Under the pieces are notes generated by a model that did not search any database, was not told the origin of the DNA, and saw only the letters and a list, made by a program, of their open reading frames with translations. From the NCBI GenBank assembly GCA_000320545.1, contig ADNK01002325.1:1-64000 (forward strand): 64,000 nucleotides of DNA. The letters are read 5' to 3'. The position numbers were made by a program, and so were the translations under genes. Source of the DNA: Bigelowiella natans CCMP2755 (taxonomy: Eukaryota > Protista > Cercozoa). Below, in pieces: positions 1 to 64,000 of the stretch; position 1 is the first letter of the stretch; the number at the start of each line of letters is the position of its first letter.

Positions 1-36
1 ATGACGCTGGCACCGAGACCAGGAGCCTTTATGTTT

Positions 37-254
37 CTAACCCTAACCCTAACCCTAACCCTAACCCTAACCCTAACCCTAACCCTAACCCTAACCCTAA
101 CCCTAACCCTAACCCTAACCCTAACCCTAACCCTAACCCTAACCCTAACCCTAACCCTAACCCTAACCCTAACCCTAACCCTAACCCTAACCCTAACCCT
201 AACCCTAACCCTAACCCTAACCCTGAACCTGATCCTGAACCTGATCCTAAACCC
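37..254. repeat. Telomeric array (CCCTAA)n = TTAGGG, ~31 perfect units followed by degenerate units
   Basis: Perfect CTAACC tandem from 37 to ~223, then variants (ccctgaacctgatcctgaacctgatcctaaaccc). The C-rich strand lies at the 5' end, as expected for a left chromosome end. Confidence 0.95.
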
Positions 255-720
255 TTGCTGTTCACATTGCAAAAAATGCAAGAAGTGTTGTTCGAGTTGC
301 AAGAATGTGCAGCGCTGCTAGTGTTGTGAACGCACAAGAACGTGTGCACAGTTTGAGTGCCTGTGCACGAAAAATTCCAGCCGCGTGCAAACATGTCTCG
401 CCTTCTTTTTGTGGCTGAAGGGTTGAGATCGCTTGCATGAGCTTTCGCTTGCCCAATCACAAAACTTGTTCCAGGTTTTCATTTGGCCATGACCACGCCT
501 AGATGCTGGCATGCTTTGATGCACATCTGCGATGCACTTGCTAGAGGTGCACTGCTACACCTCCCAGAGCACGTTGAGGGGCGACATCATGTGTCAATCT
601 GATGAGTGATGCACTCGCTAGCTCGGCGCAATTTTCAGCGTTGAGGCCATGCAAATGCATGTCGCTAGATCGCGGGCACAATTTTCGTTCTTCCATGTCT
701 CTTGCGGTGGCACTGTCAAA
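255..720. other. Subtelomeric palindrome-rich island (I0)
   Basis: Dense tgca/catg/ctag/gtgcac words (e.g. cctagatgctggcatgc, ttgctagagg, cgctagctcg, cgctagatcg). No credible ORF. Confidence 0.6.
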
Positions 721-1041
721 TGAACATCTCTAATCCTGTTTCTGGGACGTACACATAGGTCCCATCATCGGTACCGAAGATGCCTGTGATCTTGCGCTTT
801 TGACACCTAATTCCAACAAATGATCAAATTTTGGCACTTGCGTATCTGATTTTAGTTGGTGTTCGATGCATGTACTGCTTACCTCCAAGAAACCCCGCCA
901 ATCTCAATTATATCATTCTCGGTGTCTTTTGATGAGCCCGTTCTTGTTTCTAGACATAACAGGTTCTCATTGTTAACATAATTCTTAGCACTGTATTTTG
1001 GTGACCTACTCAACATTGATTACTTTCACTGGTTTGGCGCT

Positions 1042-4000
1042 CTACTTTTCATGTGTGACACATTCATGATCGATGACTGTTGACGTACCATTTTGGTCTT
1101 GCTCACTACTATCTTCAATTCTCATCGCTGCACTTGTCTTTGCATCGTCATCACCACCATCGTTCTTGTCTGTTGTTCGCTCAGAAGGTAAGGTGCTTGT
1201 TGCTGCTCCCTCAAACGATGAGGAAGATAATGCACTTGGACATGATGATGATGATGATTTTTCTTCTTGGATGGGTCGAATTGTCGTCTCATTAGTAGTG
1301 TGTTGACTATTTGTCGCCGTTTCGCTGCCGTCTTTATTCGCAGACGACTCTATATTTTTTTCATTATGCAACTTTCGTTGTTGATGATGATGCTGAACAT
1401 CATTTGCAATTGACGGTAAGAGGCTGCTGCGGGCTTGCTTCTCACTGCTGGTTTGTGACAACAGAGGCTGCTTCTTTCTCATTGTTTCTTTACTTGCACA
1501 ATGTTTGCTTTTCGTAATTAAACAGTTAGTCTTCGCTGCAGTTGTGGAAGTTGTGGACGATGATTTAATAGTACGCATTGATTTTATAGATTCTTCTTCC
1601 CTTCGTTTATTCTCTATATCGTTTTTATCAAATAGAGCTTCGGATTGAATCCCTACATCCGAGTAATGCTCTTTGTATTTCTTTGTATTCTGGGTTGAGT
1701 ATTGCTCCTTGTATTTCTTTGTAGTATTCTGAGTTGAGTCGGACTTCTTCACATTTGAAAGATCCTTACTTGGATCGTGGTTGTAAGTCCAATTTCCATC
1801 CTTCCTTTTCCTCCCAAACGTTTCACTGCTACTATTGCTATTGCTACTACTAGTATTACCATTAGTGATAAAAATCTGTTGATTATGACAAAGAGCTTTC
1901 GCTGTTCTGGGTCCATAAGATGTCATAAAGATGTAAAAGTGAGTACTCGGCCTCGTGGTTTGCTGTAGAAACCATTCCATTACTCTTGCTCCAAATCCCT
2001 TCTTGTTCTTATCTCGCCCCACCTTCTTCAATGATAGCGACGACGATGATCTAGGCAATAGCATCATTGGATCCAACAGTTATGTGTCAACAATACATAG
2101 ATCTAGGCAACAGCATCATTGGATCCAACAGTTATGTGTCAACAATACATAGATACTGTACACACACATACACACATACACATCTTATTTTATTATATTT
2201 ATATCTATTTGCATATATGAGAGGGGGTCATTTCAAAAGTAGAATGAATACAGTTTGAAGTCCAACTAGAAGCAGAAAAAGTTGAAGAAGAAAAAGAAGA
2301 AGACAAAGAAGAAGAAAAAGAAGAAGACAAAGAAGAAGAAAAAGAAGAAGTAACCATAATGCTTACTGCTAATATTATTTTTAGAAAACGTGGTTGAGAT
2401 GTAGTTGATGTTCCTTCAGAGATGATGGCAAAGAGAAGAGAAGAATGATGTTATATATCATTCGTCTCTTCTTCCATCAACCTTTCTGAGTACATGATAT
2501 TATGGATGATGAACGTGTGGAGGTTGTACGCTGTGTATGTGATAACAATAATTTTACTGATTATGACGATTCTTGTCATTGATCTTCTTGTTTCCTGCTG
2601 TGTTCTTCTGAAACACACATAATTATCATAGTTGTAATTCAAGTACGATCATCGTAAATATTTTGGTAACAATAGTAATAGGCACCACCTTTGCTGCTGC
2701 TGCTGCTGCGTTGTCTACGCTGCTGCAATTATCATCATCATTATCATCCTCATCATCACCACGCTGCCAGTAGAGGAAAAACTGAAAAGGAGGACTTGAA
2801 GGAAAAGAGCAGCTGTGAACAACATCACAATTATCGTCATTAGATTCCTTATTGCTGCTGGGAAATGCCTCCGCGATCCCAACCACTTCCTCTGGCCCGT
2901 CATTGCCGCTTAGATGGGGGGGGGAGGAGTTTGAGTTGGCGAATGGACTCTTGATGCCGTTTTTGGAAAACTGATTGTAATGAACACAAAGAGTAATTTA
3001 TTATCATTAAGAGCATACTGATTGTAATGAACACAAAGAGTAATTTATTATCATTAAGAGCATACTGATTGTAATGAACACAAAGAGTAATTTATTATCA
3101 TTAAGAGCATAGTTTAATCTGGATAGTAGTAGCGGGAGGAGTCATCATCAGTTGTTAATAATTCATTAACTAAGAAGAAGTAAGTGAGATTCGTGACCTC
3201 CATTAGCAGCAGGGATTCAGCATGTTTGTTGATTGAGTAACGCATCATCGAATTCTGGATTAAATGCCAGTGAGACTCCAAAGGCTTCCAATCCTTCACA
3301 CGAATCTGCGGAGCAATAAAATGTACAGTTGGGTGAGAGAAGTGACGACGTAACTTAAAATGAAACATCTCATATTCGAATTGTTGTTAGTTGGTATTTG
3401 ACATATAGTAGCTAGGAAACCATATATCGTAGCACCACCTGAGCAGGAACAACGTGATCTCGAAGAGAATTAGAATGACCTCCTCCTCCTCCTTTTCCGC
3501 CGCATATAATGTTACCAACACACCATGTTGGGTCTTGCTGGCTGCTATGTTTGTCTAGCCCAACAATACCAATCTCTATTCGGTGTCTGCTATTATTGAC
3601 GGTAGTAGCATCATCGCTATTGCTGCTGCTTTTGTTGTCACCAATTGAAGAGGTGGTAGAAGGACCAGCGATTGCATCATCTTCCATAGAATTCCCTTGA
3701 GCAAATTCTCCTTCTCCTTCTCCTCCACTACCACTACCATCACCACCAACCCTATCATCACCTTTCTTTTCTTCTGTTTTGTCCTGATGATTTTGCTCGG
3801 GGTTTCTTCGTTTTCTCCCTCGTTGAAGTGGCTGTTGTTGTTGTTGTTGTTGTTGTTGTTGTCGAGAATGAGGTGTAATAACAGAAGGGTTCTGTTGTGT
3901 TCTATTTTTCGTCTTCTTCTCCTTTCGTAGCTGTTTGTCTTGACCATCCGTGTCTTCTCTTCTTCTTCTTCTTCTTCTTCTTCTTCTTCCCGCCTCTCCT

Positions 4001-5748
4001 CCTCCTCCTCCTGCTGCTGCTGCTGTGCCGACGATGTGCAAGTCTATTTGGTCTCCTTGCTCAATACCAACTTCCTCAAATGTTTTCTCTGGACTACAGG
4101 AACAAGAGAGAAAGAGAAAGAGAGACAAAATTTATGCGTGATCAACAAATGTTGTATAATTTATTGTTGAGACCTCCAGTGATAGCAGTAAAAACACAGC
4201 TATCATCACTACTAAAATCGTCTAAAGTCTACGTACTTACTCCATGCTCAATCCATCAAAGATAAAGTGACAATACAGCAGATAATCATTGTGTCAAATA
4301 TATAAGTCGATAATATATCGATGATACATGCAAATAAATACACCATACTCGATGATAAAACCATCAAAGATTAGTCGGATCTGATCCGCCGCCACTTGCA
4401 ACCTCTTCGAAAAATTTTTCAACAGCTTCTTGACCTTGAATAACCTAACCGTTGTGTGTAGATGATGCTCAGATAAGTAGCTAGAAGTAGTTACTACAAC
4501 ACAGGGAGACCAAAAACCAAACTCATGAAATATAATCTTTAGAGAAACAGTAGATTCAAAATAATCGAGCGAAAACACAGATGATTGATAACATCGTCGT
4601 CTCTGCGGACAAGGATAATCGGTATCATAACTATTATGATCAGTTTCCTAGAAATGTTCCAATTTGTTGTTAAAACTTGATGTTGCTGTTGTTCGTTCAA
4701 CCTGTTGAGTTTCACCTTTTTACTCGTTTTGGGCTTATCAGCCTCCTTCACAAGAACTACGATTCTAATGATCATGATGATGAGAATAGTATTATCGATG
4801 AATCGAGATTACACAGAAAGACACATGATCATTTATCCAGGAGATTCGCATTTGGCGAGGAATAGGAAATACGTAGAATTCTGTAAAGTGGCGATTTCTT
4901 CGTCACAGTTGTATATGCTGTGTTGGAACGAAGTATCATAGCTTAATTGCAGCGCCACGTTATTTATGTAAAAAATAAGCACAGCATTCGAAAGTACAAA
5001 TAGAGCTCGATTCTACTTTGTATTGTCTTTCCGAGGCATCTTCAATGATTCGGAAGAATTGTGTCCCTTTTTTTGAGGCGGCTGCTGAAGCGCTGTTAAA
5101 CTAGATTTCCTTTTATTTTCCAATGGAGTCCTCCTTTTCTGGGTCGAAGTTCGGGATGATGCGTGGGATTCATTGTTGTCAGCAGCATTAGCTACAGATT
5201 GTAGTCTCTGTTTTGCATAGGGCCACCAGTCCGGTGGGTGACGTAAGTTTTCACGAGGGGAGGGGTAATTAGAGCCCATGCGCTTTATCATTATCTTCCA
5301 AAAGTCTTTTTCATTCATTTTTGCACCTCTTTCCATCTTTAGTATATCTTGGATGTGTTTGTCTATCATCGCCATCAATTCAGGTGATGGTCGCTGCTGT
5401 TCGCGATTTCGTTTCTTTACTCGGGAAGAACCAAGGCTGCTTTCTCGAGGAGAGGATGAAATATCATCTGAAGCTTGCCTCCAGACTAATTTTCCACGTG
5501 CAGCTTCATCCTTGGGATCTTTCCCAAACATTTTGTTACTGAGGATCTGTTTATCATCGTTGGACTCACCAATCTGGAAACGAAACAGAGACAGCAGGAT
5601 TGTCACCAATAATCATCAAATTGTGGCTGTAATCAAGATTTTGCAATGTTATACCCGAGCTCTACTCTTTCCATTCTTTATATCTACAAGTTCCAAGGTA
5701 GCCGAAACCCTAGCAGATATCATCCCGAGTGATATCAACGCAAAGAAG

Positions 5749-5782
<34 letters not shown>

Positions 5783-6732
5783 TCAAACACACATGGAGAG
5801 GGAGGGGGAGGGAAGAGACAGAGAGAGGGAGAGAGGATATATTAGATTGCCTACAACCAGGAATGATTCTTGTAGATCTCCACTTTCATTCCTGTGTGTG
5901 GCTGATAATTATAAGAATCAGCCTGGAATCCACAAGGTTTCCAAATATGATGAGAGAATACTATTCGACCCTGGATGATGACGAGCTAGTCCTGAAGCAA
6001 GTTGGATTCATACTGGGTATATTCTTCTGTGAAGTCCTTTCGTTTAGTCTTGGCACTCTACTTCTCCGACACAGTTTTTTTTGGCGATTTGAATTTTCTA
6101 CCAACAAAAATGAATTCAAGGTCCATTAAATCTAAAAAGAGAGTTTTTCTTTACGTTTTGTGATAGGCTTTTCCGATGATGAAGAGGTTCCTCTCCTGAA
6201 TGAAGAAAACTCGACAGGCTCTTGTACTACAGAATATGTACCCCCGAGAGTCTCTTCCCCGTCTGAGTCGACTTCAGCGGTATATTTCGCTCGTATTAAA
6301 TTCTCGGGAGTTTGCGGCAATAGCCATGTCTTACCATTGTCCCAACACCTAAATATTTCAATTATGGTATTATTAAAAAGGTAGGTATCATCATGCAAGC
6401 CTAAAGGTGGTTTAATACGAACATAGAGCCAAACAATTTGTTAACAAATAGCATGAAATTGTGAAATGCAACGAGATGAGTGTAAATGCAAATATTATAG
6501 ATAACAGTGACTGGTACTCGAGCCTATATCTTCGGGATTCCCTATCGATACTGAGTACCCTTGCATTGTACCATTTCCCTTTCCAGTTGACTGTCAAAAG
6601 AAGAGTATTTCAAACGAGAAGGGAAGGACGACCGAACCGAAATGCACAACCTTGGACATTTTCCATAAATCGAAATTTTGGTCCATGGGAACTGGATGCT
6701 GACGATGAGCTTCGTTTATTTCGACGTTTCAT
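1042..6732 (-). CDS. Multi-exon nuclear protein: N-terminal Tudor/Agenet-like domain, SUMO-like (Rad60-SLD/ubiquitin-like) domain, long low-complexity regions
   Basis: The spliced start MKRRNKRS...KFRFMENVQ|VNWKGKWYNARVLSIDRESRRYRLE..WDNGKTW has a Tudor-like aromatic pattern. KVKKLLKNFSKRLQVAADQIRLIFDGFIIE|PEKTFEEVGIEQGDQIDLHIV is the SUMO-like signature (F.FDG..I....T...L.ME.GD.ID). Long exons match ORFs 5013-5609, 3412-4128 and 1042-2076. Confidence 0.7.
2048..2153. repeat. 52-bp tandem duplication (2 copies) ending at a minus-strand splice acceptor
   Basis: gatctaggcaa(t/c)agcatcattggatccaacagttatgtgtcaacaatacata occurs at 2048 and 2100 with one mismatch. Confidence 0.9.
2970..3110. repeat. 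47-bp perfect tandem triplication ending at a minus-strand splice acceptor
   Basis: actgattgtaatgaacacaaagagtaatttattatcattaagagcat occurs at 2970, 3017 and 3064. Confidence 0.92.
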
Positions 6733-7023
6733 TATCTCGGTCCTGCGCTCCCCACAACAATGATTGATGGGGACCGTCCGGAACCTTCGATGGAGAAATA
6801 GCCCTTGGTAGTGTCTCCCAGGGGTACGGATTCCGAAGATGTCAGAAGTTTTATTAATGCGACATGAATCCATGAATGTCGCAAAGGGAAATGACAGAGC
6901 AACAAAGGCCGTTAAAAAAGAAGATGGGTAGTCAAGAAAGCGACTTATTAAGTAACAATCTTGAAGCGAAGAGCCTCCCGCCAATTTAGTCCGTCCACTC
7001 CCTACTTCGCGTGCTCAGTCACG
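6733..7023. promoter_or_regulatory. Putative bidirectional promoter (~290 bp between divergent ATGs)
   Basis: The ATG of the minus gene is at 6732 and the ATG of the plus gene at 7024. The spacer is CpG-containing and has no microsatellites or palindrome island. Confidence 0.5.
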
Positions 7024-9707
7024 ATGAGGAGGACCCAATCAGAGGGTAAATCCAAAGAAAAATTTCATTCTTGTTCGTAAATATTCATAAATCTCCGATT
7101 GTGGCTCTCACGAGTGCCTCATTTCACAAATTCTCTCCATAAGGTCCAGATTCCTCGGTACCCAGCTCGATTGAAAGGTGCTCGTCTCTCTTAACGCTTT
7201 ATGCCTCCTTTCATAGGCTGCTAATTCTACAATTCTCTATTTAGATGTTTACAGCTAGTTTATGTGTGACACAGGATACGCACTCGACTGGATCGAGTTA
7301 GACGGGCCTCCTTGACGCCCACGGTAAGATGATAGGTTTTCTTCGAGAACGAAGCATGGGCACAGAAGATTTTAATTAACCATGTGGTTCTTTGTGGAAT
7401 AATTCTATGAATGAAAATGTACCAATGTTAATTATCGACAGAAGAAATCGCCCAATGGCGAGAATGGCCACTCGCCATCAACTCGACGCTTGTCGCTATT
7501 GCGAAGTTCTCCAAATGTAAACAACCCCTTCCATGCACTTCCTTACCGACTCAAAATAGTTATTTACGTTCTAATCACTGCAGAAGGCTGAGACGACTTC
7601 TGCTCGTGTTGCCCTCGCGGAACTTGAGATTGCGCAAACCCAGCAGGTAAATTGTTAGATCTAAGTATTGCGGAAGGCTAATCATTCAATGTTATTAGGT
7701 GGAGCACGGCAAACAGATGGACGAATTGATTGCAATCCAAGAGGTCAGTAAATTTTCGATTCTGATTTTCTTTATTAGTAACTGGATTTGTAACATTTAA
7801 AGGGACTTCGAAAGCAAATTGAGTTGCTGAAGTTAGACAGGTATTCATAGACAGAGACCAAGGTTGGTTTAAAATATGATAACAGCATGGAATGGTTTAT
7901 AGGATGACTCAGGCATCTTATCTTGAGAAGCTCCTCTTCAGAATAAACGCATTAAATTTGGAAAAAAGACAACTAGTTGATGCTGTGGAGGAAAGGTTTT
8001 CAACAATGTGCAAAACAACAAATAACTAAACAAACATTAAATTGCACCTATCAGGAATAAAAAACTGCTGGCTGCGATAAGCGCTTCGGTATTTAACACA
8101 CTGATTTGTTCGATTATACATTCCTAACATTGAATTGACAGGACCATAAATTAATGCTCCGGCAACATGAGGAGAAGGTGGAGGTGAGCGCAGTACCATA
8201 GTCTTTTGCTTGCATTTATTTGGATTATAATATGTCTAGATTAAAGCAAAGGAATTGAAGGAGGCAGAAAATCAGCTGGAAAAGGTACCCCAATTCCCCC
8301 TTTAATATTTATTTCGTGCGAATAGATATATTCGAGAAATTCATGAGTTCCTCCAACTCAGGTGGAGAAGGATCTGCATTCCCAACGCGGTGAGCGAGTC
8401 ATTTGGATCCATTGATTGCATAATTTACTTTCTCAACCGACAGAGTTGGCTGAGCTTCGTGGGAGCAGGCTTGCAGCTCAGGTATTGCAAACTAACCCTG
8501 GCAACTCATGTATGGTTCCAAACATTATCATTTGGACAGGCACGCATGATCGAGGACCTCATACGGGAGAGAAAGGTAATCTTAATCCTTTACAATTAAT
8601 GATGACCTTCACTGATGAAAAACGGGTACCAAGGTTGATGGATTAAACCTGGGAGACAGTTTGAAGAAGGTATTGGCTTAAATTTTCTTGATTTCATCCG
8701 AGATAAATCTTATTTATATCCGTTTGTTCGAATCTGTCAAGGATCCCCACCTTAGAATCGAGGGCAGGAATTTCGGTGAGCTTTGACTTTTTTGTTTTCA
8801 AATCTATCTGGCAGCTCTCGATGATTGACTGACTGTGTGCCCGAAATTAATCCACAGATGCTAATGCAGATGTTTCGAATGGTGGCCAACCGCGTCTTAA
8901 ACTCTCTCCAAAATCACCAAGCTCTCCAGCTATCGGACAACAGATGATCGAAGTCAGATATTATTTACACCATTCACAATCATTGTGATAAAATTGAATC
9001 CATCATGATTTCGACGGTATTTTGGTAGGAACTTGAAAAGGAAAAATTGGAAATGATAGAGAAAGAGGTAAATAACACTATCAAAGATCGAAAATTAGGA
9101 CTTTGAAGCAAAATTTAAAATGAGTACATTGTGTTTTACTGATTAGATTGAGCATAAGCGAGCATTAAGGTACAGCTTAGTACACTAAATTATCCAATTT
9201 TAATGGGATATAGAAATTAACAAAATGCTTTACTGTCCTCCCAGGACTCTGTATTCGAAACTGGTTATTGCTTGTAGCGACGACGATGACAATGAGCTCA
9301 AAGTTGAAGCTGTGACCACAAAGTTGACCAAACTTCAAAAAATAAGGAGAGAAGAGTTATAAATCCTGCTGTTTTGCAATCTTGAAGAGGCTAATACTAA
9401 AGAGTGGTTAAAAAATACACGAATTGAACTAAAGTTCAATGGAAAATGTTTCTCTTTCAAACAGGCCGAATGTAGACGCGTCTCAATTACACGAGCTCAT
9501 TGATATTCTCATCTCTCAGAAGCAAGAGCAGGTAAATGTTTATTCAATGCTCGGATTGTCGTCCTCCTTGACCAACATCTTATGCGAAGTATGTTGTTTT
9601 TTCTCCGTTTAGCAAATGCGTACACAGCGCTTGCAAGAACGAGTGGATAAAGGTGAATAAATCTTACGATGAACGCCACATGCATGCGTATTCTGTGTCA
9701 CACATAC

Positions 9708-9747
<40 letters not shown>

Positions 9748-10270
9748 TACACACACACACACACACACACAAAATATTAAAATATAAATAATGTATAAAC
9801 ACATTATACAAATTCAATTACTACATGTCTGTCAGCATTGGAAAGCTCTGCAAAGAACGCTAAGGTATATTGTTATTCTGAGATAACGAAAACAAATGAG
9901 AACAAAAGCCTAAATCCTTAAACTGAAATCTGCTGTTCGTTTGCAGGAAATGGATAATTGCCAAATGTCAATAAACGAGCTCAGTGCTGCAATGGTATGA
10001 GAAAACGTGAACAATCTGTCCAGCTTTTTAATAATTTCAAGCACCCATGCAACAATTTTCATGGTTCTTGACCATACTCAGATCGAGAAGAATAAGGCTC
10101 TTACGAGCGTGGAATGCGAGTTATCAGCGGTTATAGTTCTCTTTTACGTAATTGTGATACACTAATACACTTGACATCATTTCGATAAGGCCAAGGACAG
10201 AGTAGCGGAAGGAGAGGCTGCGAAAGATGAAGTGGTACAGTGTACAAGTACACACACACACACATACACA

Positions 10271-10309
<39 letters not shown>

Positions 10310-13300
10310 CATATAGTTAGAAAGTTGTAGAGACTATAATAAACAATATACACACATATGGACATTTAGGTATCGGAGATGGAATTATACAAAACCCGAA
10401 CGGAAATATTAGAAAGGCAGATACAGGTATCACTAGCACCTCTAAAAATTTTAAAAGACAGATTTCTTACATACTTTATTATCCTATAGGAAATGCAAGG
10501 CAAATATACCGAAGAAACGGGAAGGTCATTATGTGCAGACGACTTCTGCTGAAGTTTGCAACTGAAAATATCATTTTATATCGTAGGTTGATAGAATCAG
10601 TGGACGATAAGGATGCGGTATATCTGCTGAATAAAATCCATATTCTCGACTATGAAACCTTACATATATTTTGTATAATCAGAAACTGAATGCAATAGCA
10701 CACATGCTGCATAACTCAAGAAAAGAAGGAGAAATTGTAAGTAATTTAAATTTTGGTCTAGAATTGATTGATAATTCTTCTGTCAAATATAACAGATGAA
10801 GATACAGCTTTCTGAGGTACTTATTAGCACCCTTTATACCTTTTAAGTCTTCAACTATTGGAAAAATTGCCTTTCATTACACACGTTCATTACGTGAACT
10901 TTAAATTTAGCTAAATACGGAGAAGGAGGAAATGCAAATCAAGATGGAGAGCATGCAGAAGCAAGTTAGGCCAGCATTTCTAACAACGATTTATTGATAG
11001 ACGCACTTCATATGGCATACGTTGGTTAGCTCAATCTATTCTGGATTATGTTCATTTAGGTTGAAATGGCTGAAGCTACAAACCAGAGTTTGGAGAAAGA
11101 GATAAAGGTATGGTTATTTTCCTGAATCTTTTTTGAATCTTGAAATTGAAACCGACACATCTGCTTACAAAAAGATTCGAGAGAGTGAAACTCAAAAGGC
11201 TAAAACTAGTCTCGAGACTTTTCAAAAACAGATGCAGGAGACTAAAAAGAAACTTATGGTAAGAATACGTACAAATTTGTTGTGGATACCTAAAGCTCTT
11301 TTATTGTACTTCAACTCGCATTCACACACATATTTGATTGGGTTATGTAGGATTTAAAGGAATCTTGGCAGGTTGCAGAAGAAAAGCACATAAAGGCAGC
11401 AGCCGATTCTCATGTAATTCGTTTTAGGTTTATTATTTATTGTCTAATATGATACAATTGTCAAAGGCGAAATATGAATCCAAGCACGCGGAAAAGGAGG
11501 TATTGTAGGATTTTGTGAAGAAGATAAATTGTTGAGACGATTTAACTTTTAGATGCTGGAGGAAGTTAACAACAAACTCAAGGATGAGAAGAAGCAAATA
11601 CTGATAAAGTTGATGGCCACCCAGGAAAATATTAAAGGGTAAAATGAGATCGATGCGAATTGTTGATGTATAATCTATGGAGTTGCATTCCATTCCTCTA
11701 TCAGGAACGAAATTGGCGCGCATATTGAGCTGACATCTAGATATGTCTTATTACCCGTTTATTTTTCAATATGTCACCTTAGAGTACACAGGAAGCACAT
11801 TGCCCTTGCAGCGGCTCATCTTGCACTTCGGAAAAAGTTGAAAATCTCCCAGGTATGTTGAAATTCCTTCGACGAACACGATTGTAATTGAGATAGTTGT
11901 GCGTTCTAACAAGCGAACTTTTTCAGGGAACCTTAAACAGCGAAAGAAAATCTATCTTGGAGCTCAAGTTGAAGTATATGCTTTCATATTTCACTTGATG
12001 ATTGGGAATCTGTAAATTATACTGTTTTTTTTTAGTTCTTTTGTAATGTTAATAATGAGATGGTCTCATCATATAGATGCTTCCCAATATTTATCCAGGC
12101 TGAACCAAGCCGACTTAAAATGTTCTCAGTTAGCTGAGTCAGTCAAAGAGGCGTCGAGAAAAATCGGTGATTTTGAAAAGACTTGGTCTCTCTCTACTGA
12201 TGAACGTGAATCACTAAAAGTATTTCTTTGGCCAGAGGAGAACCGATTTCAAAAGAAATTGCAGCAAAATAGAACGGTTTGACATAGATGCCTTCAGAAA
12301 AAAGAGAATGAAAATCATCTGAGGATTTCAACTTTAACCTCTTGTCTCTTAGGAGGAGTTAAAGTCAATATATGCTCAATTGGAATCCATGTCGAAACGA
12401 CTAAATAAGGTTAAGATTTCGTACATACGCAACATATGATACACAGTCTACAGCTTGGAAAACCAAATCTTACCTAAATTGTTACCGATCGTTACTTCAG
12501 GCAGACAAAACTGAAGAGAAACTTTATCTGGTCACACATCTTATTCCATCTTAATTTCAACCCAAAATGATACAATATAATAAATAAAAAGGTTGAAGCA
12601 AGAAAGATTGAGCTTGAGAAGGAAAAATTGGTAAGAATCAAGTTTTTCTTACATTCGTTATCGATTGTGGTTTTTTTATATTTTGATTTACCCACATCTG
12701 AAAGGCACTCTCTGATGAGCATGATAACCTAAAGGTATGAATTGAAATCATTGTTGTTGAAAAAGTTTGACGTGAAAAGTCTTATTGTTATCTTGCAACA
12801 GATTCAGGCACAAGCTGATCTGGATATCGAAAAGCAGAAATCTGTATGTTGATCTGATTTTCTTGCCTCAATAAACGTGTTGTAACATATGTACATTTCT
12901 GGCCATTTTACGTAGATTCGTTTGGAAGAGCAAAATAAGTCTTTGAAACAAAAATCGGTTTGTTAATTTCACAAACTTGGACTTGATGGTACGGTTTAGA
13001 TAATCCCTGACGAATTAATTGATCTTAGGAGAATTTGGAACAGGAGAAGAAAAAGTTAATAAAACAGCTTCATAAAGAGGCAGAGAGTTTTATGGAATTT
13101 AAGGTGGAGAAATACTCGTGAACGAAAACCTTCCTGTATGTTTTAAACTTGTCCGTTTGATTGTTAGACGAATGCCACGGCAACGCTCGCGGAGAAAGCC
13201 GCTCGAGAGGTTTCATTGAATCACCGAATGGCTGCTTCTCCTGATTATCTCGCGCTGGGTGTTCAATTCAAATTGAAGAAATTCCCCCCTTCCCCTTTCC

Positions 13301-16300
13301 AACAGAAACTTCTCCAGAAGGAAATTGAAAACCTTGATGCTGAGAAACAGAGCCTTCGCGAGATTTGTCAACGATTTGAAAAGAAAGAAGTAAGAAATTG
13401 GTAGCCTATCTACTAAGTTTAAATAATCATCTATCTACTCCTGCTTTTTGCACAGGCTAAGCTCCAGCGAGATACTGGGGCTCTGGAAGCTGAACGGGAT
13501 AGACTCGCTCAAATTGTTTCAGGAAAGAAGGTTAATGATAACATAAATAGCAGTGTTTTTCCGCTAAACTTTCTCTCGATCTTTTAATTACATACAAATT
13601 CAGTCTGTTTCGCTAACGCAGGAGCAAATGAAGACAGACGATGCCGAGCAACAGAAAGAAATGGAAAAATTACAGGTAAAATCCTAGATTAAGCCTATGG
13701 TATCAAAACGCCATAATGTCAAATTCTAGGCTTCTGTACTATCCATGCTTGAGGAGAAGAAGCAGCTCACGAAGAGTGTCAAGGTAATCGTTGGGAGCAT
13801 ATTTAGTACACGAAACTTTAAGATTTAGTCAGCTGAGCGAAATAATTCTGAATTTATCATTGTTTGTACTATTTAATTGATTACGCACCCTAGGATGCCA
13901 GAGAAGAGATAACAGGTAGCAAATCATGATCATGATCATTATCGCTATCATCATTCACCCCCATTATTGTTGTTGCAATACCACTATTTGGCAGTCTAAT
14001 CCAAAAATATTAACAAAAAACCGCTACCATCCTAACATTATCACCCTGTTCAGCTCTATCTCTTCAGACAGATAAGCAGCAAAATCTAGTCAACGAGAAG
14101 AACAAAAAGGCAAGTTATCGTCGTAGATAGTGTCTGTGGAAATTTGAATTTCTCCAAATATATTATAAATTATTGTACAAATTTAGCTCGAGGAAGCCCT
14201 CAGGGCGTTACAAAGCGAACGTGGTACTGTTGTATCTGTTGAAAATGTCATTAAATGCGCGTTTGTGTACCATCTGTCCCTTTTAAATTCAATCATCATT
14301 ACATAGAAAACGCTGCGAACTTGCTGAAGATGTGGCATTCAGAGGAGAGTAAAAGGATTCAAGAAAAGACAAAAGCGAATGAGTAATGGAGCATAGACCT
14401 CCCACCCCAGCCACACAAACAGTTTATGGAGAAATGCACTTGCTTGCTTTCTTACTTTAATATTTTCAGCAGGTTGAGAAAGGAAGTATTATTCCAGAAG
14501 GCTGAGACTCAGATACTTAATACTACGACAGACTTTCAGTCAAAAATGGTGTATTTAAAAGCCAATGCAGGATAGAAGAAACAAGTTGTAATTACATGAA
14601 TGCTTGGTTCAGGTAAAGGCAGTAGATGAAGCACAAGGCCGGGTCACCGACACATCCATTCTTTGATGTTGCTAACCCTAACATGTCTCATTTTAATGGT
14701 TTTTTTGCTTAGATAATGACGCTAGAAAAGATTTTGCACAAACTTAATCCGAAGGTGGTATTGTGTGCGATCTCATGCAACCGTACAAACTGAAATCACC
14801 TGGTCCTCAATATACAGATCGAGGGTTTCAAATCAAGATTAAAGTGTGCAGCAAGTGACCTGCAAATGTAACTTTTGATCAAAGTTGTACAGCAGTACCA
14901 GGCTTGTTATAGCGTTGACGTTTTTCTGTTTTAAAAAGGGAACAAAGAAGGGCAGAGAAGCTAGAGAACCAGATAGAAAAATTGCGGGTAAAGACAGCAT
15001 ACTTCTTGATTGATTTAAGTAAATTACGTATAACGACATTTTATTTGCACCTATTCTTGTTATGCAGATGGAATTTATGGCTAAAGTTGAAACATGTGCG
15101 ACACTGAAGACGAAGGTGATAAGTGGTCATATTTGTAACAAAATGAGATTTTACCGATACTACACATCCAACCCTGCATATATTATACTATCTGTACTCT
15201 GTGTTAACATGTCTGTGATATACTTTTCATGAGCGATTTAGTCACTAAATAATATGTAATGATTACTTTCAGCTGGACTCTCAGCAGACTGAAAACTCAC
15301 GCCTCATTGCAGGTGCAACAACGTAGATAGGAGTTGAGAATTTATTGAATCTCTTTATACTGTGTTAATGATCAACTTCGTGTGGAACTTGGTGTATTGT
15401 GAGCAGAGCTTCAATCTACAAACGCACAGCAAGGTAGAGATTGAATACTACGCTTGTTTCAATTAATCTGCAAGACATCTGACCTAAATAATATGTCGAC
15501 TTATATATCAGGGCAACTCTAGATGCTGTATCTGTGGCACGTGCGGAAGCAGAAAAGTGACTTCTTTTCCGCGAGACATGATGATGATGATGATGATGAC
15601 AACAAGTGCCACATTTTCCCTAATTGCCCGTTGATACCTATCAGAGCGAGAGTGCTGGATTTCCAGAAGATCATTAATCGACTGCAACAAACTGTAAATT
15701 TTATTATGATATCTTGTCGAGTTCTTCCTTTACAATTAACCTTCTTATTCTTTGATAATCAGGTGACTGAAAAAGATTCAGGGGTAGAAACTACAATTTC
15801 CACGCATAAAAAGCGAAATCATATTTCAATACGTACTGTTTTAAATACAAATGAACTCCTGGTTTGTACACCTTTATGATTCATAAAGGGTGGTGCTACG
15901 AATGTCAAGTTGCTCGCGGATGAGATTCTGCTTCGGTTAAGAGATGTAGGGCTCAAAGAGAGCGAAGAGGTTACCTTTCATGGAACTTATGTTTAACAGC
16001 AGTACTGCAAGGAATTGTGTGTTTTTACCTCTAGATGAAGAGCCTAAAGGACGATATCAAGCGTTTTAGAGAGTCGGAAACTGAGCGAGAAGTGAAAAAA
16101 GCTGCACTCGCTGCAGTTGAGACAAATCTTGAGAAGGTAATATGTTTTGCAATTGAAGTTGTGTAGTAATAATTCTGGCTTGTACAATAGACGGAAACAA
16201 TGTGCAAAAGTTTGCAAGCCAAAATCTCAAAACTAGGTTGTCATTCTTTACGTCTCCACCGGTCCAAAAACTGCTTTATTGTGATTAGATTCTTCTCCGC

Positions 16301-17881
16301 CAATTTTCCGGAAGTTGGAGTATATGAGTAGTTTCTGCTGTGAGGACACTTCTAAATGTTTACTACTATTAACAAACAAACAGAGCGTGACAATGAGAGA
16401 AATTTGGGTATAGCCGAGGAAAGAAAAGCAAGAATAGGACAGGTGATAATGCCCCTCTCCTGCTTATTTCAACAATTCTTTACGTTTCATTTTCAACTTC
16501 CTAAACATGTTTTAGCTCGAGGTTAAGCTAAGAGAAGCTTCAAATAGGGTAAGCTGCCACTCGCTACTGCTTCACAATGTTAGATAGATAGATTGATAGA
16601 TAGATAGGTAGGTAGATGGATTGACCAGAAGAGATAGATAGATGGACATGGATATGGATATGGATATGAATATGGATAGATCAAAAAAGAGAGATGGGAG
16701 GAGGAGGACCACTAATGTGCTTAGTTAGGACGGCAAAGAGCTGCTATCCTTCCATTGATGCATCATTCGCTCATTAGTGAGCATTCATCGAGCTTCTCGT
16801 GTATGCGGTAATTACCACTCTTTCATACTGTTCTAGGAGCATCAAGTCTTGGAGAAAACAAAGGATGAATGGGAAAAGAAATTACGCACAATGGAGCGAG
16901 AGGCAATAACCAAAAAAAATAATGCGTTATTATTATGTGATAGAATATGAAGTTGAACTACTCACTCACTCACTACTACTACTACTACTACTACCCTTCT
17001 TCATTTTTCCTACCTACCGACCTACCTACCTACCTTCTGCTATTATCATTATTATTTATTTTTCTTTGTGGATGGATCATCATCATTTAGGTTTTGAAAT
17101 TGCGGGGTGATTGTGCCAAGCTAAAGCACGAAAATAAGGTAGTCAAGTTGTACGTATGGGGTTAGCATGTATGTACATCATAATACACCAGTAATCAAGT
17201 TGTATCTCTAAGGTTAGGGTTACCATCATAATACATACTATACCAGAATAATAATTCACAAATGATCAACTACTTGTTATTGAATCGCACTTCTAAAAGC
17301 TTTGTCACTCATCATTTTACGCTCACTATTTCTTACACTTAGAGCTATCAAGAGCGAGTGTTGTCGCTTAAAAGTCAAAGGAAGGTTAGAAATAGAAACC
17401 AGTAGCCGCACACATCACTAAAACTGAGTAGCATCCCTACCACCTCCCTCCGGGGTATGTTGTTATTGACCCTGCTCCCTCTCCCTTTTCATCGTAATTT
17501 CAGCTTATCCTTAAGAAGCTCAAGAGATACAATGCGTTCTACGAGCAAGTCAAAGGAACTAGGTGATTAATGCTGTGTAGATAGACATATGTTGCTTGTG
17601 TAATCTTCTTTGTATTTTACTTCCATATACAATAATAACTCCTGCTCCCTTCTCCTCAACAACACATGATATATCTAGTGAATCAGAGCGCGTCAAGAAA
17701 ACTCGCACGGTAGAACATGTTACAAGAGTTTTGAGCTTTGATCAAGCATTGGATGTAGTGTATCATCATAGATTTTTAATATTATTGATGCTACTATTTT
17801 GAATATTATTCAGGTGCGCCGCATCAATCAACTACAGGTAATAATGTTTCCTACTTGATAGAGCAAATACAAGCGCTCGCG

Positions 17882-17940
<59 letters not shown>

Positions 17941-18239
17941 GTTATATGGTTTTATTCGTCAGAAGATGATTTCGATAATGAGTATCGGACTAAAACAAGC
18001 AGTTATTATTTTCAGCAGTAGCATACTACTACTACCACGATTACCACTACTACTAATGCTGATGCTACTACTTCTACTATTACTACGATATTGTGAGTGG
18101 GTGAGTGAAACGAGAAGTAAAGCAGCAGCACCTGTACTGTACTATACATAATATGTGATTAGAACACGTTGCATGAGCTTGCAGTCAGGCTGAAAGAATC
18201 GGAGGTGATGCATAGGAAAGAATAGATTACCTATAATTT

Positions 18240-18322
<83 letters not shown>

Positions 18323-18926
18323 GGGAGAGAGAGAGAAGACATATATATATATATATATATATCACATACTACGTTTATCATCAGGAAACTGTAAAGAAGC
18401 AGGAAGTAGCATTGGTAAGTAGTAGTAGTAGTAGTAGTAGTAGTAGCACAATACTTCCTAAACTTCAACTATGAAGAGAAGAGATATAAATGGGGTGGGG
18501 AATACATGCTCGGATGGATACCGCTTTATGTTTGCTGTTTGTGTGCGTGTGGTTGCATTGTTTCCTAGATGAATCGCATTGGTGGCACCGGATCTACTAC
18601 TGCTGCTACTACCACTTCCAATGTTAATCAGTATATCATGAGCACAGCAGGTTGTTCTCAAATCATCACTATGTAAATTATACTACCATCACTCAGCTTA
18701 GCAGCGAAGTGTCTCATCGGGATTACATTATTCGTTTTGTTACGTGATGATGCTACTTACTCCTCCTGTTGCTTTTTTAGGAGGGTCTAATAATACGGAA
18801 ATGAGGTCAAATCGAGATGAGGTGCAACCACAAAATACTAGTAGCCGCAGCGAATTTGGATGATAATGAAAACTAGTCTAATAAAGATCAAATCTCTCTC
18901 TCCCTCCCTCCCTTACACACACACAC

Positions 18927-18974
<48 letters not shown>

Positions 18975-19259
18975 GATATTTAATTTATTTGTATCTTTGT
19001 GTGTATTGTTGTCTTTACATAGATGTGTTTTATACCAAAGTACATAGATGTTGGTATTCTTACTATCACTCTTCGTTTAGGTTTATGAGGAATTACGGGA
19101 AAGTCTAATTAAACAAATGGACGTCAATATGCGCTTAAGGGTAAAAAATCAGACAAAGACAAAGAAGAATCATTACTTTACACCAAACTCTTCACCTTCG
19201 TATATCTCTTTCTCACACAGCCATTACGGCCTTGATTATGTCGATCAGTCTGCTTGATA

Positions 19260-19294
<35 letters not shown>

Positions 19295-19804
19295 CCAATA
19301 TTGAATATGTAAATCTGTGTTGTACGCGTGTACAGGAAGACTATAAGCTACTGGAAGCCAAGCATGTACAATTGTTGGAAAGAAATGATCCTGAAGAGCC
19401 ACAAGAAGATCTTCGTGATCATCATATTCATTCAGCAGGAATGGCAACTTCTCTCTCCATCGTCGCCCCTGCTTTGGAGGATGATCGAAGAAAGAACAAC
19501 AACAACAACAAAGGAGATGGACAGCAGCAGCTCGTTCCTTGGAGCAGTAACGAAAGAAGAATAATAAGAGGTAAGTATAATCTTACGGAGGAGCAGCAGC
19601 AGCAAAAGCAGCAATTGACAGGAAAGAGAAGGCAACAAGAAGGCAGTAGGATCTTTGGTGTTACTGGGCATCATCATCATCATCATCATCATCAACAACA
19701 ACAACAACAACTTGTCCGCAAACAAGGAGGAGGCGGAGGAGGAAGGATTGAGGTAATTATTTTTACAAATTGAGAAGTAGAAATATTGTTGTTTATCTTC
19801 ACAG

Positions 19805-19842
<38 letters not shown>

Positions 19843-21608
19843 AAATTCTTCATCGGCTCTTGTTCTATAACAACTTATTAAATAATTGCTACAATCGACA
19901 AGTCTTAAATTAATTGGCTGACTCCTATATAATTCTCTTCCTACACCAAATACTATTATCATTTTCAGGACTTGCAAAACGAAATAGATGCACTTATGAA
20001 GGTTGTTAAGAAATGATAAAGATGAAGCATGACGTTATTCTAGTCGTTTCCCTCGCTGTCTAACACCTTCATTTCCTACGGAAAATGTGACTGAAATGGT
20101 TCGTTTTGTGACTGAAATGGTTCGTTTTTTAAAACGACGAAGACGACTTAAATCGACCTGTCTTTTTCAGGAGAAAGCACTATGGGATCTTGAGAGGTGG
20201 TTTGTTTTATTTTCGCTGCATTCGGCAGCAAATTATCTACTCATTCCTTTAATTAGAGGATGTGCTCCCTTCATACGGTAGTAGTTGTCATTTATTAAAC
20301 ATTTGTGCGTTGTTCGCAGAAAGTTACTCCGTTCAGAAACGACATTCGAACAGGGACAATTGATAACGCAGGTGCTCCTTCCTTGCTGTTGATTTTTTCC
20401 ATCTCTTTTAATTTTAAAAGGCGTTTTGTATGTCGCATCGTATATCATATGAACGTTTCCTGAATTGATGATATTATTTTATTCATTATTATAAATTATT
20501 ATTATATATATATTTTTATTGTTTTAATACTTGTTTTTGGAATTACGACAGAGAATCCATGTTCAAGATCGGCTGCAAGCTGTCGCTGTAAAGTCACACT
20601 AAATGCACTATGTGACAACTCCCTACATTCTCATATAGTTTTGCCATCTTATTGATTTTACTATCTGTCATGTGTAATCTGTGGTGCTTGCTGGTGTTTC
20701 TGTTGTATCTACATCATCAAAGGCGATGCTGAAAGCAAAGGTATAAGTTATTAAATTTGCTTTTTATATTCTTTTTGTGTGATGAAGTATGCATCTGAGA
20801 TCAATTCTCTAAACGCACATACTTATTGGGCTGAATGCGTCTAATTTGTGCAATACAGGTAGAGACTCTAAGAGCTTTGCACAAGGCATTTAAGCAGAGG
20901 CTGGTATTGGACAATATAGCCCATTGCTAGCATCAACATTGAGACTTCTACCACCACTACCACTTTTTCCTTCGCCCTCTTCCATATGGATACTACTTAT
21001 AGGAGTATCATCCCTACTACTTCTTGATATGTAGAGACACCATTATACTCTTCATTACTATTTTGTCCATGAGAAGATTAAATAACCAACACCTTAATCT
21101 GATGATTTTCAAATAATGCTAGATTCAAACCCTTGCCAATACAAATTTGGAAGTTCGCAAGATCGTTAGAGAGGAGGTGAGCAATGTCTGTTTGGTTGTA
21201 CTCCTATTGCAATGCGTAATGTGTGTGATGATCGATCATGCCGTTTTGTTGTATTCTTTATCGTCATCATCATTATACTTATAAATTAATGAACAACAGG
21301 TGCTGGCCCTGGTTACCACACAGGCTTCGCACAGGTCTTTCATTTCGATTTTAGCTACTACTATCGACATTGAAGTAGAAATACCTTAGTAGTCCCTGAA
21401 TGTGAATATTGTACTATACTGCTTGTTAATACATCCGAACGTATCTAACGTGAAAATCGGATTGTATCGAATCAATTTTGCAGTGCCCAGATATCAATGG
21501 TAAGGAGCATCCTTGTGGCAGTCGATCGAAAGGTTTTGATACTACGATGCACATTCTCTCTCTTCTCTCTCTCTCTCCCTCTCTCTTTCTCGCACACACA
21601 CACACACA

Positions 21609-21686
<78 letters not shown>

Positions 21687-22168
21687 ATTTGTTTATTATA
21701 TATTCCTTAATCTTGCCAATTTTGAAATACAGGACATTGGCCACAACAAGATAATTAATGACCTCCAGAAATCTCTTACCGAGGTATATTGATCAGCTGC
21801 TTTGATAAATGAATAGTCTAAACTCATTCTGGATGTTGCTGTGGAAATGTATTTATTTGGTTATACATTGGGAATATTTTTAATTTGAAGGCGTTGACAG
21901 ATGCACAGTAAAGCTCCTAATTGTTGCTATTAAGCATCTTCATAAATATTGTTTTCATGTTTGTTCCTTAGGTGGGAAGGGATTTCGAAAGTATAGACAG
22001 GGGCAAAGAGGTATGTACTTTGGTGTGGATTTTGCTATGAGATGTGTCTCACAAAGCTTGTCAACCTTTCAGGTTCAAAAATCCACCTCCCATCGCAATT
22101 CTAACCTTGAGTTGCAAAAGAGGAAGGTGGTGGACAGCTTGCCAACGAAGCTCACGTACAAACCATAG
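7024..22168 (+). CDS. Very long coiled-coil protein encoded by dozens of micro/mini-exons
   Basis: Exons splice in frame: MRRTQSEG|PDSSVPSSIER|IRTRLDRVRRASLTPT|KKSPNGENGHSPSTRRLSLLRSSPN|KAETTSARVALAELEIAQTQQ|VEHGKQMDELIAIQE|... E/K/Q/L-rich heptad exons of ~20-110 nt are flanked by GT(GC)..AG throughout. The 3' end is uncertain (stop at ~21994 or 22168). Confidence 0.75.
18242..18362. repeat. Compound intronic microsatellite (AC)n-(AG)n-(AT)n; similar blocks at 9711-9770, 17890-17938, 21560-21680, 40268-40360 and 61223-61294
   Basis: Directly visible dinucleotide runs inside introns. (TAG)n, (GAT)n and (GTT)n trinucleotide runs are also common. Confidence 0.9.
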
Positions 22169-22169
22169 C

Positions 22170-23000
22170 ATGTCGTCAATCAAGGCAAAGGTCAAGATGC
22201 TATGAGCCCTCGGCAAAAACATGGCGTGATCATGCACAAAAGCGACCACAACTTCTAACATAGCAATTTTGAAAACAGCAAGCTCATTTTCTGTGCAAGG
22301 ATGTGCTGATGATGCATGTGACGCACGTCTAGACGTGAACGTAAATCAGCCTTGCTAGCTTGGGCATGCGTAGATCGATCATGCACGCATGACACTGACC
22401 CCAATGCATTGAATGAAGCAATGGAATTTGAAAACTTGTCAGTCGTTGGTAGCAAATGCCAGCAGGAATGGTTAGCCCGGCGGGTATAGCCGGATCTAGG
22501 GATGGTCATTGCACACGTGCCATCTCTAGATCTGGTCCGCAGCTGTGGTGCTATACCCACGTAGTCCCAAGCACGATCTGAATGAACAAGCAATCTTTGT
22601 TGCTGCACATCATCATTGTCTGGTTGTGCGTGCGCACGTAGTCTAGTAGCAGTGATGATGCTGGGATGCCTGGATGCTAGCTAGCTAGCTAGCTCCAGCA
22701 TGCATCGCTAGATTGATCATCACAATGCTAGCTAGAGTGGGCCGCATGTCCAACTTCAAAGCCATCTAGTCAATGCTAGCATGCCAGCATGCTGCATGCA
22801 GTCACATGCTGTATGCTAGCATGGACCGCGCAGTCTGGCATCACATGCAGCGCAGAAAGAAGACACGCTGTGCACAGCTAGACAGCACGTGCCACAACGC
22901 TGGCAGCACGTGCCAGCGTGCAAGGGAAGCCCAGCAGCACTGTCTAGCTGCATCGTGACACGCTTGCATCGCTTGCTAGCTTGTCCAAAGACCTTCAGCG
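22170..23000. other. Palindrome-rich convergent-gap island (I1)
   Basis: gatgctagctagctagctagctccagcatgcatcgctag, tctagatct, gcacacgtgc, gcatgc and similar words, between a plus gene end and a minus ORF end. Confidence 0.75.
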
Positions 23001-23665
23001 ACCTGTCTAGCCATCTAAAAACTTTCTCCATGTTTCTCCAGGAAAGACTCAAATAGTTAAACTCTTCCTGAAACTGCTCCAAACTCCTAGACCCAAAATT
23101 GTACAGTTCTGATCTCACATTGACTGCTAATCCATGCCCCTTCAAGGAACTTTGAAAGAGGTTCCAAGAATTCCTAGCACATCTTCCAGTGCTGGACTTA
23201 ACCAAAATCTCATGTACACTCACCAAAGATCCCTTAGAAACATTTAGGTGATTGAACTGTTCCTGAAATTGTTCCCATCTTGTAGTACCATAATTATATA
23301 GTTCAGACCTCTGATTGGCTGCTATCCCATAGCCCTTTCAATGATTTTTGGAAGAAATTCCAAGGGTTCATGCACTTAGCAGTCTTCCCAGTGGTAGACT
23401 TCATCACAGTCTCATACAGATTCATCATGCGTCCATAGGAAATGTTCAAGTGATTGAACTCTTCCCATCTTCTAGTACCAAAATTGTACAGCTCAGATCT
23501 CTGATTGGCTACTAGTTTGTATCCCTTCAATGAGCTTTGAAAAAAGTTCCAAGGATTCATGCCCTCAGCATTCCTCCCTGTGCTGGACTTCATCGCAGCG
23601 TTATAAATTTTCATCATAGTTCCTCTGGAAAGATTCAAATGCTCAAATTCCTCCTCGAAGGCCAT
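22816..23665 (-). pseudogene. Intronless ORF with three ~58-60 aa repeats (NPWNFFQxSLKGxxLxxNxRSELYNFG), split by a 1-nt frameshift
   Basis: ORFs 23303-23686 and 22816-23226 join if one A is removed from TTGAAAGGGCTAT (~23336), restoring ..LKGYGIAANQRSELYNYGTTRWEQFQEQFNHLNVSKG.. in register with the other repeats. Confidence 0.65.
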
Positions 23666-24542
23666 AAAACCTACATTTCTTCTCACGATTACAATACTTG
23701 TCTATAAATTTTGCTTTGAGCACTTCGCACAGACAATTGCTAATAGCCAGGTTAGGTGGTGTTGAGAGTGGATGGGAGAGCAGTTAGCTCTCCCCGAACT
23801 AGTCCCTCAGAACTAGAAGCTACCCCTAAGGACTAGTAATCGTTCATTCCTGAAGCGAAAACCTTTATTCCGTCAGCCTGTGACGGAGACCAAGGGGGCC
23901 ATGTGGGGGGCAGGGAATCCAAAGATTGTACCCCCCCAGATCTCGCGAGGAGTCGAACCTCACAACCTGCCTCAGAGCTTGCAAGTTGTCACTTGCTGCT
24001 GAGCCAAGTCCATCAACCGAATGGAGATCAAAAAGTTTTGCACACGATGCCGTTCTCACCTTGATTTTACCCTCACCTCGCCAACGCGCATGACGAGCTG
24101 TAGGATCATGCCCAGAAAGCGAAAGCGATCAGTTCGGCTCGGTAGCTCCAGAAAGAGAAGGAAAAAGCTGTGAAAAAGCAGGGGGAAAAAACCGTCAAAA
24201 TCCAGGGAAATCGTTCTTAAGCGACAAGCGGTGTGCAACTCGAGGGAGTCATCATCAGGCATGAGATGGAGATGTTGGAGTTGTCGTCGCCTAGATCTAG
24301 GAGAGAGGAGGACGTAACGTAAGTCGCTAGGAGAGAGGACGAGGGCGAAAATCCTGTTTGTGCATTTCTACGGGGTTTTACACTGTGCGACATAGAGTTT
24401 CACCATCGTGGTCTTGTCGTAGGATCAGAATTGCCTCAGCCTTGGAGTTAGTTAAACGTTAGCTCATCATCCGGCTCTTCAGCTGATTTACGGAACCATA
24501 CAGTCCAAGGAGGAGGAGCGCTGTGTCATCTCAACACAAAAG

Positions 24543-25309
24543 ATGCACATCACTGCTCTTTACGGCGGAGCCCTTACTCTCTGGTTTGATATGCTAATTG
24601 TTTCTATTGGAATGCGATGTAAACATCCTCGATTATTCTTATCGAAACAGGTATTTGGTTTTGACCGCACGTGTGATACTCTATCGAAGGGAGAATTTAA
24701 TTGGACTCGGTAAGTAGTTATTTTCGAATGAGATAACTCTGCTAACCCATTGGATAATTACTACAGGTGATGGAAATAACAACACGATGCAACGGCGGAT
24801 CAGAGCCCATGGGAATTTCGCAGAATACGTTCCTCTGGTCGGTTGGTGGATTGATTGTAAGGATTATTTAATCCCTCATTGTATTGGCAATCATCATCTC
24901 TTAGACTTTACTACTCCTGTATCTTTTGGAAACAAGTGGCGCGAGATTCTTCAGCAGCCCGGTAACAGAAGTTCTCTTCGCCACATTCGAATCATGAAAA
25001 TAGTTATTATTATTGTTATTATTATCATCATCATCATCATCATTATTATTATTACCACCACCCAATTAGTTCTTCATACATCTTATTGGAGCTTTACTGC
25101 TAATTGGACGGCTTTTACATGGATACTCACTCTCGTTCACAGAACTGAATATGGTAACACTTTGTTCTTCAGCTTTAAGGCTGTACATATGCTAGAATGA
25201 CATATTGCCTCATACTTCGTAGTTCGGTCGTCAAGGAGGAATGGCCCTGACTCTTTTGGCAATGGGCATATCTGGATTATCTGTATTTTTTGTCGGATTC
25301 TACAAATAA
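24543..25309 (+). CDS. MAPEG family membrane protein (microsomal glutathione S-transferase-like, bacterial YecN-type), 6 exons
   Basis: Spliced: MHITALYGGALTLW|YLVLTARVILYRRENLIGL|GDGNNNTMQRRIRAHGNFAEYVPL|TLLLLYLLETSGARFFSSP|FFIHLIGALLLIGRLLHGYSLSFTELNM|FGRQGGMALTLLAMGISGLSVFFVGFYK*. It has the MAPEG motifs GDG, RAHGNFAEY and GRLLH. Confidence 0.9.
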
Positions 25310-25479
25310 ATAACCTGATTCAATCTTGCAGTTTCTAACATTAGAGACGAATTAAAACTACCGAGAAAAAAATACACGGTATTGTAGTACGATGTACATC
25401 GACGGTGGGCTCAATATAGATATCTATTGGGTTTAAAACTATCAAAATTATCATCACATCTTAGTGATATTGTATTAAC

Positions 25480-26400
25480 TACAAATTGCATGCATTATGT
25501 ACATACGCATTGCTTATTGTTTCGCGATGAGTGTCGCACAAACTTAACATCTTGTGCACTGTCACAGCCACAGCTGTGCATGACTGGGAAAACTGCAGCA
25601 AACATGGAGTGTGAGCGGCAAGTAAAAGTTTATCTTAGCTCTCTCATGCGTAACATGGAACGACAGCTTACGTACGTTCGGGAGGCACCACATTAACGTA
25701 CAAAAATGATGCCGCACTCTCATGCCGCTTGCTGTGTTGCTCGCTATTCGCTACGCGACGGCACAATATAACAATCAGATGTGTATGACACATGTGTTGG
25801 TTGGTTGTGCCATTTAGCATTGTTCGCTATGTGTCTCATGTGCCTACATAGCATGCACCATGCAACGCAACACGCATCGTCGTGATATCGCGAATGATAA
25901 TGCTACTAAGAATTTGCACAGATGCAGCTGCTTATTTGCGCGCTTTTTGCCCCGACTTGCGCATATATATTGACTGTTGTGTCATGCACACAACACATCG
26001 TTATGACAATGAACTATAATGAGCACGGCCGCGTGCATGACACGATGCGGACGTGACATTACGTGTATGTGAGATCTACGTACATAAAAGTCACAATATG
26101 CCTAATAATAAATGCCTATTGTATGCTTGCAACATACAAAAAATTGGGCAGTACGTTACATGGGTGCATGCATGCTAGCATGTCAGTCATAGCAGTGCAC
26201 ACACATAACTAGATAACGTTTAGCAGCACTGTGTTGTGATTTGAACAACAAGCCAAACGCAAGCATGTGTGAACTGTGAACACAAGCGCTGCAGGCGCTG
26301 CTTTGCATGGCTGCATTAGGATGAGCATTGAAAATGTTCAATCACATCATTGCACCCGTCTCATGAGCATGCATGCTGCTCTAGTTTGGCAATATTCCAA
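25480..26400. other. Palindrome-rich convergent-gap island (I2)
   Basis: gtgcatgcatgctagcatg, tacgtacgt, gcatgcaccatgca, cacgcatcg and similar words, between the MAPEG (+) and JmjC (-) 3' ends. Confidence 0.7.
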
Positions 26401-26441
26401 TCTCCATCTGGACCTTGTCGAAGATCTACCTCAGCCGGCAT

Positions 26442-27038
26442 CTAGAGCTTCCGCGAGAAGATCTGTTGCTGCTTCTCGAGCGGCTCCTTGATTTTCCTCT
26501 CGACGTGCTCCTCGAAGATGAAATTGGAGCAATCCAATCTGCATGACAAATTGTGTAACAAATGAATTATAAAGATTTGTTCACATCACGAAGTTGCTGC
26601 TATCTCCCACTGCACCTTTGATGTTCTTCATTTTCCTCGTTATCATCATCATCACCATTGCAATCATCATCGTCGCTGTCAATTTCACATGCCTTTATGT
26701 GATAATGACCTTTCTTTTTTCGCGTTTGTGAAGACTTAGTAGAATATGTGCTGAGACGATTATTACGCGTCCACTCATAACCACCAACATGTTCATAACC
26801 ACGATGATTATTGTTTTTTTCCAACAAATAGTCGAGGTATCTGTTTATCTTTCTGTCTTTTCTGAGAATTTGAATGGCTCTTTTAACATGCTCCCGTATA
26901 TCAGCATCATCATCATTCGAGTTGGATTTAGCCACCACGTGGCTGGTAATCATCCTATTCAAATTCTCGCAAATGTCTTCTTTGAGATCATCAAGGTCGT
27001 CTCGCCTCATGTGACAGTCCTCAAAATGTTCCTATATG

Positions 27039-27093
<55 letters not shown>

Positions 27094-28100
27094 ATACATA
27101 TTACACACACAATGAGAGCTTAGGTATGCGCTTAATAAAATAGTTGTTATCACCTACCGATGACCTATTTGTTCCTCGAAATACCTCGAGGTGACGGGGA
27201 TTTAGATTCACAAATGCCTGATGACGAGAATAATAGAATCTATTAGTTAGATTATGGAAGACAGGGTTTCCTTGATATGAGAGGTACAGACAACCAAACA
27301 ACCTCGTATGCTGTGATTGTGAGATTGTTTCCAACGCACATGGCTAGATGTGCATTTGCTCCAGAGAAAAGGAAAGTATCACCCGGTCCCAGTAATGCTA
27401 CTGTCGTTGCCTGACGAAGAGTCTAATCATCGCAACAACAGGTAGTCAAGGAGAATGCATACATAGCTAGTAGGTAGAAGCATGTTTCACATTTTGCACA
27501 CCGAGCATAAAGCGGATATTAGGATGATAATAATAGTAATGCGGCAATTCTCATTTCGCATGACGATATATACCCTCCCAATAATATGGTTTTCCTGCAC
27601 TATATTGTTATCACGATAATTTCAATTCGACCAAAGAATTGGAAATGATGTCAACCTTGATCTCGGAGTTGGAGAGAGGGGGAATGAACAATCTTTGGTG
27701 GTACTTATCAAGAATATCATAAGCCTCTTTCCTAACACAGAACATGTCAACCTATGAATGATGGCATACTGAAGATGAGGCATCAAGATTTGGGAGATAT
27801 TATTATTATTATTTTAATTACTATTACTAGAATTATGAACCCATGCTTCCAGATAGCAAAAACTTTATAACCCGAGAAATTCTTGCCAATATTCGACCAC
27901 TGCACCTAGTAAGAAGCACCCCCACACAGAACAGAGAAAGAAAGAAGCGGGGAGTGGATTTTGGGTTAAATCGGAATTGATATAAAAGTACAAATAGTCG
28001 ATCATAGCATACCTGGTCAACATGGACACAAGATCCAGTGAAAGCACCCCCAACGAAAACTCCCTGTTGTAAAAAAAAATCATCATGGTTACATGCGTAG

Positions 28101-28135
<35 letters not shown>

Positions 28136-29179
28136 TAGTAGCGGCATCAGCATGTGATAACATTTATCATTCGAAAACATAGTGCAGTTGCAGTGGAAGT
28201 AAGCTTTTCACAAGGAACGACTGCTTCTATTTTTAAGAAATGCAACACAAACCTCATCGATCCTATCGATGTATGGGAGGAATTTGGCCAAGTCCCCCAG
28301 TCTATCTTTCATGTCAAAGGTGAGAACCGTCTTTACCTTCAAACATCAGTGGTAGAGTCAAATCGAAGCTCTAAATTCATCAATATGCTCATGTATATGG
28401 AAAATGTTGTCTAGAAGGTTTCTAACAGCTGATATGCAAAAAAATACATCGCAAGTACTACCTTGTAATCGATTTCGTCGGTTGCATGCTTGTACTTCTT
28501 TTTGTATCTAATGGTGGTAAAAGTGGTGGTTTATCTGATCCCATGCTTTTTTGTTCAAAATGTACACTACGAAGGTGTCAACCTTAATTCGGTTAAATAA
28601 GGCGACGTGATATCTTCACGTAATTTAAGTGCAATCTCTTTTTCTTGAAGGGATCGAAGCCTCTTATCCGTTTTAGGATGTCTGGTCATCTCCCTCTCGT
28701 TCCTTCTCGCTTCTTGCTATTCAATTATAATCAAGAATGATGATCAATTCTCATCTATTTTAAACTTTCAGGGGTAAACCTTTCGAAAATAATAGACACG
28801 CGCGTCAGCCTTTGCTTTGAAGTCTCCATGTAGTTTTCCAAGCCAACTGAGGGCGTTGTTTTCCTCATGGGCTGCTTCTACCATTCCTTTAGGTAGCGCA
28901 TCTGCCATTCCAAGCTGACAGAAAAACTATGTATAATGATTTGAAATAATGGTGTGCAAGTGTCGAAGAAGAGGGAAGTGCCTTTTTGATTCCTTCCTTT
29001 AGCACAACGACGCGATTCATGTGCTCTCCAAACATCATCGCATCAATGAATGCCTCCGCTGTCTCAAGCACCACAGGCTGCTTGCTGGTGTCGCTAAAAA
29101 GTTCTTCAGGCCATCCAGATTGCTTGATTGCTGCAGCTTGTGAAGCATGGACGATAGATTGAGGCCGCAAAGTCGTCAT
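26442..29179 (-). CDS. JmjC/cupin-like Fe(II)/2-oxoglutarate dioxygenase domain protein
   Basis: Exons read GVFVGGAFTGSCVHVDQ|VLWSNIGKNFSGYKVFAIW and ..GPGDTFLFSGANAHLAMCVGNNLTITAYE, giving an HxD...H facial triad and the PGD..F motif. The 3' end is at 26600 or ~26442. Confidence 0.75.
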
Positions 29180-29553
29180 CTGAATGCCTCCTCCGCACCC
29201 GAGCCTACGTTAGTCAACCATTGTGATGTTGGATGGATGGTTTCTTTCGTTAAAATGGTTGTAATCCATATATCTACGAAGTTTCCCGCGTTAAAATACT
29301 CATAATATCTTTGTTTCTATTTCTAAAAATATATATATAACAATTGGTGGTCTGAGTTAGCTCCCCTATATTATCATCTTCTTTAGGTGTTTCCGGTATA
29401 ATTTAATGTCTAAATTGAAAGGAAAATGTCCTGGAAAACACAATTTTGATATGGCGGCCACGTCGAAGTACTGATCACTTCTCAACGACATGATCAGGGT
29501 TGGCTCGTGAGCTCGACGTGAAGGATTGAGAGTAGGCAGGAGGGCGGCACATA

Positions 29554-31009
29554 ATGACTGACACTATTCCCCCATGTGTGCGCGTCTGCTCGAGTGTGTT
29601 TCCAAAATCAAAGGAGGCGAAGCTGGCTTCAGGACTTCCATGGGGCTGCCTCGTTCGTCCATTTGCTCCTATTTCGAGATACCAAAAAACTAGCATTTAT
29701 GCTTCTAATATTGACCGCTGTAAAAACTGCTACGCCTACATCAATCCTTACGTCAAGTAAACCAACCCCAGACTGACTACAATTGCCTCATTCACTGTTG
29801 CAATGACGATTTCTTGATAACAATTGACTATTTGCTGTGGAAGTTTCTCTCGAATATGTGCGTTTGTGTGTGTGTGTGTGTGTTTGAAAGTAGTTGTACC
29901 TGCTGCCTTTTTTCCTCGTCGACGCGAGTCATCATGTTTATCACCAAGCAGCTGGTTTCTTCTTCCTTGACATGAGTCGTCCTGTTCTTCACCAAATAGG
30001 TGGAGCTGGCAGAGCTGGAAGTGTGTCCTATGTCGCAATTGGAATCGATGTGGCTCTCGTTATCGACGGCGGGAACACCTTCCCGAGTTACAGGCGCAGT
30101 TTACAACGATTGAATTTGTGAAGGATGAGGTTCTTTGCGACGATCTACATGAGAACTTCGATTTAGATGAGGGGAAACGGACATCTGCCCCTCTTGCGCA
30201 CCATCGTACAGCAGCACCAGGCCTATCCCCTGATCATCCCATATACTTGTTTGCTGTAGACCTATCAGGAACACGTGATACGATCGAGGTAGAAGATGAA
30301 CAAATAGTAGAAGCAGAGACACAACATATATAGAGGGGGGGAGGGAAAAGGGCTGACGAAGAATCTTCGTCAAGCAAGCTATCTTGCCTATTAATTTTAC
30401 TTGTGCATAAATCCCTGCCATTGTACATGAAGATAACTACACCGCAAACAAACACCGACTCTCCCCTCTCGTGTTTCTTTGGTAATAGGCAGTAAAGACA
30501 GCACTTCTTCAGAGCTTGGACGCACTGCCGTCTCACGTGTGGGTGGGATTAATAACATGCTCATCAGCGAAGATAGGATTCTATGATTTGAGAAGCTCGA
30601 TCCCGCATGTTCTCAATGTTAAGGTTAGAAGTGATGGAAGCTGCTTCCCTTCGATGCAGCATGGGAGGATCAGTATATCATTAGATAGGATCTTAGTCCC
30701 TCTTCACACTGCAAAGGTAGTACCTTGCTCCTTAATACTACTTGACTCTATTTAATCGGGAAGAAGTGAGGAGGAAGAGGAAGTAGTAACTTGTTAGCAA
30801 ATGCTATCAACTGAGAATTTTTATTACTCATAATTTGAAGAGTTTTATTGTAATCATAACCAGGAGAATATACGGTCTGCAATCGACAGTCTCATAGGTT
30901 TGGGTAAAAGGGGGGGGGGGAGGACAAGGATGAAGCCGTACTACTCAATAGATGATGAAAAGGAAGAAGAGACGAAATACAGACAGAATTCCTTGGGAAC
31001 ATGGGTAGT

Positions 31010-31041
<32 letters not shown>

Positions 31042-31844
31042 AATGATGATGATTCACATGATAATAAGCATTATATTTAGGAGTTGATAATCACAATCTC
31101 CTGCAACAACAGTGATATTTTCAATTAACAACAACTTGTTCCTGTCTCAGATGAGCTCTAGGATCGAGCCATTGACTGCCCAGATGCGAAGTGTATTGCG
31201 AAAACTCGGTGACAGTAGAAGCAACGAATATGCTGCTGCTGCTGCTGCTGCTGGAGAATCTGTTCTTCCGGTACATTCTCCTCCCGCCTCCTCCACTACC
31301 TTGAGTACTGGTACAACGCACAATCAACAACGTTCATTTCGAGGAGATAAGATAGGAAACAGCCATCAACGGCATGATCATCATCATCATCGATCTGAAG
31401 ACAAAGAGGGACCGTCTTCTCACCCCCCTTTGAATGCATTTGGGAGCATGCTGAATGTGTTGATAACGATTCTCCGAGGGAAAAACAGGGGGGGGGAGAT
31501 TAACGGCTACGGCTATGAAAGAGACAGCGATGACGACGAGACTATTACTATGGATCCATCATCCACGAATGATGCTGCATCCAACGCTCGCATTGCCCTC
31601 TTCCTCACATCACGTCCTAACTATGGCCATGGAAAGCTATTTCCCGCTACTTCTATGAATAATACAAACGATAAGAAGAAGAAGAACAACAACAACGCTT
31701 CTTCCTTTTATAGAGAAAAAGGTGTGGAGGCAGCCAGGTTAGGTATTTGCATCGATTTGTACGCAGTCGGCGATGGTGAGGTAATTCTATGCAGCAAATA
31801 GCAAATAGTAGAAAATATGCTATTAAAATCCATTTCATCTAAGT

Positions 31845-31879
<35 letters not shown>

Positions 31880-32362
31880 TGTGTGTGTTCGTGTGCGTGC
31901 GTGTGTGCATGATGTCTTTGTACTTGTAAATAAACTAAATCAAAGCCTATGATGATCACTGATATCTCTTCAAAGGATATCGATTTTGGACTTCTGCACA
32001 TAAGTTCCATGACACAGCTAACAAATGGCAATCTGAGACTGTATAACGACGCCTCCTCACCAGCTACCTGTACGCTATCTCACGACCTCTACAAACAGCT
32101 CAAGAGTCCACACGCTTTTCGAGGTAGTCGTCACTGCTGGTGAATACTACTACTGCTGCTGCTACTACTACTACTACAGCGACTAGAACAAGTGACTATA
32201 TCATCGTCTCATAGAGAGAGCCAGCCCTTGTTGTAATTAATAATAATCTTTTACTTACAAACTATTTCATAAAGAGGAGATAGGGTTTCCACAAGGAAGG
32301 TAGCGATTGTGATAATAATGAATAGAAAAATAAATCGTTGTCATCATCATTTTACTGTTGTT

Positions 32363-32395
<33 letters not shown>

Positions 32396-32644
32396 GCTGC
32401 TGCTTTATCTTAGGTTTGCTCAGAATGAGAACTTCATCAGAATTTGCTGTTGGGAGAGCACATGGGGTTCTCTCTCGGGATGACAAGTTTCCTAGTATCC
32501 TTTGCATGCCAGGATGTGATGCGTTCAAGACCTTTGCTTTTGATTTTCAGTAAGAAATATAATAACAAATACTCCATCAATCATGGAATATTGAGTTTCT
32601 ATTCGGACATAATAACTGAATTTGAAGTATTGTCTCAAGATCTG

Positions 32645-32680
<36 letters not shown>

Positions 32681-33265
32681 TAAGTGGGTGTAAGTGGAAC
32701 TAAGTGCTGCCTCTACGTGTATGTAAGTGAGTGCTTGTGCATGATCATTAATTAGCGATGCTGTCTGATGTACAAAGATGTTAATGACGGCGTGTTTGGT
32801 ATTATTATTATTATTGGTTTTCTTGTAGATATACATCCTCATGGGGTTTGGGCACTGCAACCCCAGCATTACAGATGGCATTTGAATACACTACACTCGA
32901 GCCAGTTATTTCTACCAATCACAACGATGATGACGATGACGACGATGAGGAGGTTGACGAGGGTGGTAGTGATGATGACGATTATGGTGACGACGCCGAT
33001 AGTGTCAATGAGAGCAGCGGCCAAAACCAAACGGATAGGAAGAAGGGAAATCGAAATAAAATGACAAAAGGAAAAGGGGGAGGAGGAAGAAGAATACCAA
33101 CAAAGAGAAAAGGACGCTCCAATGGCACCGCAACATACCGCGTCGTCACACGGTATATATCAAAATTATCAGTGATGGCTTGTATATCTTTGTCCCTCGA
33201 CTACTCGTCTCAAAGAAAGAACAGATTGAAGAGGGGCAAGAGGGGGGGAAGAGAAAGAGAGCGAG

Positions 33266-33313
<48 letters not shown>

Positions 33314-33877
33314 ATGAAGAAGCAAACGGAATCATTTTTACTACGGGCAGGTACACTTCCTTCTTCCTCTTCTATGCACACCACCACCCACCCACACTCT
33401 ATGATGTTATCCTCCTATCTCCAACCATTGTTATAATAGGCTACGGGTTGAGACATTCGTTGCGGAAACATCGGAAAAGCGGGAGGACATTTACACTACA
33501 TCAGACCCATACGTTATTATAACACACCTTGTACACCAAGCTTTGGATGAAGCACGCATATTATTGTTGTCTTCATCGGAATCATCATCATCGTCGTCGC
33601 TTAAAGATGTCCAAGATCTACTACGATCATGGCTTGTAGAGCTGCTTGCTTGCTACAATCTCGAATATTATCACCAACGAGGAGGAATGGAAAGAAAGCA
33701 GCAGCGGGGAAGGGGGAGGAGGAAGAGAGGAGGAAGAGAAACAGGAGAAGAGGATGAGGAGGACCAAGAACAGCAGGAGACTGATATATCTTTCTCCAAG
33801 GAAAGACAGATGCAGGTATTAATGAATGTTAGCTCTGAAGCATGATCACGCTCAAAAAGTAAAAAATGACAAGAACG

Positions 33878-33929
<52 letters not shown>

Positions 33930-34995
33930 GTTTGTGAAATATAGGCGATTCCACGACTTGTCTTTGCCCTTATCAAGAGCAGCTTGTTGCGGCCTGACGA
34001 GTTGCCTTCAGATGCACGTGCACATTTACATTCTCTTTACGCGGCAATGGGCCCTGATCATATTGTGCAGGGACTGTATCCAACTCTTAGGTGCTTTCCT
34101 TAACATAAAGAAATGCGCCATTCATTTCATAACTCGCACCTCATCAGATAGAAGGCGGGATGTGGTAGAAGAGGAAAGAGAAATAAGAGCGAAGAAAATA
34201 ATAAAACTAAAAATAATAGAACGTGAATCTCAATGTTTGTTATCATCTCCGTTGCTCTAATACTTTCCTCTTTGATTTGCCTTGATTCCACGGCAAAGCT
34301 CTTGGAAAAGCTTGGAGATAGAAAACGAGAGGGGTCTGTTATTATCCAAGGCTTCGTTATCGGAAGACATGCCAATATACGTGCTAGATGCTGTCTCCGC
34401 AGTACTAGTTCTTTACACAAACAACGCGCTTAATTCTGATCCAAAACTTCCTTACCCACCCCCTCACACCTGCGCACTACGGAAACAGATAAAAGCGGTA
34501 GAAATGTTAGTAGTAGTAGTAACAGTAGGGGCAATTAGACAGGGAAAGGAGTGATACAGAGAGTTTATCTGGTTATGAGCTGTGTGGCGTGATGAAGCAC
34601 TTCTGGTGATGTATAGCTCTATATTTTCTCGTATGAATTATTGCAAACAAAGATCTTGAGAGAGAAGAAAACATACATGCTGTTGCCTTAAATGCACTGG
34701 ATCTTGTTGCAATAAGTCTGAATGAGAATTCCTTCCCTCGCATGTAGCATGGCTGAATTTTATCTGTTCGTTTCACGAAGTGACCTATGCAATGTGATAT
34801 TTTCTATAGTCACGGGCAGAACTAGCTCAGCTGTCCCCCAGGGTATTATTCATTCGAATCGGAACTCCCGAGTTTGTACATTTTGAGTCACATCTAGTCG
34901 AAGAAGCGAATCTTGCAGGCCCAAGCTTCAAGTCTTTCATCGAGAGTGTGGCCAAGGATGTTCGGGTAATTATTCAGGAAGAGATAGCTCGATAA
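29554..34995 (+). CDS. Sec23/Sec24-family (COPII inner coat-like) protein, divergent type
   Basis: SSVFPKSKEAKLASGLPWGCLVRPF; zinc finger RCKNCYAYINPY..WKCVLC; vWA trunk PIYLFAVDLSG..ALPSHVWVGLIT..ARIALFLTSRPNYGHG..FYREKGVEAARLGICIDLYAV; C-terminal FESHLVEE..PSFKSFIESV. Confidence 0.85.
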
Positions 34996-35169
34996 ACGTA
35001 GCGTGAATTGCTTGCTGACACGCTTATGGCAATGGACGACAAAACTTTCCCAGTAATTTTAGTTATTATCCCGATAGCCCGTAAGAGAAAGGGTGGCAAT
35101 AAGAACTAGAGAATAAGTGGCATAGCTTGGTCGGCCGTCACACATCATAGGTTGTTATTATCGGGATGG

Positions 35170-35910
35170 AAATACTAGCAAATGCGATGGCACTGCTAGA
35201 CTGGAGCCAACAACTTGCTAGCTTGATCGATGTGCACGCCCGTTGCTTTCATGTGTAGCCAGCTTGAGCAAGTAGTGCGCCATTGCCAATCTAGCACTAC
35301 TAGCTAGCTAGGCTAGCCTAGTAGCTAGAGCAGACGCACAGCTCCATGGAGCCTACACTGTTCACTCCATGCACATCTAGCACTACGCCCAGCTCCAAAC
35401 TAGCAGAGCTAGAGAGCTAGCTGTCCACATCTTTAGCATCTCTCGCAGGCTCCACATCTAGACTAGCTAGATCTAGCTACTCTAGCTAGAGCTAGTACTA
35501 GATGATGATGTCCTGTGGACCTGTGCATGCTAGCATGCCACAGCTAGCACAGTAGCATAGGCGCTCTCATCACGCCTTTCCTTCTAGTGCTACTAGAATG
35601 ACAACTAGACACGTCTGATGTTGCGGCGCAGCGTACGCATGCGTAGCGATGACACTGCGCTAGACAGTCTAGCTAGCTAGCTAGCTCTAGAGGTCAACAC
35701 ATATCTAGACGTGCATACATGCTAGCATGCACTGCTAGACTGCAAAAGTGATGCACTATAGTATATGGAAGTGCCTAAACGCTGACGGCCACGCAATGCG
35801 ATTCAATGAGTCTCGTAGTAGTGTAGCTAGAGACATGTCTAGATAGATCGAAGGACATCGTCAAACGTTGGATTATTGCCATGGCGACCCGATCGTTGCA
35901 ATACGTGTCA
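35170..35910. other. Palindrome-rich convergent-gap island (I3), very CTAG-dense
   Basis: ctagcactactagctagctaggctagcctagtagctagag; tctagactagctagatctagctactctagctagagctagtactag; ctagctagctagctagctctagag. Confidence 0.85.
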
Positions 35911-36125
35911 TGTTATTCGGTGTGTAAAAAGTACGATGATGTTCCTCTTGTCAAAAACAATTAGATGATTTCATCGAAGCAACATTCATACTTTCGTAGC
36001 CTGGTTGCCCTAAATCCTCCACTTTATGTCCAATTCAAAAAATATTATGATCTATATTTCTCATACATCAACTAATTCCGTGCATAATTCCGAAAGTTTA
36101 GATCTTCGTGAAAGTTTAAATACAA

Positions 36126-36698
36126 TTAGTCGAGGAGATTTGCGAGCCATTTGAAGCCGTCGGGGTATCCAGCCTCCTTCACTACCGAACACATAAAAAT
36201 TTCCAGCGGCCTTATGCCCTCGGATGGTTTCCCTGTTTTTCCAGTCGAGAGTTGAGAAATACCTAGAGCCTCTTTGCATTGTTTCTCCGAGATTGTAGCG
36301 ATATCAATCTTATTGCCTAGGATAAGGAATGGACACTTCGCTGGAAGTTCACTTAGGAGTTTGTGAAGTTCTTTCTTAGACTCATCGAGACGTTTAGTGT
36401 CTGCCACGTCAACCATGTATACAATACCATCAATTGCGGTCATGTATTCTTTCCAGACTTTTCGCGCAGCCTTATGTCCCCCCAAGTCATGAGTAGTGAA
36501 ATTTACGCCACCCATTTGCAACTCCTCCTTCTGTGGATACCTCGTGGGAGCGTGTGAAACAAGTTTTCCGTCTCTCAGTCTGTGAAGGAGAGTGGTCTTT
36601 CCGGCATTGTCCAATCCGAGAAACAAAATGCGACCCGATTTGTTGTAGAGTCCTAGCCAACTCAGCGAGTCCATAGCCCATTTCCAAAGGAATGACAT
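36126..36698 (-). CDS. SAR1: Small COPII GTPase Sar1, intronless CDS (190 aa)
   Basis: N-terminal amphipathic helix MSFLWKWAMDSLSWLGL; GLDNAGKTT (G1), DLGGH (G3), GNKID (G4), FMCSVV..GYPDGFKWL. The true start is the Met at 36698, not the ORF start at 36839. Confidence 0.95.
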   Translation of the reverse strand: MSFLWKWAMDSLSWLGLYNKSGRILFLGLDNAGKTTLLHRLRDGKLVSHAPTRYPQKEELQMGGVNFTTHDLGGHKAARKVWKEYMTAIDGIVYMVDVADTKRLDESKKELHKLLSELPAKCPFLILGNKIDIATISEKQCKEALGISQLSTGKTGKPSEGIRPLEIFMCSVVKEAGYPDGFKWLANLLD

Positions 36699-38051
36699 CT
36701 CTAATAAAATATAAGGATCATCTGCAAGTTGAAAAGTTACACTTCCTTTCCTTTTTTTAACGGAGAAGCTAGAAGAAAGACCCAAAGCAAGATATCTACA
36801 CCTTCTACCACCTTTGAAAATCCAAATACCAACTTTCAAAATCTAAACCTGATTTAAAAGGAACCCCCCCCCTTTATCCAAAAAAAGTCAATCTGTAAAC
36901 ACCTCTAATATTTGTTCAGCGTGAAGTTTGGGCCCTATTTCGTAGGTGCTCGTGGTTGTTTGTAGGTCCTGCCCGTATCCTTTGGGGAGGTCTATAGCTT
37001 ATTATCCTGCTTGTACAGATGAAGCAAGTTCCTTCCTCTTTCTTTCCTTCGTTCTGTTCCTCTTCCTATTCCCTGCTGCAGGCTTCCTTACTTTCCTACT
37101 ACTACGCTCCTCCGTAAGACGTATACTCACGGTAATAAAATTGAATCAATCAAGCTACGCTACAGCTCCGTTTATGCCTTAAAATTAATAACTACACACA
37201 TTTTCTACCCCAAATAGACTACATTCCATGCTTTAGAGCAAATAAGTCGAGTTCCTCCCGAGCTTATCTGAAACACAGCTGACCCCAGCGTTGTATTTTT
37301 TGCCGTTTTCCGCTCTCATTGTTCTTTATAATTTGTCTTAGACAAAAAATTATATATATTTAAGCTTTATTCATCATCGAAAAATTTCGCGGGAAGGCTC
37401 TGGGAAGACTCTAAACGTACAAATACAAGATTTCAGAAAATATACTACTATTTCTGAAAGCGACGTACTATTCTTGCCAGTCCATACAAAGTTTTGAGCT
37501 GGAATGTTCGGATGCCACCGGAACCTACAGATTTGATGTAATCCCGGATAAGTTGACACTTACATATTTTCCTGGAAATTCCCCATGACTTTTGTGGATT
37601 TATATTGCGAAAATGGTTTTTATGAAAGTACAATCGAAACAGTTTTTTACCCATTGGTCTATCAAGCCGCGACGAATTGATCCGGGAACTTAACCAAAAT
37701 ACCCTAGATTTTCTAGTCTAAAATCCATGTTGGCATTGACGTAGATCTACATGTGCAGTTTTTTGCGATCCGATCTGGGAATCCCACTCTACCTGTACAT
37801 GTATCTACATGTATTTCGGCTGATGCAATATCGAAGCAATTATTGCTTATTGACAAAGCAAAAAAAGCTGGCTTGCAGGGCAGATTGTAAGAGCAGATTG
37901 AAAATATTACCTATGTCGTAGAAATTAAATCAACATAGAATTCCAATGTTTTGTTTGGAAAACTCGGCAAATTTAAGTCTAAAACACTCTCTCAAACTTT
38001 AACAATTGCCCACCCCAGAATTTGCTAAATAAATAAGATAAATAACTACAA

Positions 38052-38501
38052 ATGTCGAGCAACCAAGATTCTACGCCCTCCCCTTCTCCTGCTACCGAAA
38101 GTGAAAAGGAGAAAGCCCCGAAAGAAAATGCTAGGGGAAGGGGACGACCACCAACCTCTAGAACGCCGAATCCGAAAAGAACACCCGGTAGGCGGAGACC
38201 GATGCTGAAAGTTGAACCAAGCTCCAGATCCAAGACTCCGACATCGGAGGCAAAGGAGATCCTTAGTCCTAATGGGAAGCCTTACACACCTAAAGAGAAG
38301 CTCGCTGCATCGACAATCCAGAAGTTTTTCCGTACGAACAGGAGACGGAGTGTAGTGAAGAAGCTGTTGAGTCCAAATAGTGTAAAATTGAAGACAAAAT
38401 TGCGTAGAGGTGAGAGTGCACCCACTCGGCCCAGCCGGGATCATCCGATTTCAACCAAATCTATGACTTTTCTGGGAAGTGTCCTAGAAGGAAAGGAATA
38501 A
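38052..38501 (+). CDS. Small basic intronless protein with an AT-hook and an IQ motif (149 aa)
   Basis: RGRGRPP (AT-hook core GRP), AASTIQKFFRTNRRR (IQ calmodulin-binding consensus), many S/T-P sites, and an A-rich start context (ctacaaATG). Confidence 0.65.
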   Translation: MSSNQDSTPSPSPATESEKEKAPKENARGRGRPPTSRTPNPKRTPGRRRPMLKVEPSSRSKTPTSEAKEILSPNGKPYTPKEKLAASTIQKFFRTNRRRSVVKKLLSPNSVKLKTKLRRGESAPTRPSRDHPISTKSMTFLGSVLEGKE

Positions 38502-39219
38502 GCTGCCGAACTCTTTCTACGTTACATTTCAGTTTTGTGCACGGAGTGTTGAACATTGCGCATAGAATATAATATCGCTAATTATTGAGTAGAATGATCA
38601 TTCCGTACGATATACACCTTCTATTTCCTATTTTAAGTTTCCGTTTTGAAATACTATTTTCATGCCTACCATGCTGTAATACTTTTGGTTGATCAAAAAG
38701 CAAGTCCTAGATCCCTACAAAAAAGCGGCGATTAGTAATAAATAAAATGCATACATGAAAACACACACACCAGATAATTGAACTATATAAATGTGATATA
38801 AATGTTATATGTAGACGTACTTCATAAGAAATACATATTTTAAAAATCCTCCCCACGTTGACTTCTATCTCAGTTTTCCAGTTGTATTTTGAGAAATGCA
38901 ATATCTTCTAACGATGTGTTGTGTAGCAAATCTACGCAACGCGATTCACCATCGCATGGAAACTGCCAGTGAGAGTTGTCCGAATCCACTTGTTGGTTAC
39001 AACTTAATTGTCTGCATTGATAGCACGGCACCTTAAATTAAAATATGTTTGTTTGACGCTCGTCTTTTTGCATCGCAAACAAAAAATCTTTTGCTCATCA
39101 TTGTTGTTGCATTGGTCTTGAGAAACTTTTTAATACAGAAAATAAATGCTTAATAATTATTATTTTGTGCTGCTACACCACTAGCCTTTTCTAAACTTAT
39201 CTCATTGTTACATACGATA

Positions 39220-40040
39220 ACCACGAAGCCACATGTGCATCGTAGCTGATGGCATTCATCGTGTGGAAATGTGGTACGCATGCTATTGGCGCAGGCTGAT
39301 GCATCATCGCACACACTGCAAACGGGTTGCTGCCGGTCTAGCGGTGGGTCTCATGCACGGCGGTGCCTTGCGTATATCTAGGTATTCTAGCATTCTATCT
39401 AGCTAGTCTAGTAGCTAGTATTGCTAATGCGAACGTTGCATCGCCTGGCTAGCTGCTGGTATGCAGTCGCGTAGCCAGCTAGCTTGCTAGCTTGTGCTAT
39501 GTCTAGATGTGCGCCTGCGCAGCCACAACGTCATGCGCATGTTGTTCATCAAATTCGCACAGCGGGACTAGGCAAGTGAATGCATGCTAGCATGCTGCTG
39601 CTATACGACTCCCATGCTGGCATGCTCTAGTGCTAGCTAGCTAGCATGCTAGCTAGCATGCTTTAGCTAGATGCATGCAACGGCCAACGCGCTCTGTGAT
39701 GAGCACGCGATAATCGCAGCGTGTGCGCATCGCTAGCTACATGTCGCATCGCATCTATCTGCATAGCTGCACATGGACTTGTTTTTGTGTGCGCGCTGCG
39801 CATGCCAGCATGGCAATGCATGTATCTAGCTTGCACCAGAGCACATGTGGTCGACCCCACAGCGTCTGGCTCAAACAGTTCTAGAGTCACTTTTTGTTTG
39901 GAGGCGGTGGCGTGTCGTGCAATGACGATTTGACACGTACGCCATGCTAGCATGGTACGCTCGTCTTCTAGGGTTTTGCACAGAGGTACGCACATGCACA
40001 TCTAGACATGTGCAACTTAGGCGCTGTAGCCGCAACTTTA
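39220..40040. other. Palindrome-rich convergent-gap island (I4)
   Basis: tctagctagtctagtagctagta; tgctagctagctagcatgctagctagcatgctttagctagatgcatgc. Confidence 0.85.
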
Positions 40041-40266
40041 CACAGCTCTAGAGCGACATCATTAGGATACGATGACTATTTAACGTATTTAAATATAAAT
40101 CACTGATTAATTCTGTCTCCATATCTAGACAAACACGTATGCGCATAAATGCACACATGACTAGATAACATCCAAACGCTGCAGCAGCGGCTTTGCTTAG
40201 CTACATTAGAGTGACCATTGAAAGAATGTAATTTAATTTGTTGACACATTACATCCATCTCATGTG

Positions 40267-40365
<99 letters not shown>

Positions 40366-40403
40366 CAGTCTTGCGTGAATTTCCCTGAAGTTTCATACGC
40401 GAG

Positions 40404-42680
40404 CTATCGTTTTGCCTCAGCGTCAAGCTGCATATCAGTTCTATTTCTAGGTTCCCACTCGTGCATTATTCTTGCTTCTTGCTTATCTAATTCTTTGGAT
40501 GGTGGACTTGAGAGCGGGGAATGTACCTCTTCGCGACTCTGCTTCAACGGAGATATCAAGTTTCTGCTGACGCTTGTCGTACCAGCATTTCTCTCTACAA
40601 ATGTTGATGATGATGATAACCTTGGACTGGATAATGTTGATATAGACCTAGCTGTTGGAGAGACGAATCCATTCAATCCAGCTTGGTTTTGGATCCTGCT
40701 ACTACTACTATTACTGCTGCTGCTACTTTTCCCACTGCTAATATCTGTTGAAATTGGAAATTCTGTACATGGCGTAGTGGTTGAAACATTATTGTTACTG
40801 CTTCTTCTACTTTCATTGCCAGAGTATCTAAGAATTTGCGTTTTCAGTTGCAAATAGCGGTCGAATTCTGAGATCATATAATATTTTGTGTTAGATGAAC
40901 AATTTAGCAAGAGGCAAGAGAGGGTATTTCCTACATACTCCAATTATGGGGTTCCTATCCTGCTTCTACATGACATAATTTCGTAACCTTCTTTCACGGG
41001 TATGATGTCGCGTTGATACTGGATTTTTCTACCGTTTTTCCTGCAAATAAAATCAAATTGGATGCATGTGTTGCTATACGACAATAATTTTGAATACTTA
41101 CATTCGGAACTGTCGCTCGAATTTGTTGAGACGAATCTATCCACAAAGATATCATCGTTTAATTGCTTATACACGTGTATACAAGAATGCTTACTTGCAG
41201 AATCCTTTTTTCAGCTTTTATCTGTGCTAGGGTTAAAGAAGTATTCTTTTGCTGTTTCTATAAAGAGAGGAATTTAGAGTTGATTTTTGGTCCTAGCTTA
41301 ACATGTGATATACCCGTAACGTAGCAGAGTTGATATTATCCTTTATCGCTCGGTATTCTTCATATATCGGGCGGTAAACTTCTTTTTCTTGTTTGGTTGG
41401 CTATATAAAGATAAATTAGTAATAAATACATTCGCAAAAACAAGTATTCGGGTACCAATCTGCCATTCTTGTGTTTAAAAGCTTTGTCCAGTCCATTGAG
41501 AAGCCTTTTCAAGAACGCTTTGTCATCCTGCATTTGCTCCACCCTAATTATCCAACCGTGAGTACCAAAAATCAAAGCATCTTATGCGCACTTACGTCAT
41601 CAAGTTGATATCCTGAGGACGATTATAGCTATCTCTCTGCATTAAAAATCAAATTAAATTTGTCAGGTTCATGAAGATCTAATCGTTACAATCCTTTTCA
41701 TGCCTGTTTCCTTATTGTTTCTTGCGCAAGCATAAGACGACTATGTGAAGGATCTCGGGCTGACAAAACAGGTCTACGAATCTGCAAAAACAGCTTTTTA
41801 AGAATAACTTTCTCAGCATCACTATGATCATAACCTGATATCCTCTCCATGCAGCCTGTATTTGTACTGCCGAACTATCGCGAATCATCTTTTTCATTCT
41901 CTATTTTTAACATTGTATGTAATGAGAACATTGCAGAATCTTAAAAACGATCCGGGTTAGACAACCTGATACTTATTGATAAGCTTCACCCTCTCCTTCT
42001 TTGAGATGTTGGAACCCTCTGTCGATCGTAACTTCGCACGGATTTCCTGTGTGATTAGAATTAAGTTCACAATTCCGAGGCAAGCTTCTGGTGATTCAGA
42101 TGTGTAGCACCTTGCACTTTGCAAGATACATTTTGCGCTCTTGCGTGTCCAGTCGCTGGACTCTCTTCTCTGCTTGTGTATATTTCTCATCTACAGAAGC
42201 GAATGTTAGAGAGTGGAAGTGTCTCGGAAGATGTTTATCCAAGGCCTAAATAAAATATAAGCTTAGTCCTTTTTTAAAAATGACAATTACAACCTGCAAA
42301 TAAATCTATTACCAGTGCAAAGGCCTCCTTATCCTCAAACAAAATACCCACCGCCTTTAGAATCGCCTTTCTAAATGGTTCATGTTCGGACATATCCCTG
42401 GTATCCTTCAGCATTTTCTCTACAGCTTCCTTCACTTCTACATATTTAGTTATTGCATAACACGCGTCAAACATCTATTTTGTTGTCATTCAATTTTTTC
42501 GAACGCAAGGCGATTCATAGACTCACCGATGACAAACAAGCTGGGTCCTGGGTGAGCAGAATTCCCTTCTTTGCGATGTGAAGATGTTGATGCTTAGAAC
42601 TAACAGTAATTCTACAATTGACAGTAGAACGTTTGTCAATGCGCTACGTATTGAAGGAGAGGAAGAGAGGTGATGATCAT
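40404..42680 (-). CDS. Multi-exon IQ-motif protein, function unknown
   Basis: Exons MFDACYAITKYVEVKEAVEKMLKDT.., EIRAKLRSTEGSNISKKERVKLINKYQ| and RMKKMIRDSSAVQIQAAWRGYQ| (IQ), with a Ser-rich last exon ending at 40404. The start is uncertain (42474 or 42680). Confidence 0.6.
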
Positions 42681-42699
42681 TTAACAAACGAGTCGAGTA

Positions 42700-45324
42700 A
42701 TGGAGGCTTTCGCCAAAATTTCACGATACTGTCTTAATACATACGACAATACGAATGGCATGTCGTTGGTGAGAATAACAGGGCATTATCTGTATTCTTG
42801 GATGATTTTATACGACAATAAAAAAGTGATGTCGCCAGGGGAGAATAAGTGATATTCACGTAAAAATGCATCGAAATAGTGTCTCTCCATCCTGAACTAT
42901 CGTCGTCAGTGGCCGTGTACGATCACATGCAGCGTCGGCCCAACGGCTAGCTTAGCAAAAGCTACAAGGGGGTGGGTACAGCCATGACTAGCTTACATTT
43001 TGCACCTATCAACTTTGCTACCCACACTTAGGAATGGACAGGCAGAGTCTATGGCTCATTGTGCACTCAGTGATGACAGTAGTTATCGCTCTGGAGAGCG
43101 TCGTCCAGGAATCAAGCGTAAGATTGAAATGGAAGAGTCGAAGAGCATCAGAGCTTGAGCAACAAAGATTACAGTACGTAGAAGAATCCTAAACAAGCAA
43201 CCAAAAGCATTTATTTTATATCACTTCCATTCAAGAAGACCCCTGCACGGGAGTCGCACGCCGAATCGCAATAAAATAGACGAATCAACATTTTATTATA
43301 CGATAATTGCATTGCAGCAAATGCGTATCGAATGAGCGAATCATCACACCCTGATAATTCTGCTGACTGACTGATCTCAGAGTCAAAACGGCGCCAAGGG
43401 GAGAAAGATGGAAAAATGATCTATTCACATTGAACCAAAATTTGGATGTTGCGATGAGTAAGTGAGTGCTGAAAAGATTTGATATTATTGATACATAAAT
43501 TATTCTATCTCCACATATCAGCACAATTTGATGAGGAAGATAAGGCACGAATTTATACGGAAATCAAACAAGCACTCCAAGGCTTTAAATACAAGATTTT
43601 AGAAAAGGTGGCTATCGTTGAACACCCAATGTTTCATTTCTCTTTCGAACATGTATGATGGTGTATAATTATTGGAACCAATAGACCACATCGGCAAGAG
43701 AAGCTTGGAGAGATGCAATTCAAGATGTCTCTGAGAAAGAGGATCTGCCGACGAACCTCATTGAAAAACTTGTTCAGAACTATGATCAGGTAATATTGCA
43801 TTATTACGAAGTTAACGAATAATCTCATTGTTTGTTTGCCAAAAAGCTCAATCATCATCATTGTGACATAAATAATACTCAGGCTGTAACTTTACACCGC
43901 GAATTTTTGAGGAACTATGATATGCAACAAAGATACAGAAGATGGATCGTGTCCTTCCCTGGAGGTCTGAATGTACGGAAACTTCCAGAAACAACTGCTT
44001 CTGTCGTATCTGCCGCTGATGTCGGTGATGAGGTAGGTGATGATTCAGGAGACGAATCAATCGGAGAATCAGTCATGATTATTTTTGTTTACTGATCGTG
44101 ACTCTTCCTTATTTGCTCTGGTAATCCCCCCCCTTGTCGTATTGGTGTCTCATCATTTCGAAGATAACTTCATCACGTGAAAGTCAAAGCTGGGTCTTCT
44201 CCGAGAAGGTTGATACTATGCTAATGAACAAATCACTGTAACCCTAAAATCAAACCTAAAGTGCCGCTGTACAAATATAATGTGTCAATATGTGCTATGA
44301 ATGTTCTTCTTCTGTCAGCAGCAGCATTGTCCTTTAGCCACCCTACTAGACTAGACACAATAATTATAACAGACTGGAGGATGGATTTGCAGGAGAAAGA
44401 GGGACAACACGATAGCCTTTTTGGAGAGAATTACAAAAAAGGTGATAAACATTCATAAAAACCACAGTTTTCCCCGTTGACGGCATTATTCAAAGAAGAA
44501 GAAGAAGAAGAAGAAGAAGACAGATACCCATACACATCACATATGTGCTAGTAAATTCAAAACCTGCTTTAACTCCTCTATCGTGCAGTCACGTGCTTGG
44601 ATTGTTGTCTTTCCGGGTGGTGTGAATACCAGAATGGTAGTAGTAGAAGTAGTAGTTTTTGTGTGATAAACAGTATAATGACACAAAGGGCAGTAGTAGT
44701 TTTTGTATGATATACAGTATGATGACACAAAGGACAATAAACAGCCTTAAATCAACAATTGAGAATTGCCTTTATATTCGGAAGAGAAATAAAATATGTA
44801 CATACGTGGTGTGTATGTTCTATAATAAATGATGCACACTGCTGTACACTATCTTCACAAAACTGCCTCTGGTTACTACTCAGGAACCGAGTTTTTCATC
44901 TGAAACAACGGGCAAGGTGAGGGAGGGGTGAAAGGATAATAGCACAGTTCTTGATGATGATGATGGTGGTAATGGTGATGATGATGATGGTAAGCATATG
45001 GTGAGAACGAAGTTGGGATAGAGGCAACGAAGAGTGCCGACCACGTGCACGTACGAGAGGGAGCGAGAGTTGTAGATTCTTTCTATGATCTTACGAATTA
45101 TTATTACTATTTATTTATTATTTAGGGTCTAGACCAAGGAGAGTACTTCGTGGAATTAGAATCTGCCTTTGTATGTTGTCAAACAAATCAATATAAAAAT
45201 AAATCAATTCATTCGTTAAAACATCGTGTTTCGATGGTATGAATCCCAAACACCCAGGAATATTTCATCTGTATACTATTTATATTTATTCAGTAGTAGT
45301 CACCTGTACCTGGGTCAGTTTCCT

Positions 45325-45369
<45 letters not shown>

Positions 45370-45683
45370 ATATATGCTGCTGCGTCGTCGTTGACAGGAA
45401 GGAAAGTGGGTGCGTAGTTGCCACGGATGGGTTGCAACTCACAGTCAAAAAGGAGCTCAAACACTCATCGAATCAGTTAAGGTACGATTCATTACTTGGG
45501 ATGACAACATCCAATAAGGACAAAGAAAGAAGCAACGCACACACACACACACACATAAACATACACATACCACATTCTTACAGTATAAACGCTACTGTGA
45601 TTGTTCTCGAATAACACCATCAGTACACGGACATGAAGGAATGGAGTGTCCAGTGCAGGTGACTATTGTAACTAGTATTGCGA

Positions 45684-45720
<37 letters not shown>

Positions 45721-45856
45721 GGGGTGCTAATACTTGAATAAATATGATGCGGAACCAGTTATGAGCAAGCTTTATTTTTGAAGTCTTATTTTATGTACGT
45801 CAACTGCAGGGAGGGATGTAATGTGTTGGCACGACCGACACTTAAATCAGCTGTGG

Positions 45857-45888
<32 letters not shown>

Positions 45889-46111
45889 ATCTATTAACCA
45901 ATATACCCTGAAACCATTCTTAATTATAATTGACAGATGGATGCATGAATACATACAAACGAAATAATTTATGAAAAGTAGTTTTAATGGGTTATCACAC
46001 CAGCACGTGGATCTTCCTGTGATCACCTCCGCCTCCTCCTCTAGGTTTCTAAGCTGGAACAGGGGCAAAAAGTCTTCCAAGTAAAGAGGAATAGGACGAC
46101 GATTATATTAT

Positions 46112-46145
<34 letters not shown>

Positions 46146-46166
46146 ATTCTCACGATGCAGCACGCC

Positions 46167-46201
<35 letters not shown>

Positions 46202-46307
46202 CCAAACTCAATATCCAAAGCTTAGCCCTTCGAACCTTATCTTTGCAGTCAAAGCAATCATACCAAAACCATGATGCTAGAAGCTATTACCTCCATCATC
46301 ATCATCA

Positions 46308-46338
<31 letters not shown>

Positions 46339-47102
46339 TGCTATCGATAGTCAGGTTGAGGAAGCAGCTTACGGATGGATACGCACAGCATTTGGATGGT
46401 GTCAGACAAACAAAGTTGCTAAGCACACTGCAGCAGCAGCAGCAGCAGCAGCAGCAATTCCTCAAAAGAGGGGTTGTGTCAATGCGAGCGACGATGAGCT
46501 CCTCCAGATGGAAGTCTCGAGGGATTTTTCCCACAAGTTGCATTTTATCCGTGGCCATCCTTCTCATTTAAGAAGAGGCATGGATCGACTAGCCAATGCA
46601 GGACTTACGAGTACAGTGGTTAAATTCCAGGCAAAGGTGCTGATAGTGATCATGTTGATGATGATCACAATGTGGGAGATTAACGAGGGGGAGGAAGGGG
46701 AGTTATGTAGTAATTGTGTCATAAGTGTTTGACGTTGGTGTGCTCGTGAAGCTTAGAACCTGTCATTATTCTCAGGATGGAGAGATCGAAGTATATGCAC
46801 TAAAATACAACAAGGGCGAGGATCGGTATAATGAATTCCTTGTCATTATCATTAAGAAACAACTTCTTCAGAATAACAAGCAGTAATTTTTCATGGAATT
46901 TTCTCTATGCTTCAGGCTAGAGCTGAGGCACTACGTCGACGGACGGTACATCTAAATTGCACAAAACGAGGAGGAAACGAACATAAAATCATACCGAGCG
47001 CTCATAATATACTTTGAAAAGGTTTCGAAATCTAGTCCAGTCGTTGCGATTCATCGTCAAAGAAATGGTAGAAACTTCTCTTCAGAGTAGATAGTAGTAG
47101 TT

Positions 47103-47133
<31 letters not shown>

Positions 47134-48424
47134 TGGTAGTAGATGTGTATTAATGGAATCCTAAAGATGATGATATTAGGATTCACTGTTATACAATGCA
47201 CTCATGCACAATATCTTGCGTCGTTGGCTCCTGTTGTCACTTCGTTGGAATAGTAAGCAGAAATCATGAAGACCGTGCACTATTTCACTTATGTTGCTGC
47301 CTACAAACAACAACGTCACAACAATAACAACAACAATCGCGACCCCTTCGCTGCACTAATCAGGTATTGGAAGACGATGTGACGTGGTCAGGAGTTCTCC
47401 CAATGTCAAGATCAAAATCTATTCTAGAGGTGGTGGTGGTGGTGGTGGTGTGCCACTTACAAGTAAATATATCACATTTGATCACGATGATTTTACGTTA
47501 TAGGGTCTTCGAAACCTTACTCGCGCAGCAAGTATAGATTTCACGTTAAATACGGAGGACTACTGGTGGCTTTCTAGAACTGACCTTCAAAAACGAATGT
47601 CGTTTGTAAGTGGAGTCTTCGGATTTGATGAACAAACTGCACCGTTGCTCCAACGAACAGCAGCCTTGGACGAGAATAAAGACTTCGATGAAGATCAAAG
47701 TAATCTTCCCCTCTCTCCCTCCTCCCCTTTAAATTGTTGAAGCAGAAATTTATTGTCGAGCTTATAAGTAATAAGTATCCCCCCCCCCCCCCCCCCTTCG
47801 TGATAGTAACTAAACAGCTCTAAAATTTACTTATAATCAAATAGGACATGAGCACTCAAAAGATCCCGCTGTGTTAGCAAGTGCAAAAGCAGATGCAGAA
47901 GCAGACGCACTCTTGAAGCAAGCACAGACAGAACTGTATTACATCCCACAACTTTGGCTTGTCCTTATTGTTCATCACAATCGTTATCATTAGCATTGAA
48001 GTTATTGTCGATATCACTATCTTCATTGTCGTTATCATTTGAATATATCAGCCACAAAGAAAGAAAGGTGGACATAAAGGACATCAAAAAGATTATGCAA
48101 GGGATTAATAATGAAGATCCTGAAGCTTTCCGAGCATTTGGGGTTGTCTTTATAATTCTGTCATAAAACACACCGTTTCTCATTATGATATTTTCTGTGA
48201 TTAATTTAAGCCCAAGTGGGGAGACTTGAGGGAGGTTCGAGAAAGGCTACAAAAGGTGAAGTTTTTTCATAGTTGAGTCAATCTTGTAAATTATATAAAT
48301 TATACCGCATGCCTTATTTCAGGAGCAAGATAAGGAAGACGAACTTGTGCCTGAAGGAGCAGAAGCTGATCGAATGTATTATAAGCAAATGCAAGAACTT
48401 GAAGACATCGAAAGGGACGGATAA
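42700..48424 (+). CDS. Multi-exon protein with several SH3b-like modules
   Basis: In-frame exons MEAFAKISRYCLNTYDNTNGMSL|CLSILNYRRQWP..; QFDEEDKARIYTEIKQALQG..; RWIVSFPGGLNVRKLPETTASVVSAADVGDE..GGWIC; KWVRSCHGWVAT; GCNVLARPTLKSAV..YGWIRTAFGWCQT; last exon EQDKEDELV..IERDG*. Confidence 0.6.
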
Positions 48425-48429
48425 AGTTC

Positions 48430-48980
48430 TCCGTCTAATGTTTGGCGCTGTACCAACTGCGACGGCAGATCGCTGCATGCTGCACCATTTGTTCGTACTG
48501 AGCATCTACGTATGGACTGATACACGTGCGGTGCCAACCACTTGCTACATAGTCACTACGAGCGATAGAATAAGCATATATGCCAAGAAATTCCATACCT
48601 TTATAAATGAAATTCTAGAATTGTCGAAATGTTGGTCGCTATTCATGTAAGGCGAGAGTGCGTGGCAACACAAATGTGCACAGTTTCATTTTTTCTTTCA
48701 TATCAACTCGTGGCGTCCGCACATGGTACGCACTTCAGATGTCACATCTACAACAGCATCTTCTTTGAAATAGATACACACGTGCTTAAAAACGTGCAGA
48801 GCGTACAAGCTAGACTAGTAGAAGTTGTTGTCCTGGTAGCACAGCAGCGTGCATGCGCGCTCATCTAGCTGTGCAGTAGAGGACTCACAGCGTGCTTGAT
48901 TCGACAACATGTTTCTGTTGCTGCGTGACCAGATAGACATTTTTGCATTACGCTAAGAGATGCATTGTAGCAGGTCATGT
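48430..48980. other. Palindrome-rich convergent-gap island (I5)
   Basis: gctgcatgctgca, acacgtgc, agctagactagtag, gcgtgcatgcgcgctcatctagctgtgca. Confidence 0.7.
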
Positions 48981-49050
48981 TATATCTCTTTCTCAAACCA
49001 TCGTAGCGCATAAATGAGGGGCAAAGTTGCCGCATTCGATGCACAGTGAT

Positions 49051-50584
49051 CTACAATGGAGCGGAAAAATAAAGATCTATGCCTAACCAGCTCATAAAGG
49101 ATATGAAAAAGCTAGCGATAAATGTTAGTCTCCATTTTTTAATATTTTTTTCGCGCATCTCATTTCTTTCTCCTTCCAACGCACTCTCTATTCTTCTTTG
49201 AATGTATCCAGACAAATCTTCATCGTTCATCACATCGTTCCGGATCTCATCAAACTGAATCTGATTTTTATGATGAAATGATGTGAATTGGATGCTGTAC
49301 AATTTGATCCTCGAAGGAAATATCACCTTCAAAGTCGTTTCAACTTGTCCACCAGCATGATCATTTCCGTGTGAGTTTGTCGAGCACTTCAATTTCGAAA
49401 TTAGGGATTCTTGCGACCTGATGATCTTGCATTGGAATGGAATAAAGCTAGAACTGAGAGCATTGCTCCTGCGCTATGCGCTATGCAATGGCTATGAAAG
49501 ATCCTGAGGATGTTTGACTACCTCATTTTTTTCTCGCATAATCAATTTTTCGTTTCTAAGACTTGTCTTTAGTGTCTTGAGCTCGTTCAGGATGAGCTCG
49601 TTTTTCTGAGGGCGAACATATAATTTCACACCTGATTACTTACATTGACACTCTCTCATGTCCACAAAATCTGCTTTACAAACAAACTTTGGAAAATGAG
49701 CTTTGTGAGTCGCTGCCTGGCATCTTCTTTTCGTAGCTCTTCTGCGATTGCCTTAGATTTCTTGAAGTTATGAGTGAGTTGTATTCTTCTATCATTTTCT
49801 CTGCGGATTTTGCCTGGTTTTGTAACATTGCAACCAGTAACTTAACTTAAATCTGCATTTGCGCCGCAAGATATTTCATTTTTATTAAGTGACCTTCTCA
49901 GAAAGTCTCAAGCACTCCTCTCGCAGAGTCTTGCATTCATTCTGAAGAGAATCCTATTTGACCATGGCTTAGTGATTTCATGAAGATAGATTCAAATGAA
50001 ACTTGACATTTCAAAATGCTATTGCATCACAATTAGAAGTGCGTAGTCCAGTAGTCTACCTTCCTGTCTTCAGCACAAGCTAAATCCTTCGCTAGATCAA
50101 GAAGTTTCATGCTTTGGCTTGAATTGCGTTCTTCTAGCCTAATGTTAAGGTCCCACAAATGGTAAAACCTTTCCTATGTGTTGTAAATGACAAACCTTTT
50201 GATTGTAGAATCAGCTGACCTCGATTCTCTCTCACGCAAGGTGTTTAACATTTGAACCTTATTTGCAAACACTTTTTTGTCAAGAATTAGCTACATCCAG
50301 TTTCGTATCAATTGTGCCTTTTGTTCATAAGAGTCGCACTTTTCTTTTAATGACACAACAGCCTCAAACTGAAGACAAACCATTCATAGGAGAGAATAGA
50401 AATTTTATGCGTTATGTAACATTTTACAATTGAAACTCTGCTATTAAAATTGTTTTTGTTGCTCTTATTAAACCTGTTCATAGCTTATTGTTATCGTTCC
50501 GTCGTCAGAATTGTTCGAAATAATGTTGTGCTTCAATGGATAGAACATTACATCTTCGTCATCGCTAGATTGATCACCATCCAT
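49051..50584 (-). CDS. Coiled-coil protein with a C-terminal transmembrane anchor (tail-anchored)
   Basis: Starts MDGDQSSDDEDVMFYPLKH and has coiled-coil exons. It ends ..MREKNIKKWRLTFIASFFISFMSWLGIDLYFSAPL*. Confidence 0.6.
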
Positions 50585-50931
50585 TTCAAATTGACAATGT
50601 AGCTTGAAAGATAGTTTCGCTCTCCGATGTCCCTTTTGTGTTACTCATCAGAATTGTAACTCCTGTCTCAAACAGGATAATTATGGAAAACAATCGAGAT
50701 TATCCCTGAGCGACAAATAATATTCAGCTCGTTCCAACACAGGCCTCATAAAGATTTTTTTTTTGTTACAGTCAGAACACTTACAAACTGTTACGTGCAT
50801 TTTGTCCACTTACAATATTGCATGCATTTTGTTCACAGCGACAAGCATAATTGGGATTGTTGGGTACAAATATGTCATAGAAGTCATAGGCTTTCATCAT
50901 TGCACCCTCCATCTATTCGTACTTGCAAATC

Positions 50932-52608
50932 ATGAAACAGGGTAATCTGGAAGCTGGTACTAATGCAACCCAATCCTCTTCTACTCCAAAACCCAATGGT
51001 GATCCTGTAATGTGCATGCACGATTCTGAGGATGATTCTATTGTGCGATGTGCTGGAGGTGACATTTATTCTGCGAAAGATTACTCATTCCAAACTCAAC
51101 AAAACTTCACTGATGCATTGAGTGGTACTGTAAAAAGCTCAATCTACACGACCAAAGTTGTAAGTAATGCTGGATGCTCAATGATAAGCGATTCCTCTGT
51201 TGAAATGCAAAGCCTTCAAAGTCTAGTGAAAGAACAGTCGAAGCATTTTGAAGTTCTATTGGAGAAAGGGAAAGAATTAGAAATGCAGAATAGTGAAGGT
51301 AGTACTTGTGATAGGTTCTAATGTGCTCAACAACCCCTACCCTGTTCGTTTTGATTCGATAGAACGGAAAAGACTTACAGATATCCAGTTTAAACATCGA
51401 GAAGCTGTGCATCGGAAAAATTCGGCACTAGAAACACTGAGAACCCTTAAAGCTGTGAAACATCGGAATATGATCATGTACTTTAGCAATTAAATCTTTT
51501 ACAGATTTTGGAACCAACCAGAATTCAATGATGTTAACAGAGTGGCGAAACTTGAACAACAATGTTTTGTTTCGCGGGGGTTGATCCAGAAAGGACAACA
51601 AGAAGAAAATGAAAAATTGAAGGAAGAAATAAAAATCCTTACTCAAAATATTAATCAGCAGCGAGAATGGCGTGAGGAAGTGGCGGCAAAAAATGGTGGC
51701 CCTATTTACGCATTATTTTTATCCGTTGAAATATATTCCTACCCATTTTTATTAGATACCATGAGAAATCTAAAGATGGATTTGGACGATGAATACGGAG
51801 AAACGCTCTCCAAGTTAGAGCTTCACAAAAACGATTCAGAAATGAACCGACTAAAGAAAGAAATCGCAATTGCTTCGACACGATTGCAAGAAAAACAAAG
51901 TCATCTTCGGGCTGATCAGCGCAAACTTCTAGGTTTAGGTGAAGATATGAAATCGTTAGTCTCATAAGCTTGCATGAATTTCCACCTTGTACCTCATACG
52001 AAATCACAGTGAAGCTGATGTAAAATCATAGACAAAACTCTGGAATCTTTAACGAAAAGAAAAGAGATCGAACATCAATCTGTAAGATTAGTTGCATGTC
52101 AAAACTTACATGCAAACATTTCAAAATTGAAGCTATCCATTCGCAAATCATACCTGCTTGAAATTTGGGAAAGAGAACGAAACCAAGGCTCGTTTCATTG
52201 CTCTTTTCTGTGTCTTAGCTTCTTGATCATTCTCTTCTCTTCTCTTACCTCTTTTGCTGCTCTATTTTTTTAAAGGCCAAAAGCCGAAAACAGAATGCGA
52301 AGGAAATAATGAAGGAAAGAGTTCTTCTGTCATCGTTGAAAAAAGACCAAGCAAAGTTACAAAGAGAATATGAAATGCTAAAAAAAAAAATTCGACTTTG
52401 TCAAGGTAAACAGCCTAGCATTCCAATGAATCGCACAGACGTTAAATGTCCAGTAACACATGGCATGAACACCATCCTTTCACCGACTACAGTTCTAGAG
52501 AAAAACGTAAATACATCAATCTTGGTGAATTCTAGCACAAATGATCCCAATGATGATGATGAGGGAAGTAGCATTGTAGATTTAGATGAAGATGCTATGG
52601 TCTGGTAG
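50932..52608 (+). CDS. Multi-exon coiled-coil protein, function unknown
   Basis: ORFs 50923-51321, 51542-51967 and 52309-52608 are joined by short GT-AG introns. Heptad E/K/Q/L-rich, ending DLDEDAMVW*. Confidence 0.6.
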
Positions 52609-52609
52609 A

Positions 52610-53180
52610 AAGATCTGTGTCTAGCTAGCTAGATTTGAAACATGACCTCGTGCCATTTCTGAAGCAAATGTGCATTGCAGATGTCACATTTAGTTTTGAG
52701 AGTACTAGAACAAGGTGAATGGCACATTCAATCTAGATCTCACATGGTAAATGCTTGATGCTACAAGAGGCAGACGTTTTGACGCAAGTCAAAACGTACG
52801 TGTCATGCGCGTGGGCAACAACATATGAGACCTGTTTTTGTTCGATGAGATGAACCACATGTGGTGTGCTGTCATCAGGTTCTCAACATCCTCCAAACAC
52901 ATCGCATCAGCTATAAGCACAAAACGTTGCGTTTTTGCTGTACATGCTCAATTTGTTGGATGAAACATTCCATCAGCACTAGAGTAGAAGACGTTACGGC
53001 TATGCACAATGAGTGTCACGTTGAGCTATGTGTACTGTGATCACAAATCGCTTGAGAGAGGCGTTTTCCTATCATTAGCTATGACGCTTTCTTCACACGT
53101 GAGATGCAATAGCAATCCCACAGCTAAAACTAGAACCATGACAAATTTCAATTGCAAGTTGTTGCAACGTACGTAACAAA
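52610..53180. other. Palindrome-rich convergent-gap island (I6)
   Basis: tctagctagctaga directly after the stop codon; atctagatct, acgtacgt, cacatgtg, cacacgtg, ttgcaa. Confidence 0.7.
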
Positions 53181-53203
53181 AATGAGTTCTCCATGCAAAA
53201 TTT

Positions 53204-56200
53204 TCAAGTTCTCATGAACGAATCTTCACTATTCTTTTGATCTAAAATGGGTTTCGAAGGCTGATCCTCCTCCTTGTTTTTGGGTGTGTTTAAAGGGGTT
53301 CCATTCGTCTCGCATAAACTCTAAAATTAGAAATATCTGTATTTGAGTTTATGTCAAAAATTGTTGGATATCATACATTCTACAATTATCATCACCCTAT
53401 TTCTGAGGTTCATTAAGGGCGAAGGATGTAGTGGTGGCTTTTGGATCCGTTCTAGATTTTCGGAAGAATCGTAACAGAAAACCAAAATGATGCGTGATAT
53501 CAGTTCTAATTTAATGGCTGCCACGCTTAAGACACAAAAGCACACACACACACACATATCTAGGTAAATAGCGAAATAGTAGTAGTAATGTGGAAATCGA
53601 AGTCAAAGAGAATGTCTTGTCGATTTGTATGATTGCCGCAGATATATATCTAAAACGTAGCCACCCTGATGGCAACAATCTTAACACATACCCTTACTTG
53701 CATCACACTTAACCAGAGCTCTGACGGAGGAATGACGGATTGTCTCTGAACTGTATCCCTGCTTTGGGCCTAAATTTCCTGAATATCATGATCATGATGA
53801 CGAAATATGAGCATTCATCATTTATGGAAATATTATATGAAAACACAAAGATCAAGTTTTGTTAGATGCTTTTACCACTGTATCTCCGCTCTCTCTCTGT
53901 GGCAGAGGTTGATGAATTGCCTAGCATCGATATAAATATGGTATTCTTAGTAATGAGCTTACATCTTTATATTCCAGCACATATCTGCATTAGTTATCTG
54001 ACCATAATGTACAATGTCCATGCAATTGAAACATGTGTAGTGTATTTTCTTTCGTTACCGCTCCCCCGCCTCACTGCTCCAGAAGACATCTCAGAATCGC
54101 TTGACCGCCTAGACGAATTTGTCGTTCTTCGTGCCAAAGCATCGGGCGAGCTACAAATAAAAACATACAGCTGATAAACATAATTATGGAAAAAGAGAAG
54201 GTAGAGCCAACAATAAATGCATCAGCTGTTACGCACTACTGCCGTATTTACTTGATCAACACCAAACTGCCCGCCCATCGGGTATCAAGTCGTATAGAAA
54301 TGTATGTTTTTGTTGGTTGTACTTGTTCTGTTCTCTACGTTATATTTGCTCTACTTACATTACCCTTTGGATGCTACCAGTACATTTGAAATCCTCGTCG
54401 TTGCATTCGTGAGGTTCGATGGCGTTCGCGACATAGGGTGTGGTTCTGCAGCTGTATAGTAGTTGCGCTGATTTTCACGCAGATAGATCTCCTGTCTGAT
54501 ACCTGACAGGAATGAGGAAGAGAGTCAAACATAGATTCGGATATGCATATTTGAGATTAAATTATAGTAATAAAAAATACGACTCAAATGTACATTATTC
54601 AAATTTCATTTATTGTTGGTCAGTAATGATAACATTATACTACTCCTTCCTTCTACCCCTCTCTCTACTGTCGTAGTAGTACTTTCTCGTGCTGCGATGT
54701 TCATGGTGCGTAGATCATCTACTTTTCTGTTGCCTTGAATAATTTAGATTATTGACCATCAATACTATGATATCCAATATGGATTTCGCCGCCATACTAC
54801 TAATACTGCAACTACAACTTGTGGCAATGCTAATCGTGTGTGTACCTGTGACAAACGACTATATACATATAGAATGTGATGACTGTAAAAGATAATGGCA
54901 GTAATATTCGAATGGTGAAATCTCAATTCTCTTGTCTCACATGCTTTTTTTTTCATCCCTTGAAACCGAATTAAACACCACCAGAATACTGTAAAATTCA
55001 AGAAATATATCAGATTTAATGCAAAATGAGGGGTAGAATGAATATGGTTTTTACTTAGTGCAAACGAGATTCCACAAAAGAAAACAAGGATAGCCCCCAC
55101 AATTAAAAACGTTGTGTCTTGTAAGATTTTCTTTGTATCCGCATCATCCTTCGCAGGGTATAATAAGGCTGGGCTGAAAGTCGGAGCATAGGAACTGTCG
55201 AGATACCCAACAAGAAGAAACATAATATGGTGATGTTGTACATGAAGAGGAATCAGATCTTAGATAATGCAAAGTAATCCTTCACCACCTCGGAGGCGGT
55301 GTGGGTGTGGAACCCTGCTCGTTGCCTGGATTGTCTTGAGTTGGCGCTATCGTCGGTGATTTCGTCGCAGCAGAAACTTCTTCCCAATGAGGTCCTGTAT
55401 GTGTTTGAGCATTTGGATTTCTCATTGATGCTATCATTTTATAAGCACAAGATTTCAAGCAGAAACATTTATTTGTTGTAAGAATCTTCATTGTAATTTT
55501 GTTGAAGGGACAAAAGACACTTTAAAATTGATGATACACCGTATGCTACTTTTGCTGCGTGTGTGTCAGTTGAGATTCGATAGGATAGCACCTTGATACG
55601 TACAATCCAGGCAGATATCATCACTTAGCCACCATCTTGGGGTCATGACAACCATACTTTGATGATGTGCGTTACGGTAGTTTTGTGCTAACGAGGAGCA
55701 ATTGAGGCACTTTCCACCATCAACTACCCACGGAAAAGAGGCACTTCCTGTCCCTGCAGTTCCCCCCCCTGTTGCTGTCTCTTTATATGGTAACCAAACT
55801 TGAGTAGGTTTTATTAAGTAGCAGGACGAGTAGAAGATCGGATCAGAAGGGTCAGTAGAAAGGACAAATCTGAGAAAACACAAAAAGGAGAGTAAAAGCG
55901 GTATTCGTTGTCATAGAGTAGGGGGGGGAAATAGCATTATAATTAATTAATTAATTAATTACTGTGGAGCTCCATTATTTTCACGTTGTTCCTGCGCTTC
56001 TAGTTCCACACCATAACATATCTTTTCAAAAATTCAAAAACAACAACATAATAATAATACTCATATTTATTATTTTGCAGGCTAGGATCAAGATACTCTT
56101 TATACAGGTGAAAGGTATTGAATGTGCCAAACCATGGAAGATGATTTAGGAGGTTCTTTTCGAAAGACATCAACACCACTTAAAGCAAGGATTCTATTTT

Positions 56201-56873
56201 GGCCTTAATTTTAATATTACCATCAAAACAAATCGATATAGTCATGAATCTATCGATGAGTTTAAAACATGCATAAATGTTAAAAGGAAAATATCAATGT
56301 CATCTATCTCTATCATCGGTTTCTCCTTTAAAATTCTCATCATCATCATCATCATCATTATCATCCTCTCACAACTACTGTTACTACTACTGTTACTACT
56401 ACTTACTACTCTCCGTACTACCCAGAAGCTGTATCCGAACAAATCTAGCCTTGACACCACCACAATTTACATTCAAAGTGCACAACGAATCCTATGGAAA
56501 TAAGAAGCAACAAATAACCTCGAAATTACAATAAGAGACTTGTGTTATCATCAATAAGAATATCGAAACCATACCACGAAATTACTACACTTGATACTAA
56601 TTCTACTACTACTTCTACTACTACTACACTACTATTACAGTCTACCATACTAACGAATACACATTCATCCCGTTGCAGACTCGCTGAATCAGACCTTAAA
56701 CAGATAATCTTCGCAATACGATATCTTACTAATTTCCCCACAAATATGCCTGATGACATGAGAATTTTTATGGGCAGGATATGAAGTTGAGGGGTGGGGG
56801 GGGGGGGGGGGGCAGAAGGAAGATAGAAGAGTAGTAGTAAGTGGTAGTAGTTGAGTAGTAGAAAATAGTTGTC

Positions 56874-56906
<33 letters not shown>

Positions 56907-59610
56907 ATACCGATTATGGTCGTCATATCGATTCGTAGCGTTAGAGAGGTATATCAGCACTCCTGTGTCAGGATGAGAAGTGTTCAATGCTCCGGCAAAA
57001 GATACCTTGGAATCCCACGTGCTTCTCGGTGATACCTGCATAATGAGAACGACAATAAAAATACAAACCTAACCATATATACCAGGAGAAACGATTTGTA
57101 TTACTTGTGGTGCACCCCCACCCTGGCGATTAGTAACGTAAAGAAAAGGGTCATGGCCTGCAGATACACCCCTGATGAGGCTCATGCAGATGTTATTCCC
57201 TCCACCCTGAAAGAACCAACTCATAGCACACGTGTACGTAGAATGCAATCCTGGGTAATTATCAGTAGATTTAGGCTGGATCCCTGGAAGATGTACACTG
57301 ACAACTCCTATTTCTTCTAAACTTCGATCATCGCCTCCTCCTAGATCACGTTCCCAGAATGCTGCTATATTTGAGGAGGCATGTGATTTGGAGGTAGTAT
57401 TATCGGCCCTCGGTACCCATGCTTGTGGAAAGTGTGAAGTAAACCATTCGATAGAGATCCAGTGAATATCGGGACATGCGCGGTACACGTAGTGTCTGTT
57501 TGCTCCATTTGTGTAATCTAGATATCTGGATGATTGTTCTGTGGGCTTTAGTGTGAGTTTTCCGTCAATTACATTGACGAAGAAAGTAATGCTTTTATCT
57601 TGGTCCTCCTCTAATAGGAACTTGGAGTTTTCAGCAACACAACCATCGTATCCAATCCCCCCTTCACCGACATATACTGTGACTTTATACACTCCTGTAG
57701 GCACCTCAATGCTCCATTCATTGACGGTGCCGTCTGTACATGTTGTATTCCACGCATTTCTCTCTACTTTCCCAGTTCTATAATCTCCAATGTATCTTCC
57801 TACCTGCTGAGAAACCAAGCCGTCGCTGCTAACACCCATGCCCATCGGACATTTCCAACCGAATCTAGACGAATAGTTTCCATGATGATACTCATGACTG
57901 TCTTGACCAAAAAGTGACCCGATATCTGGCGTCCAAGGTGCTGTCAAATTGATGTACACTGGGGAGCCTTTAAAGGCAGGTGCTATTGGTTGGAAAGAGA
58001 TGAAGTGGGAGATATCGTTCTTCTCATTGATAGTAGTAGTAGTAGTAGTAGTAGTAGTAGCAGGGGGGGGCTTCCGCTCATAGTACCTCCAATCAAGATG
58101 TTCCTCTAAATGAGATCCAAATTCGCAAATACGAAACTGATGGTTCTTCCCGGTAAATGGTGTATTATCAGACGATGATATCAATGCTGAGTCATAAGAT
58201 GCCGAGTCCCTCCTCCTCCTCCATGCAATTGCATTGCAGTTCTTAGTGTTTGCACAAAGGACTGTTGCTTCCTTGAAGCTGCTACCATTAATGTCATTCC
58301 CTCTGGAGCAAAGTCTCATTTCCAGAATGACTGTCTTGTTCAGCCATTCCTCCCAGTTATCAATCGAAGTTGCCTCTTTACATCCTTCGCTACTGACCTT
58401 CATTAGGTTTGCATTATTGGCCATATGGATGTAGTCTGTAGGATAGGTATCTTTCCATGAGTTTGGATTCGTTAAATCCCATGGCCCATTGCTTATGTTC
58501 AAGTATATTGCAGGGTTAGTGAGGTCATTACGTACAGGGACGGCATTCACGCCAAAGTCTCCCGAAAAGGTCGGAGACCGTGCTGCTGAAGCCCAAGCCG
58601 TCCTTACATCGAGTACACAAGAACTAACATCTTTGGATGCATCGTGCATAGCCCCGACCAGTCGTTTTGGTTTTGTAAATCTGCAGTGGTTGATGATCTG
58701 AACAGAGTTATTTAAGAACTTCTTGCCATATATTTCATTCTCAGGGACTTGAAAAGGGAAGCCCAGTACATCAATAGCATCTGCATACCCCTCCCAGAAC
58801 CAGTGAACAACGAATTGATTTTCGTGCGTATGATGATGAGTGGGAATGGGGATGCAGAAGACATCGTGGTCGCCATGATTGCTCTCCAAAATTTCAAATC
58901 GCAATGCCCCGATGATCCAAGGATACACATTAGATCGATGGAATATGAACTTATCAGTAGATATAGCTTCCTCTTTGTACTTATATAAAATCCTACTTGG
59001 GTAGTCAGGGTGTTCACAGTAATCCGCATCGAATGTCGAAACTGGGCCTACGAAATTTGCACCGCCGCTACACCTGCTCTCCTCGGCACAATGGTGTAGA
59101 CGTGGGTATCGATATGCCATGTTTGCGCTTGCAGGAGCTTGGTCGATGTAATCATCTACCCAAACTGCGTATTTGAGAAGGTCATAGGTGTAATGTTCAT
59201 TTGATAAAGCAAAAATCACGAATCGATGATGTCCACTATGAGCAGAAGAGACCTATTGTGTGAAATGAAAGCTGAGTCATCATCATCATCATCACGTTGC
59301 ACAAGTCCGCTTCCTGAGCTCGACATACCAACACGAAATAATACCTTTATTGCTGTTTTCTGCCCAGGTCCAAGTTGTGAATGAATAACCCCAGGCATAT
59401 GTGGAATGAACGGTTTGGTGCCAGATGCAGCAAGCTGGGATCGTGATGGAGATAAGATCCAGTTGTGGCTGCTTGTACACGGCGCCAGAGGGAGGAGGAT
59501 GCAGAAAACTGATATGATAATAACTAAAATAATGAGGGCGTCCCCAGGCCGGGGACGAGAATATTGTAGAAGGAAAAGTATGATTAATGAAGCCACTTTT
59601 TCTATCGAGG

Positions 59611-59652
<42 letters not shown>

Positions 59653-59712
59653 ACTACCTCCAAAGAAGGACATGGATAGCTGAGAATACTTACAAACACT
59701 CGAACCTAGCAT
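53204..59712 (-). CDS. Large type-I membrane protein with an N-terminal His-brace LPMO-like domain and carbohydrate-binding-like modules
   Basis: A hydrophobic leader ..LIILVIIISVFCILLPLAPCTSS is followed by HNWILSPSRS. Then GQKTAIK|VSSAHSGHHRFVIF and FVVHWFWEGYADAIDV. The 716-aa exon 57069-59219 also contains FGW..WSIEVPTGVYKVTVYVGE. An S/T/P stalk (SPTIAPT, YAPTFSPA) precedes the TM segment FLIVGAILVFFCGISFAL. Both ends are approximate. Confidence 0.7.
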
Positions 59713-60029
59713 TAACAAATATCAACTACCCGCAAGTTATAGTGAAGCAATAAATCTTGTAAATGTTCTCACTCGTTCCACACCTTCACTCAGCCTGAAC
59801 AATATCGCACTGTGCGCTAAAGAATAAGCTTCGACTCTGTCCCCCGGAGCGCTCCGAATTCTATTTTAGTATCTGGATAATCCTACCTACTTCCCTCCTC
59901 CTCCTGCTCCTCCTCCCCCCCCTTTCTCCTCCTCTTCCTCCACATACGTGAATGATTAGAGTTTAGAGCAGCAGAATGTGGCAGTTTTCCTCTCCTCCTC
60001 CCTTCCTTCTTCCTTCTTTACTTTGATGC

Positions 60030-61220
60030 TGCTCCTACTACCATCCTCTACCTCCCGTGCGATACAAATCAGCGACAGACTTTCGAATATGTCTCATTCC
60101 AAAAAAGGCTTCGCTTTTTGGATCAAACTGTGTTTGTAGGAGATTCTTGGGGCTGGACTCCGGGATCCGTTTCAAGGTGAGAGTGCTGGATGGAAAACGA
60201 GGGAAATGTTCTCAAATTATACTGTGCGACATGCATAGGTTCATGTCGTAATCTGAGTATCGCAACACACGCTGTTCAGTAACGCAATGGCGTATCTACC
60301 TTTTTAGAGGGCAGCGTCCAGGGTTCATAAGTACCTGTCTCTTCCTTAACAATTGCATTGCTGCCTATTCGAACCCCGTGGGGGGTTTCCCTTCTTCCCA
60401 TATGCCTTCTGCTGCTACAAATGGTACCGTTATAGCTAGTATTTCTTTAAATAATATCAAACAGGACGTATAATTTATTTCATCCAAACTCGTAGTACCT
60501 CAGAATCTATCCTGTTTCTCAGACAGTCAAAGCACATCCATCCGACCCAAAAGTGATGTAAGTATAAGGGTTAGGGTTAGTGAACGTCTCAAATAGCTTA
60601 TATTTGATTGTGGATTTCAAGATGAGAGCAGTGTGTGTGTGTGTGTATGTGTGTTGTGGTAATGCCATGCATTCGTTTATATGATAATATTATTGTCCTT
60701 TTTAGTAAATACCGGGAAGCTTTGAAGGAATTCAATGAAAAATGGGAAACGAAGAGATTTAAAGTAAGTGAAATACACGTATGCACAAGTTAGTACTTTT
60801 CTCTCCTCCCTTTCTCTCTCTCTCTCTGTCTCTCTCTCTCTCACACACACACAGACGCACACACACATTGGTGTAGACGTATAGAGAAGTATGCAAATGA
60901 TCACTGATCTCATCATCATAATAAAACCCCTTTGCTCTCACCTGTACCTATCTCTCTATACAAATTTGTACTATTTCTAGAGATTCTACAGGCAGCAGCT
61001 TCGAAAAGAAATATTTCCCAGAAAGAAGAAACGAAGAAATCCTGTCATACATCCACACAGATGCATCACCTTTCTCCTTGTATCCACATTTTTTTAGGGG
61101 GGAAATGAACAATCGATGCACTAATAAGAACTATCACCACAAAGAGATCACTAAATCATAGCATATATACAGAGCAGAGCATAGAGACACGCCTAGATTT
61201 ATAAATATATTACATTATAG

Positions 61221-61295
<75 letters not shown>

Positions 61296-62188
61296 CGTGA
61301 TGGTAGAAGCAGCAAGTTTCCGAGTCTAGCTTTGCAATGGGCAATGCAAGCAATCCAAGTAATAATAGTGCAAGTTAACAATTGGTACATATGATATGTG
61401 TAAGGTTCTCATCCACATGCAAATAGTATTATATGCACAAAATTTTTGGGGTATGGGGGTAAGGTAGTGTCAGGGGGCATTTTGGTAGCAAAATATGGAG
61501 ATCTGAATATTTTGAAGACCCAGGTGATTCATTGAATTCAAGTTCATTCCGTAGAAAAAGAAAAGAGGGAGAGAGGGGGGGGGGGGGGGGGGTAAAAAGA
61601 AGGCAAACAAAAATTTACAGCAGCACAGAGATGATCTACAAATTCACATTTACTACAGAAACAGATATATTTTTATTTGATGTTTTTGATGTAGCAACAG
61701 GGATTGGCTAAAGTACTCGTTGTAAGTACCGGGAAGACATTCGACTGGTTGATGGTAATCTTAACGATACGAATCATATTTCAGTTGCAAAGTTACAACA
61801 CAAACACGCGCGATGTATACACAGATCTTCTCCCGCCCTACTATTCTGTGCCCTTCCTTTCTGATTCTCTCGCGTGCATGTTAATCGACATATGTTCTTG
61901 CTCGAGCGCATACATGTATCCACACGTGAATCTAATTTTCTGGTGTTTAACTAGAATTCATTGGACGATGAGCGCGTCATCAGAAGGGTTTTACACTATC
62001 TTTCTTCGAAGAAATATGCACAAGGGAAGGTACAAGACTATTGCGCGTAGTAATAAGCTAGCCTTGCTTGATTGTTATAGTGAGATGCATATTTGGTGTG
62101 TGCATAAGAATGAATGGATACAATATTTGCAACTATTTTCAGGCATGATGAGGATGAGCTCGATGTCAAGATGTATACTATCAACTAG
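60030..62188 (+). CDS. Hypothetical multi-exon protein
   Basis: Splice-bounded open exons: KYREALKEFNEKWETKRFK (60706-60763), DSTGSSFEKKYFPERRNEEILSYIHTDASPFS, NSLDDERVIRRVLHYLSSKKYAQGKVQDYCA|HDEDELDVKMYTIN*. The start is unresolved. Confidence 0.45.
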
Positions 62189-62279
62189 CCCTAAAATGCC
62201 TTCGTGGAACATTGCAGAGCTATATGTGTACGGAGCTGTCCGTGTATGTGATGCTGATTTGGCTGATGTGGCTATATCT

Positions 62280-63110
62280 TAATATAGTCCGTCGTGGCTT
62301 GTAGAGCAAGCACTAGTTATTGTTTGTGTGAGAGCCTAGCGCATCGTATGGCATCACTGACGTGTAACGAAAAAATATAATGCACACCACTGTTTTCATG
62401 ACTGCATCTGATCATCTGTTGTGTGATATCTATCTGTCGCGATCGATCGCTTCGAGCGCGTACTACACACTACTTATATACTAGATTACGTTGTCGCGCC
62501 ACTACATACACAGACATACAAGCGAGCTAGCGAGGCCCAACGTACACAACCTCGTCGACATGGTAGCGCACGTGTTTAGATTTGTAGCTCTGCAATGATA
62601 ATCAATGCTAGTCGAGATTCAGGTTGGGTTTTGGCAGCTGTGCTAGCATGACTTGATAAGGCGAGCTAGATTGCCCAGCTGCTAGCATGTCGCACATTTT
62701 GCATGTAGGTTGCGAAACACTGAAAACTAGTGCAATGCGCTTGCACCTTGCATCGCGTGCATTTTTTCTTGCGCACTAGCAATGCACACATTGTGCACAC
62801 TACAATATCACAATATGATAGTCCACCAAGCATTGTGAACCGCATCAGCATGAAGCAGGCGCAATCGTGCTAGCGTGCCATCCTGGTTCGCAACATGATC
62901 TAGATGATGCTCATCAGTCATGTTCAGTAGTTCAATCCACCTGCACTCTAGCACTAGCTAGGCAGTGCTAGAGTGCTAGAGTGCGGAATCGTCACTACTG
63001 GGGTCTAGCTAGCTAGGAGTTATGAAAGCTTGAGGTTTGTCACATATGCCTCTGGCATAGCTTGCCTGAAAATGTCAAGGTCGCTGATGCGATTTACACG
63101 CGCAAGCGGT
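62280..63110. other. Palindrome-rich convergent-gap island (I7)
   Basis: cgcgatcgatcgc, gctagcatg, ctctagcactagctaggcagtgctagagtgctag, gtctagctagctagg. Confidence 0.8.
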
Positions 63111-63560
63111 ATAACAGCGTATTTTACCTTAAATTAGGTGGAAGATTTCGAAATGTGTTACGTATTCGCAGCTGATATACCAGAGTGTTAGCGGGACGCT
63201 ACGATTGGTGCCGTATAAATGGCGTGCAGGCTAGGCAAAAAGGAAATATGGATATCCATACACGGTTAAGTTTTGCGTTTGCTACAACAAGCGCTGAGAA
63301 AGATTCAATTGTTGAACATGCGCGGAAGATTATTAAGGCACGTACTGTTTACAATACAGGTAGCGAACAGTATAATTTCCCTCTAAATCTTTGGCCATCT
63401 TATTTTCGTTTTGTTTTCTTGGATCTCCCAATTTATGTGGTTCTCTTTTCCTTTTTACTCTTCTTTTTAGCCGTTTTTTCTCCTTTCTTTTTTGCCCTTC
63501 ATATAATGTGCATCCAATCGTCAGGGCAAGAAGGACCCTTTGCATACTTTTTTGCTGTTT

Positions 63561-64000
63561 CTACTCCCCTCCCTTGCCCTTTACGTTTTTCTTCTTTTTT
63601 CCTGACCGCGCTCTCTTTTTTTTTCCTTTAGCTGAGCTGCTGCTCCTAGTTCCTTGACCTGATGTTAGGTGACAATGTTTTTTAAAAATGTCCACCGCTC
63701 TCAGTGTTAAAAAAATAAATGAAACTAAGATCCGATTGATAATAATGTATGTGAAAGTGAAGATGAAAGATGGTGTCCAAATCATAAAATGCTAGATGCA
63801 TTTCGAATTTCAACACGTCAAGTCAAGAAAATTCAATCGTGTGCTCGTAGGGTCAAATTTTGTGTTCGGAAGACATGATTTTCTGTGCTTTTGTGTACAT
63901 ACAGTATTTGGCCTCCAAAGCAGCAAGAAAACCACGGCCTTCAGCTTCCCTTCGAGCGTGTTTACTTCGTATCATCTCTAGTAGGCCTCCCTCTCCCTAA
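63561..64000 (-). CDS. DNAJC9: 3' end of a DNAJC9-like J-domain co-chaperone gene (partial)
   Basis: Spliced ..GEGGLLEMIRSKHARREAEGRGFLAALEAKY-T|GT-QGTRSSSSAKGKKKRARSGKKKKNVKGKGGE*. This matches the DNAJC9 C-terminal pattern L..I..R...FL..LEAKYC plus a Lys-rich tail. The J domain is outside the window. Confidence 0.6.

What the first reader, a model, noticed from the sequence alone, without database searches (positions are those of the whole stretch)
1042..64000. Strict alternation of gene orientation across 15 consecutive genes (chromosome built from divergent pairs)
The order is -,+,-,+,-,+,-,+,-,+,-,+,-,+,- with no co-directional neighbours. Under random orientation this has probability (1/2)^14, about 6e-5. 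Several head-to-head ATG spacings are short (~290 bp at 6732/7024, ~375 bp at 29179/29554, ~350 bp at 50584/50932, <=230 bp near 42700), implying shared bidirectional promoters. This is the opposite of the unidirectional clusters of kinetoplastids and dinoflagellates. It suggests the unit of organisation is one promoter plus two genes, bounded by the palindrome islands.
Basis: partly seen in the sequence, partly recalled or inferred. Interest (0 to 1): 0.8.

Follow-up and report, generated by a model that had tools for sequence, protein, structure and literature searches.

The report
Alternating gene orientation in Bigelowiella natans

Summary
The window is the start of Bigelowiella natans scaffold 60 (G000:C1412:1-64000).

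Merging same-strand exons by eye makes alternation automatic, so (1/2)^14 does not apply.

I checked gene boundaries independently with MMETSP/JGI transcript contigs and catalogue proteins, mapped with my own spliced aligner. Seven units have transcript or catalogue-protein support. An eighth, Sec24-like, rests only on weak Pfam domain order. Together these eight form a run from 29.5 to 60.4 kb that alternates strictly: Sec24-like +, Sar1 -, P0003 +, P0005 -, P0008 +, g9 -, g10 +, P0001 gene -. That is 7 of 7 junctions, p = 0.008.

EukProt catalogue numbers imply 12 models between 0.7 and 60.4 kb. At least 10 of 11 junctions alternate (p about 0.006), if my strand guesses for the unseen models are right.

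Several reader models fail:
- "Gene 2" (7-20 kb, +) has no support.
- "Gene 3" is composite.
- "Genes 12 and 13" overlap the 5'UTR exons of the gene running 52685-60358.

Convergent 3' ends meet in CTAG-rich islands, which look like insertion-scar fields rather than designed boundaries. Shared promoters are untested and genome-wide generality is only suggested. The scan's first readers flagged the same pattern in at least 8 other windows. The closest precedent is Ectocarpus and the brown algae, where more than 60% of neighbour pairs alternate.

The parts
719..6873 (-). Gene 1, a single transcription unit. The MMETSP protein P0007 (665 aa) has its CDS from 6011 to 2208 in 11 exons. The JGI/EukProt model P0011 (1228 aa, P009413, fgenesh C_600001) runs 6873 to 719 in 17 exons and includes the 341-aa ORF at 1045-2067.
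   Evidence: Spliced alignments give 660/665 and 1228/1228 identities. Transcript contigs L027 and L028 map from 6821 to 881/922 and run unspliced through 2972-1089.
7000..22100 (.). It is unresolved: unique, AT-rich DNA with no island and no database support.
   Evidence: Pfam found nothing. The profile search and the contig scan were negative for ORFs 13168-13401 and 19258-19770. Only short repeats occur elsewhere in the genome. Base composition equals the complement of intron composition. No strict intron candidates lie at 7-17 kb, with a weak + excess at lax thresholds.
22101..23100 (.). CTAG/CATG/GCATGC-rich island.
22819..23665 (-). Catalogue gene P0006 (120 aa, 23306-23665). The adjacent downstream ORF 22819-23337 carries the same repeat motif of about 55 aa.
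   Evidence: Exact look-up found it with EukProt as the source.
25601..26650 (.). Weaker CTAG/CATG island. By analogy with the verified islands it would mark a convergent junction.
26442..29179 (-). Ab initio '-' gene (Z) with ATG at 29179, head-to-head with the Sec24-like gene. It is unverified.
   Evidence: My own gene model gives 12 exons and 1452 nt. Intron candidates run 0 (+) to 1 (-) at the strict threshold and 1 to 4 at the middle threshold. No protein match was found.
29554..34995 (+). Sec23/Sec24-like COPII coat gene.
   Evidence: All Pfam hits are below the curated cut-offs but lie in domain order on the + strand. Sec23_trunk profile positions 25-77 match the ORF at 30489-30752. Positions 132-197 match the ORF at 31091-31798. 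Sec23_helical matches weakly in the ORF at 33405-33842. The ab initio start is 29554. I read the stop by eye from the sequence.
35051..36000 (.). Strong CTAG island lying exactly between the Sec24-like stop and the Sar1 3' end.
35905..37099 (-). Sar1 GTPase gene. CDS 36698 to 36129 in one coding exon, with a 5'UTR intron at 36902-36701.
   Evidence: Pfam Arf, E = 3e-52. Transcript contig L001 maps at 99% identity.
38005..39176 (+). Gene encoding P0003 (149 aa, CDS 38052-38498). It is unspliced, with a 3'UTR of about 680 nt.
   Evidence: Exact look-up succeeded. Five MMETSP transcript contigs, L022-L026, map collinearly at 99.9-100% identity.
39101..40250 (.). Strong CTAG island between the 3' ends of the P0003 and P0005 genes.
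40407..42474 (-). Gene encoding P0005 (424 aa, JGI aug1.60_g15734, EukProt P009420), 11 exons.
   Evidence: Spliced alignment 424/424. Name.
43034..48421 (+). Gene encoding P0008 (687 aa, EukProt P009421), 24 exons.
   Evidence: Found by a multiplexed profile search. Spliced alignment 687/687. Name.
49054..50584 (-). g9, a tail-anchored coiled-coil protein gene with several exons.
   Evidence: MMETSP protein P0030 maps from 49428 to 49054. Homologue P0035 and its transcript L031 map spliced from 50572 to 49064.
50887..52757 (+). g10, a coiled-coil protein gene. ATG at 50932, last exon 52276-52605.
   Evidence: Proteins P0028, P0029, P0031 and P0034 map here. The intron-retaining transcript L030 is collinear with 50887-52757.
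52685..60358 (-). Gene 11. P0001 (1168 aa) has its CDS from 59712 to 54363 in 14 exons. There are 5'UTR exons at 60333-60306 and 60176-59782, and a 3'UTR with three introns reaching 52685. The JGI model P0015 (1296 aa, P009424, fgenesh C_600011) runs 60358 to 53712.
62401..63250 (.). CTAG island. Flank purine skew (0.529 on the left, 0.413 on the right) fits a + gene to the left and a - gene to the right. Both flanking genes are unverified.

Best explanation
This part of the Bigelowiella natans nuclear genome is laid out as genes that alternate in orientation. Divergent pairs have 5' ends 0.3-0.9 kb apart. Their 3' ends converge on the 3' end of the next pair, either overlapping or separated by 0.6-1.2 kb of spacer.

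Transcript contigs and catalogue proteins show that each tested strand block is exactly one transcription unit.

Most likely cause (inferred, not shown). In this compact, intron-rich genome transcripts run on past their coding ends. One example is the g10 and P0001 transcripts, which overlap by at least 73 nt. In a tandem arrangement such read-through would invade the next promoter. Rearrangements that leave neighbours on opposite strands are therefore retained, promoters cluster in short divergent spacers, and convergent spacers are the only free DNA. That free DNA collects CTAG insertion footprints and so forms the 'palindrome islands'.

The 6.9-29.5 kb third of the window remains unresolved.
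For: The organism is identified through a cluster member named EP00466_Bigelowiella_natans / jgi Bigna1.

Single-unit proofs:
- P0001 covers 59712-54363 in 14 exons, splicing out the stop at 57069 that ends the long ORF. Transcript L029 spans 60333-52685.
- P0007, P0011 and transcripts L027/L028 show that 0.7-6.9 kb is one unit that includes the 341-aa downstream ORF.
- P0008 covers 43034-48421 in 24 exons.
- P0005 covers 42474-40407.
- P0003 transcripts cover 38005-39176.
- Sar1 transcript covers 37099-35905.
- g9 and g10 are confirmed on - and +.
- Sec23/24 domain pieces lie in order on +, though all are below Pfam's curated cut-offs.

No hidden genes in the verified run. EukProt numbers rise with position: P009413 at 0.7 kb, P009420 at 40.4 kb, P009421 at 43.0 kb and P009424 at 53.7 kb. 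This leaves exactly two catalogue models between P0008 and P0001, which are g9 and g10, and none between P0005 and P0008.

Statistics. The run gives 7 of 7 alternating junctions (p = 0.0078). Across the 12 catalogue models at least 10 of 11 alternate (p = 0.0059), given my strand guesses for the unseen models.

Islands. They sit at verified 3'-3' junctions. In an arbitrarily chosen 200-kb contig, C1130, island density is also 1 per 8 kb. There, islands fall in 13 of 22 predicted convergent junctions, 2 of 21 divergent and 8 of 30 tandem.

Overlapping convergent transcripts. L030 ends at 52757 and L029 ends at 52685. One Trinity transcript, Transcript_31068, carries ORFs of both genes.
Against: - A third of the window (6.9-29.5 kb) has no transcript or protein support beyond P0006.
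- Whichever two of the three candidate genes there are catalogued, the JGI catalogue must contain one same-strand adjacency, if my strand guesses hold.
- The flank left of the 22.1-kb island has a '-'-type purine skew of 0.456. That would put two '-' genes in tandem there.
- My crude ab initio predictions on contig C1130 give only 59% alternating junctions (43 of 73, p = 0.08). That predictor both fragments genes and misses them.
- The window was picked because it looked alternating, so there is selection bias.
- No expression, TSS or chromatin data were available.
- The read-through explanation is inference only.
Confidence: 0.75

Rival explanations
1. Artefact of reading. The reader merged every run of same-strand exons into one 'gene', so alternation is guaranteed. 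The true genes are randomly oriented, with many tandem neighbours hidden inside the long models.
For: The logic holds for any intron-rich genome read by eye. Exons here are tiny (median 79 nt) and codon bias is weak, so tandem boundaries cannot be seen in raw sequence.
Against: Every strand block that could be tested against transcripts or full-length proteins proved to be a single transcription unit. That covers gene 1, Sar1, P0003, P0005, P0008, g9, g10 and the P0001 gene. Catalogue numbering leaves no room for extra models between P0005 and P0001. The one strong tandem candidate, the ORF at 1045-2067 downstream of P0007, lies inside the same transcript and the same JGI model.
Confidence: 0.1
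2. Local chance. Orientation is close to random genome-wide, or only mildly biased as in many compact genomes, and this window is simply a lucky run picked out of hundreds.
For: More than 800 windows of this genome have been read. A run with p about 0.006-0.008 is expected several times by chance. My ab initio predictions on an unselected 200-kb contig alternate at only 59%.
Against: First readers flagged strict or near-strict alternation independently in at least 8 other windows. These are unchecked notes. CTAG islands occur once per 8 kb in both the window and contig C1130. Wherever they were verified they mark convergent junctions. The local catalogue density is 12 models in 60 kb, so that island density implies about one convergent junction per two genes. 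Random orientation would give one per four.
Confidence: 0.15

Closest known systems
Opposite-strand neighbour bias in Ectocarpus and other brown algae. Cock et al. 2010 is cited here only as quoted in bioRxiv 10.1101/2024.02.19.579948.
   Same: [quoted passage not shown] Intergenic intervals are shorter between divergent pairs. In Ectocarpus this goes with shared nucleosome-depleted regions at divergent TSSs. In both cases the genome is an intron-rich algal nuclear genome.
   Different: In brown algae the alternating proportion is reported as 'can be greater than 60%'. Here it is at least 10 of 11 locally and 7 of 7 in the verified run. B. natans is a rhizarian and unrelated to brown algae. 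Its convergent spacers carry CTAG insertion-footprint islands. A genome-wide figure for B. natans was not obtained, and no paper in the searchable library reports one.
Bidirectional (head-to-head) promoter gene pairs, as described in mammals, yeast, chromerids and others (for example eLife 2015;4:e06974).
   Same: Divergent partners have 5' ends less than 1 kb apart. The values here are at most 314 bp, 559 bp and 905 bp.
   Different: In those genomes head-to-head pairs are a minority class among mostly tandem or random neighbours. Here nearly every gene in the verified run belongs to such a pair. Shared regulation was not tested.
Unidirectional polycistronic gene clusters of kinetoplastids and dinoflagellates (Nat Genet 2021;53:618, listed).
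   Same: Gene orientation is non-random at chromosome scale.
   Different: The polarity rule is the opposite. Those genomes have long same-strand runs with rare strand switches. This window switches strand at essentially every gene.

Membership tests
Alternating-orientation genome architecture (Ectocarpus type) | The proportion of adjacent gene pairs on opposite strands is significantly above 0.5. | tested here: met
   Met locally only. The verified run gives 7 of 7 (p = 0.008). The catalogue models give at least 10 of 11 (p = 0.006), given my strand guesses for the unseen models.
Alternating-orientation genome architecture (Ectocarpus type) | The bias holds genome-wide. | tested here: inconclusive
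   Island density is 1 per 8 kb in an unselected 200-kb contig, and islands are enriched at predicted convergent junctions. My ab initio genes there alternate at only 59% (p = 0.08). The genome annotation was not available to the tools.
Alternating-orientation genome architecture (Ectocarpus type) | Divergent intergenic intervals are shorter than tandem ones. | tested here: inconclusive
   Divergent gaps are 0.3-0.9 kb and convergent gaps range from an overlap of 73 nt to 1.2 kb. No verified tandem pair exists in the window to compare with.
Bidirectional-promoter gene pairs | The TSSs of two divergent genes lie less than about 1 kb apart. | tested here: met
   g9/g10 transcript ends are at most 314 bp apart. 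Sar1/P0003 transcript ends are 905 bp apart. P0005/P0008 ATGs are 559 bp apart. Contig ends are only bounds on the true TSSs.
Bidirectional-promoter gene pairs | A shared regulatory region or co-expression of the two genes. | not testable with these tools
No expression or chromatin data were available.
Unidirectional polycistronic clusters | Long runs of co-directional genes. | tested here: not met
   No verified co-directional neighbours were found. The only candidate, the ORF at 1045-2067 next to P0007, is one transcript.

The most novel reading that the evidence does not exclude
The whole B. natans nuclear genome (about 91 Mb) may be organised as near-strictly alternating genes, with more than about 85% of neighbours on opposite strands. 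That would far exceed the roughly 60% reported for Ectocarpus. Divergent spacers would hold all promoters, and convergent spacers would be the only free DNA, marked by CTAG insertion-footprint fields. This would be an extreme genome architecture that has gone unreported, and it would point to strong selection against tandem read-through.
Probability: 0.4. Interest if true: 0.8.

Novelty: new member of a known kind. Interest (0 to 1): 0.6.

Why it matters
Gene order and orientation in eukaryotes are usually close to random. Mild excesses of head-to-head pairs are common, and brown algae reach about 60% alternation.

A large, intron-rich nuclear genome in which nearly every neighbour is on the opposite strand would be a natural experiment. 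It would bear on transcriptional interference, bidirectional promoters and termination. It would also explain why mobile-element footprints pile up only at tail-to-tail junctions in this alga.

The test is cheap, because the public Bigna1 annotation only has to be counted. There is a practical use too. Alternation and the CTAG islands are handy priors for re-annotating B. natans, whose tiny exons defeat ab initio gene finders.

Tried and rejected
- Codon-usage and Markov coding scans and a self-trained gene-finding HMM of my own. Codon bias is weak and the median exon is 79 nt. The self-trained model fragmented the verified P0001 gene. With lenient settings it invented a 55-exon gene at 9-16.6 kb. 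I used it only as weak support.
- Pfam on about 55 single ORFs. Only Sar1 was found at full strength, plus Sec23/24 pieces below the curated cut-offs.
- PDB sequence search of one Sec24-region ORF: no match.
- Multiplexed profile of six unrelated exon ORFs in the search for homologous proteins. Even the built-in control was not recovered, because low-complexity words filled the candidate list. That search is uninformative. The same trick worked with six ORFs in the search of protein representatives and with three ORFs in the search for homologous proteins.
- Two metagenome-contig scans with ORFs 13168-13401 and 49054-49473 found nothing. These blanks therefore mean nothing.
- Exact look-ups of 16 ATG-to-stop ORFs were negative.
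- Exact contig look-ups of P0001, P0007 and P0008 found nothing on record.
- Candidate-intron counting per strand. It is strand-specific only at a strict threshold and fails on the Sec24-like gene at lax thresholds.
- Paralogue searches for two ORFs found only the ORFs themselves.
- Literature searches found no report on B. natans gene orientation. The 2012 genome paper is not held in the library.
- Rejected idea: the 341-aa ORF at 1045-2067 as an independent tandem gene. It lies inside the gene 1 transcripts and the JGI model.
- Rejected idea: the islands as designed terminators or boundaries. They look like footprint fields.
Exons were searched by reference only.


Full report
WHAT THE WINDOW IS

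The window is eukaryotic: about 40% G+C, GT-AG introns, and no tRNA or Rfam hits. It is G000:C1412:1-64000 of a 91.4-Mb assembly in 3736 contigs. An exact-sequence look-up returned a cluster member named EP00466_Bigelowiella_natans_P009420 (jgi/Bigna1/141026, aug1.60_g15734). Later look-ups returned further Bigna1 names. The organism is therefore the chlorarachniophyte alga Bigelowiella natans, and the window is the start of JGI scaffold 60. Its first gene is fgenesh model C_600001.

THE LOGICAL PROBLEM WITH THE OBSERVATION

A reader without tools can see only strand blocks. If every run of same-strand exons is called one gene, orientation alternates by definition, so (1/2)^14 is meaningless. 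The real question is whether each block is a single gene. That needs boundaries fixed independently of the reading.

Ab initio methods could not answer it. Verified exons have a median length of 79 nt and introns a median of 132 nt. Coding bias is weak. My own self-trained gene finder fragmented one known gene and, with other settings, invented a 55-exon model.

I relied instead on MMETSP/JGI transcript contigs and on catalogue proteins held in the protein collections. I mapped these onto the window with a protein-to-genome spliced aligner that I wrote and with blastn.

The protein searches are capped. I therefore searched several unrelated exon ORFs at once, as one profile, after checking locally that exact matches would still score well. 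This worked. It failed, where the control was not recovered.

VERIFIED TRANSCRIPTION UNITS

- Gene 1 (-). P0007 is an MMETSP complete ORF of 665 aa. It maps from 6011 to 2208 in 11 exons (660/665 identities). The JGI model P0011 (1228 aa) maps from 6873 to 719 in 17 exons. Transcript contigs L027 and L028 run from 6821 to 881/922.
  - The 341-aa ORF at 1045-2067 was the best candidate for a hidden tandem gene. It lies inside these transcripts and inside the JGI model. It is a 3'UTR or alternative-isoform exon, not a separate gene.
- Sec23/24-like gene (+). Trunk-domain pieces and a weak helical-domain piece lie in the right order on ORFs between 30.5 and 33.8 kb. All these hits fall below Pfam's curated cut-offs. 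The ab initio ATG is at 29554, and I read the stop at about 34995 by eye. This is the weakest link in the run.
- Sar1 (-). CDS 36698-36129. Transcript L001 covers 37099-35905 and shows one 5'UTR intron.
- P0003 (+). 149 aa. Five collinear transcript contigs cover 38005-39176.
- P0005 (-). 424 aa, 11 exons, 42474-40407.
- P0008 (+). 687 aa, 24 exons, 43034-48421.
- g9 (-). P0030 and the homologue P0035, with its transcript L031, map spliced from 50572 to 49054.
- g10 (+). P0028, P0029, P0031 and P0034, plus transcript L030, cover 50887-52757.
- P0001 gene (-). 1168 aa, 14 exons, 59712-54363. Splicing removes the stop that ends the 727-codon ORF. Transcript L029 covers 60333-52685, with two 5'UTR exons and three 3'UTR introns.

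IS THERE ROOM FOR HIDDEN GENES?

EukProt numbers for the B. natans proteins rise with position in the window: P009413 (gene 1), P009420 (P0005), P009421 (P0008) and P009424 (P0001 gene). P0005 and P0008 are therefore adjacent in the catalogue. Exactly two models lie between P0008 and the P0001 gene, and g9 and g10 account for them.

Six models lie between gene 1 and P0005. Four of these should be Sec24-like, Sar1, P0003 and P0006. P0006 is a 120-aa catalogue protein at 23306-23665 (-). That leaves two more catalogue models somewhere in 6.9-29.5 kb.

STATISTICS

From Sec24-like to the P0001 gene, eight consecutive genes alternate at all seven junctions, so p = (1/2)^7 = 0.0078. Seven of the eight have transcript or catalogue-protein support. 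Sec24-like rests on sub-threshold Pfam hits.

For the 12 catalogue models from 0.7 to 60.4 kb, I considered every way of choosing two of the three candidate genes in the unresolved third: a + gene at 7-22 kb, a + gene at 24.4-25.6 kb, and a - gene at 26.4-29.2 kb. Each choice gives exactly one same-strand adjacency. That is 10 of 11 alternating, and P(at least 10 of 11) = 0.0059. The strands of those candidates are my guesses, not observations.

They still rule out a pure reading artefact for this stretch.

'Gene 2' (7024 to about 20000, +) has nothing behind it:
- Pfam found no domains.
- There is no protein or transcript match for its best ORFs.
- There are no paralogues.
- Its base composition is almost exactly the complement of verified-intron composition. 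On the + strand it reads A .337, C .172, G .196, T .295. The complement of verified introns would read A .339, C .172, G .188, T .301.
- No strict intron candidates occur on either strand across 7-17 kb. At the same threshold, verified genes mostly give one candidate per 0.8-3.8 kb, though g10 gave none.
- Lax thresholds give a weak + excess, but the classifier is unreliable at those settings.

'Gene 3' (about 20000 to 29179, -) is composite. It contains the P0006 gene, whose repeat motif continues into the ORF at 22819-23337. It also contains two CTAG islands, at 22.1-23.1 kb and 25.6-26.65 kb.

'Genes 12 and 13' sit on the 5'UTR exons of the P0001 gene.

THE 'PALINDROME ISLANDS'

Eight stretches rich in CTAG, CATG and GCATGC occur in the window. 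They lie at about 0.25-0.8, 22.1-23.1, 25.6-26.65, 35.05-36.0, 39.1-40.25, 48.6-49.0, 52.35-52.9 and 62.4-63.25 kb.

Four lie exactly between verified 3' ends on both sides. A fifth lies at the 3' end of gene 1.

In contig C1130, an arbitrarily chosen 200 kb, there are 25 islands. That is also 1 per 8 kb. Left flanks tend to be purine-rich and right flanks pyrimidine-rich (Wilcoxon p = 0.007). Islands fall in 13 of 22 predicted convergent junctions, against 2 of 21 divergent and 8 of 30 tandem.

Earlier follow-ups in this scan read these islands as fields of one 8-base insertion footprint: CTAG plus a 4-base target duplication. I checked that claim:
- Window: 39 of 129 island CTAGs are NNNN-CTAG-NNNN, against 0 of 121 outside islands.
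- C1130: 123 of 339 inside islands, against 6 of 318 outside.
- The chance expectation is 0.4%.

The islands therefore look like debris collecting in the only unconstrained spacer, not designed boundaries or terminators. They still serve as gene-model-independent markers of convergent junctions. One island per 8 kb, at a local catalogue density of 12 models per 60 kb, means roughly one convergent junction per two genes. That is the ratio expected under alternation. Random orientation would give one per four. This is indirect evidence that the pattern extends beyond the window.

MECHANISM

Shown:
- The geometry of the pairs.
- The short divergent spacers (at most 314, 559 and 905 bp).
- Convergent transcripts that abut or overlap. 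g10 reaches 52757 and the P0001 gene reaches 52685. A single Trinity transcript carries ORFs of both genes.

Inferred:
- Termination is sloppy enough that a tandem neighbour's promoter would suffer read-through.
- Arrangements that place 3' ends against 3' ends and promoters against promoters therefore persist.
- Divergent partners may share a nucleosome-free region, as reported for Ectocarpus.

None of these inferences could be tested here.

COMPARISON WITH WHAT IS KNOWN

A tendency for neighbours to lie on opposite strands is documented for Ectocarpus and the wider brown-algal clade. The alternating proportion there 'can be greater than 60%'. Divergent intervals are shorter, and divergent TSSs share nucleosome-depleted regions (bioRxiv 10.1101/2024.02.19.579948). 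Chromerids show an excess of close head-to-head pairs (eLife 2015;4:e06974).

I found no report of this for B. natans in the searchable library. The 2012 genome paper is not held.

I therefore file this as a new member of a known kind. The local degree is striking, and it may or may not hold genome-wide.

VERDICT

There is real alternation, a partly wrong gene list and invalid statistics. First readers flagged the same pattern in at least 8 other windows of this genome. None of those notes had been followed up when I looked. The decisive test is a simple count over the public Bigna1 annotation.

Noticed in passing
window:29554-37099: Two COPII components are convergent neighbours. A Sec23/24-like coat gene (+) and the Sar1 GTPase gene (-) are separated only by a CTAG island of about 0.9 kb.
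   Followed up: partly
window islands (35051-36000, 39101-40250 and others) and L002-L021 (G000:C1130:1-200000): Inside the CTAG-rich islands, 30-36% of CTAG sites are flanked by a 4-base direct duplication (NNNN-CTAG-NNNN): 39 of 129 in the window and 123 of 339 in C1130. Outside the islands the counts are 0 of 121 and 6 of 318. This agrees with the 'insertion scar' reading of earlier follow-ups. The commonest duplicated targets are CTAG and CATG.
   Followed up: partly
window:719-2972: Gene 1 has alternative 3' ends. The MMETSP protein P0007 stops at 2208. Transcripts L027 and L028 run unspliced through 2972-1089. The JGI model splices into the 341-aa S/T/K-rich ORF (2050-1089) and ends at 719.
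   Followed up: partly
window:52685-54362 and 50887-52757: The P0001 gene has a 3'UTR spanning about 1.7 kb of genomic DNA with three introns. Its end overlaps the 3' end of the convergent gene g10 by at least 73 nt. A Trinity transcript (Transcript_31068) carries ORFs of both genes.
   Followed up: partly
window:22819-23665 (-): The catalogue protein P0006 and the ORF just downstream share a repeat of about 55 aa (…SSTGR…WNFFQSSLKGY…NQRSELYNFG…EEF…). They are probably one repeat-protein gene that the catalogue truncates. There is no Pfam match.
   Followed up: no
window:7100-17000: About 10 kb of unique AT-rich DNA whose + strand composition is the complement of intron composition. It has no CTAG scars, no strict intron candidates and no database support. 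Its nature is unknown.
   Followed up: partly
window:40250-40365 and 3-326: Long compound microsatellites, (TA)n(TG)n(GA)n, lie just past the stop of the P0005 gene. A hexanucleotide repeat at the left end of the window reads as (NP)n on one strand and (GL)n on the other.
   Followed up: no
L010-L012 (G000:C1130:88700-104100): Seven consecutive '-' ab initio gene predictions cover 15 kb without any CTAG island. This is either one giant gene or a genuine tandem array, and it is a good place to test for exceptions to alternation.
   Followed up: no
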